Part shown: positions 1 to 45,689 of the stretch, one piece after another
How positions within the stretch are numbered: the first letter of the stretch is position 1
Layout of the letters: the number at the start of each line of letters is the position of its first letter
NCBI GenBank assembly: GCA_032718475.1
Contig: JAUCBJ010001333.1
Span: 1 to 45,689 of the forward strand
Direction: 5' to 3'
Source of the DNA: Nemertoderma westbladi
Lineage: Eukaryota > Animalia > Xenacoelomorpha
DNA length: 45,689 nt
Made by a program: the position numbers and the translations under genes
The notes under the pieces: model-generated
Seen by the model: the letters and a program-made list of their open reading frames with translations, nothing else
Told to the model about the DNA's origin: nothing
Databases searched by the model: none

Positions 1-517
1 GCTTGGGTAGCTCTATCAAAAATGGATACCATCTGGAAATCAGATCTCTCCAGGCACCTGAAGACTAAGTTCTTTCGAGCCACAGTGGAAAGTGTATTTT
101 TATACGGGGGTGAGACCTGGACACTGACTAAATCACTTGAACAACGAATTGATGGTTGCTACACAAGACTACTAAGGGCAGCCCTAAACATCAGCTGGAG
201 ACAACACATGACAAACGCCGAGCTTTATGGTACAATACCACTTGTATCAACCACCCTCCGTGAACGCAGATTAAGATTCAGTGGGCACTGCTGGCGAAAT
301 AAAGACGAGGTCATACCAGATCTACTTCTCTGGCAACCAACTCATGGAAAGCGTAGTCGTGGACGACCTGCCATAACATATATAGATCAACTTGAAAGGG
401 ATACTGAACTTGGGAGAAACGAAATTGCGACAACTATGGAGAATCGGGAAGCCTGGAAGGATCTCAATTCCACTGTCCGAGTTCGCTCGACCTACTGTAG
501 TAGTAGTAGTAGTAGTA
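1..517 (+). mobile_element. 3' fragment of an RTE-like LINE (RT C-terminal region) ending in a (TAG)n microsatellite tail
   Basis: ORF 22-546 has FRATVESVFLYGGETW, YTRLLRAALNISW, RLRFSGHCWR and LLLWQPTHGKRSRGRP, typical of the C-terminus of RTE-clade ORFs. A tagtagtag run lies at ~497-517. Confidence 0.85.
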
Positions 518-1148
518 AGCATCCTTTACTGCATTGTCAGTTCTGAGTTTCTCCCAGTCATATTTGATTTGCTTACTTGTCCTGGGTTTGCTGGCTCTCA
601 AACTGAGTCTGATCTCTGCAGTCACGATTCTGTGGTCCGAACCAATTAGGTTGAACGAGCTGTATGCCTCGCAGTTGATCATGCTGTTTCTCCACTTTTT
701 GTTTATAAGGATGTAATCCAGTTGTGCTTTGGTTCCATTAGGGTATTTAAAGTTCCATAGCTTCCCCTTACTCTTTTCGAATGTGTTGTTTGTTGGTATC
801 AATTCACATTCTTCCATTAAGGTCTAAGTGTAAGCAAGCACCCATTTCTGTTCGAACTGGTATAACCCTTGATGTCTTATAGGCCAATTTGCGCATTCAT
901 GTCACCAGCAATGACTTTGCAATTGTGTTTCGGAGAATCTCCTTTATAAGTCCAGTCAGATCTTCATAAAACTTGACTGCTTGTTCTGGCTCTGAGGCAT
1001 TGGTTGGACTGTAGCAACATATAACTGTTGCCTTGGGATTCCCATCAAATGTTACGATCATAACCCTGGAATTTATAGATTCGATGTTGTTTAGGGTCTT
1101 AAGTGCAAATGGGCTTAGCAGAATTCCTACTCCATCAATGGAACTCAA
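518..1148 (-). mobile_element. Frameshifted AP-endonuclease fragment of an RTE-like LINE
   Basis: Minus-strand ORFs 897-1148 (GVGILLS, SINSRVM, VICCYSPTN) and 464-817 (QLDYILINKKWRNS, GSDHRIV) carry APE motifs in different frames. Confidence 0.85.
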
Positions 1149-3603
1149 GTCAATAGAATAGGATACACAGTTTAATTTCTTCTCATAATAATCTGCTATT
1201 TTCCCCTTTGCACCTTTTTAATTGCTTCCGAGTACTCCCCTTATCTGTAATCCAGTCATCCGTCTGCTAGATTTTCTGAAAGGAATGTGTACCACACAGT
1301 ATAAATCGATATTGTCTGATTGGGTGATACCGGTTGGTTGTAGGTACTAAAGAATCACTTTCGATCTTGATAGAAACATTTTCTGACGTCGTTCTTTGTC
1401 CGCCCGTTTATCTCAGCCGTATACGACGAATATTCCAACCCTAATCTACCTTCGCCCCAATATATTCTTCATTGATCTCAATATATTTAGCATTAGTTTG
1501 TGCATTCCTACTCTACGGGGTAGTCCACGCCACCTGTAAGCGATATCGAACTCAGATGACGACACATTGAATCCTCGTTAACTTCCATCCCTTATCGCCT
1601 ATTAATAATTAATTAAGTGGATCCCGGTAGATTCTTTGTAATGCCAATCTCTTTGTTCACCGTCGATACTCCCTTTGAACCCTAGATGGCGCTGCTGTAT
1701 ATGCCGCCCACCTACAACGAATTACAATCGAATTGCCCGCGTTTGACTTGCCTCGCACTCTATGTACATTTACAAACATCTATTAATACGCTGCCGGGCT
1801 GCCGTTAATTACTTGACGTATTTCCCCCCCCCCCCCCAGTCCAGTATTGATACCTGATACCTGTATTTTTCAAATAATACAAATCAAAAATATGTATTTG
1901 TTCTCCCGTTTTTTTTTTAAACAATAGAATGTGTTGAGGTAACAGCGATGTCATTTAGTTGTTATCCATTTATTAAATAACCTGGATATAAAACTGATGG
2001 TAATAAATATAAACAATTAAAGTCTTTGTAACACATGGTACATACAGAGTACCCAGGTGCGGAAACCTTTTCAATTTTCCTTATTAATAAATGAGACCGT
2101 TGTATCTTTTCTTTCCTTCATCACTATAATGTTCCACAGTCGCCATATATCGGCCACAGGCTCAGGTGTTCAGTGTCAGTGATTGACCTCGGATTTTATC
2201 ATTTGTGTTTCTTTTTATTTGTTTAGTTATTTATGTTTGAATTCGTGCTAAAGCATAGATCGTACTAAAACTTTAGTTTGGAGCCCCTCAGGGACATTAA
2301 AAAAAGTTTTTTGATAAAAAAAAAAGTCGTACGAACGTATTATGTATAAAAAAATCATACATTATACATACTGTACCGCATGCTGCATACAGATGCCGTA
2401 TACATACTGCAGACCGTTTACAGACCCCACAAAGACACACGATGAGTATTCTAGCTCATATCTGACAGGTCTCAACTTAAACGGATCATAAATAACGGAT
2501 TTGACTTTCAGACATTTCGCGAGCGGCAGACTAGAGAACTGTAGACCGTCAGACCGACTTGAGTTAGCTGATATTGAGTTTCAACTACGGTATTTTATAT
2601 TGAATTGAAAAACCCGCTATTTATTTGTATTGTTTATTACCATTAATGTTTAGCCAATCGAAGTATAGTTAGTTAGTAAGTCGTTCGCGCGAGTTACTAT
2701 TGGAACGATGCGTAGCATCTATTGGACATGCTTTCTGCAAAATTTCGCTTTATTTCGTTTACAATTTTTGTAGGAGAAGATACATTTCCTACAAACAGTG
2801 TGTGTGTGTAATCTTGGCTAATTTACCATAAATACATCTAAAATAATGTACAAAACGTTCCAGTTTATTTATTCTACACTTCTTCCATTCCGAGACTAGT
2901 GCCTATAACTCAGGCTCCAGTCTGAACTCCTAGCGGATATACAGTAGGTGTTACTTGTAATAATGTGGTGTTTACTAGCGGCTCCCAACATTGAATCCGC
3001 TAAGGCACTTAATAATTAAATATTAATCCCTATTTGTTAGTGAATGAACTCACTGTACAACCCCATAAAAGCAGCATCGATTAATTTTTCCATCGTTCTT
3101 TCATTTCCTGTTGATTAGTTTTATAGCCTTGGGGGCTTGGCGTGCACACGAAATGTTTCTTTACATTACAAAGAAACTCCTAACCATGGATGACTCCAGA
3201 TGAAAGTAGATTAACGGTACAAATAGTGGGCCCATAACAACAGTATGAATAATTAAACGTACAAATATCCGCCTTCCTGGTTGCAATTGTAATAAATTGT
3301 TGATTTGCAAGCAGGTTGGGCGAGCTGTTTGTTCGTTTAATTATTTGTACTGTTCCTGTGGGCCCACTACGTGCACTCTTAATCTCCAATTCGTGTTTAT
3401 ATGCGGAATATAGTATTCCGTAGTGGTTCATATCAATCTTTGTTAAATTGGTGACATTCATGGCGAGATTAGAAGCGCAGTTCTACTGCTACCATCGGCC
3501 TACTGCATTGTAACTGCGCATTCAGAATTCTGTGATGGCTTAACGTAAACAATCTGTGCCACCACCATGCAATCCACAATTGCATGCTGTAATGCTGCGT
3601 ACT

Positions 3604-3824
3604 TTAAAAATGTTGTGCCGGCCTGTCGAAAAAATTGCGCCGCCACAACTCCCTATCCCCCATGACTTTCGCGAGATTATCCGCATCTTCAAGGCCAGTG
3701 TCCTTTAAGATGCGTCTCAAGAAAGTCATGGGCTGTCCACCATGCTTATTTTCTCCATGAGGCTGCCAAAGTACAAGATTTTGCACAAGCTGGTCCTCAA
3801 GGCGAAAGCCATGTCCTGCGAAGC
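3604..3824 (-). mobile_element. Short 3' fragment of an RTE-like LINE, same subfamily as 10527-11430
   Basis: Encodes NLVLWQPHG..GQPMTFLRRILKDTGLED. The nucleotides align by eye with 10525-10666. Confidence 0.75.
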
Positions 3825-3862
3825 TATTTATTAAATTCTGATTTATTAATTTTATTCTGCAG

Positions 3863-5854
3863 AAATTTAATTGAGCAGCAGGTGCGCAATCTTTCTGACT
3901 TCAATCGCGCAGTACGCGGACTCACCACTGGGGGGCGTGTGAACCCCGGCGGCAAACAGGAGCCAAAGACAGCGGACCGTTCGGACGGGAACCGAACTGA
4001 AACGGACCCGGACCTTGGTGTATACTCCTCTAGGAGTATGGGGGGCGCCCCCAACCAGACCCCTTCGCCCTCTGTGAGACCCTCCCCTGCACCTTTATAT
4101 AAGTCGAGAGTTCCAGAAGCGACTAAGACTCAGCCCATTATGCACGTACCAAAGAGTCCACGGGTCGCCCCACAGCATTCCTCCCCCGCTAAAAGTCCCC
4201 TAAAATCCCCCGATTCACCCGCCAATAGTTCAGGCAATTCCTGTCTGACCCCCGATTCATTGGACGTGTCATTCAGTAGCCCAGCAACCGAGTCATTGCC
4301 TAGCAACACATCTACTCGAAGATCGGAACGAGGTCAGCCCAGAATTGAATCTAACGGCGATATACAATCCAATACTCAGTTATCTACTGCCACTACTTGT
4401 GCTACATCAGTATCAATTAACCAACCGCCTTTATTATCACAAAAGCAACCTGTTTCAATTAGCCAACCTGTAACAGTTGCTTCAGAAACAGTTAACCAAA
4501 CTGATCAATTAAAACCAGCTGTCACAGTTAACCAAACTGATCAATTAAAACCAGCTGCCAAAGTTAACCAAACTGATCAATTAAAACCAGCTGCCACAGT
4601 TAACCAAACTGATCAATTAAAACCAGCTGCCACAGTTAACCAAACTGATCATTTAAAACCGGCTGCCACAGTTAACCAAACTGATCAATTAAAACCGGCT
4701 GCCACAGTTAACAAACGCGCAAAAGCTGGTAAAGAAACGGCACCACCGCTAAACGAAACGGTCGCAACTCCCGTGACCACTCCAACACGCACAGATGTTA
4801 ATGCATCTCGTATTCCCGTGATTATGTCCAAAAACAGTGGAAATAGGGCAAACCATCGACCCGCGGACACATCTAGCCTTCCCGCAAGGACCCCAACCCA
4901 CCCTGCACCAACCCCCGCCCACACTGCACCAAACCCCACCCACACTGCACCTACCACTAACCCCCCTGCACCAACCCCTGCCCACACAGCACCAACCCCA
5001 GCTCACAGTGCACCAACACCCGCCCAACCTGCACCAACCCCCACTACCACACCACCCACCCCCGCCCATCCTGCACCAACCCCCATCCACCCTGCACCCA
5101 CCCCCACTAGCACAGCACACACCCACCCTGCACCCACCACCAACCCCCTTGCTCCAACCAACACATCCCCAGCCCCCAGACCAGACCCCTCCGACTACCG
5201 CAGACCGGTCTGCCTCCCACGTAAACCCGACTCCCCTATCGCTTCCTCCCGCGCCTCTCCCGTGGCCACCGTCGCTCCCATCGTCGTGAAACCGAAGCCG
5301 AGCGTCACCACGGCAACGACGGTCAATGAGACGCTCGCTGTCCGGGAGACCACAGTAGTCGCGGATGCATTGGTCACCAAGGATACGAGGAACATCGTCG
5401 GATACGATTCGGTTCGCGGGCTGGAAGTTCGTCGAGTGGAACGCGTTCCTCAGCCGACGGAACGCGTTCCCAACCCCGCGGAGCGCGTTATCCAACCCAC
5501 CACCGTATCGACGCCTCTAGTTAAACCGATAGACACCCCCGTAACATCCACCGACGCGGGGGTACACGTCTCCCAGGGATACAAGTCGTCGGGATTCATT
5601 CGAGTTCCGCGGAATAGTCCGGAGGAACGCCGGAGTTCCACTCCGGACGCGGCGCGGATGGTAGAGACGAACCCGGACGAGATCGAGTCGATCGGAGTCG
5701 AAGAGGTGGTGAACGTGGCCGCTAGAGGGATACTCAAACGTCGGGAATCTCCGGCGCCCTCTAGGGACGGACGAACGCACTCAGCTTTGGGTGGCTCTAT
5801 ATCGGTGGATAGAGTGAGGGATTCCTTGGAGTGCCTCCAGGTGGCGTCTAATAG
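3863..5854 (+). CDS. CEP126: Internal exon A of a CEP126/KIAA1377-like gene (upstream exons not identified)
   Basis: Acceptor ttttattctgcAG at 3861-3862 and donor AG|GTTAGT at 5855 (phase 2); the frame is that of ORF 3882-5900. It ends RGILKRR...VRDSLECLQ, resembling the CEP126 xILKK...IRDSIEL block (recalled, not searched). Confidence 0.72.
4488..4713 (+). repeat. Coding 36-bp tandem repeat, ~6 copies (TVNQTDQLKPAA)
   Basis: Unit acagttaaccaaactgatcaattaaaaccagctgcc repeats in frame. Confidence 0.95.
4890..5185 (+). repeat. Degenerate ~21-bp coding repeat, Pro/Thr/His-rich (PAPTPAH-like)
   Basis: C/A-rich stretch with recurring gcaccaacccc; the translation shows a 7-aa period. Confidence 0.85.
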
Positions 5855-6710
5855 GTTAGTTAGAAATCGATTTCTAGTAGTACCTCTAGGTGGCGTGTAA
5901 TAGGTAAGCTAAAAATGATTCTTAGGAGTGCCTTTAGGTGGCGTCTAAAGGGATAGTCAGAAAATCGCCCATGTGAACTAGTGAAGAATACCAGGATTTA
6001 CGCCCATGTGAAGAATACCAGGATTTCACTTGTCGGTCGACTTTTTATTGGAGTTTTATTTATGAAAATTTTTATTTTTTTTAATTTATCCTTATTAAAT
6101 GTTTTATAGCGCTTATTTCTGTCTTATAAGCTGTACATATACTAATTCGTTTATTGGCCCATATGAAGAATACCAGACTTCCTACCGTTATATTTCACTT
6201 TGCATGTCGCCCATGTGAAGAATACCAGGTTTTAACCAAAACATAGGTTACATAAGGACTGAATTTAACCAAAACAATAAACGAATTAGTATATGTACAG
6301 CTTATAAGACAGAAATAAGCGCTATAAAACACTTAATAAAGATAAATTTAAAAAAATAAAAAATATTCATAAATAAAACTCCAATAAAAAGTCGACCGAA
6401 AAGTGAAATCCTGGTATTCTTCACGGGCGTAAATCCTGGTATTCTTCACATGTGCCATGTGTGTAAATCCTGGTATTATCATTACATTATTCACATGGGC
6501 GGTAGAACCTCTAGGTGGCGTCTAATAGGATAGTTAGGAATGATTCGGAGTGCCTCAAGGTGGCGTCTAAAAAGTTAATTAGAAGTGGATTCCTAGTAAT
6601 ACCTTTAGAGCATCTATTAGGTTAGTTAGGAATGGATTCCTTGGAGAGTCTCTAGGTGGCGTATAATAGATTTGTTAATTCGATATGTCTTGGAATGCCA
6701 CAGGTTGGTG
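5820..6710 (+). repeat. Degenerate 48-49-bp tandem array copied from the exon A/intron junction, ~7-8 copies, interrupted by a foldback element
   Basis: Unit gattccttggagtgcctccaggtggcgtctaatag|gttagttagaaatc recurs with substitutions at 5820-5965 and 6502-6710. Confidence 0.85.
5966..6501. mobile_element. Foldback/MITE-like palindromic element with ~190-bp inverted arms
   Basis: Termini cgcccatgtgaa...ttcacatgggcg. 5966-6156 is the near reverse complement of ~6275-6501. The sub-repeat cgcccatgtgaagaataccagg recurs. No TSD seen. Confidence 0.85.
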
Positions 6711-6793
6711 TATATTCTTTCTGTGTTTTCTTTTTATGTTATTCTTTCTTTATATTAATGTATTATGTTTATTGACTTTCTTTCTTAACGCAG

Positions 6794-7328
6794 ATCCCAG
6801 AAGAAATCCGTTCGGTTTACCGACGAGAACGGTTCTAGAACGCCGCTGGCATTTTTTGACGACGCCTCCTCCGCGCATCGCTACCCTCCCAACTCTGGCC
6901 GACCCACGGTCGCCGGGGTAAACCGACCCCAGATGACCCCGACCCGCACCGTTACCATAACGACCCCGTCCTGGGACCCGCGAGCCCGGCTCTCCAAGCA
7001 GGCCCTGGCCGCTAAGGGGCCAACGCACGCCGCCGCTAGGGGGACACCATCTGGAGGCGCGGCCACCCGGAAGAAACAACAGATAGGTCTAGACATCGGT
7101 AGGGGTCCCGATGGTGACGTAACGAATGGCGACCTCGAGTTCCCCGGGCAACCAACTCAACAAAGAAACAACGTCATAAAACACAACGGCGGGTTAGATG
7201 GTGACGTCATCGGTGCTATGCAACCGGATAATCTCCAGAAAACGCCGACGGATGAGGAAATAAATATATTATGGGATAAAGTTCGCAGTTGCCTTGACCG
7301 ACGCGGTAATGTGCTGCAGTACAGCCAG
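6794..7328 (+). CDS. CEP126: Exon B of the CEP126-like gene
   Basis: Acceptor ttcttaacgCAG at 6791-6793. The phase-2 join reads ..ASNR-SQKKSVRFTDE. Contains LQKTPTDEEINILWDKVRSCL. Donor CAG|GTAGGT at 7329 (phase 0). Confidence 0.75.
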
Positions 7329-10300
7329 GTAGGTTGAGTGATAGACGCGGTAATGTGCTGCAGTACAGCCAGGTAGGTTGAGTGATAGACGCGGTAATGT
7401 GCTGCAGTACAGCCAGGTAGGTTGAGTGATAGACGCGGTAATGTGCTGCAGTACAGCCAGGTAGGTTGAGTGATAGACGCGGTAATGTGCTGCAGTACAG
7501 CCAGGTAGGTTGAGTGATAGACGCGGTAATGTGCTGCAGTACAGCCAGGTAGGTTGAGTGATAGACGCGGTAATGTGCTGCAGTACAGCCAGGTAGGTTG
7601 AGTGATAGACGCGGTAATGTGCTGCAGTACAGCCAGGTAGGTTGAGTGATAGACGCGGTAATGTGCTGCAGTACAGCCAGGTAGGTTGAGTGATAGACGC
7701 GGTAATGTGCTGCAGTACAGCCAGGTAGGTTGAGTGATAGACGCGGTAATGTGCTGCAGTACAGCCAGGTAGGTTGAGTGATAGACGCGGTAATGTGCTG
7801 CAGTACAGCCAGGTAGGTTGAGTGATAGACGCGGTAATGTGCTGCAGTACAGCCAGGTAGGTTGAGTGATAGACGCGGTAATGTACTGCAGTACAGCCAG
7901 GTAGGTTGAGTGATAGACGCGGTAATGTGCTGCAGTACAGCCAGGTAGGTTGAGTGATAGACGCGGTAATGTGCTGCAGTACAGCCAGGTAGGTTGAGTG
8001 ATAGACGCGGTAATGTGCTGCAGTACAGCCAGGTAGGTTGAGTGATAGACGCGGTAATGTGCTGCAGTACAGCCAGGTAGGTTGAGTGATAGACGCGGTA
8101 ATGTGCTGCAGTACAGCCAGGTAGGTTGAGTGATAGACGCGGTAATGTGCTGCAGTACAGCCAGGTAGGTTGAGTGATAGACGCGGTAATGTGCTGCAGT
8201 ACAGCCAGGTAGGTTGAGTGATAGACGCGGTAATGTGCTGCAGTACAGCCAGGTAGGTTGAGTGATAGACGCGGTAATGTGCTGCAGTACAGCCAGGTAG
8301 GTTGAGTGATAGACGCGGTAATGTGCTGCAGTACAGCCAGGTAGGTTGAGTGATAGACGCGGTAATGTGCTGCAGTACAGCCAGGTAGGTTGAGTGATAG
8401 ACGCGGTAATGTGCTGCAGTACAGCCAGGTAGGTTGAGTGATAGACGCGGTAATGTGCTGCAGTACAGCCAGGTAGGTTGAGTGATAGACGCGGTAATGT
8501 GCTGCAGTACAGCCAGGTAGGTTGAGTGATAGACGCGGTAATGTGCTGCAGTACAGCCAGGTAGGTTGAGTGATAGACGCGGTAATGTGCTGCAGTACAG
8601 CCAGGTAGGTTGAGTGATAGACGCGGTAATGTGCTGCAGTACAGCCAGGTAGGTTGAGTGATAGACGCGGTAATGTGCTGCAGTACAGCCAGGTAGGTTG
8701 AGTGATAGACGCGGTAATGTGCTGCAGTACAGCCAGGTAGGTTGAGTGATAGACGCGGTAATGTGCTGCAGTACAGCCAGGTAGGTTGAGTGATAGACGC
8801 GGTAATGTGCTGCAGTACAGCCAGGTAGGTTGAGTGATAGACGCGGTAATGTGCTGCAGTACAGCCAGGTAGGTTGAGTGATAGACGCGGTAATGTGCTG
8901 CAGTACAGCCAGGTAGGTTGAGTGATAGACGCGGTAATGTGCTGCAGTACAGCCAGGTAGGTTGAGTGATAGACGCGGTAATGTGCTGCAGTACAGCCAG
9001 GTAGGTTGAGTGATAGACGCGGTAATGTGCTGCAGTACAGCCAGGTAGGTTGAGTGATAGACGCGGTAATGTGCTGCAGTACAGCCAGGTAGGTTGAGTG
9101 ATAGACGCGGTAATGTGCTGCAGTACAGCCAGGTAGGTTGAGTGATAGACGCGGTAATGTGCTGCAGTACAGCCAGGTAGGTTGAGTGACAGACGCGGTA
9201 ATGTGCTGCAGTACAGCCAGGTAGGTTGAGTGATAGACGCGGTAATGTGCTGCAGTACAGCCAGGTAGGTTGAGTGATAGACGCGGTAATGTGCTGCAGT
9301 ACAGCCAGGTAGGTTGAGTGATAGACGCGGTAATGTGCTGCAGTACAGCCAGGTAGGTTGAGTGATAGACGCGGTAATGTGCTGCAGTACAGCCAGGTAG
9401 GTTGAGTGATAGACGCGGTAATGTGCTGCAGTACAGCCAGGTAGGTTGAGTGATAGACGCGGTAATGTGCTGCAGTACAGCCAGGTAGGTTGAGTGATAG
9501 ACGCGGTAATGTGCTGCAGTACAGCCAGGTAGGTTGAGTGATAGACGCGGTAATGTGCTGCAGTACAGCCAGGTAGGTTGAGTGATAGACGCGGTAATGT
9601 GCTGCAGTACAGCCAGGTAGGTTGAGTGATAGACGCGGTAATGTGCTGCAGTACAGCCAGGTAGGTTGAGTGATAGACGCGGTAATGTGCTGCAGTACAG
9701 CCAGGTAGGTTGAGTGATAGACGCGGTAATGTGCTGCAGTACAGCCAGGTAGGTTGAGTGATAGACGCGGTAATGTGCTGCAGTACAGCCAGGTAGGTTG
9801 AGTGATAGACGCGGTAATGTGCTGCAGTACAGCCAGGTAGGTTGAGTGATAGACGCGGTAATGTGCTGCAGTACAGCCAGGTAGGTTGAGTGATAGACGC
9901 GGTAATGTGCTGCAGTACAGCCAGGTAGGTTGAGTGATAGACGCGGTAATGTGCTGCAGTACAGCCAGGTAGGTTGAGTGATAGACGCGGTAATGTGCTG
10001 CAGTACAGCCAGGTAGGTTGAGTGATAGACGCGGTAATGTGCTGCAGTACAGCCAGGTAGGTTGAGTGATAGACGCGGTAATGTGCTGCAGTACAGCCAG
10101 GTAGGTTGAGTGATAGACGCGGTAATGTGCTGCAGTACAGCCAGGTAGGTTGAGTGATAGACGCGGTAATGTGCTGCAGTACAGCCAGGTAGGTTGAGTG
10201 ATAGACGCGGCAATGTGCTGCAGTACAGCCAGGTAGGTTGAGTGATAGACGCGGTAATGTGCTGCAGTACAGCCAGGTAGGTTGAGTGATAGACGCGGTA

Positions 10301-10526
10301 ATGTGCTGCAGTACAGCCAGGTAGGTTGAGTGATAGACGCGGTAATGTGCTGCAGTACAGCCAGGTAGGTTGAGTGATAGACGCGGTAATGTGCTGCAGT
10401 ACAGCCAGGTAGGTTGAGTGATAGACGCGGTAATGTGCTGCAGTACAGCCAGGTAGGTTGAGTGATAGACGCGGTAATGTGCTGCAGTACAGCCAGGTAG
10501 GTTGAGTGATAAACGCGGTAATGTGC
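7300..10526 (+). repeat. Near-perfect 44-bp tandem array, ~73 copies, spanning the exon B donor
   Basis: Unit gacgcggtaatgtgctgcagtacagccag|gtaggttgagtgata. I saw substitutions only at 7885, 9190, 10211 and 10512. Confidence 0.98.
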
Positions 10527-11555
10527 ATCTTCAAGTCCAGTGTCCTTTAGGAGGCGTCTCACGAAAGTCATGGGCTGTCAACCATGCTTATTTTTTCATG
10601 GGGCTGCCAAAGCACAAGATTATGCACTGGCTTGTCCTCAGGGCGAAACCAATGTCCTGCAAAGCGGAGGCGGCTTTGTTCTAGTGTCAAGCTTGGGGGA
10701 ACCAATGAGACACCTCCAATGTTATATAGTGTCTGGTTGGAGATGTGTGCATTGTACTTGACACAGTGAACCCGGCGTAGCATTCTTGTGAATGTGTCAT
10801 CCAGAGATTTGGTGTCCTCAGCAGTTAGAGCCCAGCATGGACACTCATAGAGGAGTACTGGAACTACTGCTGCTCTAAATAATCGAACCTTAAGTTTCCG
10901 ATTAATTCTGTGTGACTTCCAAATTCTGGAAAGCATATTCAAGGCTGCCCATGCCTTTCCCTTACGTATTCGAAGGTCCTCACCTGACTTCCGGATCCAT
11001 GATCCCAGGTTACAGAAGTCATCCACATGCTCAAGCATACCATCCTTTGAGCTTATGCTCATCCTATCAGAGACTTGCTGGAGGACTTTCAAAGTTAACT
11101 GTCAAAATGTTGGTCTTTTTGGAGTTAATAAAAAGATCAACACTAGAAGCAGCATGTTCTAATGAGCTGAGGAGCCGTTGGGCTCCCTCTAGTGATTCTG
11201 AGAGTACTCCTAAGTCATCAGCAAAGTCTAGATCAGTTAGGTACTTGGCAGGATTTCCTCGACTTCTGGAGCCAGTAGGTGGAGTTATCATCACCCCATC
11301 ACCATTATGATGATCTAAGGACATGCGTAGAACATAGTCAACCACAATTATGAACAAGAATGGCGCAAGTGTGTCTCCCTGGAGGACGCCCCATAACACT
11401 TCCAATGGTTCTGTGTCACCGTCAGCAGTATGCCACATGCTCAAGCATACCATCCTTTGAGCTTATGCTCATGCGATCACACAGTTCCTAAGGACTTCCA
11501 AACTTAACTGTCAAAATTTTGGTGATTCTGACTTCTGAGAGTACTCCTAAATCCA
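10527..11555 (-). mobile_element. Degenerate RTE-like LINE RT fragment plus a short second rearranged copy (~11432-11555)
   Basis: GVLQGDTLAPFLF, LTDLDFADDL, INSKKT, LFRAAVVPVLLY and RLRFAGHWFR across frameshifts. 11432-11555 repeats parts of 11022-11215. Confidence 0.9.
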
Positions 11556-11632
11556 TTAAATTCGGGTCGATAACGGTTAGACTTACTACTGATTGGCAAT
11601 CTCCTCGTTTATCTCAGCTGTTTCCTTTCCAG

Positions 11633-11774
11633 ATGACGTCAGACGTTTGGGCCCAACGAGTTTCGGCAGCCAATCAGAGGAACCCGCCAACGTTAACGCA
11701 GCACTATATAGATGGGAGTAATTTAATACCGGGAATCGGTAGACAGAATACAGTGGCACCAGTGCAGCACAATG
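11633..11774 (+). CDS. CEP126: Exon C of the CEP126-like gene (shortest form, first donor)
   Basis: Acceptor tttcctttccAG at 11631-11632, phase 0. Reads MTSDVWAQR...HYIDGSNL...VQHN. Donor G|GTAAGG at 11775 (phase 1). Confidence 0.72.
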
Positions 11775-13203
11775 GTAAGGGAGTGGGTATACAGATTACA
11801 GCTGCACCAGTGCAGCACAATGGTAAGGGAGTGGGTAGACAGAATACAGTAGCACCAGTGCAGCACAATGGTAAGGGAATGGGTAGACAGAATACAGTAG
11901 CACCAGTGCAGCACAATGGTAAGGGAGTGGGTAGACAGAATACAGTAGCACCAGTGCAGCACAATGGTAAGGGAGTGGGTAGACAGAATACAGTAGCACC
12001 AGTGCAGCACAATGGTAAGGGAGTGGGTATACAGAATACAGTAGCACCAGTGCAGCACAATGGTAAGGGAGTGGGTAGACAGAATACAGTAGCACCAGTG
12101 CAGCACAATGGTAAGGGAGTGGGTATACAGAATACAGTAGCACCAGTGCAGCACAATGGTAAGGGAGTGGGTATACAGAATACAGTAGCACCAGTGCAGC
12201 ACAATGGTAAGGGAGTGGGTAGACAGAATACAGTAGCACCAGTGCAGCACAATGGTAAGGGAGTGGGTATACAGAATACAGCTGCACCAGTGCAGCACAA
12301 TGGTAAGGGAGTGGGTATACAGAATACAGTAGCACCAGTGCAGCACAATGGTAAGGGAGTGGGTAGACAGAATACTGTAGCATCAGTGCAGCACAATGGT
12401 AAGGGAGTGGGTAAACAGAATACAGTAGCATTAGTGCAGCACAATGGTAAGGGAGTGGGTAGACAGAATACAGTAGCACCAGTGCAGCACAATGGTAAGG
12501 GAGTGGGTAGACAGAATACAGTAGCATCAGTGCAGCACAATGGTAAGGGAGTGGGTAGACAGAATACAGTAGCACCAGTGCAGCACAATCGTAAGGGAGT
12601 GGGTAGACAGAATACAGTAGCACCAGTGCAGCACAATGGTAAGGGAGTGGGTAGACAGAATACAGTAGCATCAGTGCAGCACAATGGTAAGGGAGTGGGT
12701 AAACAGAATACAGTAGCACCAGTGCAGCACAATGGTAAGGGAGTGGGTATACAGAATACAGTAGCACCAGTGCAGCACAATGGTAAGGGAGTGGGTATAC
12801 AGAATACAGTGGCACCAGTGCAGCACAATGGTAAGGGAGTGGGTAGACAGAATACAGCTGCACCAGTGCAGCACAATGGTAAGGGAGTGGGTATACAGAA
12901 TACAGTAGCACCAGTGCAGCACAATGGTAAGGGAGTGGGTATACAGAATACAGTGGCACCAGTGCAGCACAATGGTAAGGGAGTGGGTATACAGAATACA
13001 GTGGCACCAGTGCAGCACAATGGTAAGGGAGTGGGTAGACAGAATACAGTAGCACCAGTGCAGCACAATGGTAAGGGAGTGGGTAGACAGAATACAGTAG
13101 CATCAGTGCAGCACAATGGTAAGGGAGTGGGTAGACAGAATACAATAGCACCAGTGCAGCACAATGGTAAGGGAGTGGGTATGCAGAATACAGCCGCACC
13201 AGT
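11738..13203 (+). repeat. 48-bp tandem array, ~30.5 copies, spanning the exon C donor and open in frame
   Basis: Unit ggtagacagaatacagtagcaccagtgcagcacaatg|gtaagggagtg. Donors run from 11775 to 13167, a distance of 29 x 48 bp. Confidence 0.98.
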
Positions 13204-13481
13204 TGTGTAATATAATACCAGTATTCTTTCAGTTTTAGTATGTCCTAGTCTTGCATTCGGTCCTTATCGGTACCGCAGTTTAAGGGATACATTGAAATGT
13301 TCTTATATAGTCAATAATGATTTTCTCATTAATAAAATTATGTGTATATTTAATATGAGAAGGCTTTTGACCCAATATGAATATAGTATCATAGTGTATG
13401 TATTATTTATAGTCGAATGATATATATTTTGTTTTAACTAATATTATTATATATTTAACTATATGTGTTTCTCATTTTCAG

Positions 13482-13606
13482 TTTCTCCTTTTAAATATAA
13501 GAAGCAAGTTGCCCAGGACCTGACCAATTACCGCCTCAGTACTGGTCTTTTACAAAGACAGCAACAGTCGCGCACGGGTGCCATGGCAACAGCTCTACCA
13601 ACACCG
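13482..13606 (+). CDS. CEP126: Exon D of the CEP126-like gene
   Basis: Acceptor ctcattttcAG ending 13481. The phase-1 join is open: VSPFKYKKQVAQDLTNYRLSTGLLQRQQQSRTGAMATALPTP. Consensus donor GTAAGT at 13607 (phase 0). Confidence 0.72.
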
Positions 13607-14292
13607 GTAAGTAACGACATAAACGTGTCGTAACTTATAATTTATTATCGGGAAACGAATACCCAATATATTTATTCGTGAGCTCATCGTGTCATGCTGC
13701 TTTGGCTCTCGCCAACTCCACTTAAGATGTTCTTCAATTTTAGTTGGCTATATTTATACGTTCGATAGGTAAATTTTTATAATTTTTAGCCACTTTCATT
13801 TAAGGCCTTAAGAAACTTGTTATAAAAATGGGTTTAAATTTCTCCGTGTCGCACTGACAGTTGTTGCCAACCTACCGTTCACTACCCCCCACCCGGATGT
13901 GCATTACTAACCAATATTGTCAATAAACACCATCTCCCTTAATACTACAATCATTTTTAGCAAGTCGCCCCCCATAATATTTTTCAAATTTCAATCATAT
14001 GCTACGAAATTTGGTATGATGATGGTTAAAGACAAGTTCTCTTACTGCTGACAGAGCGGATTGTTTTATTTTCTGAGCTATTTCGATGCATAGAACTGGT
14101 AGCATTTGATTGAAATTTTAAAAATTAATTAATTAATTAATTTAATAAATAAATTAATTTGATGAATTATTTCACTATAAGGTAGCATTTGTAGTTTAAC
14201 TTTGACGTAAAAACTTTTGAAAATCCGACGTATTTTGATTAAGTTACAGTAATGTAATATGCCTATTCATATTTGTACACATAAAACCCTTA

Positions 14293-14372
14293 GGTACTCT
14301 CGTGGCGTAGTGGTCAGATGGTTAAGGCGTTGGTTACATTACGTAGGTTACGAGTTCGAATCCCAGTCGGGA
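14293..14372 (+). mobile_element. tRNA-derived SINE head or pseudo-tRNA
   Basis: A-box-like tggcgtagtgg and B-box gagttcgaatcc; I could not build a clean cloverleaf. Confidence 0.5.
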
Positions 14373-14429
14373 AATGTATTTTGTATTTTGATTTGTATTT
14401 TGGGGCCATTTATTTTCGTGTGGTGCTAA

Positions 14430-16458
14430 TTGGTAGGCCAATGAGAAGCGTACAACGTAGCGAATAATGAGCCAGGCCAATCATAGGGCATAAATTATCT
14501 TATTGCTCAAATGTGAGGCAGTGGAAAATTCTGTTAGGATTCCATGTCCCAGATTTAGTGTAAGGGCCGGACTGCGTTGAACGATGAGCTGGGCCAATCA
14601 TAGGGCACGAAGCACTTCATTGCTCAATTGTGAAGCTGTGGAAATTTCTGTTTAGTTTCCATGTGCAATTTCTAGTATAAAAGGCCGGTTTGCCTTCGGT
14701 TATCACCTTAGTTACCTAGAACCTTATACCTTGTGTTACACTCTCTTATTCTTGTAAAATTTAGTTTATTCGGTTTCTTGTTGAAACTTCCTTTTGATAA
14801 ATCCTTTGTAAAACTGTAAATATACTGCAATTTCCTGACATGTTTTCTTTTGGTCCGACTTCGGGACAGCCGAACACCAGGGAGATGGCAGCCTAGACCG
14901 TTAGGCCGTAAGCAACGCAGGGAAGGGATGTCCACAACACGCTAGCGCCCACATTTGGATTGACCGCGCACCCCCTTTGCCCTTCGAAATACTCCACTTG
15001 CTATGCAGCGCCCGCTTTGTGAGAAGGTAAGACTTTGTTCGACGCCCTTGCCCGCCGTAAGACCTATAGATCAGGGTAAGCGTGACACCGCACTGGACGC
15101 CGCAAATTTAGGATCAAATAATTATATCCAGACACCCCCCCCCCCCCTTCTTGTCAGTCCTACGAACCCCTGGGTTAACCTGTACTTCCTACAGGTGCGA
15201 ACTATTGCCATTCGTCAGTACGCGAGTACATATTAGGTACGGACAGCATATGTTCCATAATTTAGTGATTCGTAGCACTGACTGTTTGGTACCGGTTCGC
15301 TTTGTAGAACGTACATTAGTACCCCCCCCCCCCCCCCCCCCTGTCTGGAGTTAGCTATTTGATCAGGCAAGGAGTATTTCTGCTACCGGCACACTGCTTG
15401 GCCTAGGGAGGTTTATTAATATCCTACCGCGCCTTGCCACGTACTGATAGGTATTGCTGCTAACTACCGCAGCAACAAAGTTCTAGAATTAAATTAGTAT
15501 ACCAGATCAGCTAACGTACGGTAGCGATTAACCCCTATTCTTATCTTACAACCAGAATCTGGTATTAGTGCCGATCACGGGTGTAGTTACTAACACTGTG
15601 GTTGCCCATTGGGTTGTGGATAGGAAGGAGAGAGCTTTGACGTCATTCGTGAGTATAAAGTTCTACAAACGCGACTAGTTTATTTTAGTAGCTAGCGCAC
15701 GGTATCATTTTAGTCAGAAAATCACTAAAACCTAGTAAAAGGAATTACTCGAAATTGTTTTATTTGTAACACACCCACACACACACGCCCTAAAACATAT
15801 CGCCCTTAAAGTTCTACTAGCTATAGCGTACTATACATTACGTTAGGTGGAAATTATCTGTATTTGTAAAATTAGGATCTGATTTAGTTGCGGCAATAAG
15901 GAGTATTTCATTTTCGTTATTAAACTGTTGTTTGTCTGGACAACGGTATTGTTACATTTAGGCCTGACCTTTTAGACTGATTTCGTACAGGGGGATCAGT
16001 TATTGTTACATTTAGGTACGACCCCTTTTCGACTGATTTAGGACTGTCAGTGTTGTTACGCTAGGTCTGTTAACCCACTAGCTCGTATATAAACCATATA
16101 AATCACACCGCGGCAAGTTACTGTATTTAGGACTGTCAGTGATAGTTAGGATTCGCTGCGCGGGGATTGTTTTCCCGTGAGTTTGGTCTGTTACTGTAAC
16201 TGTACATCTGCCTCACCGGTTAGAGGACAGGTATCCTTCTGTCTAGTACGTAGGCATTAGACCCGCTCACGTACATAGAATAGATACAAGGCTCTGTTCC
16301 TCGCCAGTAGTCGTTTGTGTACTATATCTGTTTGTTTAGATATCCTGGACTGGGATTTGTTGTCAGATACTGTACAAGCCCGTATACATTACTAGAGTCT
16401 CATAGTAAGATACATCGTTACTAGGATCTGGTAAGCGGTATACTACTGGACCCTTACA
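14430..16458. mobile_element. Possible LTR-like or other non-coding repeat with promoter motifs
   Basis: Three ggccaat boxes, a ~118-bp tandem duplication (~14470-14695), TATAAAA at ~14677, higher GC than the flanks, and an end at ...cccttaca. No TSD or coding domains found. Confidence 0.3.
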
Positions 16459-17004
16459 TAATTAATTTAATAAATTAAATAATTAATAAATTAAATTAAC
16501 TAAATAAATAAATTAATTTATTTTTTATATCACTGAAATTCTAGAATTTTGAATAACTACACTATATAATTCCATTGACAGCAGTTGTAGGCCAACTGTA
16601 TGCATATTGTATATTATTATTATTTTCGGCGTTCACAATGTCAATTTATCCAATTCGCCAAAGATATGTTTATATTTCTATTTCTATCAAATTCGTTTTT
16701 TAGTTTATTTTATTTTCTTTGAACTATACTTTTGCTATTTTGCTATACTGAATTTAATAGTTCGAAGAAGAAATAATCACTTTAGTTTCGTATTTTCAAG
16801 GTAAAAACTAAAGTTAGCTACTGAACCGATGGTTATTTCTACCAGGAGAAACAGTTGATGATACTGTAGCAACTACTGTAGCTGTTATATGTGAATTGTA
16901 TGAAATATTTACAATAATAACCGTAATCAGACGTTTCTGGTCAAAGGGTCTAAAGGCCGTGTCAGAGGTTCGAAAGAACCGTAGTTTTAATTTTATTATC
17001 ATAC

Positions 17005-17205
17005 ACCTTTCCTTCAATTGTTAACAACATCGTTTAGAAAATGCCGTCCCTGTAACTTGCTCCTTTCCCTCAATTGTTAACATCGTTTATTGTTTTGGTT
17101 AGAAAATGCCATCTCTGTAACTTGCTCCTTTCCATCAATTGGTAACAAAATCGTTAATTGTTTCGATTTGAAAATTTCGTCTCTATAACTTGCTCCTTTC
17201 CATTA
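17005..17205. repeat. Three degenerate ~60-70-bp tandem copies
   Basis: agaaaatgccgtccctgtaacttgctcctttcc-like motif occurs three times. Confidence 0.7.
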
Positions 17206-17427
17206 TAATTTTTTGGCAATGGTGTTTGTTCTTTAAAACGTCTTTTCGATTCTTTGACCTGTAATCTAATCATTAGATTATTTGCAATAATAATAATAAT
17301 AATCTACTGCTTTTGTCTCAGATACTTTTATCTGGTAAGGCGCTATTAAATAATGACAATAAGCACTATTAATTCTAGAATAATGAAGTTTGCACCGATA
17401 AATACCAACATTACCGCAAGTCGTATA

Positions 17428-18246
17428 TCGACCCCTTAGAACCATAACCAGCCATGTCCACATTTTGTCAAAATTGAGATAGGAATGCTGAACAGAAAGA
17501 AGTACTATCCATGAAAAAGGTCTCAAGTCCATCCATATCTGCATTCAACTAGCACATCTGGCAAGTCGGTAATTTCCATGTCCAAACCATGAATTTCTGA
17601 TAAATGAGCCATGTCCAATGCTTTTACAATAATGAGCCATGTCCAATGCTTTTACAATAATGAGCCATGTCCAATGCTTTTACAATAATGAGCCATGTTC
17701 ATACAATAATGAGCCATGTTCAATGCTTTTACAATAATGAGCCATGTTCATACAATAATGAGTCATGTCCAATGCTTTTACAATAATGAGCCATGTTCAA
17801 TGCTTTTACAATAATGAGCCATGTTCATTGCTTTTACAATAATGAGCCATGTCCAATGCTTTTACAATAATGAGCCATGTTCATTGCTTTTACAATAATG
17901 AGCCATGTTCATTGCTTTTACAATAATGAGCCATGTCCATGGACGTGGCTCATTTTGTCACATATATATTTTACAAATAGTTGGGATTTCAATTATGTAA
18001 GAATGAGCCATGTCCAAAAATTTTAGTAGTATAGTTTTGGAAAATTGGCTGGTTTTCACAATTGGCAACACATATTCCAAACTTTTTGATGTCACACCGT
18101 GTAGTAGCGGTTGGGCCATGAATTTACATTGAAATAACCTTGTTATAATGATGTGTCGATTTATAGCGGCACTTAAAAAACTTTAAACGCGTTTTTCTCG
18201 GAATGACAAAATGTGGACATGGCTTGTTATGGTTCTAAAGAGGTGA
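17428..18246. mobile_element. Non-autonomous TIR DNA transposon with an internal 28-bp minisatellite
   Basis: Left ccccttagaaccataaccagccatgtccacattttgtca matches right tgacaaaatgtggacatggcttgttatggttctaaagagg. About 12 copies of aatgagccatgtccaatgcttttacaat lie at 17603-17940. Confidence 0.85.
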
Positions 18247-18654
18247 TTTAATATTATAATAAATAGTAAGTGTGTTTGGTTGGACATGCCAACTCAGCAT
18301 TGGGTAGTATCAGTATGAAAGGCCATAGGCGCTATCTGTGGTTGTAGAAGTTCGTCTTGATAGGGGCCAATGCCAACCATATTGACCAATGTCCCCGTAC
18401 GTGATTTTAATTTTATTTTGATTTTGATCAGGCGCTGTAAAATAATGACAATATGGGCTATTAATTCTAGAATAATGAAGTTTGTACCGATAAATACCAA
18501 CATGAAAGTCGTATATTCATTCTGTAACAAAATGTGCTGGTCTGTGAATACCTAAAACGGAATTGATACCGGGTTGTGATTGCAATATGATAACATTGTG
18601 TATTTCCATATAATAAGTTTGATATGAAGTTTCTCTAAATCGGTTGTCAGTAGG

Positions 18655-19974
18655 TCAGTTAAAGGAATACCATTGGGTTACCGCGATACCTGGACCCGCT
18701 ACAACTTTCCTCCAATAGGTTTGTGTGCGCGCTTGTTTCCCTGGCAACGTTATAGTTCCCACTTTGGCCGTCCCAATCAGATGCTGTTCCTCCATCACCT
18801 GGACAACCAATGACAAGTGACCTCGTTCCGCCGTTTGCGATACATTAAAGGTGATGACGTCACTCCATACGGGATTGCCGGTTTCGCTGTGTCGGGCAGT
18901 ACAACGCTGACTGTCTGCGGGTTTGGAGGCGTTTGAACTGTAAAGTTTCGCGATTACGAAGTATTTCTTGGTTCCGAGTGAGTTGTGCGGCAAATTGAGT
19001 CCCTTTCGAATAGTAACTCGGAGTATTCTCGACAGCGTCAGGTACTGAAGGGTGAGTAGCAGCTGGGGAGGGCATCTCACTACCGGGTCCCGGAAGTCCC
19101 CCCGTTGTAAACTTGTCCCATCTTCGTCCCACTCCCTCTTAACGTCTCTGAGACTCAACGACGCTTCCTTAGCGACCGTCTCCATACCGTTGTTACCACG
19201 GGTTACCAGCAAGCGAATCAGCACTCGTCCCCGCTCGACGTCCCTTTCCGTCAACCCCGAGAACTGGAAGCACTGGCGGAATGACGTAATAGCGTTGCTA
19301 GGTAACAACGGGGTAACCGCTTCGGTGGCCTCGAATTCGTCGAAGGTCGGCACGATTTTAAGTTTCACTCTGTACGTGACGTCACACTGCGCGTCGACGT
19401 TTACCAGATGTATTATTGCCAAGGTTACGGTCCACCGTTCGTCTTCCTCGGAGTCAAACACTACGAGACAATCGATGTAAGGCGTACTGCTGTCTTCGGT
19501 TAGACGTCTTTTTATTGGCTGGCCGTCTTTGTCCAATCGGATGTTGTCGTCCGAACCTCTTTTGCTGTCCTTCTCGCGGTTCCCCAACAATCGTTTCATT
19601 CCGACTAGAACAGATGAATTACTTTCAGTTTCGCTGACAATCTTTATCGACTTTGTTTTGTCTTGCGTCGTCGATTGCGTTGCTGTTGTTTTGTTTCTAT
19701 TTTTCGTTCCGGTATCTAGCGAGTTGTCTGCCGATTCGCCGCTATCGCTGTTTCCGTGGTAACGCGACGTGACCCGTTCGGTTCGCGTTGGGCTAGTGGC
19801 CCAGCTGTAGGGGCTCACCCCGGGGGGTAGAATGAAGGATATACTCCGGCGGTCGCGGTCCCGTCTCGATCGACTCCTACTGCGTCGGTAGACCAGCCGG
19901 GCCGCCGCCAACACCACAGCAACCAATACAACAGTCACTATTATGGAGACTACGGTAGCAACCACGGTCACCAT
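18655..19974 (-). CDS. Intronless synaptotagmin-like protein (N-terminal TM, linker, two C2-like domains), 439 aa, nested antisense in the host intron
   Basis: Hydrophobic N-terminus followed by a basic stop-transfer stretch. C2B-like PQLLLTLQYL..RILRVTIRKGLNL, GNPVWSDVITFNV and final TYWRKVVAGPGIAVTQWYSF. ATG sits in an accATGg context. Confidence 0.85.
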   Translation of the reverse strand: MVTVVATVVSIIVTVVLVAVVLAAARLVYRRSRSRSRRDRDRRSISFILPPGVSPYSWATSPTRTERVTSRYHGNSDSGESADNSLDTGTKNRNKTTATQSTTQDKTKSIKIVSETESNSSVLVGMKRLLGNREKDSKRGSDDNIRLDKDGQPIKRRLTEDSSTPYIDCLVVFDSEEDERWTVTLAIIHLVNVDAQCDVTYRVKLKIVPTFDEFEATEAVTPLLPSNAITSFRQCFQFSGLTERDVERGRVLIRLLVTRGNNGMETVAKEASLSLRDVKREWDEDGTSLQRGDFRDPVVRCPPQLLLTLQYLTLSRILRVTIRKGLNLPHNSLGTKKYFVIAKLYSSNASKPADSQRCTARHSETGNPVWSDVITFNVSQTAERGHLSLVVQVMEEQHLIGTAKVGTITLPGKQARTQTYWRKVVAGPGIAVTQWYSFN

Positions 19975-20639
19975 GGTTTCAGTTTATACAAAGTTTGCTA
20001 ATAATCAATGAATAATCAATACTTATATAGTATTCTATAATAATTAAATATTTAATATTTTTTCTGGATGAATGAAAAAAAAAAAAAAAAAAATTAAATT
20101 TACCGTTTAATATTGTATTTTTATTATTTATTACAACTTCTATATGGTAATCCTTAAAAATGTGTTAAAAATTCGTCCAATTTCTTTCTCAAAAAATAAT
20201 AAATAAGTAATTGGAAAGTTTTTAACGAAATAAAGTTTATTTTTACAGTAATAAACTTTAACAAAATAAATACCGGTTTGGTTAAAGTATACTAATAGGA
20301 CGGTGGAATTTAAATCCTGTTTTAATATAATTATTTGAAACTAATATCCAGTTAATACTTCATTAACACAATTATTATATTAAATCTGCAATAATAAATG
20401 ATAATTTATTGTATTTCCCCTCACGTGTGGAACCTATGTTTCCGTTATCTCTCACGATTAGGTGGTTTTTTAGTCTTAACAAATAAACTGTAATCAGTTG
20501 TAGGTTTGTATTACTCATATTGGTGCATTTATTATCGACACAAGATATGCTATGTACAAACCAACCTGGCCATCATGTGTTACACGGGGTTCTGTCTAAA
20601 ATATGTGGGATTGTTATGAACTGCAAACATACGTGCTGT

Positions 20640-21252
20640 AATAACTATTTACATACTTGTGTGTAAAGTAGCACTTTACAGTGTGATGATCCGAGTGGCT
20701 TGTTACACGAACGAACGTAGTGATTGAGTGAAAATAAAGCCACGATGATCAGAACACTGTAAAGTACTTTGCAACAAGTATGTAGTATTATTCCAAAATT
20801 ATAACATTACGAAATGATTGTATATATATTATAAGTGATAGAAACTGCACAAATTATATTAGTTGCTGTATAAATAAATGTAAAAATGACATAAATTATG
20901 TTATAAATAAGTTAGCTTATATCTATGGTGGCGTTTGGAGCCATGTTATAATAATATAGCTAGGCCCTACTGGTTATTAATAGCTATACCCCGCCTACCG
21001 GTAGGTAATGCAGTAGGCCTATCTGGCTGTCAGGCAATTAATAATTAATACCTACTATTGTTTATGCCGTAACCATGACTGCGTGACTTTACAGCACGCT
21101 GCCAGGACATTACATAAATAAAAATACACCAATACAATAGTAAATGTACAGGCCAATATAATGCTGAGATGTCCTCTAAAGTTGTAAAGTGCTAAATAAC
21201 AACTCGCTGTTAATAGTAACGGCGTTGAGTAATGTTACAATTTTGGAATAAA
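20640..21252. mobile_element. Non-autonomous palindromic element: ~150-bp imperfect hairpin plus a second inverted-repeat pair
   Basis: 20640-20702 pairs with ~20737-20792. ttattccaaaattataacattac (~20788) pairs with gtaatgttacaattttggaataa (~21229). Confidence 0.6.
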
Positions 21253-22067
21253 GTTATTTACTGTCTTCTGACACTCGTAACTTTATTTGATAAACTACTA
21301 ACTACTTTATTTAGTCTTTGAAAAAACAACTCTGATCATCAAACTTAAACTTTACACCGAAGTGTTACTTTATCTCGAAATAGTAAAAGCATTTTTTTCT
21401 CAGCCATCGGCCTCGAAAAATTTATACATTTTCTTTTCCTAAAAAATGCGGTTTATAAAGTCGGACAAAAAATGTTACTTTCATTTTGTAAAAGAAATCG
21501 TTATTATTATATGAATTGAAGGAGTGTAAATCAAAAAAGTAGACAATGCACTGAAAAGTTATTAGTGTCTGCGCGGCTTACCCCAAAACTGAATTCAACA
21601 TTAATACATTTTAAAGAACCTTTAGATTATTTCCCATTGTGTAAGGCAGTATCAGGAGTTGAACACCGAACACTAACTAACTACACAGCCAACTAAACAG
21701 TATGATACTAGTACTGGTCCACAGTATATAATACCACAGCAGCACTGGCGAGAAAACCAGTGTGTCTTCCGTTCAATAATATTGTTACAATGGTAGAATT
21801 ATTCCAGGGATCGTCCAGGTTCACCATGCATGATAATGTTTTTTCATTGATTTTCTATTAAAACATCTTAAAGAATTCTTCATATACCATGTTAACGATC
21901 GATATAGGGAAGATCTATTCCATCAAGGGGTATGATGACTTGAGTAGTATTGTTAAAGTTGAGTTTATTCATTAAAATATTATTTGGAAACAAATTGTGT
22001 TTCAATGCAAAAAAACATCAGAGGCAATACATTTTTAGTTAGGTTTTGGTTTTATAAGGCCTCATTC

Positions 22068-22140
22068 GGCGCAGTGCCGAAGTGGGTAGAGCGTTGGACT
22101 TGGAATCTTTAGGTACTGAGTTCAATCCCGCTTCAGCGCT
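22068..22140 (+). mobile_element. tRNA-derived SINE head or pseudo-tRNA
   Basis: gtgggtagagcg D-arm-like segment and gagttcaatccc B-box-like segment; the stems are imperfect. Confidence 0.45.
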
Positions 22141-22539
22141 TGTTTCTTAGGAAAATCTTTTCGTATAAAATAATATATTCTGATCTATTTTTTATTTGTA
22201 TTTTTTACATTTAATTTTTACTAATTTTTTGTTCTATTCCGTATAATGAATATCGTGGTATTGTAAGATATACACACATAAGGGAATATACACATCACCT
22301 ATACAAGGTTTAATAATAATCCTAACCGTACGAACGACAAACGTCAGATACTGTGTAAATTACAGGTACCTGTAGTGTTAACACCGGTACTACCTGCAGT
22401 AAATCATTGAAAAATTGTTGCTAGGATAATTAAATAGCGGCATATTTAAGGGGGGGGGGGGGGGGGGGGGGGGGTGGGGGTGGCGCTACTTCAATAATTT
22501 TTTGCAAAATTTTTTTATTTCATCTAGAGCAGATTTTTA

Positions 22540-22930
22540 TCAAGAATCCAAATTTGAAAACCGTTTAGCAAGATCTGTCTTACTTCTCGAGATATGGCTG
22601 TCTGTCCGTTTTACTGTCGGTTTGTCCGTCAGTATGTCTTATTGTCTATCCGTCAATAAATGCGAAATTAATTCTGCGACCAGGAAAACCCCTACAGCTA
22701 AACTTTTAGCTCAATGGTGTGCCTTTTTCTTATATTTGACAGACAGATAGTCGGATAGTCAGACAGACCGACAGAGAGACATACAGACAAACTAGATTTC
22801 ATTAAAAGTGAAAACAGACCTCAGAAATGCTAACAGCGACCAGGAAAACCTCCATAGCAAAAATCTTAGCATGAGTTTGTGCTTTCTTGTTGCTAGATAT
22901 ATATTGACAGACATAACAGATAGTTTTTAC
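22540..22930. repeat. Degenerate repeat with opposing (TGTC)/(GACA) microsatellites and a duplicated gcgaccaggaaaacc core (DINE/Helentron-like)
   Basis: tctgtccg-rich 22598-22655, gacagaca-rich 22738-22790, core repeated at ~22676 and ~22836. Confidence 0.4.
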
Positions 22931-24412
22931 GCGGGAAGGTTCAAACTTTAAAGGCAATTTATCTCGGAATGGAATTTTTTCATTCCTGCGAAATTAAAAA
23001 TGTTACTCTTCTGCCAACTTTTAATATTTTTTGATGAAATTTGGACACAGTAATCACAAGCTTGGTTTGGTGTCTTCAAACGTATTGGACAGAATCTCAA
23101 AATTTTGATCCTAACTCATTTTACTGGCTTCGAAATATGGAAAATTCTAATTTTTTGAAAAAAAAAATTAAAATAATTAATTAATTTGGTAATAAAATGT
23201 GAAATAATCAATATCATAAAAATTTTACCAATAATTTTATTCAACACTATATCCTAATTATGTATACGAAATAACTAGTTATATAACTAATGTTTGTTCG
23301 AAGAGTGTTTTTTAGTGTTTGCCAGGGGTTACTCGCTTTACTGTATATATTGTTATCGTAATAAATTGATGTTTTTATCCTTTGTTCCAATCAAATTTAC
23401 TTTCAACTACCCCTGGTTGTTGCTAGGGAAATGGTACTTTGTTGCGATGAAAACTTTTTCCCTGTTTAAATTGTTATACTAATCAAGTTATTATCAACGG
23501 GATTGTTTCTTTATGGCGAGTTTAATAATAGATGAGACCAAATTCACCCGGTTGATATTAAAATGTCACCAATGTAGCTAGGGAACTAGTCAATTATTTT
23601 ACTACACAGGGTCAGTTTAATCTACCTACTGTATAGTGACATTTTTCTGCTTTTGTCCTGTAATTAACGACTTATCCGTGTTTTAGTCTTAAGCGACGAT
23701 ACGAAGATGAATTCGGTATAAACTCTTACTACATACAGCACCCTCTACCGCTGTAGAGATAAACATTAAAGTATGATTTGTGAATTCTCTAATTGACGAT
23801 AGATGGCGAGCTATTATCGCCTAGCAACATAATATACAATTTATAATACATATGTATTTCAAACTGTAGGCTTATGTCAATAACCAAACCTAGGCAATGC
23901 ATACTGTAATGTATTAATTAAGATTATAAAATTTTGAAAGAATCAGTTTTTGCACGTTTATTTACCTTTAGGAATAAATTAATAAACGATATGTGCGGAA
24001 TATATAAACGTTTTTATTTTCATTTAATCTGTTAATAATACGTTATTTATTGGGTCTCAACAGTACGTAGTTACCGTTACTGTAAATAGGCCTATACTAT
24101 AAAATGTGATACTGCATCCCATAGCCTAGTCAAAATAGGCCCAGTCCAGTCTTAGATAAATTGCAACACACTGTACTAGTAGTTTTTCGTAGTTTTTCTA
24201 GTTTTAACGGTAGTTGTTATATTTATTAGTTATTTAGGTTATATTTAACACCCTATCCCAAATCACCCCATAATTCGGATTGTAAACACACCATGGCAAC
24301 ATAATAGTCTGACAACGATAATCTATCTTTGACCTAGCCCCCATAGACCCCCCCCCCCCCCACCCCCCCCCTCCCCCCCCTTGACTCACTAGAGAATACG
24401 TTTTTAAACACG

Positions 24413-24425
24413 GTTACCGGGCAAC
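24413..24425. promoter_or_regulatory. RFX X-box upstream of HYDIN
   Basis: GTTACCGGGCAAC fits GTNRCC-N(0-3)-RGYAAC. Weaker matches lie at 22417, 23419, 23816 and 24289. Confidence 0.5.
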
Positions 24426-25041
24426 TGCCATTATTAATTTAAATGGCGCCACTGCTAAAAATCAATGCTTATTGTAAGCATTATTTCAAATTGTATTATA
24501 AAGTAAATTTGAACAATCCGATTGTGGCCTGTTTTGGGAATGTTGTTAATCATAAAATGTTGGCTAATAAAAAGTTATTTCAGTACTGTGAGTGTCTTAC
24601 TTTAAGTCTTATTTGGTTCTATTGAAAAATATCGTGAGTAAAAGTATCGCGAATTTAAAAAAACATAGCGAGTAAAAATTATGCGAATTCAATAATCGAG
24701 AGCAAAAATATTGCCAGCATATTTTAAGCTGTCTCTCAACCAAATTTATTTTTATTTTCATAATATGTATCAATTGTAAGGAAGGGTCACTTTTTAATCT
24801 TAACAATAAAATGCAAAAAAATAATATATTGTAATAAGTTTTTTTCATTATACAGTAACAATTACATTTTAATTTCTTTCATTATAAATGTTATGTTTGT
24901 TTTGAATATTGAATTAGAACCCCTGGTAATAATCGCTTATGTACTGATATATATCACGACTTGCATATTGAAAACATTCTAAATTTCTACTGGCAATATT
25001 TAACTCGCGATTTTATTTAACTGTGATCATCACCTAAACTA

Positions 25042-25278
25042 GGCTGGGTGCAATCTTCGTCCAATAAGATTTGTGTTAGTAACCTTTTTAGTACAGTAAT
25101 AAATAAATTGAGGGATAGGAGCAGGTTACAGAGACGACTTTTTCTAACCAAAACAATAATTGTTTATTGGGCGAAGGTTGCTCGCGGGCGAAGATTGCCT
25201 GCGGGCGAAGGTTTCCGCCGGGCGATAGTTACTCATTTTGAGGGCGAAGATTGCTCCGGGCGAAGTTTGCTGCGTACC
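25042..25278. mobile_element. Mutator-like MITE with a 9-bp TSD
   Basis: cctaaacta at 25033-25041 and 25279-25287, GG...CC termini, six gggcgaag-like subterminal repeats, and one inverted copy at the left end. Confidence 0.7.
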
Positions 25279-25702
25279 CCTAAACTATAGATACGACCCG
25301 CCAAGCTGCTGCAAATCCCTTAAATTTAGTTATTTCTCTTAGATAGAACCCCTGAAACAATAGGTCTAGCTCGTCGAAAGTACTTGGCCCTAAATAAAAT
25401 AATGTCCTCTTTCAGATGATACAAATAAAAATGTAATAATAGCTCCAGTAGTTTTTGAGATATTAAGAATTTCTGGCACCCATATTTTTTCCTCACGATA
25501 TTTTTACTCGCGATATTGTTACACAATTACCACGTATTTCTGTACTGTCGGCATCTTGGTAGGTTATATATTGTCATTAATCAACCTAATTATATTATAA
25601 TCAAATAATATTTATATTCATTTACCGTTATTCTTGATTTATTCATAAATTATATACTTAATGATGGAGTGAAAAACTTGATTTTAAGCACAAAACGTGA
25701 CA

Positions 25703-28700
25703 ATGATTAACGTGCGAGTGAACAGCCCTCCCAGAGGCCCACTCACAGAGAGATCTCAAATTCCTAAACATCCCGCTATACAGGATGGGGTGAGAGCCAA
25801 GAGTGGAAATCCGGCTGGCACACGGATGAAAAGGAATAAGGCCCCGCGCAATCCTAGATTAGTAAACCCCGCGAAGTTGGAAGGTTTATCGGAAGTCAAA
25901 CTCAAACCATCGGTATACATGCAGAGGCAACTAATGACCACTGAACAACTACTCAATTCAACTGTTGAGGTGCAAGTCACTAAAATTATTCAACTCTTGG
26001 ATATTGGTCAAAAATCCTTTCAAAAATTGTGTTCATTACCTCTTGAGAGTTGCCTCTTTCAACCATTCCCGTCTGAGGTGACATTCCAGCACTGCCAACC
26101 TTGTCAACCATACCAGGTCGGGTTGCAGCTACGCAATATGGACCACGTTCCAAGATTAGTTAAAGTCAATTGTGAAGATTCGTCTTATTTCAAGATCGTT
26201 AGACCTCCTCATGCCGGAGATAAGGTAGCTCCAGGAATGGCTGTCACTTATAAAATTGTCTTTATAGGCGATGAATCCAAAGACTACTATTATGAAGTTG
26301 AAGTTTTTACTGAACGTGAACTTTTTATTGTACCAGTTCGAGTAATTGGCCCCCGAGCGATACTAGACTTTCCTGATGATGTTGATATGTTAATGTGCCC
26401 TGTGAAACACACAACAACCAGAACATTGCTGATACGAAACTTGGGAAACAGGGAAGCCAGGTTTAATGTCGAGTCGCATTTACCTTTTCAGGTTGAGCCA
26501 GCCTCTGCTACTCTAGATGTTGGGCACTGTATGCAGGTAAACGTTGCTTTCCATCCTCTCAACACTGGCGAACATACCACTTATATCATTGTCCATTATG
26601 ACACTGGTGAAGATGTATACATGAAGGTTTTTGCTTCAGCCAGTGATGCTAATATCCGCATAGATAAGTCGACAATTCATATGCCTAAAACATATATTGG
26701 TTTGAGAAGTGAAAGATTTTTCAGCATCTCCAATAGAAGTGATATTATTGTAAACTTTCAATGGAAGCGTTATGAAACAGAAGCTGAGGAAGATGCTGAG
26801 ATAAATCAAGTTGTGAGTAGTTTACACAAAGCTTTAAGCAGGGATAATCTTGACTCCGAAAACGAAGAAGACAAGCTTTTTACGGAAAGGCAACGTATAA
26901 AACAATTAACTCCAAGTAAGGATGATTTCGCCTTTCTGGACAATGAGTATTCTATCACTCCTATCAATGGTGAGATATGGCCTGGCCAATCTGCTGAATG
27001 TAGCATTGTATTTCAACCAGAGGTGGTTGTTGAATCAAATCTTGCCGCTTGGTTGGATGTGTCAGGCGTGGAGAAGAGACTAGGTGTCAAGATATATGGT
27101 GAGGGTGTCGGTCCATGGTGTGAGTTGAGTTATGATGAATTGGATGTTGGTTATGTGTTTATGAATTCATCTTCTTCTTATGAGATTATCCTAAAAAATC
27201 GAGGTCAGATAGATGCGTATTATAGAATTCTATCTGACAACTCATTCTGTCAGTTTTCTCCTGAGGAGAATCCAGTTAATGCCGGAGGGTATCAGGCAAT
27301 TCAATTAATGGTTTGCTCTCCAGTAATTGGCGTCTTTAAAGAAGAATTTTTCTTCGAAATAAACGACAGTCCTGACAAACTGAGATTATCTGTTACAGGG
27401 ACAATCGCTGGGCCTACATTTAATTTTGATGTCAGTGAAATCAATTTTGGAAACGTTGCTTTTGGATTTCCACAAACTAAGGTTTTTGAACTTACAAATA
27501 CATCGTATATTCCAATGAATTTTGAGCTAAGAGTCCCTACAGATGGTAGTGATGTTGTGGCTGTTGAAGCAGAAAGTGATGAGGCAGTTTGGAATTATAA
27601 TATAGACCCATTCACTAAACCGAAAGAGTTTACCATTATTCCAGATAGTGGAACTTTAGCCCCAATGGATTCGTGCCCAGTTACTATAACTATGTTGAGC
27701 AATACGGCAAAAAAATATGTGAATGACACACTAGTTGTCAGAATTGTTGATATGGCACAAGACGTTGCCTTGCTGCCTATTAAATGTCGTTGTTATGTCC
27801 CAGAATTATATATTACAAACCCAATTATAGAATATGGGAAATGTTTTATGCATTCTCCAACTGCGGGATTTCTTACCATTACTAACCCAACCGAATTTCC
27901 TGCTAAATACAACTTAATTGAGCAAAGCCATATGGAGTCATCAATGATTCTTTACGAATCTTCCGCCCCAAGTGGTATTATTGCAGCAAATTCCTCCTTT
28001 GATCTTCCAATTACAATTAGAGCACAATTGAAGGACCACCTACAGGTTGGGGCATATTTGTCTACATTTGGTTCACCAGATCGACCAATGCAAGTTATCC
28101 TTAGGGCATTTGGTCTAGGTCCCGTCGTGTTTGTAGCATCAAATGAATTGGATTATGGTACTATTCCTGTGCTCACAGAAGCCATCAAACGAGTAACCCT
28201 TGAGAACGAATCACCCATAGCTGCTACCTATACCTGTTTTTTAATGCAAAGCACAAATTCCGTGTTTTCAGTGTATCCTGCCCAAGGAATATTACATCCC
28301 AAGTCAACCCTGCAGATAAACGTTGTTTGTTTTATTAATGACGACATTAAATGCAAAGATCAATTAAAAATAGTGTTTGTGGATGGGTTAACCCATGTTA
28401 TCCCATTGTATGCAAAAGGAATTGGGACCACTATTGAGATCACCCCGAAGTTAGTCCCTTCTTATGACTTGGGGCCCCAATTCAGTACTTTACCAATTAA
28501 AAATGAACTACTTATAAAGAATTCTGGCAGAAGAGCGCAATGTCTTATATTCAAAACTAAAGGATATTCATTATCTAAGACTTCGCAAGTGACTATGGAC
28601 CCATTTGATATTAAGAAATCTGAAAGTGGTGTTTCTTTATCACCAACATTTGCTATAAACCCATGCCGCATAGAATTACAACCAGGGGAATCGATTACTG

Positions 28701-31700
28701 CTTACCTTGAGGGGTATTGTAAAGAACTAAAGTGCGTCAAGGAAACAATAACCTGTGATACAATTTTTGAAGGTAAAGGGCCCAAAAAAACAATCATGAA
28801 TATAGATGTTTTAGCTGAATTTGTTGAACCATGCGTGCAACTGTCGCATCAGTTTATTAATTTTCGAATTGATTGCTGTTTAGGTGAGGTTCCACAATTG
28901 CAAACAATGTCCCTTGCCATCACTAACATTACCCCACTGCCCCTGCATATGACACTAGATATATGTCATCCATTTTATTTTAAAGTTGATAAGGATTTAG
29001 TGAATATTGTTAATGTTTCTGCTGATCCAGCAAACTTTGCTAGTGTTTGTGTTGCATTTGATTCAGATTATGTTCAGGACAGACATTGTCGAATTGCGAA
29101 AGGTTTGCTAACTATAAAGTACAGAGGTAATCCTACAATTCATACAATTGATGTTACTGGCGAAGTCAATTTTCCTAATATCGAGTTTTCTACAAAAAGT
29201 ATTGATTTTGGTAGCATTCTTAATAATACGGAGTCTACTGCCGTTCTAAGAATGACAAATAATTCTCCTGTAGATGTCAAGTTTGCATGGACGTTTTTAG
29301 ATCCGGTGAAAATTAGTTACTTTCAAAAGCCTCAAAACCTGATGGATACTGATAACATGGATACCATTGACCATGGAGTAAGCAGTGGTGATAATTTTGT
29401 TGATATCGATACTGTGGACAATTGTGATGTAGAACCAGAACTTCAGGTAGAAGAAAATCTTGCAGAAGAAATAAGAGTGTATGGAGGTAATGATGGGGGC
29501 CTTAATTTGGGTATTCCTATTGAGGAAATTGATGATAATTTATCTCAGAATGATAACATAGGTGTGAATTTTGAAGGTGATAATAATACTGGAGAAATTG
29601 CAAATGATTTTCTTGCAAATGATGGCAATTTGTTGAGTACTTCTGAGGAAAGAGAGAGTACAGCAATGCCACATGATAGTGATGAAATTATTGATTCTGA
29701 TCCACAGATAACCAACGTTCTTAATGTTGATGAAGTATTTGATATTTTACCAATGTTTGGTAGATTGGCTCCATCAGAAGCCATGACCTCTGTAGTCACC
29801 TTTTATGGTCACCCAGAAATCCAGGCAGAATCGACAGCTATTTGCAGTGTGGAGGGTGGTCCAGATTATAACATCACTCTATGTGGAACTGCTTCTAGCA
29901 TGGGATTTGAAATTGACCATTTTGAACACGATTTTGGCAAAGTAAGGTTTGATGAACAATGCTCTGCTGAATTTTTGATATTTAATAAAGGTAAAGTACC
30001 ATTACCTTTCAATGTTCTCACTCAAAACTTTGCTGAATCTGGAATAACAAATATTTTACCTAGCGTAGGGATTATTGATGTTGAGGCTAATGAGGTTGTG
30101 ATTAGAATAACACTAATACCTGGAATTCCTGAATACTTTCGCGTTACCATTAAACTTCAAGTTGCCCATTTTGAACCTTGTGAATTAATTATGTTTGGCA
30201 TTGGAACATTTCCTAATATTAAGTTAAACATTCCACGGCAGTATGACAGTGACAATGCAACTCTATGTGAACTGAAAAATAGTATATCTAAGAGATTTGA
30301 AGGTGACAAAGTTGTGAAAAATAGTATTAAAGGAGCTTTAGATAATTTGCTTATGCCAGGGATTAAAGAATCTTGTGTTGTTGAAGATCCCCCATATAGT
30401 TTACATGATGAAGTTGAAAATCTTTTAGTGAAACAATATGCAGAAAATCCAGAACATACTTCCCTCAGTGAAGTTGTATTTCCTGATTATATTATAGAAT
30501 TTGGGTATGTCATACTTGGAGATGTTAAGTCGCAATTAGTTACATTACAAAATGACGGTTATTTACCTGTGTCGTTTTCAACTGATAAATCAGCATTGGA
30601 ATCAAGTGGATTTACTGCCAACATTAGCCGTGTTAAGGGTTTGCCCGGATTCCCATCTTGTGGCACCCATGAATTTATTGTGAAATTTGACCCTCGTTGT
30701 GCTAACCTTCAGGAAGGCTATGTGGAAGTGTCTATGTTGTTTAACCTTACTAATGGCCCCACAATACGATTAATTATGAAAGCAACTGTTACATCCCCAT
30801 GTTTAAGTATAGCACAACCTTACTCAGACTTTGGTTCTGTTCTATGTGGACAGTGTAAAATTGTGACTATGCAGTTATGCAATAATGAATCGGTTGCATG
30901 TGAATGGGAGGTTATCTATCCCCCTGGTCCCCGCATAAAGATTGATAAACATTTACCAATGCACTTGAAACCAAAACAAAAACCGTTTAAGCTTAATATG
31001 AAGACTTTTGAGCTATTGCCAAGTAAAGGAGTTATTTTTCCTGGTGCAAAAATGAATGTGCAAATTAAATTTATGCCAACTGAAGAAAAAGTTTATGATG
31101 TGAAATTACCTATCAGAGTTGATTGCAGTGCCCAGATTGTTGGTATACGACTTAGTGGGACAGGTATTGAACCAAAACTCATATTTTCTTCAACTAATTT
31201 AACATTTGGCCCTGTTCTCCCATTTTCTGAGGGACAATATTTAAGTATTTCTGTCAAAAATCCCACAGCTCATCCAATCGAGTTTTATTCTCTTGAATTT
31301 GATAAGCAGTACTTAGAAGAAGAAAAAATATTGCGAATGATGACTGGTTATGACTCATACAATAACATTATCTTGCCACCACGAGTTCCTGGTGAGTCTT
31401 TGCCATCAGAGCTGTTAGAATTTTTTATGCTATTCAAACAAAAACAAGCAGAACTAAGTAAGGTGCAAGAATGGAAAGATCGCTCTGCCAGTGCACTGGC
31501 AGACAGTTCAGTCCATGATGATAGAACTCTTTCTGCCACATCTAGTAGTAAAAGTTCTAAGGAAATAATGGCACGGGGTTCTGGTAGGAAAATATCTCCT
31601 GCTCCTCCTACTGTCTCATACCCTCAAACTGAACAACAACCTACAACTATAGAAAGAATTGAAGCTTCTGAATTAGAGTATGTTCCTGCAGTACTTGAAG

Positions 31701-34700
31701 AAGATGCTGAGAAGGAAATTCCTGCTGAGGTTGGATATGCAACTCCCTTGTCTGGTGACAAATTACAAAGTCGTGACACAAACACCAAAGAAAATGGTGT
31801 AAGGGCACCTGAGGTTTCTATACCTGGGACTGGCAGAGAAAGTGCTATTGACAAAGTCACAGGCATTGGACAGTTGGAAATGACCCCTGTTTCGGCTTCC
31901 ATTGCCAAATACTTGGGAATTGATTTGTCACCAGAAGGTAAGGCAGCTGAGCTCAGACGAGGCGTAGCCATTATTGTTAATGGAGGCCCACTATCGGGGA
32001 AAACACAAATGTCTGTTGAGCTCGGGAAGCGCTACTCAGCTAATGTTCTTACTATAGATGATATTATTTTAGAAGCCATTATATCTAAATATGAAACTCC
32101 AAGTGGCAGCCAGGCACTTGAAATATGTGCTGCTGCTGCAACACAATATAAGGGAGAACAAGATGCAGAGGCTCTTGCTGATGTAATAAATGACACTGCT
32201 GATATGCATCTTCCAGCAACCAAACAACTTAAAGGTGCAGCTGAGGTCCATTATGAACAGCCATCAAAGCAGCATAAGATGGTTACTGAAATTCAGAATG
32301 TTGAGAAACATAAGGATACATCCCGTATTCAAACACCTGTTGAAGTTCCTCAACTACCACCTTTGCCATTTGGTAAAATAATTGAATTTGATGACCCCAA
32401 AGTCGCTAAAGATGGGCTCCGAACTACCCACCTTCCTGAACATGTAATTGTCCAGATTTTGGCAGAAAGATTTCAGGCAGCTGATTGTTTTAATGGCATT
32501 ATTATTGATGGCCTTAAATCATGGTTTTGTCCTACAATTTCAACGTCGGCTATGTATATTTTAAAAGCATTTAACAATCGAAAATATTTGTATATAGTGT
32601 CTTTGAAAAGGGATTTTGAATCTTTACAGGCTTATGAAAATAACAAAAAACGTGAAGCAGAATTAGCAGATATTGAATATGAAAGACTAACTCGTCAAGC
32701 TATACATGATCTATCTGAAGATTGTTATGATAATCTTACAGATGACCAAAAGTCCATTATAGATAACAAACAACTTGCAATAAACAAAGAAAGATTACGC
32801 CTAGAGCATGAGAAGCTAGAGAGGGAGAAAAAACAAAGAGAATTAGAAGCACTGATTAAAGCTCAAAAACTGGAAGAGGAAAGACTGGCAAAGAAACGAG
32901 GCAAAAAGGTTGCTTTATCTAGTAAGCCTCGTGGTACTGGTGAAGAAGCTATTGCTGAGCAAAGGAAAGGAAAGCATGATGATGATCATGAGAACATTAA
33001 GAGGAAAAAGGGCAACAAAACATTTACAACTGATGTCGTTGAAGAAGTTGAAGAACCGCAGCTTACAGAATCTGAAATACACTTACATCAACTCTATAAG
33101 GAGTTTAATACAGGTTTTAAAGAAATAATGAAAGTTTCTGATCGCTGGAATAGGGTAGAGTTGTCTGTTAACCGACCATTGACTCCAGTCGAGTACAGAC
33201 AGCCGGATGATACTAATAAATTTTCAAAGAAAAAAGGAAAGGTAAAGGGTAAGGCTGTTGAACATGATATTGACAAAGGCAAGGACAGTAAAGAACTTAA
33301 GGATAGTTTGCCAATAGATAATCCAACAGAGACTCCTACAGACGGTGAAAGACCTGATGATGGTGATGGTTTTGTAAACATTGGGATTCCACATATAGTA
33401 GTTAACATGAATAATTCATGTGCAGATATAATTTCTAAATTCTTTGAAACCAATCTGCTGCCTGATTCTGATGAAGTTTTGGAGGGCTTGGGATTAGGTC
33501 CCGATGGCCCACCAGTACCCCCTCCAGCAACTTTCAGTATGGTCCCATTTCCTGTGAAACGTACAATGTCAGACATTGCTGAAAGTAGCAAGTTTACATT
33601 TGTTGCTGCACACAGTAATGATTTAAACATATATCCAGGAGCTAAACAGCCTCCTACTCCAGAACCAGAATTTGAAGAAAATCGTTCAGTAACAGCTACA
33701 CCTCCAAAGTCAAAAGGAAAACGTCAGGAAAAGCGTGCTCACTCTGTGACAAAGGATAAAAAACCACGGCGAAGTTCTTCCATTGTAACCAGTGCTTCTA
33801 AGAAAGAACCCGAGATTGATGAGCCGCCTGTGGAAATACATCAACGTGATATACATGATGGGAAGCCGAAGCCACTTCAATACTACAGGTGGATAGTTAA
33901 TGCTGATTCAGAAATTTCTCTTAAATTGCATTTCTCATCCATTGAAAGAGGCACATTTGATCAAACATATAATTTTGAATTAGTTGGAACAAGACGTAAA
34001 TATCAGTTGCATTCCAGGGGTATTTGTTCATTTCCAAATATCAGCACAGAACCAAGAGTGCTCTACCCTGCAAGGAAAAGAACACAAAAGGAAGGCGATA
34101 TAGTTAAAAAGAAATTTATTGGAGACACAAATACATTTGAGTTTGGGCCCTTAATAATCGGGAAGAGTCGAGATAAGTATATTGATGGTGTATTTCCAGA
34201 AAATGTGGCTAATTTGACAATATTTAACAACTCTCCTCTGCTTTCAGAGATTACATTTTGTTTCAAGAATGACACTAACTCAACAACTTTTATGTTACAT
34301 CCTGTAAGTATGTTAATTCCAAGTAATGAAAGAACGGAATTGAAAGTTTGGGCATATCCAAAAACGGTTGGTAGATTCACAGATGAAATTATAGGCTGCA
34401 TTCGTGATAACCCAGAACCAGTAGTCATTTCGATTTCTTGTGATGGTGTTCAGCCACGATTGGAATTGCCATCCAAGATTATAAACTTTGAAAAAGTTCT
34501 GATCCACAGACGAGAAACCAAGACTCTTATATTTCGGAATGTCACATTATTGCCAGTTGGTTGGAAATTAATTGGAGTGGATCAGATGCGTGATGAGTTT
34601 TCTTTAGATCATGAGCAGGGAGTGGTCGAACCTCTTTCAGATTTTACTCTGAATGCACATTATAGGTCTACCAAACCAGCCATTATAAAACGAAACTTGA

Positions 34701-37700
34701 AATTAGAGGTGTTTGATACTGAGAGAATTTTGGGTACAATTCAGACCGAAACGTTGCAGATAATTGGTGAGGCATATGATGTTTCTGTAGACATACAATT
34801 TAATAAGACACCAGATGGTTGTTTAGATTTTGGTACTATAAAAGTTGGAGATGAGGCGAAGAACACTCTTACTATAAAAAACAAGGGAAAATATGAAGTT
34901 ATGTATCATTTACATGTTATACCTGGTGGGAAGCAATGGCCCGATCTTCGCAAGGTTTTCAATGTGTCTCCTGCGAAAGCAACATTAAATCCAGCAGACA
35001 GGCCATTAACAATTACTATTAGTTTTCATTCAATAAATGAGCTTCTCTTTTCCAATGATCCCATTCTTCAATGCACTATAATAGAACCCAGCATAAATGG
35101 TGGTGTAGAAATAGCACGAATACCAATAAAAATTAGCGCCAAATCAGTCTTTAGTAAATATCAAATTAGTCCTCTAAGTGATATTAACTTTGGACCTGTT
35201 CAATTACATACAAAGTTACAAAAAACACTTACTATTGAGAACAAGGGGTGTTTCGAATTTAAATATTTGATTACCAGAGTTCAGAAAGAGGATATTCATA
35301 AGGATGACAAAAAACGAAACTTAAAGTCTGATACCACTAAAACCAAAAGCCAATCCAAATCAGCAACTGGCAAAACAAAACGATCTGAAACTGGAAGTCG
35401 TGCGGAGGGTCCAGGTCCGGTTCAAACTCGTCTTATTTTAGATACGTTTACCATTTACCCAGCTCATGGAACAGTGGTACCTGGAAATACCCAGCAGATA
35501 CAGATTGAATTCTCAGCTGATCAGTCTGGTGAATGTTTGGAGAACCTGATGATTGATATCCTAGATCGTGATCCCGCTGATAATGCGAAAGGCATTCCCT
35601 ACAAACTATTAGCTGAATCCTTTGTACCTGGAATCAATGTTTCTGATTATGGTTTGATATATGACGAGCATATGCTATGCACAAATTTCAGTGCTTGGAT
35701 AGCCAGCCAGTCTACTGCGCTGCAATCAAAGACTAATGATTTGAGTGATGCAGAAAATGTCTCCACTGTTTTTCTTCTAGAGGAAAATCGTTTCATGTTT
35801 ACAAATATTATAGTTGGATATTCTGCTACTGCTCGATTTCGCATATCAAACCCGTATAAAGTTCCTGTTGATGTGGCATTTGTTATAAAGAATCAAAATA
35901 TCCCAGGTATCAGAGAAGGGGCGAAGTCGTCTCGACAACAACAGGTCGCATCACAAGATGCTTTTGATTTGCAGCCTTCAAGAGCTAATATATCAGCACA
36001 TAGCCATATATATGTAACTGTGACCTTTTCACCTTCAATTATAATGAACTATAATGCTACTTTTGAAACAAGTATTGAAGGTATTTCCACCTCTTTGCAA
36101 AAATCACGAAATCTTACTTTCAACATATCTGGGGAAGGGAGCATGCCTAGAGTTAAGGTTGTTAACCCAACAACAAGGACTTCACAAAGTGCACCTCTCT
36201 TGAGGTACTCAAAACTTGCTATTGGTCGGAATGAATCGCATATTGTAACATTGGAAAATATTGGACAGTTACCTTCTAAAATATCCTTGGATATATTTGA
36301 TGAGGATTCAGCTTTTCGAATAATTTTGCCTGATACAATTCGCTCTTTAGAAACAAGCGTTAGTCAACATTGTGCCGTTTTCCAGTTATCAAGTGGAACT
36401 CAGATAACATTTAATGTCATTTTTGAACCCAAGAATGTTGGAAAATATCATGCTAAAATAAAGGTATCTGTTGAAGATAATTTCTTTGAGGATGTGGAGA
36501 TACTGTGTTTGGGAGATGCATTTGATGATGTTCTCCTTATTGAGGAAATACATCTTCCCATAAATTTTGCATTGCCACAAGAAAATGAAGATGTTTTAAA
36601 GATTACTTCAGACATAGAGGCACTCCCATCCAATTTTTTAAATTTTGGCATGGTGTATTTCAATTCAGTAATGCAAGCCACTTTTACCATTTCCAATACC
36701 TCTGATAAAAACTTTAAATTTTCTGCACCTTCATTATCATATTTGACTTTTTCTCCAAGTATTGGACATTTACATTCACATTGCAGGAAGGATATAACTG
36801 TAACTGTCAACTACAACAAACCCATAAACCTGAGATATGAAGCTATCCCCTTTGATTTTATTGAATTAGAATATGACCAGCCCTTGGACGAAGTTGAAGA
36901 CTGGGACGACAGAAAGTGTGTTGTGAAATGGATAGATATTGATGTGCCCGCTGAGCCTTCTGTAGCCAGTAAAACATCATCAAGGAAAAAAGTTGCAATT
37001 GAGAAACAAAAAGTGGATGTTTCGAATACTGCACTTGCTGTTAAGAGACCCACTAAAAGGAAGGTGTTGGAGATTGATCAAGAACCAAAACACAACACTG
37101 CTGAAGATACCCGAAGAGATTTGGATTTATCAATTTCCTTGCTTATGGATTACTGTAAATATAGACTGAGGGCTGAGTCCAGCATTCAGTTTAAAGATAC
37201 TCTCATGTTTATGACTCGAGTTTACGAGTTTGATATGGAGAATATTGGGTCAATGGTTATTGATTATACTTGGACAGTTGTATTAGACAAGTTAAAATAT
37301 AAACGTTGCGAAAGCAGTGCCGAGTCTATTAATACATTAACGCCGCGGACAGTGCAATTTAATCATCCCCCAATAACCCCAAGGCTGGAACCAATGTCAT
37401 CTAAGATTCAAACTCTGCCAACATCTCGAGCGCAATCGTCCTGTTCATCAGTAAAGGACCTTTCACTATGTCAAGATGAATACCCGATATCAGAAGAACA
37501 CATATCTGAAATACAATCTCCTTTTACCATTGAGCCCGAATATGGTTTTATTGGGCCTGGAAAGAAACAACGATTTAAGTTAATGTTCTCACCAGTTGAT
37601 GTTACTGAATATTCCGCACAGCTATTGTGTTCCATACCAAATCTTGAAGTTGGTGATCAGCAACCAATGATATCATTAAAAGCACTTTCCCTGTTACCGT

Positions 37701-40700
37701 ATTGCCATTTTCAATTAGAAGAATCGGATTATTTGGATGGGCGTCGTGATCCTGAGTTACGTGGCCCTAATGAGCAACCTTTGGATTGTAACACTCGAGT
37801 TATAGAGTTCAAATGTGTTGGCGTTGGTCAAACAGTTGTACGAACTTTTAACATTAGAAATCCTTGTAAATATCCATTAAAATTTGTTTGGAATCACACT
37901 GACGGACAGAAGTCTCAAGTTCATTTTCGCTGTCTCACTGCGAATGGTACAATAGGACCTGGAAAAGAACAAGCTGTTAGCTTGGAATTTCAGTCGTCCA
38001 TTATTGGAATTGTGGAATCCTTTTGGATGTTCAGAATAATTGCTCATGGAATTGATGTACCGTTTCTTTTAGTTGGTGACACTATTGAACCTTTAATCGC
38101 ATTTGATCGTTTGTATTTAAATTTCAAGAATCTGCTTGTGGGCAGAAAATTCTCAGAAACAATATACATCACAAACAGTGAAGACACGCCTTTTAATTTC
38201 TCATTTGATCAAGATACCTTGTATTCTGCGGCCCATGATGTCCAAATCGAGGCACTACCTCTGAAGGGAACAGTTTTACCGAGATCCAAGTTCGCCGTAG
38301 AACTTTATTTGACGACGATCAGGGATGAAGAAGTGATATTTCATGTCAAAGCAAAAGTTCAACACAAACCATCGCCACTGAGGATCACTGTGAAAGCCCA
38401 GGGTTATTCACTAACTTCACAATTGCTTATAGTGGATGGAGATAATACCATTGAATTAGGCCACAATTCCATTGAGGAACTCAATCTTGGTAAAGTGGAA
38501 GTGAAGGACAATGTTTTTAGGTATTTTCAGATCGTCAACACTTGTCCTTATACACTCACATACAATTGGTCCATAGATAATGCTCCTAAAGGGATCACTA
38601 TGACACCAATGAGTGGATTCGTTACCGCAGACAAACATACTCAGTGTGAATTAAATTTTATTCCAACTAAAGTTTGCGAACTCAATGGCTCCAATTTGAA
38701 ACTTGCTATAGTTAACGGGCCTGTTTATCATATAGCATTAATTGGCCAATCTGTGGCACCTTTGCTGAAATTGTCTTTCTCTAAGTATGATTTTGGTTTT
38801 ACATTTGTTTATCAAGCGGGCATGAAGGTGAAGTCTAAGGAATTGGAGATAACAAACAGCGACGATAAGGACATAAGTATTGAATGTCTCTCCACTGAGA
38901 GTGATTATTTGAAGTTTAAATTCGAACCAATATTACTTTCCCCTGGCAAAAGTGTAAAAATGTTGTTAAAGTTCTACCCTCGGCAACCAATACGGTATTG
39001 TGAAACATTGTCATTTTTGGTTAATGGATTGACTGCAATTGATGTCCAAGTGTCTGGCAGTGGCTGTAAGTTCGCGGTAGAAATAGCTAATGGCAAACAG
39101 CGGTTGCGCAATATAGGAACTCTTAGAACAGGTCAAATATCTACACGTTCCCTGTCAATAGTCAATAGGTCGCCAACACCTGCTAGTTTTAATTTAATTT
39201 GCACCCCAGTTACCCAAGGTCTGTTAGCACCCGGGGTGTTAAACATTGCACCAAGTAGGGTTAATATTCCTGCGAAGGGAGGGGTGGCAGAGGTGCAGAT
39301 ACGATTCGCACCTAAATCCAGGATCGTTCAATTTGTTGAAGAAGTAATGCTCGAGATGGAGGATAATTACACAACGCCTCTGTTCGCCGTGACTGGGGCC
39401 TGTCAAGGAATCGAAGTCTCTTTGGATACATCGAGTATAGCGTTTGGTCCAGTGATGTTGCGCTCTCAATGTTCTAGAAAACTATTGATCTCAAATTCTG
39501 GAGATATGGGTACCGCTTTCCACTGGAACCCCGCCAATTTCGCTCCAGATTTCTCGATGTCGCCCAGCAACGGGTATCTTTCTCCAGGAATGAGTGTAAC
39601 ATTGCGGGTGATGTTCCACCCAGTTCGTGAGAACGCTGACATTCGATATGAGAACTTATACTGCGCGATAGAGGGCGCTAAACCTTTACATCTCATGTTA
39701 ACAGGAATGTGTATTGGACATCCACCTGTGCGAGAAGTGTTATCCTTCACTACAAACGTTCGCGATCCTATTATACGTAAAGTTAACATAACCAATACGA
39801 GTGTCCACGGCATAAAACCGTGGCTTCTCCAGCCTGTCATAGAAGGCGAGTATTTCTCTGGTGACGATACAATATCTATAGCAACAGGAGAAACTGAAAC
39901 TTACGAGATCACCTACTTACCATTGGAGATGACAAAGCAAGACAAACCGCATTCTGGTTCGTTGTTCGTGCCACTGCCCACGGGAACCGGGTTGCTATAC
40001 CAACTGGTCGGATTATCTGGCGAACCGAAACCAATAGCAACTGTAGTTAGGGACATCCCTTGCAAGACCGCTTACGTAGAGGTACTTCAGGTGCCTAACT
40101 GGTTGACCAATCGGCAACGTTTTAAGGTTGTTCGTGAACTCATTAAGCCTGAACGGTTGGAGCAGACTGTTAAACTTGAAGGCCTGGAGCACATACAGGT
40201 GCCAGCTCTCGGAGAAGCCAAATACAACTTGTCCTTCTTCTCATATCGTGAAACTTCACTTCATTTCAAGTTATTTTTTGTCAATGAGAGTAATGGGGAG
40301 TATTGTTTCTATGTTATCACCCTGCATGCTACACCACCTGGTGTGCTTGAAGCCTTTGAAATTCAGTGTCCAGTGAGAAAAACTAAAACACAAACTATAT
40401 CGTTGGAGAACCCAACTGCCTCAACAGTAACTTTTAATTGTCAGACACCCCTTCAGGAAGTTATGCTCCCGTCTTCATTTCAAATCCCGGCCATGACGTC
40501 CGTTCCATTAACCGTCGAATTCCAACCACTTCGAGTGGTGGAACAGGTCGGGAAGTTGTACCTGAACTGCAACGAACTCGGACTCTATACCTACCAGCTG
40601 AGTCTACAAGGTACCGCTCCAGCCAATGAGAAAGCGACGCACTTCCGGTGCGGACTTGGTTCCTCGCAATCTCAACAGGTTCACTTCCACAACTTATTTA

Positions 40701-41236
40701 AGAGCAAAACTGAATTTTCCTGTAAAGTCTTGCAGCAAAATCCGAACGATAAACCGGAATTTCTTGTTGATAAAACGGTGACGGGAGCTGGAAGTAGCGG
40801 GGCTAGTGGAACCGAGATCTCGTTGGATGTTCTATACGAACCAACCATGAAAGGAAACACTCGGGCCCATCTATTGGTCCAATCACCTCAGGCGGGGGAT
40901 TTTAATTTCGCTTTATTCGGGATTTGTACCGAATCTCCACCGCAAGGCCCTTTCCTAGTAAAACTCGGACATACGACCGCGGTCCCGGTAAAGAACATAT
41001 TCCACTCGACGCAGCACTTTACCTTTACAACTCAACCCGATTGCTTCGCCGTGAAGGGAAGCAGCGCCGAAGGTATCAGAGCCAAAAAAATTCATTACGT
41101 GAACATTTCATTCGATTCCACCGATAGAACTGCGACGAAGCTCGGGACTCTCACGGCTACCTGCGCCAAGTCCACCGACATTGGGGGGGACGTAGTAACC
41201 TGGGTCTACTACCTCAAAGGCGTCGTCGATAAATAA
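25703..41236 (+). CDS. HYDIN: Hydin (axonemal central-pair protein), ~5177 aa, encoded by a single uninterrupted ORF
   Basis: LFQPFPSEVTFQ..LRNMDHVPRLVKV start of the conserved region, many ASH/Ig-like repeats (FG..+..+.N), an adenylate-kinase-like P-loop GVAIIVNGGPLSGKT at ~31961-32005 followed by coiled coil, and the C-terminus WVYYLKG. The first ATG is at 25703 (the track starts at GTG 25697). Confidence 0.96.
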   Translation: MINVRVNSPPRGPLTERSQIPKHPAIQDGVRAKSGNPAGTRMKRNKAPRNPRLVNPAKLEGLSEVKLKPSVYMQRQLMTTEQLLNSTVEVQVTKIIQLLDIGQKSFQKLCSLPLESCLFQPFPSEVTFQHCQPCQPYQVGLQLRNMDHVPRLVKVNCEDSSYFKIVRPPHAGDKVAPGMAVTYKIVFIGDESKDYYYEVEVFTERELFIVPVRVIGPRAILDFPDDVDMLMCPVKHTTTRTLLIRNLGNREARFNVESHLPFQVEPASATLDVGHCMQVNVAFHPLNTGEHTTYIIVHYDTGEDVYMKVFASASDANIRIDKSTIHMPKTYIGLRSERFFSISNRSDIIVNFQWKRYETEAEEDAEINQVVSSLHKALSRDNLDSENEEDKLFTERQRIKQLTPSKDDFAFLDNEYSITPINGEIWPGQSAECSIVFQPEVVVESNLAAWLDVSGVEKRLGVKIYGEGVGPWCELSYDELDVGYVFMNSSSSYEIILKNRGQIDAYYRILSDNSFCQFSPEENPVNAGGYQAIQLMVCSPVIGVFKEEFFFEINDSPDKLRLSVTGTIAGPTFNFDVSEINFGNVAFGFPQTKVFELTNTSYIPMNFELRVPTDGSDVVAVEAESDEAVWNYNIDPFTKPKEFTIIPDSGTLAPMDSCPVTITMLSNTAKKYVNDTLVVRIVDMAQDVALLPIKCRCYVPELYITNPIIEYGKCFMHSPTAGFLTITNPTEFPAKYNLIEQSHMESSMILYESSAPSGIIAANSSFDLPITIRAQLKDHLQVGAYLSTFGSPDRPMQVILRAFGLGPVVFVASNELDYGTIPVLTEAIKRVTLENESPIAATYTCFLMQSTNSVFSVYPAQGILHPKSTLQINVVCFINDDIKCKDQLKIVFVDGLTHVIPLYAKGIGTTIEITPKLVPSYDLGPQFSTLPIKNELLIKNSGRRAQCLIFKTKGYSLSKTSQVTMDPFDIKKSESGVSLSPTFAINPCRIELQPGESITAYLEGYCKELKCVKETITCDTIFEGKGPKKTIMNIDVLAEFVEPCVQLSHQFINFRIDCCLGEVPQLQTMSLAITNITPLPLHMTLDICHPFYFKVDKDLVNIVNVSADPANFASVCVAFDSDYVQDRHCRIAKGLLTIKYRGNPTIHTIDVTGEVNFPNIEFSTKSIDFGSILNNTESTAVLRMTNNSPVDVKFAWTFLDPVKISYFQKPQNLMDTDNMDTIDHGVSSGDNFVDIDTVDNCDVEPELQVEENLAEEIRVYGGNDGGLNLGIPIEEIDDNLSQNDNIGVNFEGDNNTGEIANDFLANDGNLLSTSEERESTAMPHDSDEIIDSDPQITNVLNVDEVFDILPMFGRLAPSEAMTSVVTFYGHPEIQAESTAICSVEGGPDYNITLCGTASSMGFEIDHFEHDFGKVRFDEQCSAEFLIFNKGKVPLPFNVLTQNFAESGITNILPSVGIIDVEANEVVIRITLIPGIPEYFRVTIKLQVAHFEPCELIMFGIGTFPNIKLNIPRQYDSDNATLCELKNSISKRFEGDKVVKNSIKGALDNLLMPGIKESCVVEDPPYSLHDEVENLLVKQYAENPEHTSLSEVVFPDYIIEFGYVILGDVKSQLVTLQNDGYLPVSFSTDKSALESSGFTANISRVKGLPGFPSCGTHEFIVKFDPRCANLQEGYVEVSMLFNLTNGPTIRLIMKATVTSPCLSIAQPYSDFGSVLCGQCKIVTMQLCNNESVACEWEVIYPPGPRIKIDKHLPMHLKPKQKPFKLNMKTFELLPSKGVIFPGAKMNVQIKFMPTEEKVYDVKLPIRVDCSAQIVGIRLSGTGIEPKLIFSSTNLTFGPVLPFSEGQYLSISVKNPTAHPIEFYSLEFDKQYLEEEKILRMMTGYDSYNNIILPPRVPGESLPSELLEFFMLFKQKQAELSKVQEWKDRSASALADSSVHDDRTLSATSSSKSSKEIMARGSGRKISPAPPTVSYPQTEQQPTTIERIEASELEYVPAVLEEDAEKEIPAEVGYATPLSGDKLQSRDTNTKENGVRAPEVSIPGTGRESAIDKVTGIGQLEMTPVSASIAKYLGIDLSPEGKAAELRRGVAIIVNGGPLSGKTQMSVELGKRYSANVLTIDDIILEAIISKYETPSGSQALEICAAAATQYKGEQDAEALADVINDTADMHLPATKQLKGAAEVHYEQPSKQHKMVTEIQNVEKHKDTSRIQTPVEVPQLPPLPFGKIIEFDDPKVAKDGLRTTHLPEHVIVQILAERFQAADCFNGIIIDGLKSWFCPTISTSAMYILKAFNNRKYLYIVSLKRDFESLQAYENNKKREAELADIEYERLTRQAIHDLSEDCYDNLTDDQKSIIDNKQLAINKERLRLEHEKLEREKKQRELEALIKAQKLEEERLAKKRGKKVALSSKPRGTGEEAIAEQRKGKHDDDHENIKRKKGNKTFTTDVVEEVEEPQLTESEIHLHQLYKEFNTGFKEIMKVSDRWNRVELSVNRPLTPVEYRQPDDTNKFSKKKGKVKGKAVEHDIDKGKDSKELKDSLPIDNPTETPTDGERPDDGDGFVNIGIPHIVVNMNNSCADIISKFFETNLLPDSDEVLEGLGLGPDGPPVPPPATFSMVPFPVKRTMSDIAESSKFTFVAAHSNDLNIYPGAKQPPTPEPEFEENRSVTATPPKSKGKRQEKRAHSVTKDKKPRRSSSIVTSASKKEPEIDEPPVEIHQRDIHDGKPKPLQYYRWIVNADSEISLKLHFSSIERGTFDQTYNFELVGTRRKYQLHSRGICSFPNISTEPRVLYPARKRTQKEGDIVKKKFIGDTNTFEFGPLIIGKSRDKYIDGVFPENVANLTIFNNSPLLSEITFCFKNDTNSTTFMLHPVSMLIPSNERTELKVWAYPKTVGRFTDEIIGCIRDNPEPVVISISCDGVQPRLELPSKIINFEKVLIHRRETKTLIFRNVTLLPVGWKLIGVDQMRDEFSLDHEQGVVEPLSDFTLNAHYRSTKPAIIKRNLKLEVFDTERILGTIQTETLQIIGEAYDVSVDIQFNKTPDGCLDFGTIKVGDEAKNTLTIKNKGKYEVMYHLHVIPGGKQWPDLRKVFNVSPAKATLNPADRPLTITISFHSINELLFSNDPILQCTIIEPSINGGVEIARIPIKISAKSVFSKYQISPLSDINFGPVQLHTKLQKTLTIENKGCFEFKYLITRVQKEDIHKDDKKRNLKSDTTKTKSQSKSATGKTKRSETGSRAEGPGPVQTRLILDTFTIYPAHGTVVPGNTQQIQIEFSADQSGECLENLMIDILDRDPADNAKGIPYKLLAESFVPGINVSDYGLIYDEHMLCTNFSAWIASQSTALQSKTNDLSDAENVSTVFLLEENRFMFTNIIVGYSATARFRISNPYKVPVDVAFVIKNQNIPGIREGAKSSRQQQVASQDAFDLQPSRANISAHSHIYVTVTFSPSIIMNYNATFETSIEGISTSLQKSRNLTFNISGEGSMPRVKVVNPTTRTSQSAPLLRYSKLAIGRNESHIVTLENIGQLPSKISLDIFDEDSAFRIILPDTIRSLETSVSQHCAVFQLSSGTQITFNVIFEPKNVGKYHAKIKVSVEDNFFEDVEILCLGDAFDDVLLIEEIHLPINFALPQENEDVLKITSDIEALPSNFLNFGMVYFNSVMQATFTISNTSDKNFKFSAPSLSYLTFSPSIGHLHSHCRKDITVTVNYNKPINLRYEAIPFDFIELEYDQPLDEVEDWDDRKCVVKWIDIDVPAEPSVASKTSSRKKVAIEKQKVDVSNTALAVKRPTKRKVLEIDQEPKHNTAEDTRRDLDLSISLLMDYCKYRLRAESSIQFKDTLMFMTRVYEFDMENIGSMVIDYTWTVVLDKLKYKRCESSAESINTLTPRTVQFNHPPITPRLEPMSSKIQTLPTSRAQSSCSSVKDLSLCQDEYPISEEHISEIQSPFTIEPEYGFIGPGKKQRFKLMFSPVDVTEYSAQLLCSIPNLEVGDQQPMISLKALSLLPYCHFQLEESDYLDGRRDPELRGPNEQPLDCNTRVIEFKCVGVGQTVVRTFNIRNPCKYPLKFVWNHTDGQKSQVHFRCLTANGTIGPGKEQAVSLEFQSSIIGIVESFWMFRIIAHGIDVPFLLVGDTIEPLIAFDRLYLNFKNLLVGRKFSETIYITNSEDTPFNFSFDQDTLYSAAHDVQIEALPLKGTVLPRSKFAVELYLTTIRDEEVIFHVKAKVQHKPSPLRITVKAQGYSLTSQLLIVDGDNTIELGHNSIEELNLGKVEVKDNVFRYFQIVNTCPYTLTYNWSIDNAPKGITMTPMSGFVTADKHTQCELNFIPTKVCELNGSNLKLAIVNGPVYHIALIGQSVAPLLKLSFSKYDFGFTFVYQAGMKVKSKELEITNSDDKDISIECLSTESDYLKFKFEPILLSPGKSVKMLLKFYPRQPIRYCETLSFLVNGLTAIDVQVSGSGCKFAVEIANGKQRLRNIGTLRTGQISTRSLSIVNRSPTPASFNLICTPVTQGLLAPGVLNIAPSRVNIPAKGGVAEVQIRFAPKSRIVQFVEEVMLEMEDNYTTPLFAVTGACQGIEVSLDTSSIAFGPVMLRSQCSRKLLISNSGDMGTAFHWNPANFAPDFSMSPSNGYLSPGMSVTLRVMFHPVRENADIRYENLYCAIEGAKPLHLMLTGMCIGHPPVREVLSFTTNVRDPIIRKVNITNTSVHGIKPWLLQPVIEGEYFSGDDTISIATGETETYEITYLPLEMTKQDKPHSGSLFVPLPTGTGLLYQLVGLSGEPKPIATVVRDIPCKTAYVEVLQVPNWLTNRQRFKVVRELIKPERLEQTVKLEGLEHIQVPALGEAKYNLSFFSYRETSLHFKLFFVNESNGEYCFYVITLHATPPGVLEAFEIQCPVRKTKTQTISLENPTASTVTFNCQTPLQEVMLPSSFQIPAMTSVPLTVEFQPLRVVEQVGKLYLNCNELGLYTYQLSLQGTAPANEKATHFRCGLGSSQSQQVHFHNLFKSKTEFSCKVLQQNPNDKPEFLVDKTVTGAGSSGASGTEISLDVLYEPTMKGNTRAHLLVQSPQAGDFNFALFGICTESPPQGPFLVKLGHTTAVPVKNIFHSTQHFTFTTQPDCFAVKGSSAEGIRAKKIHYVNISFDSTDRTATKLGTLTATCAKSTDIGGDVVTWVYYLKGVVDK

Positions 41237-41491
41237 CTTAGTTTGTTCTTTTATTTTGGAAATATGAGGCATATAGTGTGGGAAATGCGGATAAAACAAA
41301 TAGTCGCGAAGTTGTTGCTCGGGTGTTGGGGCCTTCAACATTATGCTGCAACAAAAACATCCAGCCTAAATTAACAAACAATCTACCAAATTTAATCATT
41401 CCGTCTAGTCTTAGGTTAATAATGATTATTGCAACCATTGAACGTGATAATTAATTAAATAATATATATACTGAAATGTACCCATTTACTA

Positions 41492-41497
41492 AATAAA
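41492..41497 (+). terminator. Candidate HYDIN polyadenylation signal
   Basis: AATAAA ~255 nt after the stop, followed by T-rich sequence. The AT-rich context makes a chance match possible. Confidence 0.35.
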
Positions 41498-42199
41498 TTA
41501 TATTTATTTTACTTTCGGTTTTATACTGTGCTGTTAGTCCGTTTTCCACATTTAGTTTCCTGTAAATATTTTATTAATTTGTATCATACCGGTTTGGTTT
41601 CTTATTAAATAATTGTTTGATTATATTACTACGTTATTATTCTGACATTCCCTCATTATAATTTTTTAATTTGTATAAGTTTGAAGTTCTTGCACGTATC
41701 AAAAACATGACATGAAAAAAATAAGAAAAAATTATTAAGATTGTGCAGATAATAACCAAATGTGCATTGGCTTCCACGTGGGATCGAACTGGTGACTTTT
41801 AGGTTGGGATTCTAGGGTCTCACCATTCCCATGGCAGCGAACCTTTATTATGTTTGATATGATAATACCAACAGATGCACAGTAGATAATTAAATAGTCA
41901 TTTGCCACTAAATATATCTCAACTATAATAGTCATTTAACCAAGGATAAATTAATTTTCCGCTATAGAGATATTGAATGCTGAGGTCAAACAAGCATCAA
42001 ACGCGATATCATAGAGAGTGTAAGACTAATTCAGCGATAATTATTGTTAATATCCACCCAGCTATAGGGCTGAAGTTACTGCATAGCTTGACACGTTCGT
42101 GGAGCCTTCGCGCAGCACAAGGCTGCATATGCACGAAGTTAGGTTTAATTTCATCAATGATTGACCGCTACTAACTAGTGCTATTTAAATTAAATGTGA

Positions 42200-42710
42200 C
42201 AATTTTAGTTTTACAATACTCGCATCATTCATTAGCCTCGTTGCGCTCACCCTGTTTTGTCCCAAAATATTTTTCTAAAACGATGACTGACGACCTTTAT
42301 AACTATGCATAACTCAATTTATAACTGATGATTTATGGCAGATGGATACTCGTATCCTCTGAAAAACTCATTGCGTTCGTCCTGTACAAGATGGTCACCA
42401 AATATTTCTTGCAACATTCCATTATCAGTACTAAACAAAATGTTACATACTAAACCACGGGGTTTACGAGTAGTGTAAACAATACTCGTTATATAGGAGC
42501 ATAGTCAACACAGACTCGTCTTCCTTACAACCATCGTTGCACTCGTCCTGTACATCTGGTCGCCAAATAACTAGCATAAAACATTCTACTACCACCGGTA
42601 CGGATCAAAATGACATGTCGTCCAATATGCAAAATCAGGTTGTTTACGAGTATAGTTAACACAATACAAATCTTATCCTTCATTATCCTCGTTGCGCTCG
42701 TCTTAAAGGC
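42200..42710. repeat. Old degenerate ~165-bp tandem repeat, ~3 copies
   Basis: ctcgttgcgctc, cgtcctgtaca..tggtc.ccaaata and tttacgagta motifs recur at similar spacing. Confidence 0.5.
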
Positions 42711-43140
42711 CCCACGCAAATTTTATTTGGAAAATTTGTAAAATTTTGCCAAAAAACATGTATACCATGTTTGGTTTAATTTTATCCAAATTTTCAAATT
42801 TCCAATTTCCAATTCAACGACAGACAAGACAACTCGTTAATGGTACCCCATTGCTAAGGCTTCGCTCACTTCGTGGCTCGCCCCACAGTTCAAATTATAG
42901 ATTGTTTCGAAAGTTACACAACCTCCACTTCGCACTCTTTTTAGTGGTCTAACTAAGCATGTAGTCGTGCTCATTCAATATACAATGTCCTTCTATCATC
43001 ATACGAAAATTCATAGCATTTGTTTTTTTTTATGAGAAAAATAGAAGAAGGGGGGGGGGGGGGGGGGGGTTCGGAAAGATAATAATTGTGTATAAGATAT
43101 ATGAATTCCACATTTATATAAATTATATTTTACATCGCAG

Positions 43141-43237
43141 GTATTAAAGACCGCCAACAACATTCAGCCTCAATTATCACAAACAATCCCAGCCAATCAT
43201 TACTCGAGTAACGAGCCTTCTGGAGCCAGTGATGCAG
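43141..43237 (+). CDS. CEP126: Exon E of the CEP126-like gene (97 bp)
   Basis: Acceptor attttacatcgCAG ending 43140. Open frame VLKTANNIQPQLSQTIPANHYSSNEPSGASDA. Donor CAG|GTATAA at 43238. It converts phase 0 to phase 1, exactly as needed between exons D and F. Confidence 0.68.
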
Positions 43238-43861
43238 GTATAAATTATATTATTTTATCTATAAAAAATTACTTTTTTGTACTAAAATTGGTCGAAAACA
43301 ACACGAGAAAGTACCGTACTGCTTCCACGCAATATTATCACTTTCTATTGATAAATTTGTGATGAAAGTAAAAGTTAGCTCAGAGCGTAGGAGCTGTGTT
43401 TTTATTATTAATAAATATCATAAATATTTAAAACTTATTTATTAAATTTTTCATTAATGTACATATTTTATTTTGCACTCCGTTTTACTTATTACATCAG
43501 TTACCCACCGCATAATAATTAGGCAGTTTTAATTAAATTTTAGATATATTACTGCGATACTTATTTTAAAGTTCGTCAATCATGCAACAAATTAATATTA
43601 ATATTTACATTTCACACCTTTATTATGTTTTTATGTATATATTTATTTTATTTTAAACAATATTTCATTTAACATTAGTCTATCAGTTTTATATATTACA
43701 TATTTGAATAGTCCATATGGGATTAATTCAGTATGTAAGAAAGAATCCACTAATTTAATATAATTATATATGAAACAGCAAAAATTATAACAATTACTGT
43801 AATTTAAATACACTTTAGTTATATTCACTTAAACACATATATATTAACTAAAGTACTGAGT

Positions 43862-45120
43862 TCAGCCATATTGCGTGGCGATTTCGTTGCCACGCAGCCC
43901 GGCTCCATCTCCGAAACCTAGACCCCGCCAAGATCGCCGTCCTCCGCGGAGACACAGGGAGCTAGACCGGAGAAGGGCGAATCGAAGGCGCCGTCTCACT
44001 CCACCCAGGACACTTGCGAGGCCCCTCTCGCGCATGCGGTCACGTTTAGCCACCAAGACCTCGGCAATGTTGCGTATCAAGATCTGGCCCTCTTGGCACC
44101 AGACACCATCGGTTCCTACGAGGGGGGAGAAGGACATCCTCCTTTCCTCACATACTGTATGGTAGTGGCGCTTTTTAAAGCGACCCCATTCATCCAGCAG
44201 AGGTTCGGTGGATCGGTTGTTGTGGACATAGGAGTGGGCGTCAGCGTGAATGACCGCGATGTCAAACGACGCCACCCTCTGTGGTGTCCATATTCCCCTG
44301 CCCGAACTCCCCCAACTTCGATCCCGGCGCTGTCTAGGTGGCCACGTGATAGGGTTACCTCCCGCTCTACACCCGATGGACCAATGGCAGACGAAAGAAG
44401 TTCACCAAACACTTCTTGAACCTCATCATGTCGTTTCACGATGAGCCCGCCTGACTTACAGCTCAGAGCGTGGGTTGTAGAAAACTCGCCTCCACAACCC
44501 TCACACCTTGCTGGAAGCCCGGGGGGGGGGGCAGGCCGTAACGTGGCGCGAGATTGTCGCGGAATTCCTCAGCGCTGAGGTCTGTGTGATCGATAATCGA
44601 AGGCTGGGCAGTCAACCAACCCCCTGTACGGTTGTGCACCGTGCGATCGTATTGGATTGCTTCCCGGGTGAGTATCTTCCTCATCAACAACGTGCCTTGA
44701 CTCATCGTTGTCACTCTCTGACGACTTGGTAGTATCAAGCATCTCTACGTATAGCTGGGACTCACCAACCCCTGGCAAATCGCGGAGGTTGCGGATTAGT
44801 GGCAACACAGCACAGCCATATCCCATTATTGCCGCGGGGTCGCCCTGAGTCCAACCCTCGCGACTCCATAATGGTTGGTCGCACCCATGAACATAGAGGG
44901 CGGCATGACCGTTGTAGGAGTTGAAGAGGAATCGCGATGCACGGTGCCAAAGGACACGGCAATTCCACAGTGCAGTTGGACGACTGATGGAATTAAATGC
45001 GTTCTTCGCGTCCACTAGTAGCATTCCCTCAGACTCGACATCATTGAAGGCAATGTTCTTGGCATAAACTGCCCCCTCTATGCCTGCCTTCACACCAGCA
45101 CAGAGTTGAGACCAGCACAC
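43862..45120 (-). mobile_element. Degenerate, internally deleted CRE-clade-like non-LTR retrotransposon (RT, zinc knuckle, restriction-like endonuclease)
   Basis: QLCAGVKAGIEGAV, LVDAKNAFNSISR, EGWTQGDP, GGWLT..LSAEEFRD, RHDEV and FDIAV...K.RHY...FSPLV in shifting frames. The YxDD segment is missing. Confidence 0.85.
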
Positions 45121-45317
45121 ATTAATTCAGTATTGTTATTGTTGTATTAATTATTGTGTTAAAATTAATTTAGATAATATCAATTATAATTTACCCCGAT
45201 TGGGGGTGTATCTATAAAAAAAATAATTATTTTACTTTTTGCCGCGAAATTAATGCCATCGTAAGATTAAGAGTAAATATTAATTAGCCGTTCACATCTG
45301 GTAACAATATGTTTCAG

Positions 45318-45500
45318 TGACGGACAGTTTGCATCAGTTCCTAACGGCGGAGAACCTAGCCCGACGTGGGTTCACGGACGCCCAGATACTCGCCGCCATG
45401 GATATCGCAGCCCGACACAGAAGTCGGGGTACTACGGGTTTGTCCCTAGAGGAACAGAGAGTACTGGAGAGTATAGAACAGCTGAATCACCGGTTAAAAG
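45318..45500 (+). CDS. CEP126: Exon F of the CEP126-like gene (conserved C-terminal block)
   Basis: Acceptor gtttcAG ending 45317. Reads VTDSLHQFLTAENL...LSLEEQRVLESIEQLNHRLK, resembling CEP126 EFLMAENL...LSAEEQKILESL..LNERL (recalled). Donor AG|GTAAAT at 45501. Confidence 0.78.
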
Positions 45501-45689
45501 GTAAATAACATTGAGACTCGTTATTGTAAATAAACTAGTCAGAATGTGCTGAGGTTTATATGCGGATAAGTTACTGGTCAGATATTTTATATTTTACATT
45601 TACCATCATTCTCAATCGGGTAAGACTCATCAATTATCAATCGTTTATGTTATTCAATTGTGTAAGAGTAAATTATACGTGAATGAATG

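What the first reader, a model, noticed from the sequence alone, without database searches (positions are those of the whole stretch)
5820..13203. Three consecutive splice donors of one gene are each amplified into their own exon/intron-junction tandem array
Seen: the arrays at 5820-6710, 7300-10526 and 11738-13203 have unrelated sequences but one design. Each unit is 44-49 bp, made of ~28-37 nt of exon tail, the GT donor and ~11-16 nt of intron. The first copy is the real junction and the array extends into the intron. Divergence differs (heavily degenerate, near-perfect, intermediate), suggesting separate events of different ages. No acceptor shows this. Inference: a recurrent process targeted to 5' splice sites (for example linked to splicing, Pol II pausing, R-loops or RNA-templated repair) seeds satellites and inflates introns, leaving the gene with over 100 decoy donors. 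I cannot verify how far this is already described.
Basis: partly seen in the sequence, partly recalled or inferred. Interest (0 to 1): 0.9.

Follow-up and report, generated by a model that had tools for sequence, protein, structure and literature searches.

The report
Splice-donor mirage minisatellites in one gene
Three neighbouring introns of one animal gene each begin with a head-to-tail repeat of the exon end plus its splice signal (about 8, 73 and 31 copies), a repeat type already described as 'mirage' minisatellites in lancelets and in the human F7 gene; the one spliced transcript copy seen uses the first signal at the two arrays it covers, so the arrays are likely tolerated by-products of repeat-prone DNA rather than a new splice-site-targeted process.

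Summary
Tandem Repeats Finder finds 7300-10526 (44 bp x 73.3, 99%) and 11731-13203 (48 bp x 30.7, 96%). A third, decayed array has 7 clear copies, 73-83% like the first. It lies at 5820-5963 and 6502-6730, split by a 538-bp foldback element.

Each array starts 29-44 nt inside an exon and repeats the GT donor. One contig of run X4 joins 7328 to 11633 and leaves again at 11774 with no mismatch. So the real donors 2 and 3 are the first copies. Donor 1 (5854) rests only on reading phase, consensus and stop-codon logic.

The kind is already in print:
- 'mirages' in lancelet Adh3, troponin C, globin and PGBD5 genes (PMC3087553, PMC3902484);
- the human F7 IVS7 minisatellite, where 5'-to-3' scanning picks the first donor (PMC1557585).

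This scan's own unchecked notes list 29 similar findings in at least 10 genomes.

A process aimed at donors is not needed. With arrays and transposons collapsed, the introns are 77, 87 and 282 nt. Under a simple tolerance filter, three donor-spanning arrays then have a chance of about 1.5-4%. I file this as a new member of a known kind, of modest interest.

The parts
3901..5854 (+). Exon 1, the 3' part of a 744-codon open frame (3666..5900). The coding start is not determined, and the frame's 5' end overlaps an antisense LINE piece.
   Evidence: ORF list. DNA contigs of X1 and X2 cover it. No transcript evidence.
4488..4716 (+). In-frame coding minisatellite in exon 1: 36 bp x 6.4, 12 codons per unit.
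   Evidence: TRF; translation in the ORF list.
4890..5159 (+). In-frame coding minisatellite in exon 1: 21/63-bp periods, proline/threonine/alanine-rich.
   Evidence: TRF; ORF translation.
5820..5963 (+). Array 1, left part: copies 1-3 of a ~49-bp unit. Copy 1 holds the inferred real donor 1 (exon ends at 5854, GT at 5855-5856).
   Evidence: the repeat finder D1; unit alignment; phase analysis. The read-through frame meets TAA at 5898-5900.
5964..6501 (.). Foldback (MITE-like) element inserted into array 1. Its words stand at very high depth in runs X1, X2 and X4.
   Evidence: Inverted repeats I1-I12, with arms of 88 nt at 97% and 80 nt at 94%. Depths of 3e4-3e5 against about 20 beside it.
6502..6730 (+). 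Array 1, right part: copies 4-7 and a weak 8th. The homologous donor GT is kept only in copy 6 here.
6794..7328 (+). Exon 2. The acceptor cag at 6791-6793 is inferred. The exon end at 7328 is shown by the spliced contig.
   Evidence: Sequence and phase. X4 contig of 2054 letters, record 26-258 on 7096-7328.
7300..10526 (+). Array 2: 44 bp x 73.3. Copy 1 is the last 29 nt of exon 2 plus GTAGGTTGAGTGATA. There are 72 identical decoy donors CAG|GTAGGT.
   Evidence: TRF; unit table; donor count. DNA contigs of X1 and X2 stop at 7329, and array words stand at raised depth in both.
10524..11462 (-). Antisense LINE fragment in intron 2, cut at its 3' end exactly where array 2 stops.
   Evidence: RVT_1 and DUF6451 hits. 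Alignment to the LINE copy at 3604-3900 shows homology starting at GCATCTTCAAG in both, while only the other copy runs on to its stop codon.
11633..11774 (+). Exon 3 (142 nt). Both ends are shown by the spliced contig.
   Evidence: X4 contig record 255-400 on 11629-11774 with 0 other letters. The 4 letters CCAG fit both sides, and only the cut 7328|11633 gives GT..AG.
11731..13203 (+). Array 3: 48 bp x 30.7. Copy 1 is the last 44 nt of exon 3 plus GTAA. There are 28 further ATG|GTAAGG sites. The unit is 16 codons, and the frame stays open through the whole array.
   Evidence: TRF; unit table; ORF 11492..13210; donor count.
13482..13606 (+). Exon 4 (inferred): acceptor ag at 13480-13481 in phase 1, donor CCG|GTAAGT in phase 0. 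No array follows it.
   Evidence: Sequence and phase. No transcript evidence laid.

Best explanation
These are three independent 'mirage'-type minisatellites: 44-49-bp units that span an exon end and its 5' splice site and are repeated into the intron. They likely arose by ordinary slippage or unequal exchange in a repeat-prone gene. They likely persist because the spliceosome takes the first donor, as one spliced contig shows for arrays 2 and 3.

Shown:
- the arrays, their sharp left edges inside exons and their different decay;
- use of the first copy at donors 2 and 3.

Inferred:
- The gene makes tandem duplications often. It also carries two in-frame coding minisatellites.
- Selection removes duplications that change the mRNA.
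- Duplications that start in the exon tail and run into a short intron leave the mRNA unchanged, because a 5'-to-3' search picks the most upstream donor (shown for human F7, not for this organism).
- Later exchange expands and homogenises the arrays.
- Unused copies decay freely, as in array 1.
For: 1. Spliced contig. X4's contig of 2054 letters lies on 7096-7328 (record 26-258) and on 11629-11774 (record 255-400) with no mismatch. It therefore joins 7328|11633 and leaves at 11774.
2. Identical decoys. Array 2's first unit is identical to 69 others. Position, not sequence, sets the used donor apart. This matches the F7 IVS7 result that identical pseudo-sites stay silent under 5'-to-3' scanning (PMC1557585, abstract and discussion read).
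3. Frame safety. All five arrays of this gene are frame-safe. The exonic ones have periods of 36 and 21/63, all divisible by 3. The 49-, 44- and 48-bp ones all include the donor.
4. Penalty for later donors. Use of a later donor would meet a stop at once in arrays 1 and 2: TAA at 5898-5900, and GTA GGT TGA after 7328.
5. No selection on decoys. In the old array 1 the homologous GT survives in only 3 of 7 clear copies (1, 2 and 6; copy 5 keeps a weak one).
6. Short ancestral introns. With arrays and transposons collapsed, the introns are 77, 87 and 282 nt, so donor-spanning starts are a large share of tolerated starts.
7. Same kind in print. PMC3087553 and PMC3902484 (passages read) report tandem repeats spanning exon-intron boundaries that do not disturb splicing and vary in length.
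8. Independent DNA. DNA contigs from two studies (X1, X2) stop at the same array edges (7329, 11785), and array words stand at raised depth in both.
Against: - Three of three arrays lie on donors and none on acceptors. Under my filter model this is only 1.5-4% likely, and that model rests on assumed ancestral intron lengths.
- The donor sits late in each unit (fractions 0.71, 0.66 and 0.92). A uniform model gives that a chance of about 4%.
- Only one contig of one run shows the splicing. Minor use of later donors, or transcripts removed by nonsense-mediated decay, cannot be seen in contigs.
- The tool labels X4 'DNA?', which is a guess. A processed retrocopy would give the same join, though it too would record a spliced mRNA.
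- Donor 1 and the acceptor of exon 2 have no transcript support.
- First-donor scanning has been tested only in mammalian cells.
Confidence: 0.72

Rival explanations
1. A mutational process aimed at 5' splice sites seeds these arrays. Transcription-, splicing- or R-loop-linked breaks or template switches at donors would start tandem duplication there more often than elsewhere.
For: - Three consecutive donors of one gene carry arrays of unrelated sequence and different age, and no acceptor does.
- The exon share of each unit exceeds the intron share in all three.
- An unchecked note of this scan (e1-8147634) reports an excess at exon ends but not at exon starts in another genome.
Against:
- The filter model already gives 1.5-4%, and the window was picked after the fact from a very large scan.
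- Published mirages, and other notes of this scan, include acceptor-spanning arrays (PMC3087553; e1-7908560, e1-9014556 and e1-7931418).
- The same gene also makes arrays inside exon 1, far from any junction.
- The units show no unusual single-strand DNA folding: z = -0.96, -0.73 and -1.49.
Confidence: 0.12
2. The arrays are kept because they do something. They could load many U1 snRNPs on the young transcript. Array 3 could offer in-frame alternative donors that lengthen the protein by 16 residues per unit.
For: - Array 3's unit is 16 codons, and the frame stays open for all 30.7 copies.
- 70 of 73 units of array 2 are identical.
Against: - An open frame over one 16-codon unit is expected about 46% of the time by chance (my arithmetic: (61/64)^16).
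- Near-identity is equally what recent expansion or homogenisation gives.
- In the old array 1 most decoy donors have decayed.
- The one spliced contig uses the first donor of array 3.
Confidence: 0.08
3. Array 3 began as a coding minisatellite, like those in exon 1, and became intronic when the donor inside its unit was activated (intronisation).
For: - 44 of the unit's 48 nt match the exon tail, and only GTAA is intronic.
- The unit is in frame without stops.
- The gene has other coding minisatellites.
- Human cases of repeat-driven intron formation at exon-intron boundaries are reported (PMC2812944, passages read).
Against: - The frame closes 5 nt after the array (stop at 13208-13210).
- 278 nt of A+T-rich unique sequence with its own pyrimidine tract and acceptor follow the array.
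- This reading does not fit arrays 1 and 2, whose periods are not multiples of 3 and which hold stops.
Confidence: 0.06
4. The arrays are assembly artefacts.
For: Long perfect repeats are error-prone in assemblies, and no read that spans an array was seen.
Against: - Contigs of X1 and of X2 (another study; it differs from the window at 16 places within 729 letters) end at the same array edges.
- Both hold array words at depths well above the flanks: 971 and 211 against about 23 and 14 for array 2.
- Copy number itself is not verified.
Confidence: 0.02

Closest known systems
'Mirage' minisatellites of lancelets (Adh3; troponin C; globins BflGb6 and BflGb9; PGBD5). Read as passages of PMC3087553 and PMC3902484. 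The original paper, Canestro et al. 2002 (PMC117041), is not held.
   Same: - Tandem repeats whose unit spans an exon-intron boundary and carries the splice signal.
- The unit size is in range: Adh3 units are given as 10-72 bp.
- The mRNA is spliced normally.
- Edge copies diverge while inner copies are homogenised.
   Different: - The organism is probably not a lancelet. The very abundant LINE of intron 2 is only 43-45% like Branchiostoma proteins, and HYDIN sits on a long, unplaced branch.
- The arrays are far longer (73 and 31 copies against 3-6 in BflGb6).
- Three consecutive donors are affected.
- Length polymorphism is not shown here.
Human F7 IVS7 37-bp VNTR (PMC1557585; abstract and discussion read).
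   Same: - The first unit spans the exon-intron boundary.
- Downstream pseudo-donors are identical in sequence and silent.
- The most upstream donor is used.
   Different: - F7 has 5-9 units; here there are 73 and 31.
- The scanning mechanism was shown with 50 constructs in mammalian cells; here it is only inferred from one contig.
Intron gain by tandem duplication of an AGGT-holding exon piece (Rogers model; cited in PMC3087553 and PMC2812944; cases in PMC2891723 and PMC4974935 seen only as search listings).
   Same: Tandem duplication of exon sequence that holds a donor-like AG|GT.
   Different: In that model the intron runs from the GT of one copy to the AG of the next. Here the acceptors lie in unique sequence, 63 nt, about 1.1 kb and 278 nt beyond the arrays.

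Membership tests
Mirage minisatellite (tandem duplication of an exon-intron boundary) | Head-to-tail repeat with a minisatellite-size unit | tested here: met
   Units of 44 bp x 73.3 and 48 bp x 30.7, and about 49 bp x 7-8.
Mirage minisatellite (tandem duplication of an exon-intron boundary) | The unit spans an exon-intron boundary and carries the splice signal | tested here: met
   Units hold 29-44 nt of exon tail plus the GT donor. The boundaries of arrays 2 and 3 are fixed by the spliced contig. The boundary of array 1 is inferred from phase.
Mirage minisatellite (tandem duplication of an exon-intron boundary) | Regular splicing is not disturbed; the authentic site at the array's edge is used | tested here: met
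   One contig joins 7328|11633 and leaves at 11774. Minor isoforms could not be seen. Array 1 was not tested.
Mirage minisatellite (tandem duplication of an exon-intron boundary) | Length instability or polymorphism between haplotypes | tested here: inconclusive
   The depth of array words relative to the flanks differs between X1 and X2. The tool warns that such depth is no copy number.
F7-IVS7-type donor minisatellite with first-donor scanning | Pseudo-donors identical to the authentic donor remain unused | tested here: met
   72 decoys are identical to donor 2, and the spliced contig uses the first. The evidence is a single contig.
F7-IVS7-type donor minisatellite with first-donor scanning | Pseudo-donors are functional when the upstream ones are destroyed (5'-to-3' scanning) | not testable with these tools
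   Needs minigene mutagenesis as in PMC1557585.
Intron created by tandem duplication (Rogers model) | The intron is bounded by the GT of one copy and the AG of a later copy, so its length is a multiple of the unit | tested here: not met
   The acceptors at 6793, 11632 and 13481 lie in unique sequence beyond the arrays.

The most novel reading that the evidence does not exclude
Junction-spanning minisatellites are not just tolerated but are born preferentially at 5' splice sites. A transcription- or splicing-coupled break or template-switch process would be active in certain hot-spot genes of many marine invertebrates. It would make donors a genome-wide seed of satellites and of intron growth.
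Probability: 0.1. Interest if true: 0.75.

Novelty: new member of a known kind. Interest (0 to 1): 0.3.

Why it matters
The locus is a clean natural experiment. At donor 2 the spliceosome faces 73 identical donors, and the one transcript copy seen uses the first. That extends the first-donor picture, proven only for human F7 in mammalian cells, to a distant and fast-evolving animal. It also shows how such arrays can turn introns of likely under 300 nt into introns of 0.9-4.3 kb.

Taken alone it adds an example, not a principle. The wider question is whether donors are hit more often than a tolerance filter predicts, across the many genomes in which this scan keeps meeting such arrays. That question is open and testable, and no genome-wide treatment turned up in my three literature searches.

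Tried and rejected
- Whole genome: none is held, so no genome-wide test of array edges against junctions was possible.
- Sequencing runs: no RNA holder is listed. X4 is labelled 'DNA?' and X6 'RNA?', both guesses.
- X6 and X7 (other organisms) gave only transposon matches.
- Cover in X4: exon 1, intron 1 and most of exon 2 have none. I draw nothing from that.
- X4's contig starts at 7096 after 25 letters that do not fit. An alternative first exon, a spliced leader or a chimeric contig are all possible, and this stays unresolved.
- Downstream exons beyond 13606 could not be mapped from sequence.
- Gene identity:
  - exons 1 and 2 have no Pfam family;
  - the Atlas gave no usable hit;
  - only 2 weak hits (E 1.7e-5 and 4.3e-4) turned up among 1.84 billion representatives.
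- Taxon:
  - the best HYDIN hits are 39% identical over residues 100-1100 and 25-43% over the trimmed full alignment;
  - a FastTree of 21 sequences that I chose from 114 leaves the window on a long branch, with support of 0.18-0.45;
  - the best LINE hit is 52%, and Branchiostoma proteins reach 43-45%;
  - the C2-domain ORF has no hit;
  - Rfam gave 0 matches and ARAGORN 0 tRNAs;
  - this scan holds no notes on this genome and no look-alike stretches.
- DNA folding of the units is not unusual.
- A shared motif among the three units is not supported.
- The mouse pseudoautosomal preprint proved irrelevant.
- Canestro et al. 2002 could not be read.
- Supplements of PMC3087553 (mirage alignments) were not opened.


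Full report
WHAT IS THERE

The window is animal DNA with GT-AG introns, LINE fragments and a foldback element. No whole genome is held for it.

- 7300-10526: period 44, 73.3 copies, 99% matches;
- 11731-13203: period 48, 30.7 copies, 96% matches.

Unit by unit, 70 of the 73 full units of array 2 are identical, the first one included. The units of array 3 are 92-100% like their consensus, with the first at 94%. In both arrays the sequence just upstream of the first unit is at random similarity (25% and 15%), so the left edges are sharp.

The third array was not reported by TRF at default settings. The repeat finder gives 6 copies at 74-83% identity to the first. My alignment gives 7 copies at 73-83% plus a weak 8th at 53%. 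A 538-bp foldback element (5964-6501; arms of 88 nt at 97% and 80 nt at 94% complementarity) is inserted in it. Its words stand at depths of 3e4-3e5 in three runs, against about 20 beside it.

The three units are unrelated to each other. Shuffles reaching the observed alignment score numbered 82, 192 and 7 of 300.

GENE MODEL

The sequence and the stop-to-stop frames give this model:
- A long frame ends at ATAG|GTTAGT (exon end 5854, phase 2).
- It resumes after cag at 6793 (exon 2, 6794-7328), which ends at CAG|GTAGGT in phase 0.
- Exon 3 is 11633-11774 and ends at ATG|GTAAGG in phase 1.
- Exon 4 is 13482-13606 and ends at CCG|GTAAGT.

All phases fit. Each array begins inside the exon, 35, 29 and 44 nt before the donor, and repeats the donor into the intron. 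Exon 4's donor and the three acceptors carry no array.

TRANSCRIPT EVIDENCE

No run is on record as RNA. One contig of run X4 (2054 letters, depth 30.8) nevertheless behaves as a transcript:
- It lies on 7096-7328 with its letters 26-258.
- It lies on 11629-11774 with its letters 255-400, with no mismatch.
- The four shared letters (CCAG) fit both sides, and only the cut 7328|11633 leaves GT..AG.
- The contig then leaves the stretch at 11774.

So the donors in use are the first copies of arrays 2 and 3. This holds whether X4 is RNA or holds a processed copy.

DNA contigs of X1 and X2 (two studies) stop at 7329 and 11785, where repeated words begin. Array words stand at raised depth in both. 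Donor 1 and the acceptor of exon 2 have no such support.

CONSEQUENCES OF THE DECOYS

Sites with at least 7 of 9 consensus matches number 73 in array 2, 29 in array 3 and a few in array 1, which makes about 103 decoys.
- Reading on from donor 1 meets TAA at 5898-5900.
- Reading on from donor 2 meets TGA in the third codon.
- Array 3 stays in frame (16 codons per unit) with no stop.
- In the old array 1 the homologous GT survives in only 3 of 7 clear copies. This argues against selection for the decoys.

WHAT IT IS

The literature search shows the same thing described in lancelets as 'mirages'. [quoted passage not shown] They vary in length and do not disturb splicing. They occur at both 5' and 3' boundaries (PMC3087553 and PMC3902484, passages read). 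The original Adh3 paper is not held.

The human F7 gene has a 37-bp minisatellite whose first unit spans the exon 7-IVS7 boundary. Its identical pseudo-donors are functional but silent, because selection follows a 5'-to-3' scan that takes the most upstream site (PMC1557585, abstract and discussion). Human repeats at exon-intron boundaries that reshape introns are also reported (PMC2812944, passages).

This scan's own unchecked notes list 29 similar findings in at least 10 genomes, among them three donor arrays in one sea-urchin gene.

HOW IT LIKELY WORKS (inference)

The gene is repeat-prone. It holds five of the window's seven sizeable arrays. Two lie inside exon 1, with periods of 36 and 21/63 that are divisible by 3. 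The three arrays whose periods need not be divisible by 3 all include a donor. Every array that survives therefore leaves the reading frame intact.

With arrays and transposons collapsed, the introns are 77, 87 and 282 nt. If 44-49-bp duplications start at random, and only intron-internal, donor-spanning and acceptor-spanning ones are tolerated, donor-spanning ones make up 0.37, 0.32 and 0.13 of the tolerated starts. The product is 0.015. If acceptor-spanning ones are not tolerated, the product is 0.04.

That is uncommon, but it is to be expected somewhere in a scan of this size. The estimate assumes that nothing else was lost from these introns. The LINE in intron 2 is cut at its 3' end exactly at the right edge of array 2, so at least one deletion did occur there.

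Unit folding as single-stranded DNA is unremarkable.

WHAT STAYS OPEN

- Whether donors are hit more often than tolerance predicts.
- Whether later donors are used at low level.
- The true copy numbers.
- The gene's identity: no Pfam family, no usable Atlas hit and two weak hits among 1.84 billion representatives.
- The organism. HYDIN is at best 39-43% identical to any protein found and sits on a long, unplaced branch. The abundant LINE is 43-45% like Branchiostoma proteins. A lancelet is therefore unlikely, but no taxon can be named.

VERDICT

The finding is a new member of a known kind, and its interest is modest.

Noticed in passing
window 25688-41236 (+): One uninterrupted open frame of 5182 codons encodes a full-length HYDIN-like protein (HYDIN/CFA65 Ig-like, MSP and ASH domains). 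An intron-free 15.5-kb HYDIN is unusual for an animal. It is 25-43% identical to the 20 homologues I aligned and sits on a long branch.
   Followed up: partly
window 5964-6501: A foldback, MITE-like element is inserted in array 1. Its words stand at depths thousands of times the single-copy level in runs X1, X2 and X4, so it is a very abundant family in this species.
   Followed up: partly
window 10524-11462 (-), also 3604-3900 (-) and 1-546 (+): These are LINE fragments (RVT_1, DUF6451) of a family at extreme depth in the DNA runs. The copy in intron 2 lacks its last ~26 codons and 3' end, and abuts array 2 with 2-3 shared letters. This points to a deletion at the array's edge.
   Followed up: partly
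window 7096 (start of the X4 contig's match): The spliced contig matches only from 7096, inside exon 2, after 25 letters that fit nothing in the stretch laid. It could be an alternative first exon, a trans-spliced leader or a chimeric contig.
   Followed up: no
window 17030-17203 and 17603-17939: Two further minisatellites (65 bp x 2.6; 28 bp x 12.5) lie in sequence where I could map no exon. Not every array of the window is known to sit on a junction.
   Followed up: no
window 18655-19983 (-): A 442-codon open frame has a predicted membrane helix near its start and one C2 domain (E 4.1e-08). The word-indexed protein search found no relative.
   Followed up: partly
window 22450-22480 and 24348-24380: A run of 31 G and a run of 33 C lie 1.9 kb apart on the same strand, upstream of the HYDIN frame.
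   Followed up: no

Follow-up and report, generated by a model that had tools for sequence, protein, structure and literature searches.

A 48-bp minisatellite with thirty in-frame splice donors at an inferred exon-intron boundary in Nemertoderma westbladi

When a tandem repeat lies across an exon-intron boundary and carries a copy of the splice donor in every unit, which donor is used, and could the others lengthen the protein? This question is raised by a minisatellite in the xenacoelomorph Nemertoderma westbladi (GenBank assembly GCA_032718475.1, contig JAUCBJ010001333.1, positions 1 to 45,689; this whole stretch of 45,689 nucleotides is referred to here as the window). An earlier sequence-only reading had proposed that the array acts as a potential "length dial" for the protein, and had named as its alternative a neutral array in which only the first donor is used. 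The alternative is the better supported branch. We assign a probability of roughly 70% to a neutral boundary minisatellite whose splicing relies on the first donor, while the other 29 are silent or in use at a low level at most. The array and its donors are located as follows.

11731 to 13203, plus strand: 48-bp minisatellite, 30.7 copies, the unit consisting of the 44-nt exon tail plus GTAA (TRF and unit table).
11775 to 11780, plus strand: first GTAAGG donor, predicted from published analogues to be the one used.
11823 to 13172, plus strand: 29 later GTAAGG donors, one every 48 bp (11823 ... 13167), all in phase 1.
13208 to 13210, plus strand: TAA stop codon reached by read-through (ORF 11492 to 13210).

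TRF describes the array with a period of 48, 96% matches, 0% indels and a score of 2666, and this is the same object that the sequence-only reading had placed at 11738 to 13210. The structural claims made for it were borne out. Of the 41 GTAAGG hexamers in the whole window, 30 lie between 11775 and 13167; their spacing is exactly 48 in 29 of 29 intervals, and every copy is in phase 1 with exon D, as had been stated. The unit equals 16 codons, a multiple of three, and contains no stop, and the coding frame of exon C is open from 11492 to the TAA at 13208 to 13210. The proposal that any donor gives an in-frame product with 0 to 29 added units is also arithmetically sound, with donor n adding 16n residues over a range of 0 to 464. 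The unit encodes GKGVG(R/I/K)QNTVAPVQHN, with further changes among copies (V>M, N>I, V>A, V>I, P>S, P>L and G>R), and the donor at 12591 is weakened by a G>C change in its -1 base at 12590. The openness of this frame is close to automatic, because a unit made of 44 exonic nucleotides plus GTAA needs only to be divisible by three, which has a roughly one-in-three chance and is the case for one of the three junction arrays of the gene. A search with a 34-nt unit core, allowing up to 3 mismatches, gave 29 matches, all within the array, and none in 100 shuffles.

The exons flanking the array were delimited by homology and splice consensus, and are listed below with the intron part that adjoins the repeat.

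5854/5855, plus strand: inferred donor of inferred exon A, AATAG/GTTAGT.
6794 to 7328, plus strand: inferred exon B, with the best conserved family motif, TPTDEEINILWDKVRSCL; ends CAG/GTAGGT.
11633 to 11774, plus strand: inferred exon C, with acceptor ...tttcctttccag before 11633 and donor G/GTAAGG after 11774.
13204 to 13481, plus strand: unique, AT-rich 3' part of intron C, 278 nt, with acceptor ...ttctcattttcag.
13482 to 13606, plus strand: inferred exon D, entered through a phase-1 junction, with donor GTAAGT at 13607.

Across exons A to D the frames are open, the phases match and the splice consensus is good. Exon C follows an AG at 11631 to 11632, starts in phase 0 and ends with a G (11774) that is the first base of a codon, to which exon D, following the AG at 13480 to 13481, supplies TT. 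The repeat begins within exon C, whose last 44 nt (11731 to 11774) make up its first copy. Measured from the first donor, the intron is 1707 nt long, versus 315 nt from the last (13167). TRF lists no tandem repeat at 13204 to 13481, and ARAGORN finds no tRNA in a tRNA-like stretch near 14290 to 14370.

No Pfam family was found for the host gene, which on sequence similarity is a member of an unnamed family. The order of segments in that family is kept here: a W-motif (RLDRTPTDEEINWLWDKVRTCL), a YIDG segment and a KKVSMDTLN (KKVSMD) segment. With exon B, phmmer finds the protein P0001 (E 1.7e-5; BLASTP against P0001, 3e-13), and there was no match between exon B and longer proteins. The translation of exon C aligns with the YIDG segment of the homologues in a multiple alignment and gives a tblastn match to the related locus L014 (E 2.2e-4), while exon D (KKQVAQDLTNY...LLQRQQ) aligns with their KKVSMDTLNTY..LLNQRK in the multiple alignment only. 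When exon C and exon D were each compared with P0001 by BLASTP, nothing significant emerged, and the case for their homology is the multiple alignment together with tblastn against related loci. An origin of the exon tail from a pre-existing array was rejected, because the relatives have homologous coding sequence for this segment.

That segment is single in the relatives, being repeated in 0 of 15 aligned homologues, and the linker that follows it is variable and of low complexity. The spacing between YIDG and SMD is 29 to 48 residues in the 15 homologues; the spacing predicted here is 32 residues for the first donor, well placed within that range, 48 for the second and at least 64 for later ones. 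TRF analysis of 40 related loci places their arrays in coding low-complexity parts, and there are no intron-boundary arrays at L010 and L021, two related loci with an intron at this position. The idea that the intron had undergone a one-unit "slide" with respect to L021 was considered and dismissed, the offset being 42 nt and not 48. The relatives are at most 50% identical, too distant for dating the array or the intron.

The variants within the array provide a view of the forces acting on it. Variant cells number 33 of 1392 (2.4%) in the 29 inner units. Departures from the consensus affect 3 of the 48 positions in the first copy, compared with 13 of 48 in the last, partial one. The variants fall into 12 distinct types, spread over 10 positions; 3 types are synonymous and 9 non-synonymous, as against a synonymous fraction of 0.243 expected under neutrality. 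The test rejects an omega of 0.2 (p = 0.011), with small power, given only 12 events. Within the small power of these 12 events, the units show no sign of coding constraint. It had also been claimed that substitutions spare the donor hexamer. None of the 12 types does fall within GTAAGG, but the probability of finding none in 6 of 48 positions is 0.20, and the sparing is not significant and is compatible with chance. The RNA fold of four 48-bp units has a z score of -0.11, and therefore no structure that would mask the later donors is indicated.

The same variants bear on the assembly. Near-identical tandem units are hard to assemble, and a mis-assembled mirage in a draft genome is reported by Ebner et al. 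(PMC3087553), so that the copy number, or the array itself, might be distorted. The 12 variant types here form an ordered, non-periodic pattern, unlike that of a collapsed or artificially extended array, and both flanks of the array are unique; such a distortion is the least probable of the explanations considered.

Two further arrays lie at the preceding donors of the same gene, together with two transposon-derived elements.

5820 to 5963, plus strand: 5' part of an old sister array, three copies of about 48-49 bp, the first of which spans the inferred exon A donor.
5964 to 6500, no strand assigned: foldback (MITE-like) insertion, interrupting the old array.
6494 to 6681, plus strand: 3' part of the old sister array, four more degenerate copies (repeat families D1 and D4).
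7300 to 10526, plus strand: sister array at the exon B donor, 44 bp x 73.3 (TRF).
10530 to 11462, minus strand: non-LTR retrotransposon fragment in intron B, lying immediately next to the end of the 44-bp array.

The 44-bp array contains 73 CAGGTAGGT sites, identical donors with 72 spacings of 44, and its unit gives 73 matches versus 0 expected. Only 3 of 3212 cells are variant, and there are stops in all three plus-strand frames. Because its later donors lead to these stops, a working transcript must use the first of the 73 identical donors. In the old array, the 5' copies are 81-83% identical to the first copy (repeat family D1), the ORF 3666 to 5900 ends within copy 2, and the GT is lost in 3 of 6 downstream copies. 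Neither the 48-bp nor the 44-bp unit has copies elsewhere in the window, and the possibility that they belong to a dispersed satellite was discarded. The sister arrays argue against design.

The foldback insertion consists of inverted repeats I1-I5, with arms of up to 88 nt that are 97% complementary, and the non-LTR fragment matches Pfam RVT_1 (8.4e-10) and DUF6451 (6.5e-7). Contigs of sequencing run X1 (whose kind is a guess, with a share of 0.06) match only transposon pieces, at 10533 to 11430, 3603 to 3824, 5778 to 5814 and 6043 to 6423, the last of these within the foldback insertion, with no contig on exons A to D; an 855-nt contig of this run aligns to 10533 to 11387 with 36 differences and 2 gaps.

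That one gene contains three arrays, one foldback element and one LINE fragment in a span of about 8 kb could be read as the accumulation of debris in a decaying or dispensable gene, or in a non-functional allele. The near absence of variants in the 44-bp array would fit such a reading, since an array that is very young or strongly homogenised has perhaps not been tested by selection. However, exons A to D retain their frames, phases and splice consensus, and the family motifs are intact, and we regard loss of function as very unlikely.

The placement of the arrays suggests another possibility, that minisatellites are born preferentially at the 5' splice junctions of this gene through junction-linked mutation, and that the 48-bp array is a nascent coding repeat. 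An array is present at each of three consecutive donors (an old one of about 48 bp x 7, the 48-bp x 30.7 array and the nearly variant-free 44-bp x 73 array), the units of all three consist for the most part of exon tail, with a small number of intron bases, and the gene has no array that is wholly intronic. Under a crude, post hoc placement model, the three-donor placement has p of about 0.006-0.02. If true, this would imply a junction-linked mutational process and not random slippage, and use of later donors would extend a disordered linker in modules of 16 residues. We consider it unlikely.

Repeats of this general kind have been described under several names (exon/intron-boundary, "mirage" and splice-donor minisatellites), and the 48-bp array is another example of the class. 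Its first unit spans the inferred exon-intron boundary, starting 44 nt before the donor; the donor is reiterated in 30 of 30 units; the rest of the array is intronic, upstream of a single acceptor (AG at 13480 to 13481); and the inner units are similar while the edge copies have diverged, a pattern of concerted evolution. The marks of a coding tandem repeat, namely coding constraint (12 events) and repetition in relatives, were not found. The stop-free unit with a length divisible by three is also what an in-frame multi-donor ladder of the IFI6 type (see below) would have.

Among invertebrates, the amphioxus Adh3 gene reportedly has a mirage minisatellite, attributed to work by Canestro and colleagues in 2002. 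The array described here resembles the amphioxus mirages in being an invertebrate tandem repeat that spans exon-intron boundaries. In the amphioxus globins BflGb6 and BflGb9, the account of Ebner et al. (2010; PMC3087553) gives units of 150-160 bp in few copies, undisturbed regular splicing, concerted evolution in which the edge copies have diverged, and several such loci per genome. The units of the present gene are shorter (44-49 bp versus 150-160 bp), with up to 73 copies and at three consecutive donors.

The precedents for donor choice come from vertebrates. In IVS7 of F7, as reported by Borensztajn et al. (2006; PMC1557585), a 37-bp VNTR contains 5-9 identical donors and only the most upstream is used, even though the 5th and 6th would introduce no stop; donor use was tested there with 50 constructs. 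As in the 48-bp array, the first unit lies across the boundary and identical pseudo-donors stand upstream of one acceptor. The F7 unit comprises 4 exon and 33 intron bases in 5-9 copies, whereas here 30 copies of 44 exon and 4 intron bases repeat the exon context and are all in frame. According to the same source (PMC1557585), LMNB2 (100 bp) and PDGF (81 bp) also use the authentic donor only. By analogy with these systems, and with the out-of-frame sister array, the first donor is predicted to be the one chosen here.

The array likely arose when the terminal 44 bases of the exon, together with GTAA, were duplicated in tandem, and neutral slippage or unequal exchange, with concerted evolution, would then have shaped it. 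The 1707-nt intron would be removed from the first donor, leaving the 29 later donors silent or, at most, in low use. Some points count against this account. The donor-choice precedents are all vertebrate, and every later donor here is preceded by the 44-nt exon context of the first, where F7 repeats only 4 exon bases. In addition, IFI6 and CBS are described as using two extra donors, so that a short ladder is conceivable.

In such a ladder, the first donor would dominate and the next one or two would also be used at a low level, yielding stable isoforms with 16 or 32 more residues in frame, either as noise or as a minor source of variation. The nearest precedents are the boundary-spanning arrays with many pseudo-donors in IFI6 intron 2 (25 pseudo-donors) and CBS intron 13, in which the authentic donor and the two nearest pseudo-sites are reported to be used, constitutively in the case of IFI6 (6-16), but with only these first two extra sites in use (PMC1557585). 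In intron 18 of ABCA7, a 25-bp VNTR includes the exon 18 donor; the first donor is the canonical one, a minor isoform retains one unit, and both splicing and disease risk are correlated with the length of the array, as reported by De Roeck et al. (2018; PMC5954066). The ABCA7 unit is not a multiple of three and its retention shifts the frame, whereas the in-frame products of the 48-bp array would escape nonsense-mediated decay, and the product with 16 added residues would still fit the widest spacing in the family, 48. However, the extra donor use in ABCA7 goes with a shorter unit (25 bp), and the cases of 37-100 bp use the first donor only; with its 48-bp unit, the present array is unlikely to produce the ladder.

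The strongest departure from the first-donor reading would be bulk translation, in which the last donor (13167) or many donors are used and a coding repeat of up to 464 residues is made. This is the "length dial" in its full form. A basis for it exists in the work of Hodson et al. (2012; PMC3413131), who report that, of two identical strong 5' splice sites at least 45 nt apart, the intron-proximal one is used almost exclusively, a rule established in vitro and in HeLa cells. The model pre-mRNAs resemble the 48-bp array in having identical strong donors at least 45 nt apart and one acceptor; applied here, the rule implies a 464-residue insert, which counts against use of the first donor. The short 315-nt intron from the last donor, a frame that is open across all units with no indel, and the variable, low-complexity linker of the homologues would suit such an insert. 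On the other hand, the constructs are artificial, with two sites, and their result is opposite to that of natural boundary arrays, F7 among them, and the same rule at the 44-bp array would place stops in every transcript. The units lack coding constraint, the repeat is present in 0 of 15 homologues, and the read-through translation has no match among 288-919-residue proteins in a collection of 5.8 billion proteins. Bulk translation is highly improbable. Of the length-dial proposal the in-frame arithmetic stands, while the neutral variant ratio, the non-significant sparing of the hexamer, the unrepeated homologues, the near-automatic frame and the out-of-frame 44-bp sister lend the rest no support.

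The locus is a somewhat better specimen of its class than most. Its 30 donors are without exception in frame and share a common exon context of 44 nt; the sister array of 73 identical donors, which is out of frame, provides an internal control within the same transcript; and the old, decayed sister shows the eventual fate of such arrays. In this gene, which is of an invertebrate type and has short ancestral introns, the "most upstream donor" rule of F7 could be set against the "intron-proximal donor" rule of model substrates. Should later donors prove to be used, boundary duplication would be a route to added protein repeats. As a minor observation, the sense strand is G-rich; explanations of the arrays by R-loops or G-runs are speculation.

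The repeat lies at the start of intron C of a plus-strand host gene with four inferred exons (A to D), and is reported by Tandem Repeats Finder as one array at 11731-13203, with a period of 48, 30.7 copies, 96% matches, no indels and a score of 2666. This is the object that the sequence-only reading had placed at 11738-13210. The donor GTAAGG occurs 30 times from 11775 to 13167, spaced exactly 48 bp apart in 29/29 intervals, and a 34-nt core of the unit has 29 matches, all within the array, versus 0 in 100 shuffles. The unit in this register (GGGAGTGGG...CAATGGTAA) consists of the final 44 nt of exon C followed by GTAA, the four bases that open the intron. Copy 1, at 11731-11778, is itself the exon tail, with 3/48 mismatches to the array consensus; the last, partial copy has 13/48, and the 29 inner units contain 33/1392 variant cells, at 10 positions and of 12 distinct types. 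Minisatellites in concerted evolution typically look like this, homogeneous within and diverged at the edges, and a like pattern is described for amphioxus boundary repeats (Ebner et al., PMC3087553). The array is a genuine boundary minisatellite ('mirage', or splice-donor minisatellite) of a well-described kind, and most likely arose when the exon tail with GTAA was multiplied by slippage or unequal exchange. That assembly has distorted the array seems extremely doubtful.

An acceptor AG at 11631-11632 precedes exon C, whose last base, G 11774, is codon position 1; exon D has its first base at 13482, preceded by ...ttctcattttcag, and contributes TT to the split codon. Every donor is therefore phase 1, and donor n would add 16n residues (range 0 to 464). 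The spacing and the codon phase bear out the proposal of 30 donors in frame with exon D, and the plus-strand frame, open from 11492 to a TAA at 13208-13210, agrees with the stop-free units and the read-through end that had been described. Such an open frame requires only that the unit length be divisible by three, because 44 of the 48 bases derive from an open exon frame.

No Pfam domains were found in exons A and B. Exon B matches an unnamed homologous protein, P0001 (E = 1.7e-5 in a full HMMER scan, 3e-13 by BLASTP), which recruited 17 further unnamed proteins. The motif order in this family is RLDRTPTDEEINWLWDKVRTCL, a variable linker, YIDG..LAPQFR..TRV and KKVSMDTLN.Y.RR.SLLNQRK; the alignment assigns the first motif to exon B, QHYIDGSNLIPGIGRQNTVAPVQHN to exon C and KKQVAQDLTNY...LLQRQQ to exon D. 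Among 40 related loci taken from metagenome contigs, exon C has tblastn matches in L014 (2.2e-4), L025 (3.8e-4) and L007 (7.1e-4). BLASTP with exon C or exon D alone gave no significant match, so exon D is placed by alignment only. Because the segment is homologous to the relatives' coding sequence, the amplified segment is ancestral coding sequence, not sequence borrowed from an array. A borrowing of the exon tail from a pre-existing array was considered, and is ruled out by the homology to family coding sequence. The segment is single-copy in 15/15 aligned homologues, where the D of YIDG and the D of SMD are 29-48 residues apart; in the window gene this distance is 32 with the first donor, 48 with the second and 64 or more with later ones. 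About 23 of the 40 loci encode the whole stretch as one uninterrupted match. In two of the loci a phase-1 intron stands close by, at other positions: L010 (3690-4145), where it interrupts the G codon of YIDG, and L021 (1260-1800), seven codons further; neither has a boundary array. Counting the gene in the window, such introns split a G codon at three different sites in a span of about 20 codons: YID-G (L010), LLT-G (L021) and QHN-G (window, 11732-11775).

The sequence-only reading had seen in the donors a potential length dial for the protein, and had remarked that substitutions spare the donor hexamer. None of the 12 variant types does fall inside GTAAGG, but such sparing is compatible with chance ((42/48)^12 = 0.20); the -1 base of one donor is altered (G>C at 12590). 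Three variant types are synonymous and nine non-synonymous in the coding frame, where neutrality predicts a synonymous fraction of 0.243; omega 0.2 is rejected (p = 0.011, 12 variant types), and omega 0.5 to 1 is not. The lack of stop-creating variants among units is uninformative (p = 0.65), and four units folded as RNA did not exceed shuffled sequences in stability (z = -0.11). The sequence gives no sign of maintenance of either the later donors or the repeat peptide. This and the rejection of omega 0.2 argue against bulk translation of the array.

The neighboring exon A and exon B donors are also spanned by arrays, listed here with the associated transposon pieces.

5820-5963 and 6494-6681, plus strand: old degenerate array, spanning the inferred exon A donor AATAG/GTTAGT (5854/5855)
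5964-6500: foldback or MITE-like element splitting the old array, with arms of up to 88 nt and 97% complementarity, partly covered by contigs of sequencing run X1
7300-10526, plus strand: 44-bp array of 73.3 copies, spanning the exon B donor CAG/GTAGGT (exon end 7328)
10530-11462, minus strand: non-LTR retrotransposon (LINE) fragment with RVT_1 and DUF6451, inside intron B

In this one gene, three donors in succession have given rise to boundary arrays that differ greatly in age, and only one of the units is divisible by three, which is the chance expectation. The old array has about seven copies of a unit of ~48-49 bp, with 74-83% identity to the first copy; a stop precedes its second donor and GT is lost in 3/6 downstream copies, which shows decay of later donors. 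The 44-bp unit comprises 29 exon and 15 intron bases, and its array has 73 identical donors, 3/3212 variant cells and stops in all three plus-strand frames. It abuts the LINE fragment directly, ending at ~10527. This array is a logical control for the 48-bp array, because it is part of the same transcript, further upstream, and use of a donor other than the first leads to a premature stop. Either the organism reliably chooses the first donor from many identical ones, or no full-length protein comes from the allele; with both alternatives, no length dial operates at the 48-bp array. A dead allele or gene is judged very unlikely.

Published systems differ in donor choice. Human F7 intron 7 has a 37-bp VNTR that presents 5-9 identical donors and whose first unit spans the boundary of exon 7; the most upstream donor is reported to be used exclusively, even though the remaining ones are functional and use of the 5th or 6th would create no stop (Borensztajn et al. 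2006, PMC1557585). The same paper describes use of the authentic donor alone in LMNB2 (100-bp unit) and PDGF (81 bp), and additional use of the two nearest pseudo-sites in IFI6 (25 pseudo-sites) and CBS. The 25-bp VNTR of ABCA7 intron 18 includes the exon 18 donor; the canonical form uses the first donor and a minor form retains one unit (PMC5954066). Several amphioxus loci carry boundary-spanning minisatellites, named mirages, with splicing reported as undisturbed (PMC3087553). In contrast, Hodson et al. found that in model substrates with two identical strong sites at least 45 nt apart the intron-proximal site is almost wholly used (PMC3413131). This conflict is real, and all donor-choice data come from vertebrate cells. 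We give the natural arrays more weight than the two-site constructs, and the 44-bp array agrees with them. Splicing most likely removes the array from the first donor, with the next donors used at most at a low level, and we put the probability that the first donor is used essentially alone at roughly 0.7. A short low-level ladder from the next donors, as IFI6, CBS and the minor ABCA7 form would suggest but F7, LMNB2 and PDGF would not, is rather unlikely. Bulk translation or a true length dial is very unlikely given the control array, despite the intron-proximal preference and the comfortable 315-nt intron that the last donor would leave.

Two features are a little unusual: each 48-bp copy carries 44 nt of exon context, in frame, and the gene has arrays at three donors in succession. 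Exon A also contains two in-frame coding tandem repeats, of 36 bp x 6.4 (TVNQTDQLKPAA) at 4488-4716 and of 21/63 bp (PAPTPAHTA-like) at 4890-5159. All arrays in the host gene are in-frame exonic or donor-spanning, and none is purely intronic; a crude, post hoc placement model gives p of about 0.006-0.02 for this together with the three donors hit. The clustering is put forward as a reading, not a result.

X1 was the single run listed (share 0.06, kind guessed). Its contigs fall only on the LINE fragment, the foldback element and a second copy of the LINE 3' tail at 3603-3824, just upstream of exon A, and not on exons A-D; a relative of the LINE element is abundant in the run (word depth about 113). 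A tRNA-like stretch at 14290-14370 (ggtactctcgtggcgtagtggtc...gttcgaatccc), for which ARAGORN made no tRNA call, is possibly a tRNA-derived SINE. A minus-strand open frame at 18655-19983 (442 residues, C2 domain, 4.1e-8) marks a neighboring gene convergent with the host gene. The AT-rich space between the two holds a 28-bp x 12.5 minisatellite (17603-17939) whose higher-order periods are 49 and 77 bp; no donor-like motif was noted in it. A HYDIN homologue at 25688-41236 (plus strand) is an uninterrupted ORF of 5182 residues, with HYDIN/CFA65/VesB Ig (6.7e-69), Hydin_ADK (1.9e-29), ASH and CFAP65 Ig domains. Its intronless state at such a size is odd beside an intron-bearing neighbor, and a retrogene is a possibility; the 1.2 kb past the stop showed no poly(A) tail. 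Finally, a 31-G run at 22450-22480 (93% pure) and a 33-C run at 24348-24380 (87% pure) lie 1.9 kb apart, complementary to one another and separated by an AT-rich stretch.

Follow-up and report, generated by a model that had tools for sequence, protein, structure and literature searches.

A predicted CEP126-like gene of Nemertoderma westbladi with HYDIN and an antisense synaptotagmin-like gene in a candidate 29.5-kb intron

The locus examined here raises the question of whether a single centrosomal-type gene of Nemertoderma westbladi spans, within one intron, a complete HYDIN gene on its own strand together with a second gene, and how the two sense genes would then be transcribed. The window, i.e. 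the whole stretch of DNA analysed (45,689 nucleotides; JAUCBJ010001333.1:1-45689 of GCA_032718475.1), is best explained, at a probability of about 0.72, by a CEP126-like gene that would hold HYDIN and an antisense synaptotagmin-like gene in a predicted 29.5-kb intron, with HYDIN on its own predicted promoter and likely of reverse-transcribed origin. The features on which this reading turns are the following:

13607..43140, plus strand: predicted host intron of 29534 nt, bounded by exons D and E and containing both nested genes
25703..41236, plus strand: HYDIN coding sequence, 5177 codons and stop, intron-free
18655..19974, minus strand: synaptotagmin-like frame, single exon, 439 aa, start ATG in gaaaccATGG

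The HYDIN open frame extends from 25688 to 41236 (5182 codons stop to stop) with its ATG at 25703. Its translation matched Hydin_ADK (PF17213) over the full profile (1-196 of 196; 103.6 bits, cut-off 27) and carried many ASH/MSP/PapD-like Ig families above cut-off in both halves of the approximately 5000 aa. The alignment to the solved 5154-aa chain 9ijj_4G was collinear (3026.9 bits), the best of the four matched stretches pairing query positions 2051-3858 with chain positions 2036-3877, and full length, Hydin_ADK and many ASH/Ig domains are shared with the solved HYDIN chains 9ijj_4G, 7sqc_F0 and 7n6g_1J. HYDIN belongs to the central-pair apparatus, hydin of Chlamydomonas being the subject of PMC2063982. 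The antisense 439-aa frame contains one C2 domain (residues 320-417; 33.8 bits, cut-off 22) as well as a hydrophobic N-terminal stretch in translation, and its Atlas neighbours were synaptotagmin 13/20 clusters (0.94-0.95). The Pfam scan picked up no second C2 domain in this frame, and as judged from the predicted protein it is synaptotagmin-13/20-like. None of the 23 other intron frames of at least 60 aa matched a Pfam family (31 frames scanned in all). The claim of the sequence-only reading that two complete genes lie between host exons was upheld, as both HYDIN and the 439-aa frame are located between exons D and E, with host blocks flanking them.

The host gene itself is represented in the window by the following predicted exons:

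2512..2589, plus strand: weak candidate host exon A, open frame, acceptor tttcag, donor ACG/gtattt
3863..5854, plus strand: predicted host exon B, 664-codon Pro/Ser/Thr-rich frame with in-frame 36-nt repeats
6794..7328, plus strand: predicted host exon C, CEP126 block TPTDEEI..LW..V at 7233-7304
11633..11774, plus strand: predicted host exon C', phase 0 to 1, CEP126 'IDG..L' block
13482..13606, plus strand: predicted host exon D, phase 1 to 0, acceptor cattttcag, donor CCG/gtaagt
43141..43237, plus strand: predicted host exon E, 97 nt, phase 0 to 1
45318..45500, plus strand: predicted host exon F, 183 nt, phase 1 to 1, CEP126 C-terminal block

CEP126 (KIAA1377) is described, in the accessible part of PMC4293463, as a protein of the centrosome, the pericentriolar satellites and the cilium base. 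When a profile of 120 vertebrate CEP126 proteins was searched against the 2196 six-frame fragments of the window, only two fragments matched, namely exon C (E 1.2e-6, profile positions 880-903) and exon F (E 2.1e-16, positions 1020-1089), with the next best fragment at E 5.3. Both matches are on the same strand, in profile order and flank HYDIN. Tblastn with tarpon CEP126 (P0002) recovered the same regions (45317-45499, E 1.3e-12; 7230-7283, E 0.029), exon F being 54% identical to the tarpon protein over 69 aa. The ordered CEP126-like blocks that had been proposed on either side of HYDIN were thus found above chance by both profile search and tblastn. Pfam K1377 (PF15352) matched exon F alone at E 1.8e-6 and profile positions 916-982 of 983, its 26.9 bits being 0.1 bit below the gathering score of 27, and did not match exons B, C, D or E singly even at E <=10; exon B gave neither a CEP126 profile nor a Pfam match. 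The block 'TPTDEEI..LW.GV' is present in exon C (7233-7304) and the C-terminal block 'AEN.A ... LSLEEQ..L.S...LN.RL' in exon F; both are intact and retain the most highly conserved residues of the profile. Compared with CEP126, the host shares the two most conserved C-terminal blocks in order and, under predicted splicing, at the right spacing, but its divergence is much greater, and neither the N-terminal nor the central part can be recognised. No fragment within the window matched the N-terminal coiled-coil block (profile 1-190); the host gene probably starts upstream of window base 1. The named CEP126 relatives among the 120 listed were all vertebrate, and the relative searches returned no invertebrate or close relative.

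Re-reading of the sequence bore out the coordinates and reading frame of exons D, E and F as well as their claimed phases (D ending in phase 0, E running from 0 to 1 and F starting in phase 1). The six-exon chain as originally drawn held for these three exons but failed at the join from C to D, because the strong donor of exon C (CAG/GTAGGT, 6/7, phase 0) does not match the phase-1 acceptor of exon D unless exon C' is inserted. The best model of exon C' uses the first of 29 AATG/GTAAGG donors, and although this exon by itself was not significant (0.8 bits, E 12), its addition took the joined model from 83.5 to 101.3 bits. Compared with CEP126 as a spliced peptide, as the sequence-only reading had proposed, exons C, C', D, E and F joined by predicted splicing contained no stops and formed one 101-bit domain (profile 880-1089; 214 residues against 210 profile positions). 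Upstream, exon B ends in a phase-2 donor (TAG/GTTAGT), the sole phase-2 donor scoring at least 4/7, and exon A also ends in phase 2, compatible with the exon B acceptor, with the joined A and B giving no significant match (profile 194-212, E about 150). The inferred chain would accordingly run from B through C, C', D and E to F, with at least six host introns within the window, and since exon F ends in phase 1 with a good donor (6/7), the host gene would continue beyond the window end with further exons. The proposed nest of cilia genes, i.e. a centrosomal-type gene spanning same-strand HYDIN and a second gene, stood by homology in its structure, while its exon chain closed only once C' was added.

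Several of the host exons end within tandem arrays, two of which are:

7300..10526, no strand assigned: array of a 44-nt unit in 73.3 copies, 99% alike
11731..13203, no strand assigned: array of a 48-nt unit in 30.7 copies, 96% alike

The 44-nt unit takes in the terminal 29 nt of exon C and, across the donor, 15 nt of intron; the 48-nt array is in frame with exon C' and its unit spans the exon end and donor, and the 3' end and donor of exon B are located inside the first unit of a tandem array of approximately 48-nt units. Intron gain through tandem duplication of an AGGT-bearing exon segment is described in the accessible parts of PMC3265369 and PMC4974935. The arrays resemble that case in having units that span the exon end and 5' splice site, but differ from it as described there in comprising 6 to 73 units; moreover, the next exon starts outside the last array unit, and a simple duplication model therefore fails to account for them. 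The region is also hard to assemble, being rich in homopolymer runs and in long tandem arrays of near-identical units, and misplacement of a HYDIN/synaptotagmin-like segment between the parts of a CEP126-like gene would be in line with the difference in GC3 between HYDIN (0.316) and the host exons (0.50-0.62). We consider such an artefact extremely improbable, as the arrays occupy other introns (7.3-13.2 kb) and do not border the HYDIN segment, the HYDIN flanks are unique AT-rich DNA, and the stretches read contain no N or break.

The nested arrangement depends on a splice from exon D (13606) to exon E (43141) that would join both halves of the host, which we regard as likely. Frame closure alone was no better than chance: outside the HYDIN frame, 437 other open AG..GT segments between D and F run from phase 0 to 1, ten of which have a splice context equal to that of exon E. 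The signals of exon E are modest (donor 4/7, polypyrimidine 0.59); exon D has a 6/7 donor and a polypyrimidine value of 0.76. Exon E ranked second and sixth of 437 among frame-compatible alternatives in two rankings, and together with variants sharing its donor at 43237 it took ranks 1-3 and ranks 1, 2 and 6 of 437. By profile, exon D ranked 18 of 329 frame-compatible alternatives, as compared with 2416 of 2552 prior to the addition of C'. Leaving out D lowered the joined model from 101 to 87.5 bits, leaving out E to 80.2 bits and leaving out both exons to 82.1 bits, and the true order of D and E outscored all 20 shuffles (83.5-83.7 versus 73.9-82.2 bits). Profile support for exons D and E is modest.

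If the insertions had instead broken the CEP126-like gene, its upstream part would end at an intronic poly(A) site, and exons E and F would survive as a relic or form a short transcript of their own. A truncated host product could arise, in that read-through past exon D meets a stop after eight codons (frame 13442-13633), and nested-gene expression is known to accompany premature host polyadenylation (PMC11694760). A split host is nevertheless unlikely: every predicted exon is open, both conserved CEP126 blocks are intact, the phases close across D, E and F with a 6/7 donor on F, and no protein-starting sequence was found ahead of exon E. Nor did the stretch from the HYDIN stop to exon F contain a plus-strand frame able to encode the other approximately 900 CEP126 positions.

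Under the preferred reading of a continuous host, the question becomes how HYDIN is expressed from within its intron. The relevant elements are:

24413..24425, both strands matching GTNRCC-N-RGYAAC: palindromic RFX X-box, predicted HYDIN promoter element
41454..41609, plus strand: candidate HYDIN poly(A) signals, ATTAAA at 41454, AATAAA at 41492 and ATTAAA at 41604

The X-box consensus searched, GTNRCC(0-3N)RGYAAC, was taken from the accessible part of PMC5752003. The window contained five matches at four loci against 0.21 expected, a number reached in none of 100 shuffles, and the matches other than the palindrome fall within coding DNA. The palindrome precedes the HYDIN ATG by 1278 nt and favours an independent HYDIN promoter. 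Alternatively, HYDIN might lack a promoter of its own and be processed out of the host pre-mRNA, with either a 5' exon of the host or a trans-spliced leader joined at 25687-25688; host and HYDIN share a strand, and an AG acceptor is located 15 nt ahead of the HYDIN ATG. Joining exon D to this acceptor, the only one just before the ATG, leads to a stop after three codons, which makes an in-frame host-HYDIN fusion by this route impossible and would leave HYDIN behind a long upstream frame. Together with the palindromic X-box and additional RGYAAC half-sites, which precede the ATG by 1.3-1.9 kb, this renders shared transcription very improbable. HYDIN with an independent promoter would be transcribed from an RFX-type element with its X-box at 24413, probably through a short 5'-UTR exon downstream of the X-box that is followed by the acceptor at 25688, and its transcript would terminate at the AATAAA and ATTAAA signals near 41.5 kb. 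With this promoter and poly(A) site in sense orientation, transcription of the full-length host message would need to pass the promoter, the 15.5-kb HYDIN coding exon and the poly(A) site, and use of the latter would truncate the host message.

Host/nested gene pairs of animals have been surveyed (PMC11694760), and as far as the available part of that survey extends, the present locus shares with them a complete gene within an intron of another protein-coding gene and an expected interplay through premature host polyadenylation. It differs from the pairs described there in that the nested gene is very large (15.5-kb coding exon) and on the sense strand, that a second, antisense nested gene adjoins it, and that it is known from sequence alone. 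The gene-in-gene layout is itself ordinary, while the size of the nested gene is unusual.

The HYDIN coding sequence also differs from known HYDIN in being intron-free. Vertebrate HYDIN is distributed over more than 80 exons. The lack of coding introns in HYDIN within an intron-rich host suggests that reverse transcription of an mRNA is its likely source, whether a retrogene entered the host intron or the introns were lost through a cDNA copy. A search of the HYDIN flanks gave no target-site duplication above chance (longest match 11 nt; shuffle mean 11.1, maximum 15), and no poly(A) remnant was present apart from two A runs of 6-7 nt, 480 nt beyond the stop. Old processed copies lose their poly(A) and target-site marks. 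The more specific proposal of a functional 15.5-kb HYDIN retrogene in sense orientation inside the intron of a cilium-related gene, which acquired or brought its X-box promoter and may have replaced an intron-rich parental HYDIN, is doubtful. Nested expression with premature host polyadenylation was reportedly described for imprinted retrogene/host pairs by Wood 2008 and Cowley 2012, as cited in PMC11694760. These pairs are similar to the present locus in having an intron-free nested gene and a host that must stop upstream or read through, and, as far as they are described there, differ from it in that HYDIN here has neither target-site duplication nor poly(A) remnant.

Current understanding would be altered only if RNA data and relatives confirm the nest. 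If transcribed as predicted, the locus would show what happens when RNA polymerase and the cleavage machinery meet a very long intronic sense gene that has a promoter and a poly(A) site of its own, and activity of both genes would be expected in ciliated cells. The 5177-codon intron-free HYDIN beside an interrupted host represents a striking wholesale absence of introns and bears on the maximum length of reverse-transcribed gene copies. If the retrogene reading were true, HYDIN would rank with the largest known processed gene copies, two cilia genes would share one chromatin domain, and the full-length host message would depend on suppression of the nested poly(A) site. Finally, the locus may extend recognisable CEP126 past the vertebrates, the sole named relatives among those listed.

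Similarity to CEP126 was detected on both sides of HYDIN. A CEP126 profile, built from 120 of the 416 proteins passing E 0.001 (all 120 vertebrate or unnamed), was run unfiltered across the 2196 six-frame fragments of the entire window. Two of these fragments were significant, namely exon F (profile positions 1020-1089, E 2.1e-16) and exon C (positions 880-903, E 1.2e-6), with the next best at E 5.3, which bears out the CEP126-like blocks that the sequence-only reading had placed on either flank of HYDIN. The N-terminal block of CEP126 was absent from these 2196 fragments. From the HYDIN stop onward, no plus-strand frame ahead of exon F was able to hold the remaining ~900 profile positions, so the 5' part of the host must precede HYDIN.

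The Pfam family K1377 matched exon F over profile positions 916-982 of 983 (E 1.8e-6, 26.9 bits against a cut-off of 27), and no match was obtained for exons B, C, D and E even up to E 10. Exon F gave no match up to E 0.01 when compared with longer proteins, and an exhaustive protein search (E up to 0.001) returned two matches, one of them a real relative, tarpon CEP126 (P0002, E 6e-6). The second, P0003, was set aside as a repetitive, unrelated-looking protein. Comparison of the tarpon protein with the window by tblastn yielded a match with 54% identity at 45317-45499 (E 1.3e-12) and another at 7230-7283 (E 0.029), as well as a collinear match at 3861-3914 that was not significant (E 14).

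The predicted exons of the host and its large intron are as follows, with exons D, E and F taken from a reading of the sequence and splice scores given out of 7.

Predicted exons and large intron of the CEP126-like host gene
2512-2589, plus strand: candidate exon A, whose frame closes into exon B
3863-5854, plus strand: exon B, joined to exon C in phase 2 through the sole suitable donor
6794-7328, plus strand: exon C, donor CAG/GTAGGT (6/7), leaving phase 0
11633-11774, plus strand: exon C', acceptor ...tttcctttccag, starting in phase 0; donor AATG/GTAAGG, ending in phase 1
13482-13606, plus strand: exon D, acceptor ...cattttcag, donor CCG/gtaagt, ending in phase 0
13607-43140, plus strand: predicted host intron of 29534 nt, bounded by exons D and E
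43141-43237, plus strand: exon E, 97 nt, phase 0 to 1
45318-45500, plus strand: exon F, 183 nt, phase 1 to 1

The similarity of candidate exon A to CEP126 was not significant. Exon B contains in-frame coding repeats at 4488-4716 and 4890-5159 that consist of 6.4 copies of a 36-nt sequence (a 12-aa unit, 96% alike) and of 21/63-nt Pro/Thr/Ala-rich repeats, and a run of ~20 G (43054-43073) precedes exon E. The phases originally assigned to exons D, E and F proved correct, and because exon F ends in phase 1 the host gene continues past the end of the window. Besides exon E, 437 AG..GT segments that are open and share its phases were found from D to F outside HYDIN, 10 of them with a splice context at least equal to that of exon E; closure of the frame alone is therefore no proof of the predicted intron.

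Exons C and D clash, as the strong donor of C leaves phase 0 and the strong acceptor of D requires phase 1. Ranking of the alternatives to exon D, in which segments at ~11.66-11.9 kb scored far higher (101 vs 83.5 bits) and D itself was placed 2416th of 2552, exposed exon C'. This exon bears the CEP126 'IDG..L' block, and by itself it reached just 0.8 bits (E 12) against the CEP126 profile. Under the predicted splicing, the chain C+C'+D+E+F contained no stops and matched CEP126 as a single domain spanning profile positions 880-1089 with 101 bits (214 residues for 210 positions). The chain of six exons initially proposed lacked, or mis-joined, an exon; the strong sites of C and D fit in phase once C' is added. 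Joins from C to D without C' through a weak donor (7332 or 7305) or the acceptor at 13502 were dropped, because the model with C' uses strong sites and scores higher (101 vs 83.5 bits).

The score of the joined chain fell to 87.5 bits without D, 80.2 bits without E and 82.1 bits without both. With C' in the chain, exon D ranked 18th of 329 and exon E 6th of 437, ranks 1 and 2 of the latter being two variants that use the donor of exon E. Before C' was added, exon E had ranked second of 437, and the real order of D and E had narrowly outscored all 20 shuffles. A longer, repeat-bearing exon may take the place of 11633-11774, since the frame is open across the full region of the 48-nt array (11492-13210).

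Three consecutive host donors, at the ends of exons B, C and C', fall within the opening unit of one tandem array each. A unit takes in 29-36 nt of exon end, then the donor and then 12-15 nt of intron. No donor-spanning array was found at exons A, D, E and F.

Tandem arrays at host donors
5820-6681: exon B donor, ~48 nt in 6 copies, 74-83% alike
7300-10526: exon C donor, 44 nt in 73 copies, 99% alike
11731-13203: exon C' donor, 48 nt in 31 copies, 96% alike, in frame, with 29 identical donors

Derivation of the three units from one repeat family was rejected, their local alignment scores being matched by 95, 171 and 28 of 500 shuffles, and these arrays do not conform to intron gain by simple tandem duplication. 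The array in the B-C intron also harbors a hairpin-like element of ~480 nt (5981-6477; arms of up to 88 nt, 94-97% complementary) that resembles a foldback or MITE-type insertion. The window as a whole has the character of animal nuclear DNA, its introns being AT-rich and its exons richer in GC, and it contains long tandem arrays and the following reverse-transcriptase fragments.

Retroelement fragments
1-546, plus strand: tail related to the fragment at 10568-11462
10568-11462, minus strand: DUF6451 and RVT_1 matches at 10568-11459
43860-45126, minus strand: GC-rich, within the E-F intron, reverse-transcriptase look with broken frames; no Pfam match

The stretch 41760-41840 appeared tRNA-like by eye (GGGATCGAAC motif), a likeness not confirmed by ARAGORN and Rfam scans, which made no call there; it may be a SINE relic.

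The predicted host intron encloses two genes.

Genes within the predicted host intron
18655-19974, minus strand: C2-domain gene (439 aa), N-terminus hydrophobic, one C2 domain
25688-41236, plus strand: HYDIN, a single frame with its ATG at 25703, 5177 codons

The HYDIN product carries Hydin_ADK (103.6 bits) as well as many ASH/Ig families and matched a solved HYDIN chain of 5154 aa with 3026.9 bits, the best-scoring of four stretches aligning query 2051-3858 with chain 2036-3877. Scanning its N-terminal 1000 aa against metagenomes gave 30 pattern matches, none of them confirmed. The Atlas neighbors of the C2-domain protein were synaptotagmin 13/20 clusters, and 23 further intron frames of at least 60 aa, among 31 frames scanned, showed no Pfam family.

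HYDIN has no coding intron, whereas the predicted host chain has at least six introns within the window, and this difference points to derivation of HYDIN via reverse transcription. Neither a target-site duplication nor a poly(A) remnant was found above chance in its flanks. GC3 differs sharply between HYDIN (0.316 for 25703-41233) and its neighbors (host exons B 0.50, C 0.62 and F 0.58; C2-domain gene 0.59).

An RFX-type promoter separate from that of the host would drive HYDIN, and a short 5'-UTR exon would precede the acceptor at 25688. The RFX X-box consensus is GTNRCC(0-3N)RGYAAC (PMC5752003), and a palindromic match occupies 24413-24425, which places it 1278 nt before the HYDIN ATG. With a 1-nt spacer the window contains five matches at four loci (0.21 expected; none of 100 shuffles reached five), and with any spacer six loci (4276, 5304, 19192, 19294, 24413 and 39559) against 0.35 expected. 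All except 24413 fall within coding sequence, be it that of the host, of HYDIN or of the C2-domain gene, which leaves 24413 as the sole promoter candidate among them. RGYAAC half-sites also occur at 23.8-24.3 kb. A C-rich homopolymer run (24343-24382) is located directly upstream of the X-box, and exon D holds a one-mismatch X-box palindrome (~13577-13592).

An in-frame fusion of host exon D to HYDIN through the 25688 acceptor was rejected, as a stop follows three codons after the junction, which speaks against such a product. Candidate poly(A) signals past HYDIN are present at 41454, 41492 and 41604, and a full-length host message would need to read through all three. Competition via premature polyadenylation is the known outcome for host/nested layouts (PMC11694760), and the predicted host/HYDIN pair could behave likewise.

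Judged by titles and abstracts, no intron-free animal HYDIN featured among the papers listed on HYDIN without introns or as a single exon, no paper on HYDIN as a retrogene was found, and the papers on CEP126 together with HYDIN were expression work with no report of a nest. Gene-in-intron layouts are common, and roughly one human gene in six contains another (PMC11694760). We rate the predicted CEP126-like/HYDIN nest as a very large case of this known layout of host and nested gene, in which the common link of the two genes to cilia may be a coincidence.

Follow-up and report, generated by a model that had tools for sequence, protein, structure and literature searches.

The 45,689-nucleotide stretch of DNA analysed here (the window) was shown to contain a complete HYDIN coding sequence in a single exon (25703..41236, forward strand; 5177 codons and a stop), which carries a Hydin_ADK domain and is collinear with its orthologues from the initiator methionine to the stop codon. 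On balance, we consider it probable that this locus represents the animal's functional HYDIN gene, and that reverse-transcript-mediated intron loss, rather than a recent retrocopy inserted into a host intron, accounts for its structure in the genome of a fast-evolving and generally intron-poor protostome. With HYDIN being among the largest and most exon-rich of conserved animal genes, the absence of all of its coding introns constitutes an extreme example with regard to intron-loss models. A single-exon HYDIN is also of practical use, owing to the ease with which it may be cloned and edited for work on the central pair.

The HYDIN open reading frame was listed as an unbroken frame of 5179 codons (25697..41236, +), which extends from stop to stop across 25688..41236 and has its first ATG at 25703. 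Over the 15,534 bases that start at this ATG, the remaining five frames were shown to contain 164-564 stops, with a longest open stretch of 209 codons, and the chance of encountering 5177 stop-free codons, as computed from base composition, is ~1e-155. Tandem Repeats Finder (TRF) identified 25 arrays in the window, none of them between 25523 and 41236, and contig depth over the HYDIN frame was flat and single-copy, with both flanks represented by high-copy repeats (depths in the thousands). The initial annotation had described ~5177 codons without a stop, lacking introns and uninterrupted by any transposable element or satellite. These observations were borne out by the single forward frame at 25703-41236 with its first ATG at the position previously given, by a 13-taxon alignment that is collinear over the full length, and by the lack of tandem arrays and the flat depth within the frame, respectively.

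A Pfam search of the deduced protein identified Hydin_ADK (PF17213; E = 1.9e-29) at residues 2089-2271, covering profile positions 1-196 of 196, in addition to dozens of Ig domains, of the HYDIN/VesB/CFAP65 and ASH types, in both protein halves. The chain of ASH/MSP-type Ig domains, a feature of membership of the HYDIN family, extends over about 5100 residues and is collinear with that of the orthologues end to end. The best match among solved structures was HYDIN chain 9ijj_4G (3027 bits; best stretch at residues 2051-4997), with other HYDIN chains in the PDB scoring 1711 bits (7sqc_F0) and 1272 bits (7n6g_1J). An identity as CFAP47 or CFAP65 was rejected, since FAP65, FAP47 and CFAP65 scored 81, 75 and 69 bits, respectively, compared with 1272-3027 bits for the HYDIN chains. 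Because Hydin_ADK is present and the best structure matches are HYDIN chains rather than CFAP47 or CFAP65, the predicted protein is assigned to HYDIN proper.

A word-index search retrieved 219 proteins, and every named protein among the best 120 of these 219 was a HYDIN, with identities of 33-39% and a coverage of up to 100% across this set. The C-terminal 1200 residues were used in an exhaustive HMMER search of representatives of about 15 billion proteins. This returned 2661 relatives, none of which exceeded 41% identity and the named members of which span sharks, frogs and molluscs through to chytrid fungi. In the 13-taxon alignment, collinearity was observed from the start methionine, with the conserved APRNPRLV and FQPFPSE motifs, through to the C-terminal WVYYLKGV motif, and identity to the orthologues ranged from 30 to 46% in each 500-residue bin. 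Eight inserts (9-23 residues each) were present in the window protein only, which also exhibited seven deletions (8-19 residues each). In view of this collinear alignment with small indels only, the whole HYDIN coding sequence is, as judged from sequence comparison, contained in this one exon. Furthermore, as the largest window-only insert comprises 23 residues and the alignment is collinear, there is no room for a long in-frame intron hidden within the HYDIN frame, in which only a very short one could be accommodated.

In a FastTree phylogeny (LG), the window HYDIN was positioned inside Metazoa as the sister of that of the acoel Symsagittifera. This pairing dissolved in an IQ-TREE analysis (LG+C20, quick search), which placed the window sequence in a protostome clade (SH-aLRT 100), among long branches, with Owenia, Lineus, Lingula and Tubulanus representing the nearest rows by path length. 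The link to Symsagittifera was treated as long-branch attraction, as it was lost under the site-heterogeneous LG+C20 model, and the HYDIN sequence is probably that of a fast-evolving protostome. Since no protein exceeded 41% identity to the C-terminal 1200 residues, the lineage appears to be little sampled; a protostome lineage of this kind, absent from protein databases, would be worth annotating for the study of intron evolution.

The HYDIN stretch was found in three public runs from two studies (X1, X2 and X3) and, in part, in a run from a third study (X5), all tentatively labelled as DNA. The X1 contig spans 25488-42117 with 9 differences from the window, the X2 contig has the same ends (25488-42117) with 160 differences and 17 gap letters, and the X3 contig spans 25519-41356 with 141 differences and no gaps. 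All three contigs carry the uninterrupted HYDIN form and each overlaps neighbouring flank contigs; an assembly chimera or stray cDNA is therefore ruled out for the HYDIN stretch. No second HYDIN copy at >=80% DNA identity, with or without introns, was present in the X1, X2 and X3 contigs, and at a likeness threshold of 80%, each of the 23 depth bins of the ORF corresponded to the single-contig baseline in these three runs. HYDIN is single-copy within 20% DNA divergence in the X1-X3 contigs, a range that leaves room for a more diverged copy. Contig depth was considered as a hint of expression and set aside, as the contigs of X1 and X2 extend into the repeat downstream, which may inflate their mean. 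Such depths are unsuited to ranking, with ORF values of 36 (X1) and 165 (X2) versus 4-25 in the unique flanks, and 26.6 versus ~19 in X3.

The listed indels of X2 and X3 are all located outside the HYDIN frame (41353, 41623 and 42003). Within the frame, 15 synonymous and 21 nonsynonymous differences were counted (36 from the 40 listed of 232), which in this partial sample of 36 in-frame differences corresponds to a pN/pS of ~0.40 at a site ratio of 3.53. The binomial p for the synonymous excess was 0.007, 0.03 and 0.09 at a chance synonymous share of 22, 26 and 30%, respectively, and selective constraint on the HYDIN frame is moderate rather than strong. Run X5 covers only 29182-29561 and 37737-41552, and the longer of its contigs shows a 2-base deletion at 38964 and a 1-base deletion at 39305, which would introduce 12 stops into the frame. 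These frame-breaking deletions could reflect a contig error, a disrupted allele or a truncated copy, and they count against a simple picture of this locus.

The CpG observed/expected ratio was shown to be 0.50 over 27001-38900 (GpC control, ~0.96), whereas values of 0.9-1.28 were obtained for the flanks, the intergenic DNA and the neighbouring gene, and the final 2.3 kb of HYDIN gave 0.96. This depletion suggests that the locus has long resided here as a transcribed unit, one possible reading being methylation of the body of a transcribed HYDIN gene in the germ line over a long period. Germ-line transcription, if true, would fit a gene of the sperm flagellum and would supply cDNA for intron loss. 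By analogy with HYDIN elsewhere, the encoded protein is predicted to build the C2b projection of the central pair in cilia, and germ-line transcription of its gene would be expected, as for sperm-flagellum genes. Models of cDNA-mediated intron loss exist, and precise removal of the introns would have followed from repeated recombination between HYDIN and cDNA derived from it, or from a single old event involving a full-length cDNA.

The sole other recognisable gene in the window is a synaptotagmin-like gene of 439 codons (18655..19974, reverse strand), which is arranged head-to-head with HYDIN at a distance of 5.7 kb. Its deduced product comprises a membrane helix at the N terminus together with a C2 domain (Pfam 4.1e-8), and its nearest Atlas clusters are C2/synaptotagmin-13/20-like (429-445 aa; scores 0.94-0.96), while a word-index search returned no sequence relative. 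This gene is likewise complete in one exon. To the right of HYDIN, a frameshifted reverse-transcriptase (RT) element (43865-45126, reverse strand) is represented by ORFs in three frames, with RT matches of up to 67% identity and no Pfam hit, and its relatives were mostly derived from metagenomes, with a few from bugs, a moth and a sponge. An RT fragment (11070-11462, reverse strand), located between satellites with units of 44 bp (73 copies) and 48 bp (31 copies), provided the sole Pfam RVT_1 hit among the 32 ORFs of >=70 aa scanned. An ORF at 3666-5897 (744 codons, Pro/Thr-rich, with tandem repeats and no Pfam hit) was rejected as a gene on account of its T-poor strand, on which chance alone gives rise to long open frames. 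A repeat search of the window yielded the 44-bp satellite and two hairpins only, and no hits to Rfam families or tRNAs were obtained.

This neighbourhood does not match the setting proposed in the initial annotation, in which HYDIN resided in a host gene with large repeat-filled introns and RT-encoding LINEs were abundant nearby. RT-like sequence is present at two places only (11070-11462 and 43865-45126), and no such host gene was found, the DNA to the left containing a complete single-exon gene and that to the right repeats and the RT element. Host-gene exons on both sides of HYDIN were not recognisable within the window, in which small unrecognisable exons may be present. Because the left gene is complete and the right ORFs represent retroelement debris, nesting within a host intron is not supported. 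Whole-gene intron loss or retroposition into a host intron had been put forward as the mechanism; the absence of all coding introns on which this was based stands, whereas the host gene and the nesting do not. The presence of a second intronless gene nearby suggests a tendency of the genome as a whole rather than an isolated event, which is the direction that the initial annotation had named as refuting its reading, albeit from two genes in one window, too few to settle the matter. An intron-poor genome is favoured because two out of two genes being single-exon would be unlikely if such genes were as rare as they are in intron-rich animals. Should the genome prove intron-poor, the HYDIN locus would merely be its most striking example, and should it prove intron-rich, the locus would represent an exceptional retrogene or cDNA-conversion event.

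The window alone does not tell in-place intron loss and ancient retroposition apart, and the flanks of HYDIN bear on the latter. The unique 5' flank (25451..25702, +), located between a high-copy repeat and the ATG and covered by the ORF contigs from 25488, is a candidate 5' UTR and core promoter, and the unique 3' flank (41237..41700, +), with single-copy depth, haplotype indels at 41353 and 41623 and an AATAAA at 41492, is a candidate 3' UTR. The high-depth upstream stretch (24151..25450) encompasses a poly-C run (24348-24380) and an interspersed repeat (about 25100-25450), the latter including a 17-bp tandem repeat at 25169-25225 (TRF), with low-depth unique sequence between the two (contigs cover 24348-25146). 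In 650-base bins, contig depth across 24151..25450 was 1e3 to 1e5, compared with 26-165 in the ORF. On the downstream side, contig depth is in the thousands from 41701 on, and a repeat (41750..42117) includes a tRNA-like piece at about 41770-41850, which may be SINE-like as judged from a T-loop-like string and in which ARAGORN calls no tRNA. Between the 3' flank and this repeat, an A-rich patch (41701..41735, +) starts 465 nt past the HYDIN stop, with no polyadenylation signal just upstream.

An ancient functional retrogene, for which a HYDIN mRNA of ~16 kb would have been reverse-transcribed at full length and inserted, to replace or coexist with a diverged multi-exon parent, is a possible but unlikely origin of this locus. 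Such an event would account for all coding introns missing at once and is consistent with the unique segment at 25451-41700, which resembles a UTR-CDS-UTR unit that lies between repeats and ends at the A-rich patch, as well as with the RT remnants in the window. The GC3 of HYDIN (0.32) also equals the intergenic value, unlike that of the neighbouring synaptotagmin-like gene (0.59). However, no poly(A) tail was found at the HYDIN 3' end, where the A-rich patch contains A at 22 of 30 bases (41701-41730) with a longest A run of 7, and no target-site duplication was detected, the longest word common to both flanks being 11 bases, a length reached or exceeded in 64 of 200 shuffles. The absence of both marks had been stated previously, and the flank comparison and A-run scan agree with it. 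A retrogene is further disfavoured by the lack of a parent at >=80% identity in the X1-X3 contigs and by the intronless neighbour, which a single event leaves unexplained. Moreover, 5' truncation is usual among retrocopies, the typical length of which is far below 16 kb. That a bilaterian swapped its ancestral many-exon HYDIN for a full-length retrocopy of ~16 kb is more doubtful still; if true, few intact functional retrogenes on record would be longer than this copy, and germ-line reverse transcription would be capable of copying an entire giant mRNA.

It is improbable that HYDIN is not fully intronless, with an intron located in the 5' UTR or with very short in-frame introns (one or a few) concealed by the stop-free frame. 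The former would be compatible with a GTGAGT (about 24590), an AG directly preceding the ATG (25687-25688) and a palindromic X-box-like site at 24413, 1.29 kb upstream, and the latter with a 54-nt GTAAGC...TAG segment inside the largest window-only insert (23 residues, 29363-29431). However, the window-only inserts amount to eight segments of 9-23 residues only, contigs of four runs span 29182-29561 without a skip, and no joint with such ends was present among the joints listed. X-box-like palindromes are, in addition, common in this DNA, with 8 palindromic matches in the window versus 1.6 in shuffles, and the X-box (RFX) at 24413 was rejected as a promoter mark for this reason; within 25451..25702, no match to the X-box pattern was obtained. 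A decaying, non-functional processed copy, as might be suspected from the surrounding repeats and satellites and from the frame-breaking deletions in the X5 contig, is highly implausible in view of an intact frame of 5177 codons at the chance level calculated above, the lack of ORF indels across three runs despite indels in the 3' flank, the excess of synonymous differences and the 30-46% conservation of each 500-residue bin.

The reading preferred here, namely a functional HYDIN that lost its introns through reverse transcripts, can be set against known systems. Human HYDIN is described as comprising 86 exons over 423 kb (PMC11601013), in line with the many dozens of exons that the initial annotation had ascribed to vertebrate HYDIN, whereas the window coding sequence consists of one exon. 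With 5177 aa, the window protein is similar in length to mammalian HYDIN (9ijj chain 4G, 5154 aa), which it matches in domain order, in the Hydin_ADK insert and at both conserved termini, but it is just 33-36% identical to the mammalian and bird HYDINs listed. Chlamydomonas hydin is reported to be a protein of the central-pair C2 projection that is required for motility (Lechtreck and Witman 2007, PMC2063982); it belongs to the same family (7sqc F0 and 7n6g 1J; 1711 and 1272 bits, respectively) and is more distant from the window protein than mammalian HYDIN. A scan of metagenome contigs identified two HYDIN loci of another organism (L001 and L002), and in L002 residues 1485-2322 are distributed among 10 or more exon-size matches within 17 kb, this locus thus being multi-exon where that of the window is a single exon. 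As regards genome-wide intron content, the excerpted text of the chaetognath genome report gives no sign of intron poverty (PMC12460157), and 3.3-6.4 exons per gene are cited for acoelomorph genomes (PMC10565955), neither of the two reports being linked to the window. A literature search for intronless or retrogene HYDIN in animals found none, and the matches listed for HYDIN and single exon concern human genetics or trypanosome work. Like processed retrogenes, the window HYDIN is devoid of coding introns and lies in repeat-rich surroundings, but it differs from them in lacking a poly(A) tail, a target-site duplication, a detectable parent and 5' truncation, and in its size of ~16 kb. The window HYDIN belongs to a known family and is unusual in its gene structure, and as such represents a curiosity of gene structure rather than a new type of gene.

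The single-exon HYDIN ORF (window 25703-41236, forward strand, 5177 codons) was found to differ from its surroundings in CpG content over most of its length. Its gene body (27001-38900) exhibited a CpG deficit, with an observed/expected ratio (o/e) of 0.50, which was absent from both the last 2.3 kb of the gene (o/e 0.96) and all flanking sequences (0.9-1.28), while GC3 was found to climb from ~0.25 to 0.48 in the 3' direction. Both measures differed in the head-to-head synaptotagmin-like gene (18655-19974, reverse strand; GC3=0.59, CpG o/e=1.28). This neighbour encodes a complete synaptotagmin-13/20-like protein, comprising a membrane helix and C2, within one exon, and a word-index search with the protein returned no sequence relatives.

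The spacer separating the two genes was shown to contain homopolymers of ~31 G (22450-22480) and ~33 C (24348-24380), as well as a palindromic X-box-like (RFX) site, GTTACCGGGCAAC, at 24413-24425, located 1.29 kb 5' of the HYDIN start codon. As eight X-box-like palindromes were observed in the window, compared with 1.6 in shuffled sequences, this single site is not significant on its own.

Public sequencing runs with contigs matching parts of the window were compared for HYDIN. In run X5, derived from a third study, HYDIN was present only as sequences corresponding to 37737-41552 and 29182-29561. The 3.8-kb contig from this run lacks two bases at 38964 and one base at 39305, which would create 12 stop codons; it could stem from a disrupted allele or from a copy truncated at its 5' end, or the contig could be in error. 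The contig bearing the intact ORF (25488-42117) exhibited a mean depth 5-8-fold that of unique flanking contigs in runs X1 and X2, compared with just 1.4-fold in another run, X3. The raised depth in X1 and X2 may reflect an averaging effect of a contig-end repeat, or runs other than plain DNA.

Elsewhere in the window, two near-perfect satellites were identified at 7300-10526 (44 bp, 73 copies, 99%) and 11731-13203 (48 bp, 31 copies, 96%), the latter with a CpG o/e of 0.04, and these flank a reverse-transcriptase fragment (11070-11462, reverse strand). A degraded retroelement, whose reverse-transcriptase ORF is broken across three frames, was located at 43865-45126 (reverse strand), and its relatives, with identities of at most 67%, derived mostly from metagenome contigs. 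Two nested inverted repeats at 6008-6424 resemble a MITE or hairpin, their 80-88-nt arms showing 94-97% complementarity. A 744-codon Pro/Thr/Ser-rich open frame (3666-5897, forward strand), containing 36-bp and 21/63-bp tandem repeats and without a match in Pfam, may be part of a mucin-like gene as an exon, or may simply be open by chance, the strand being poor in T.

Finally, an intron-rich HYDIN from another animal was identified in metagenome contigs, at positions 2069-19100 of locus L002 and also in locus L001. Compared with the window protein, this HYDIN exhibited exon-size matches of 42-129 residues, with identities of 28-65%.
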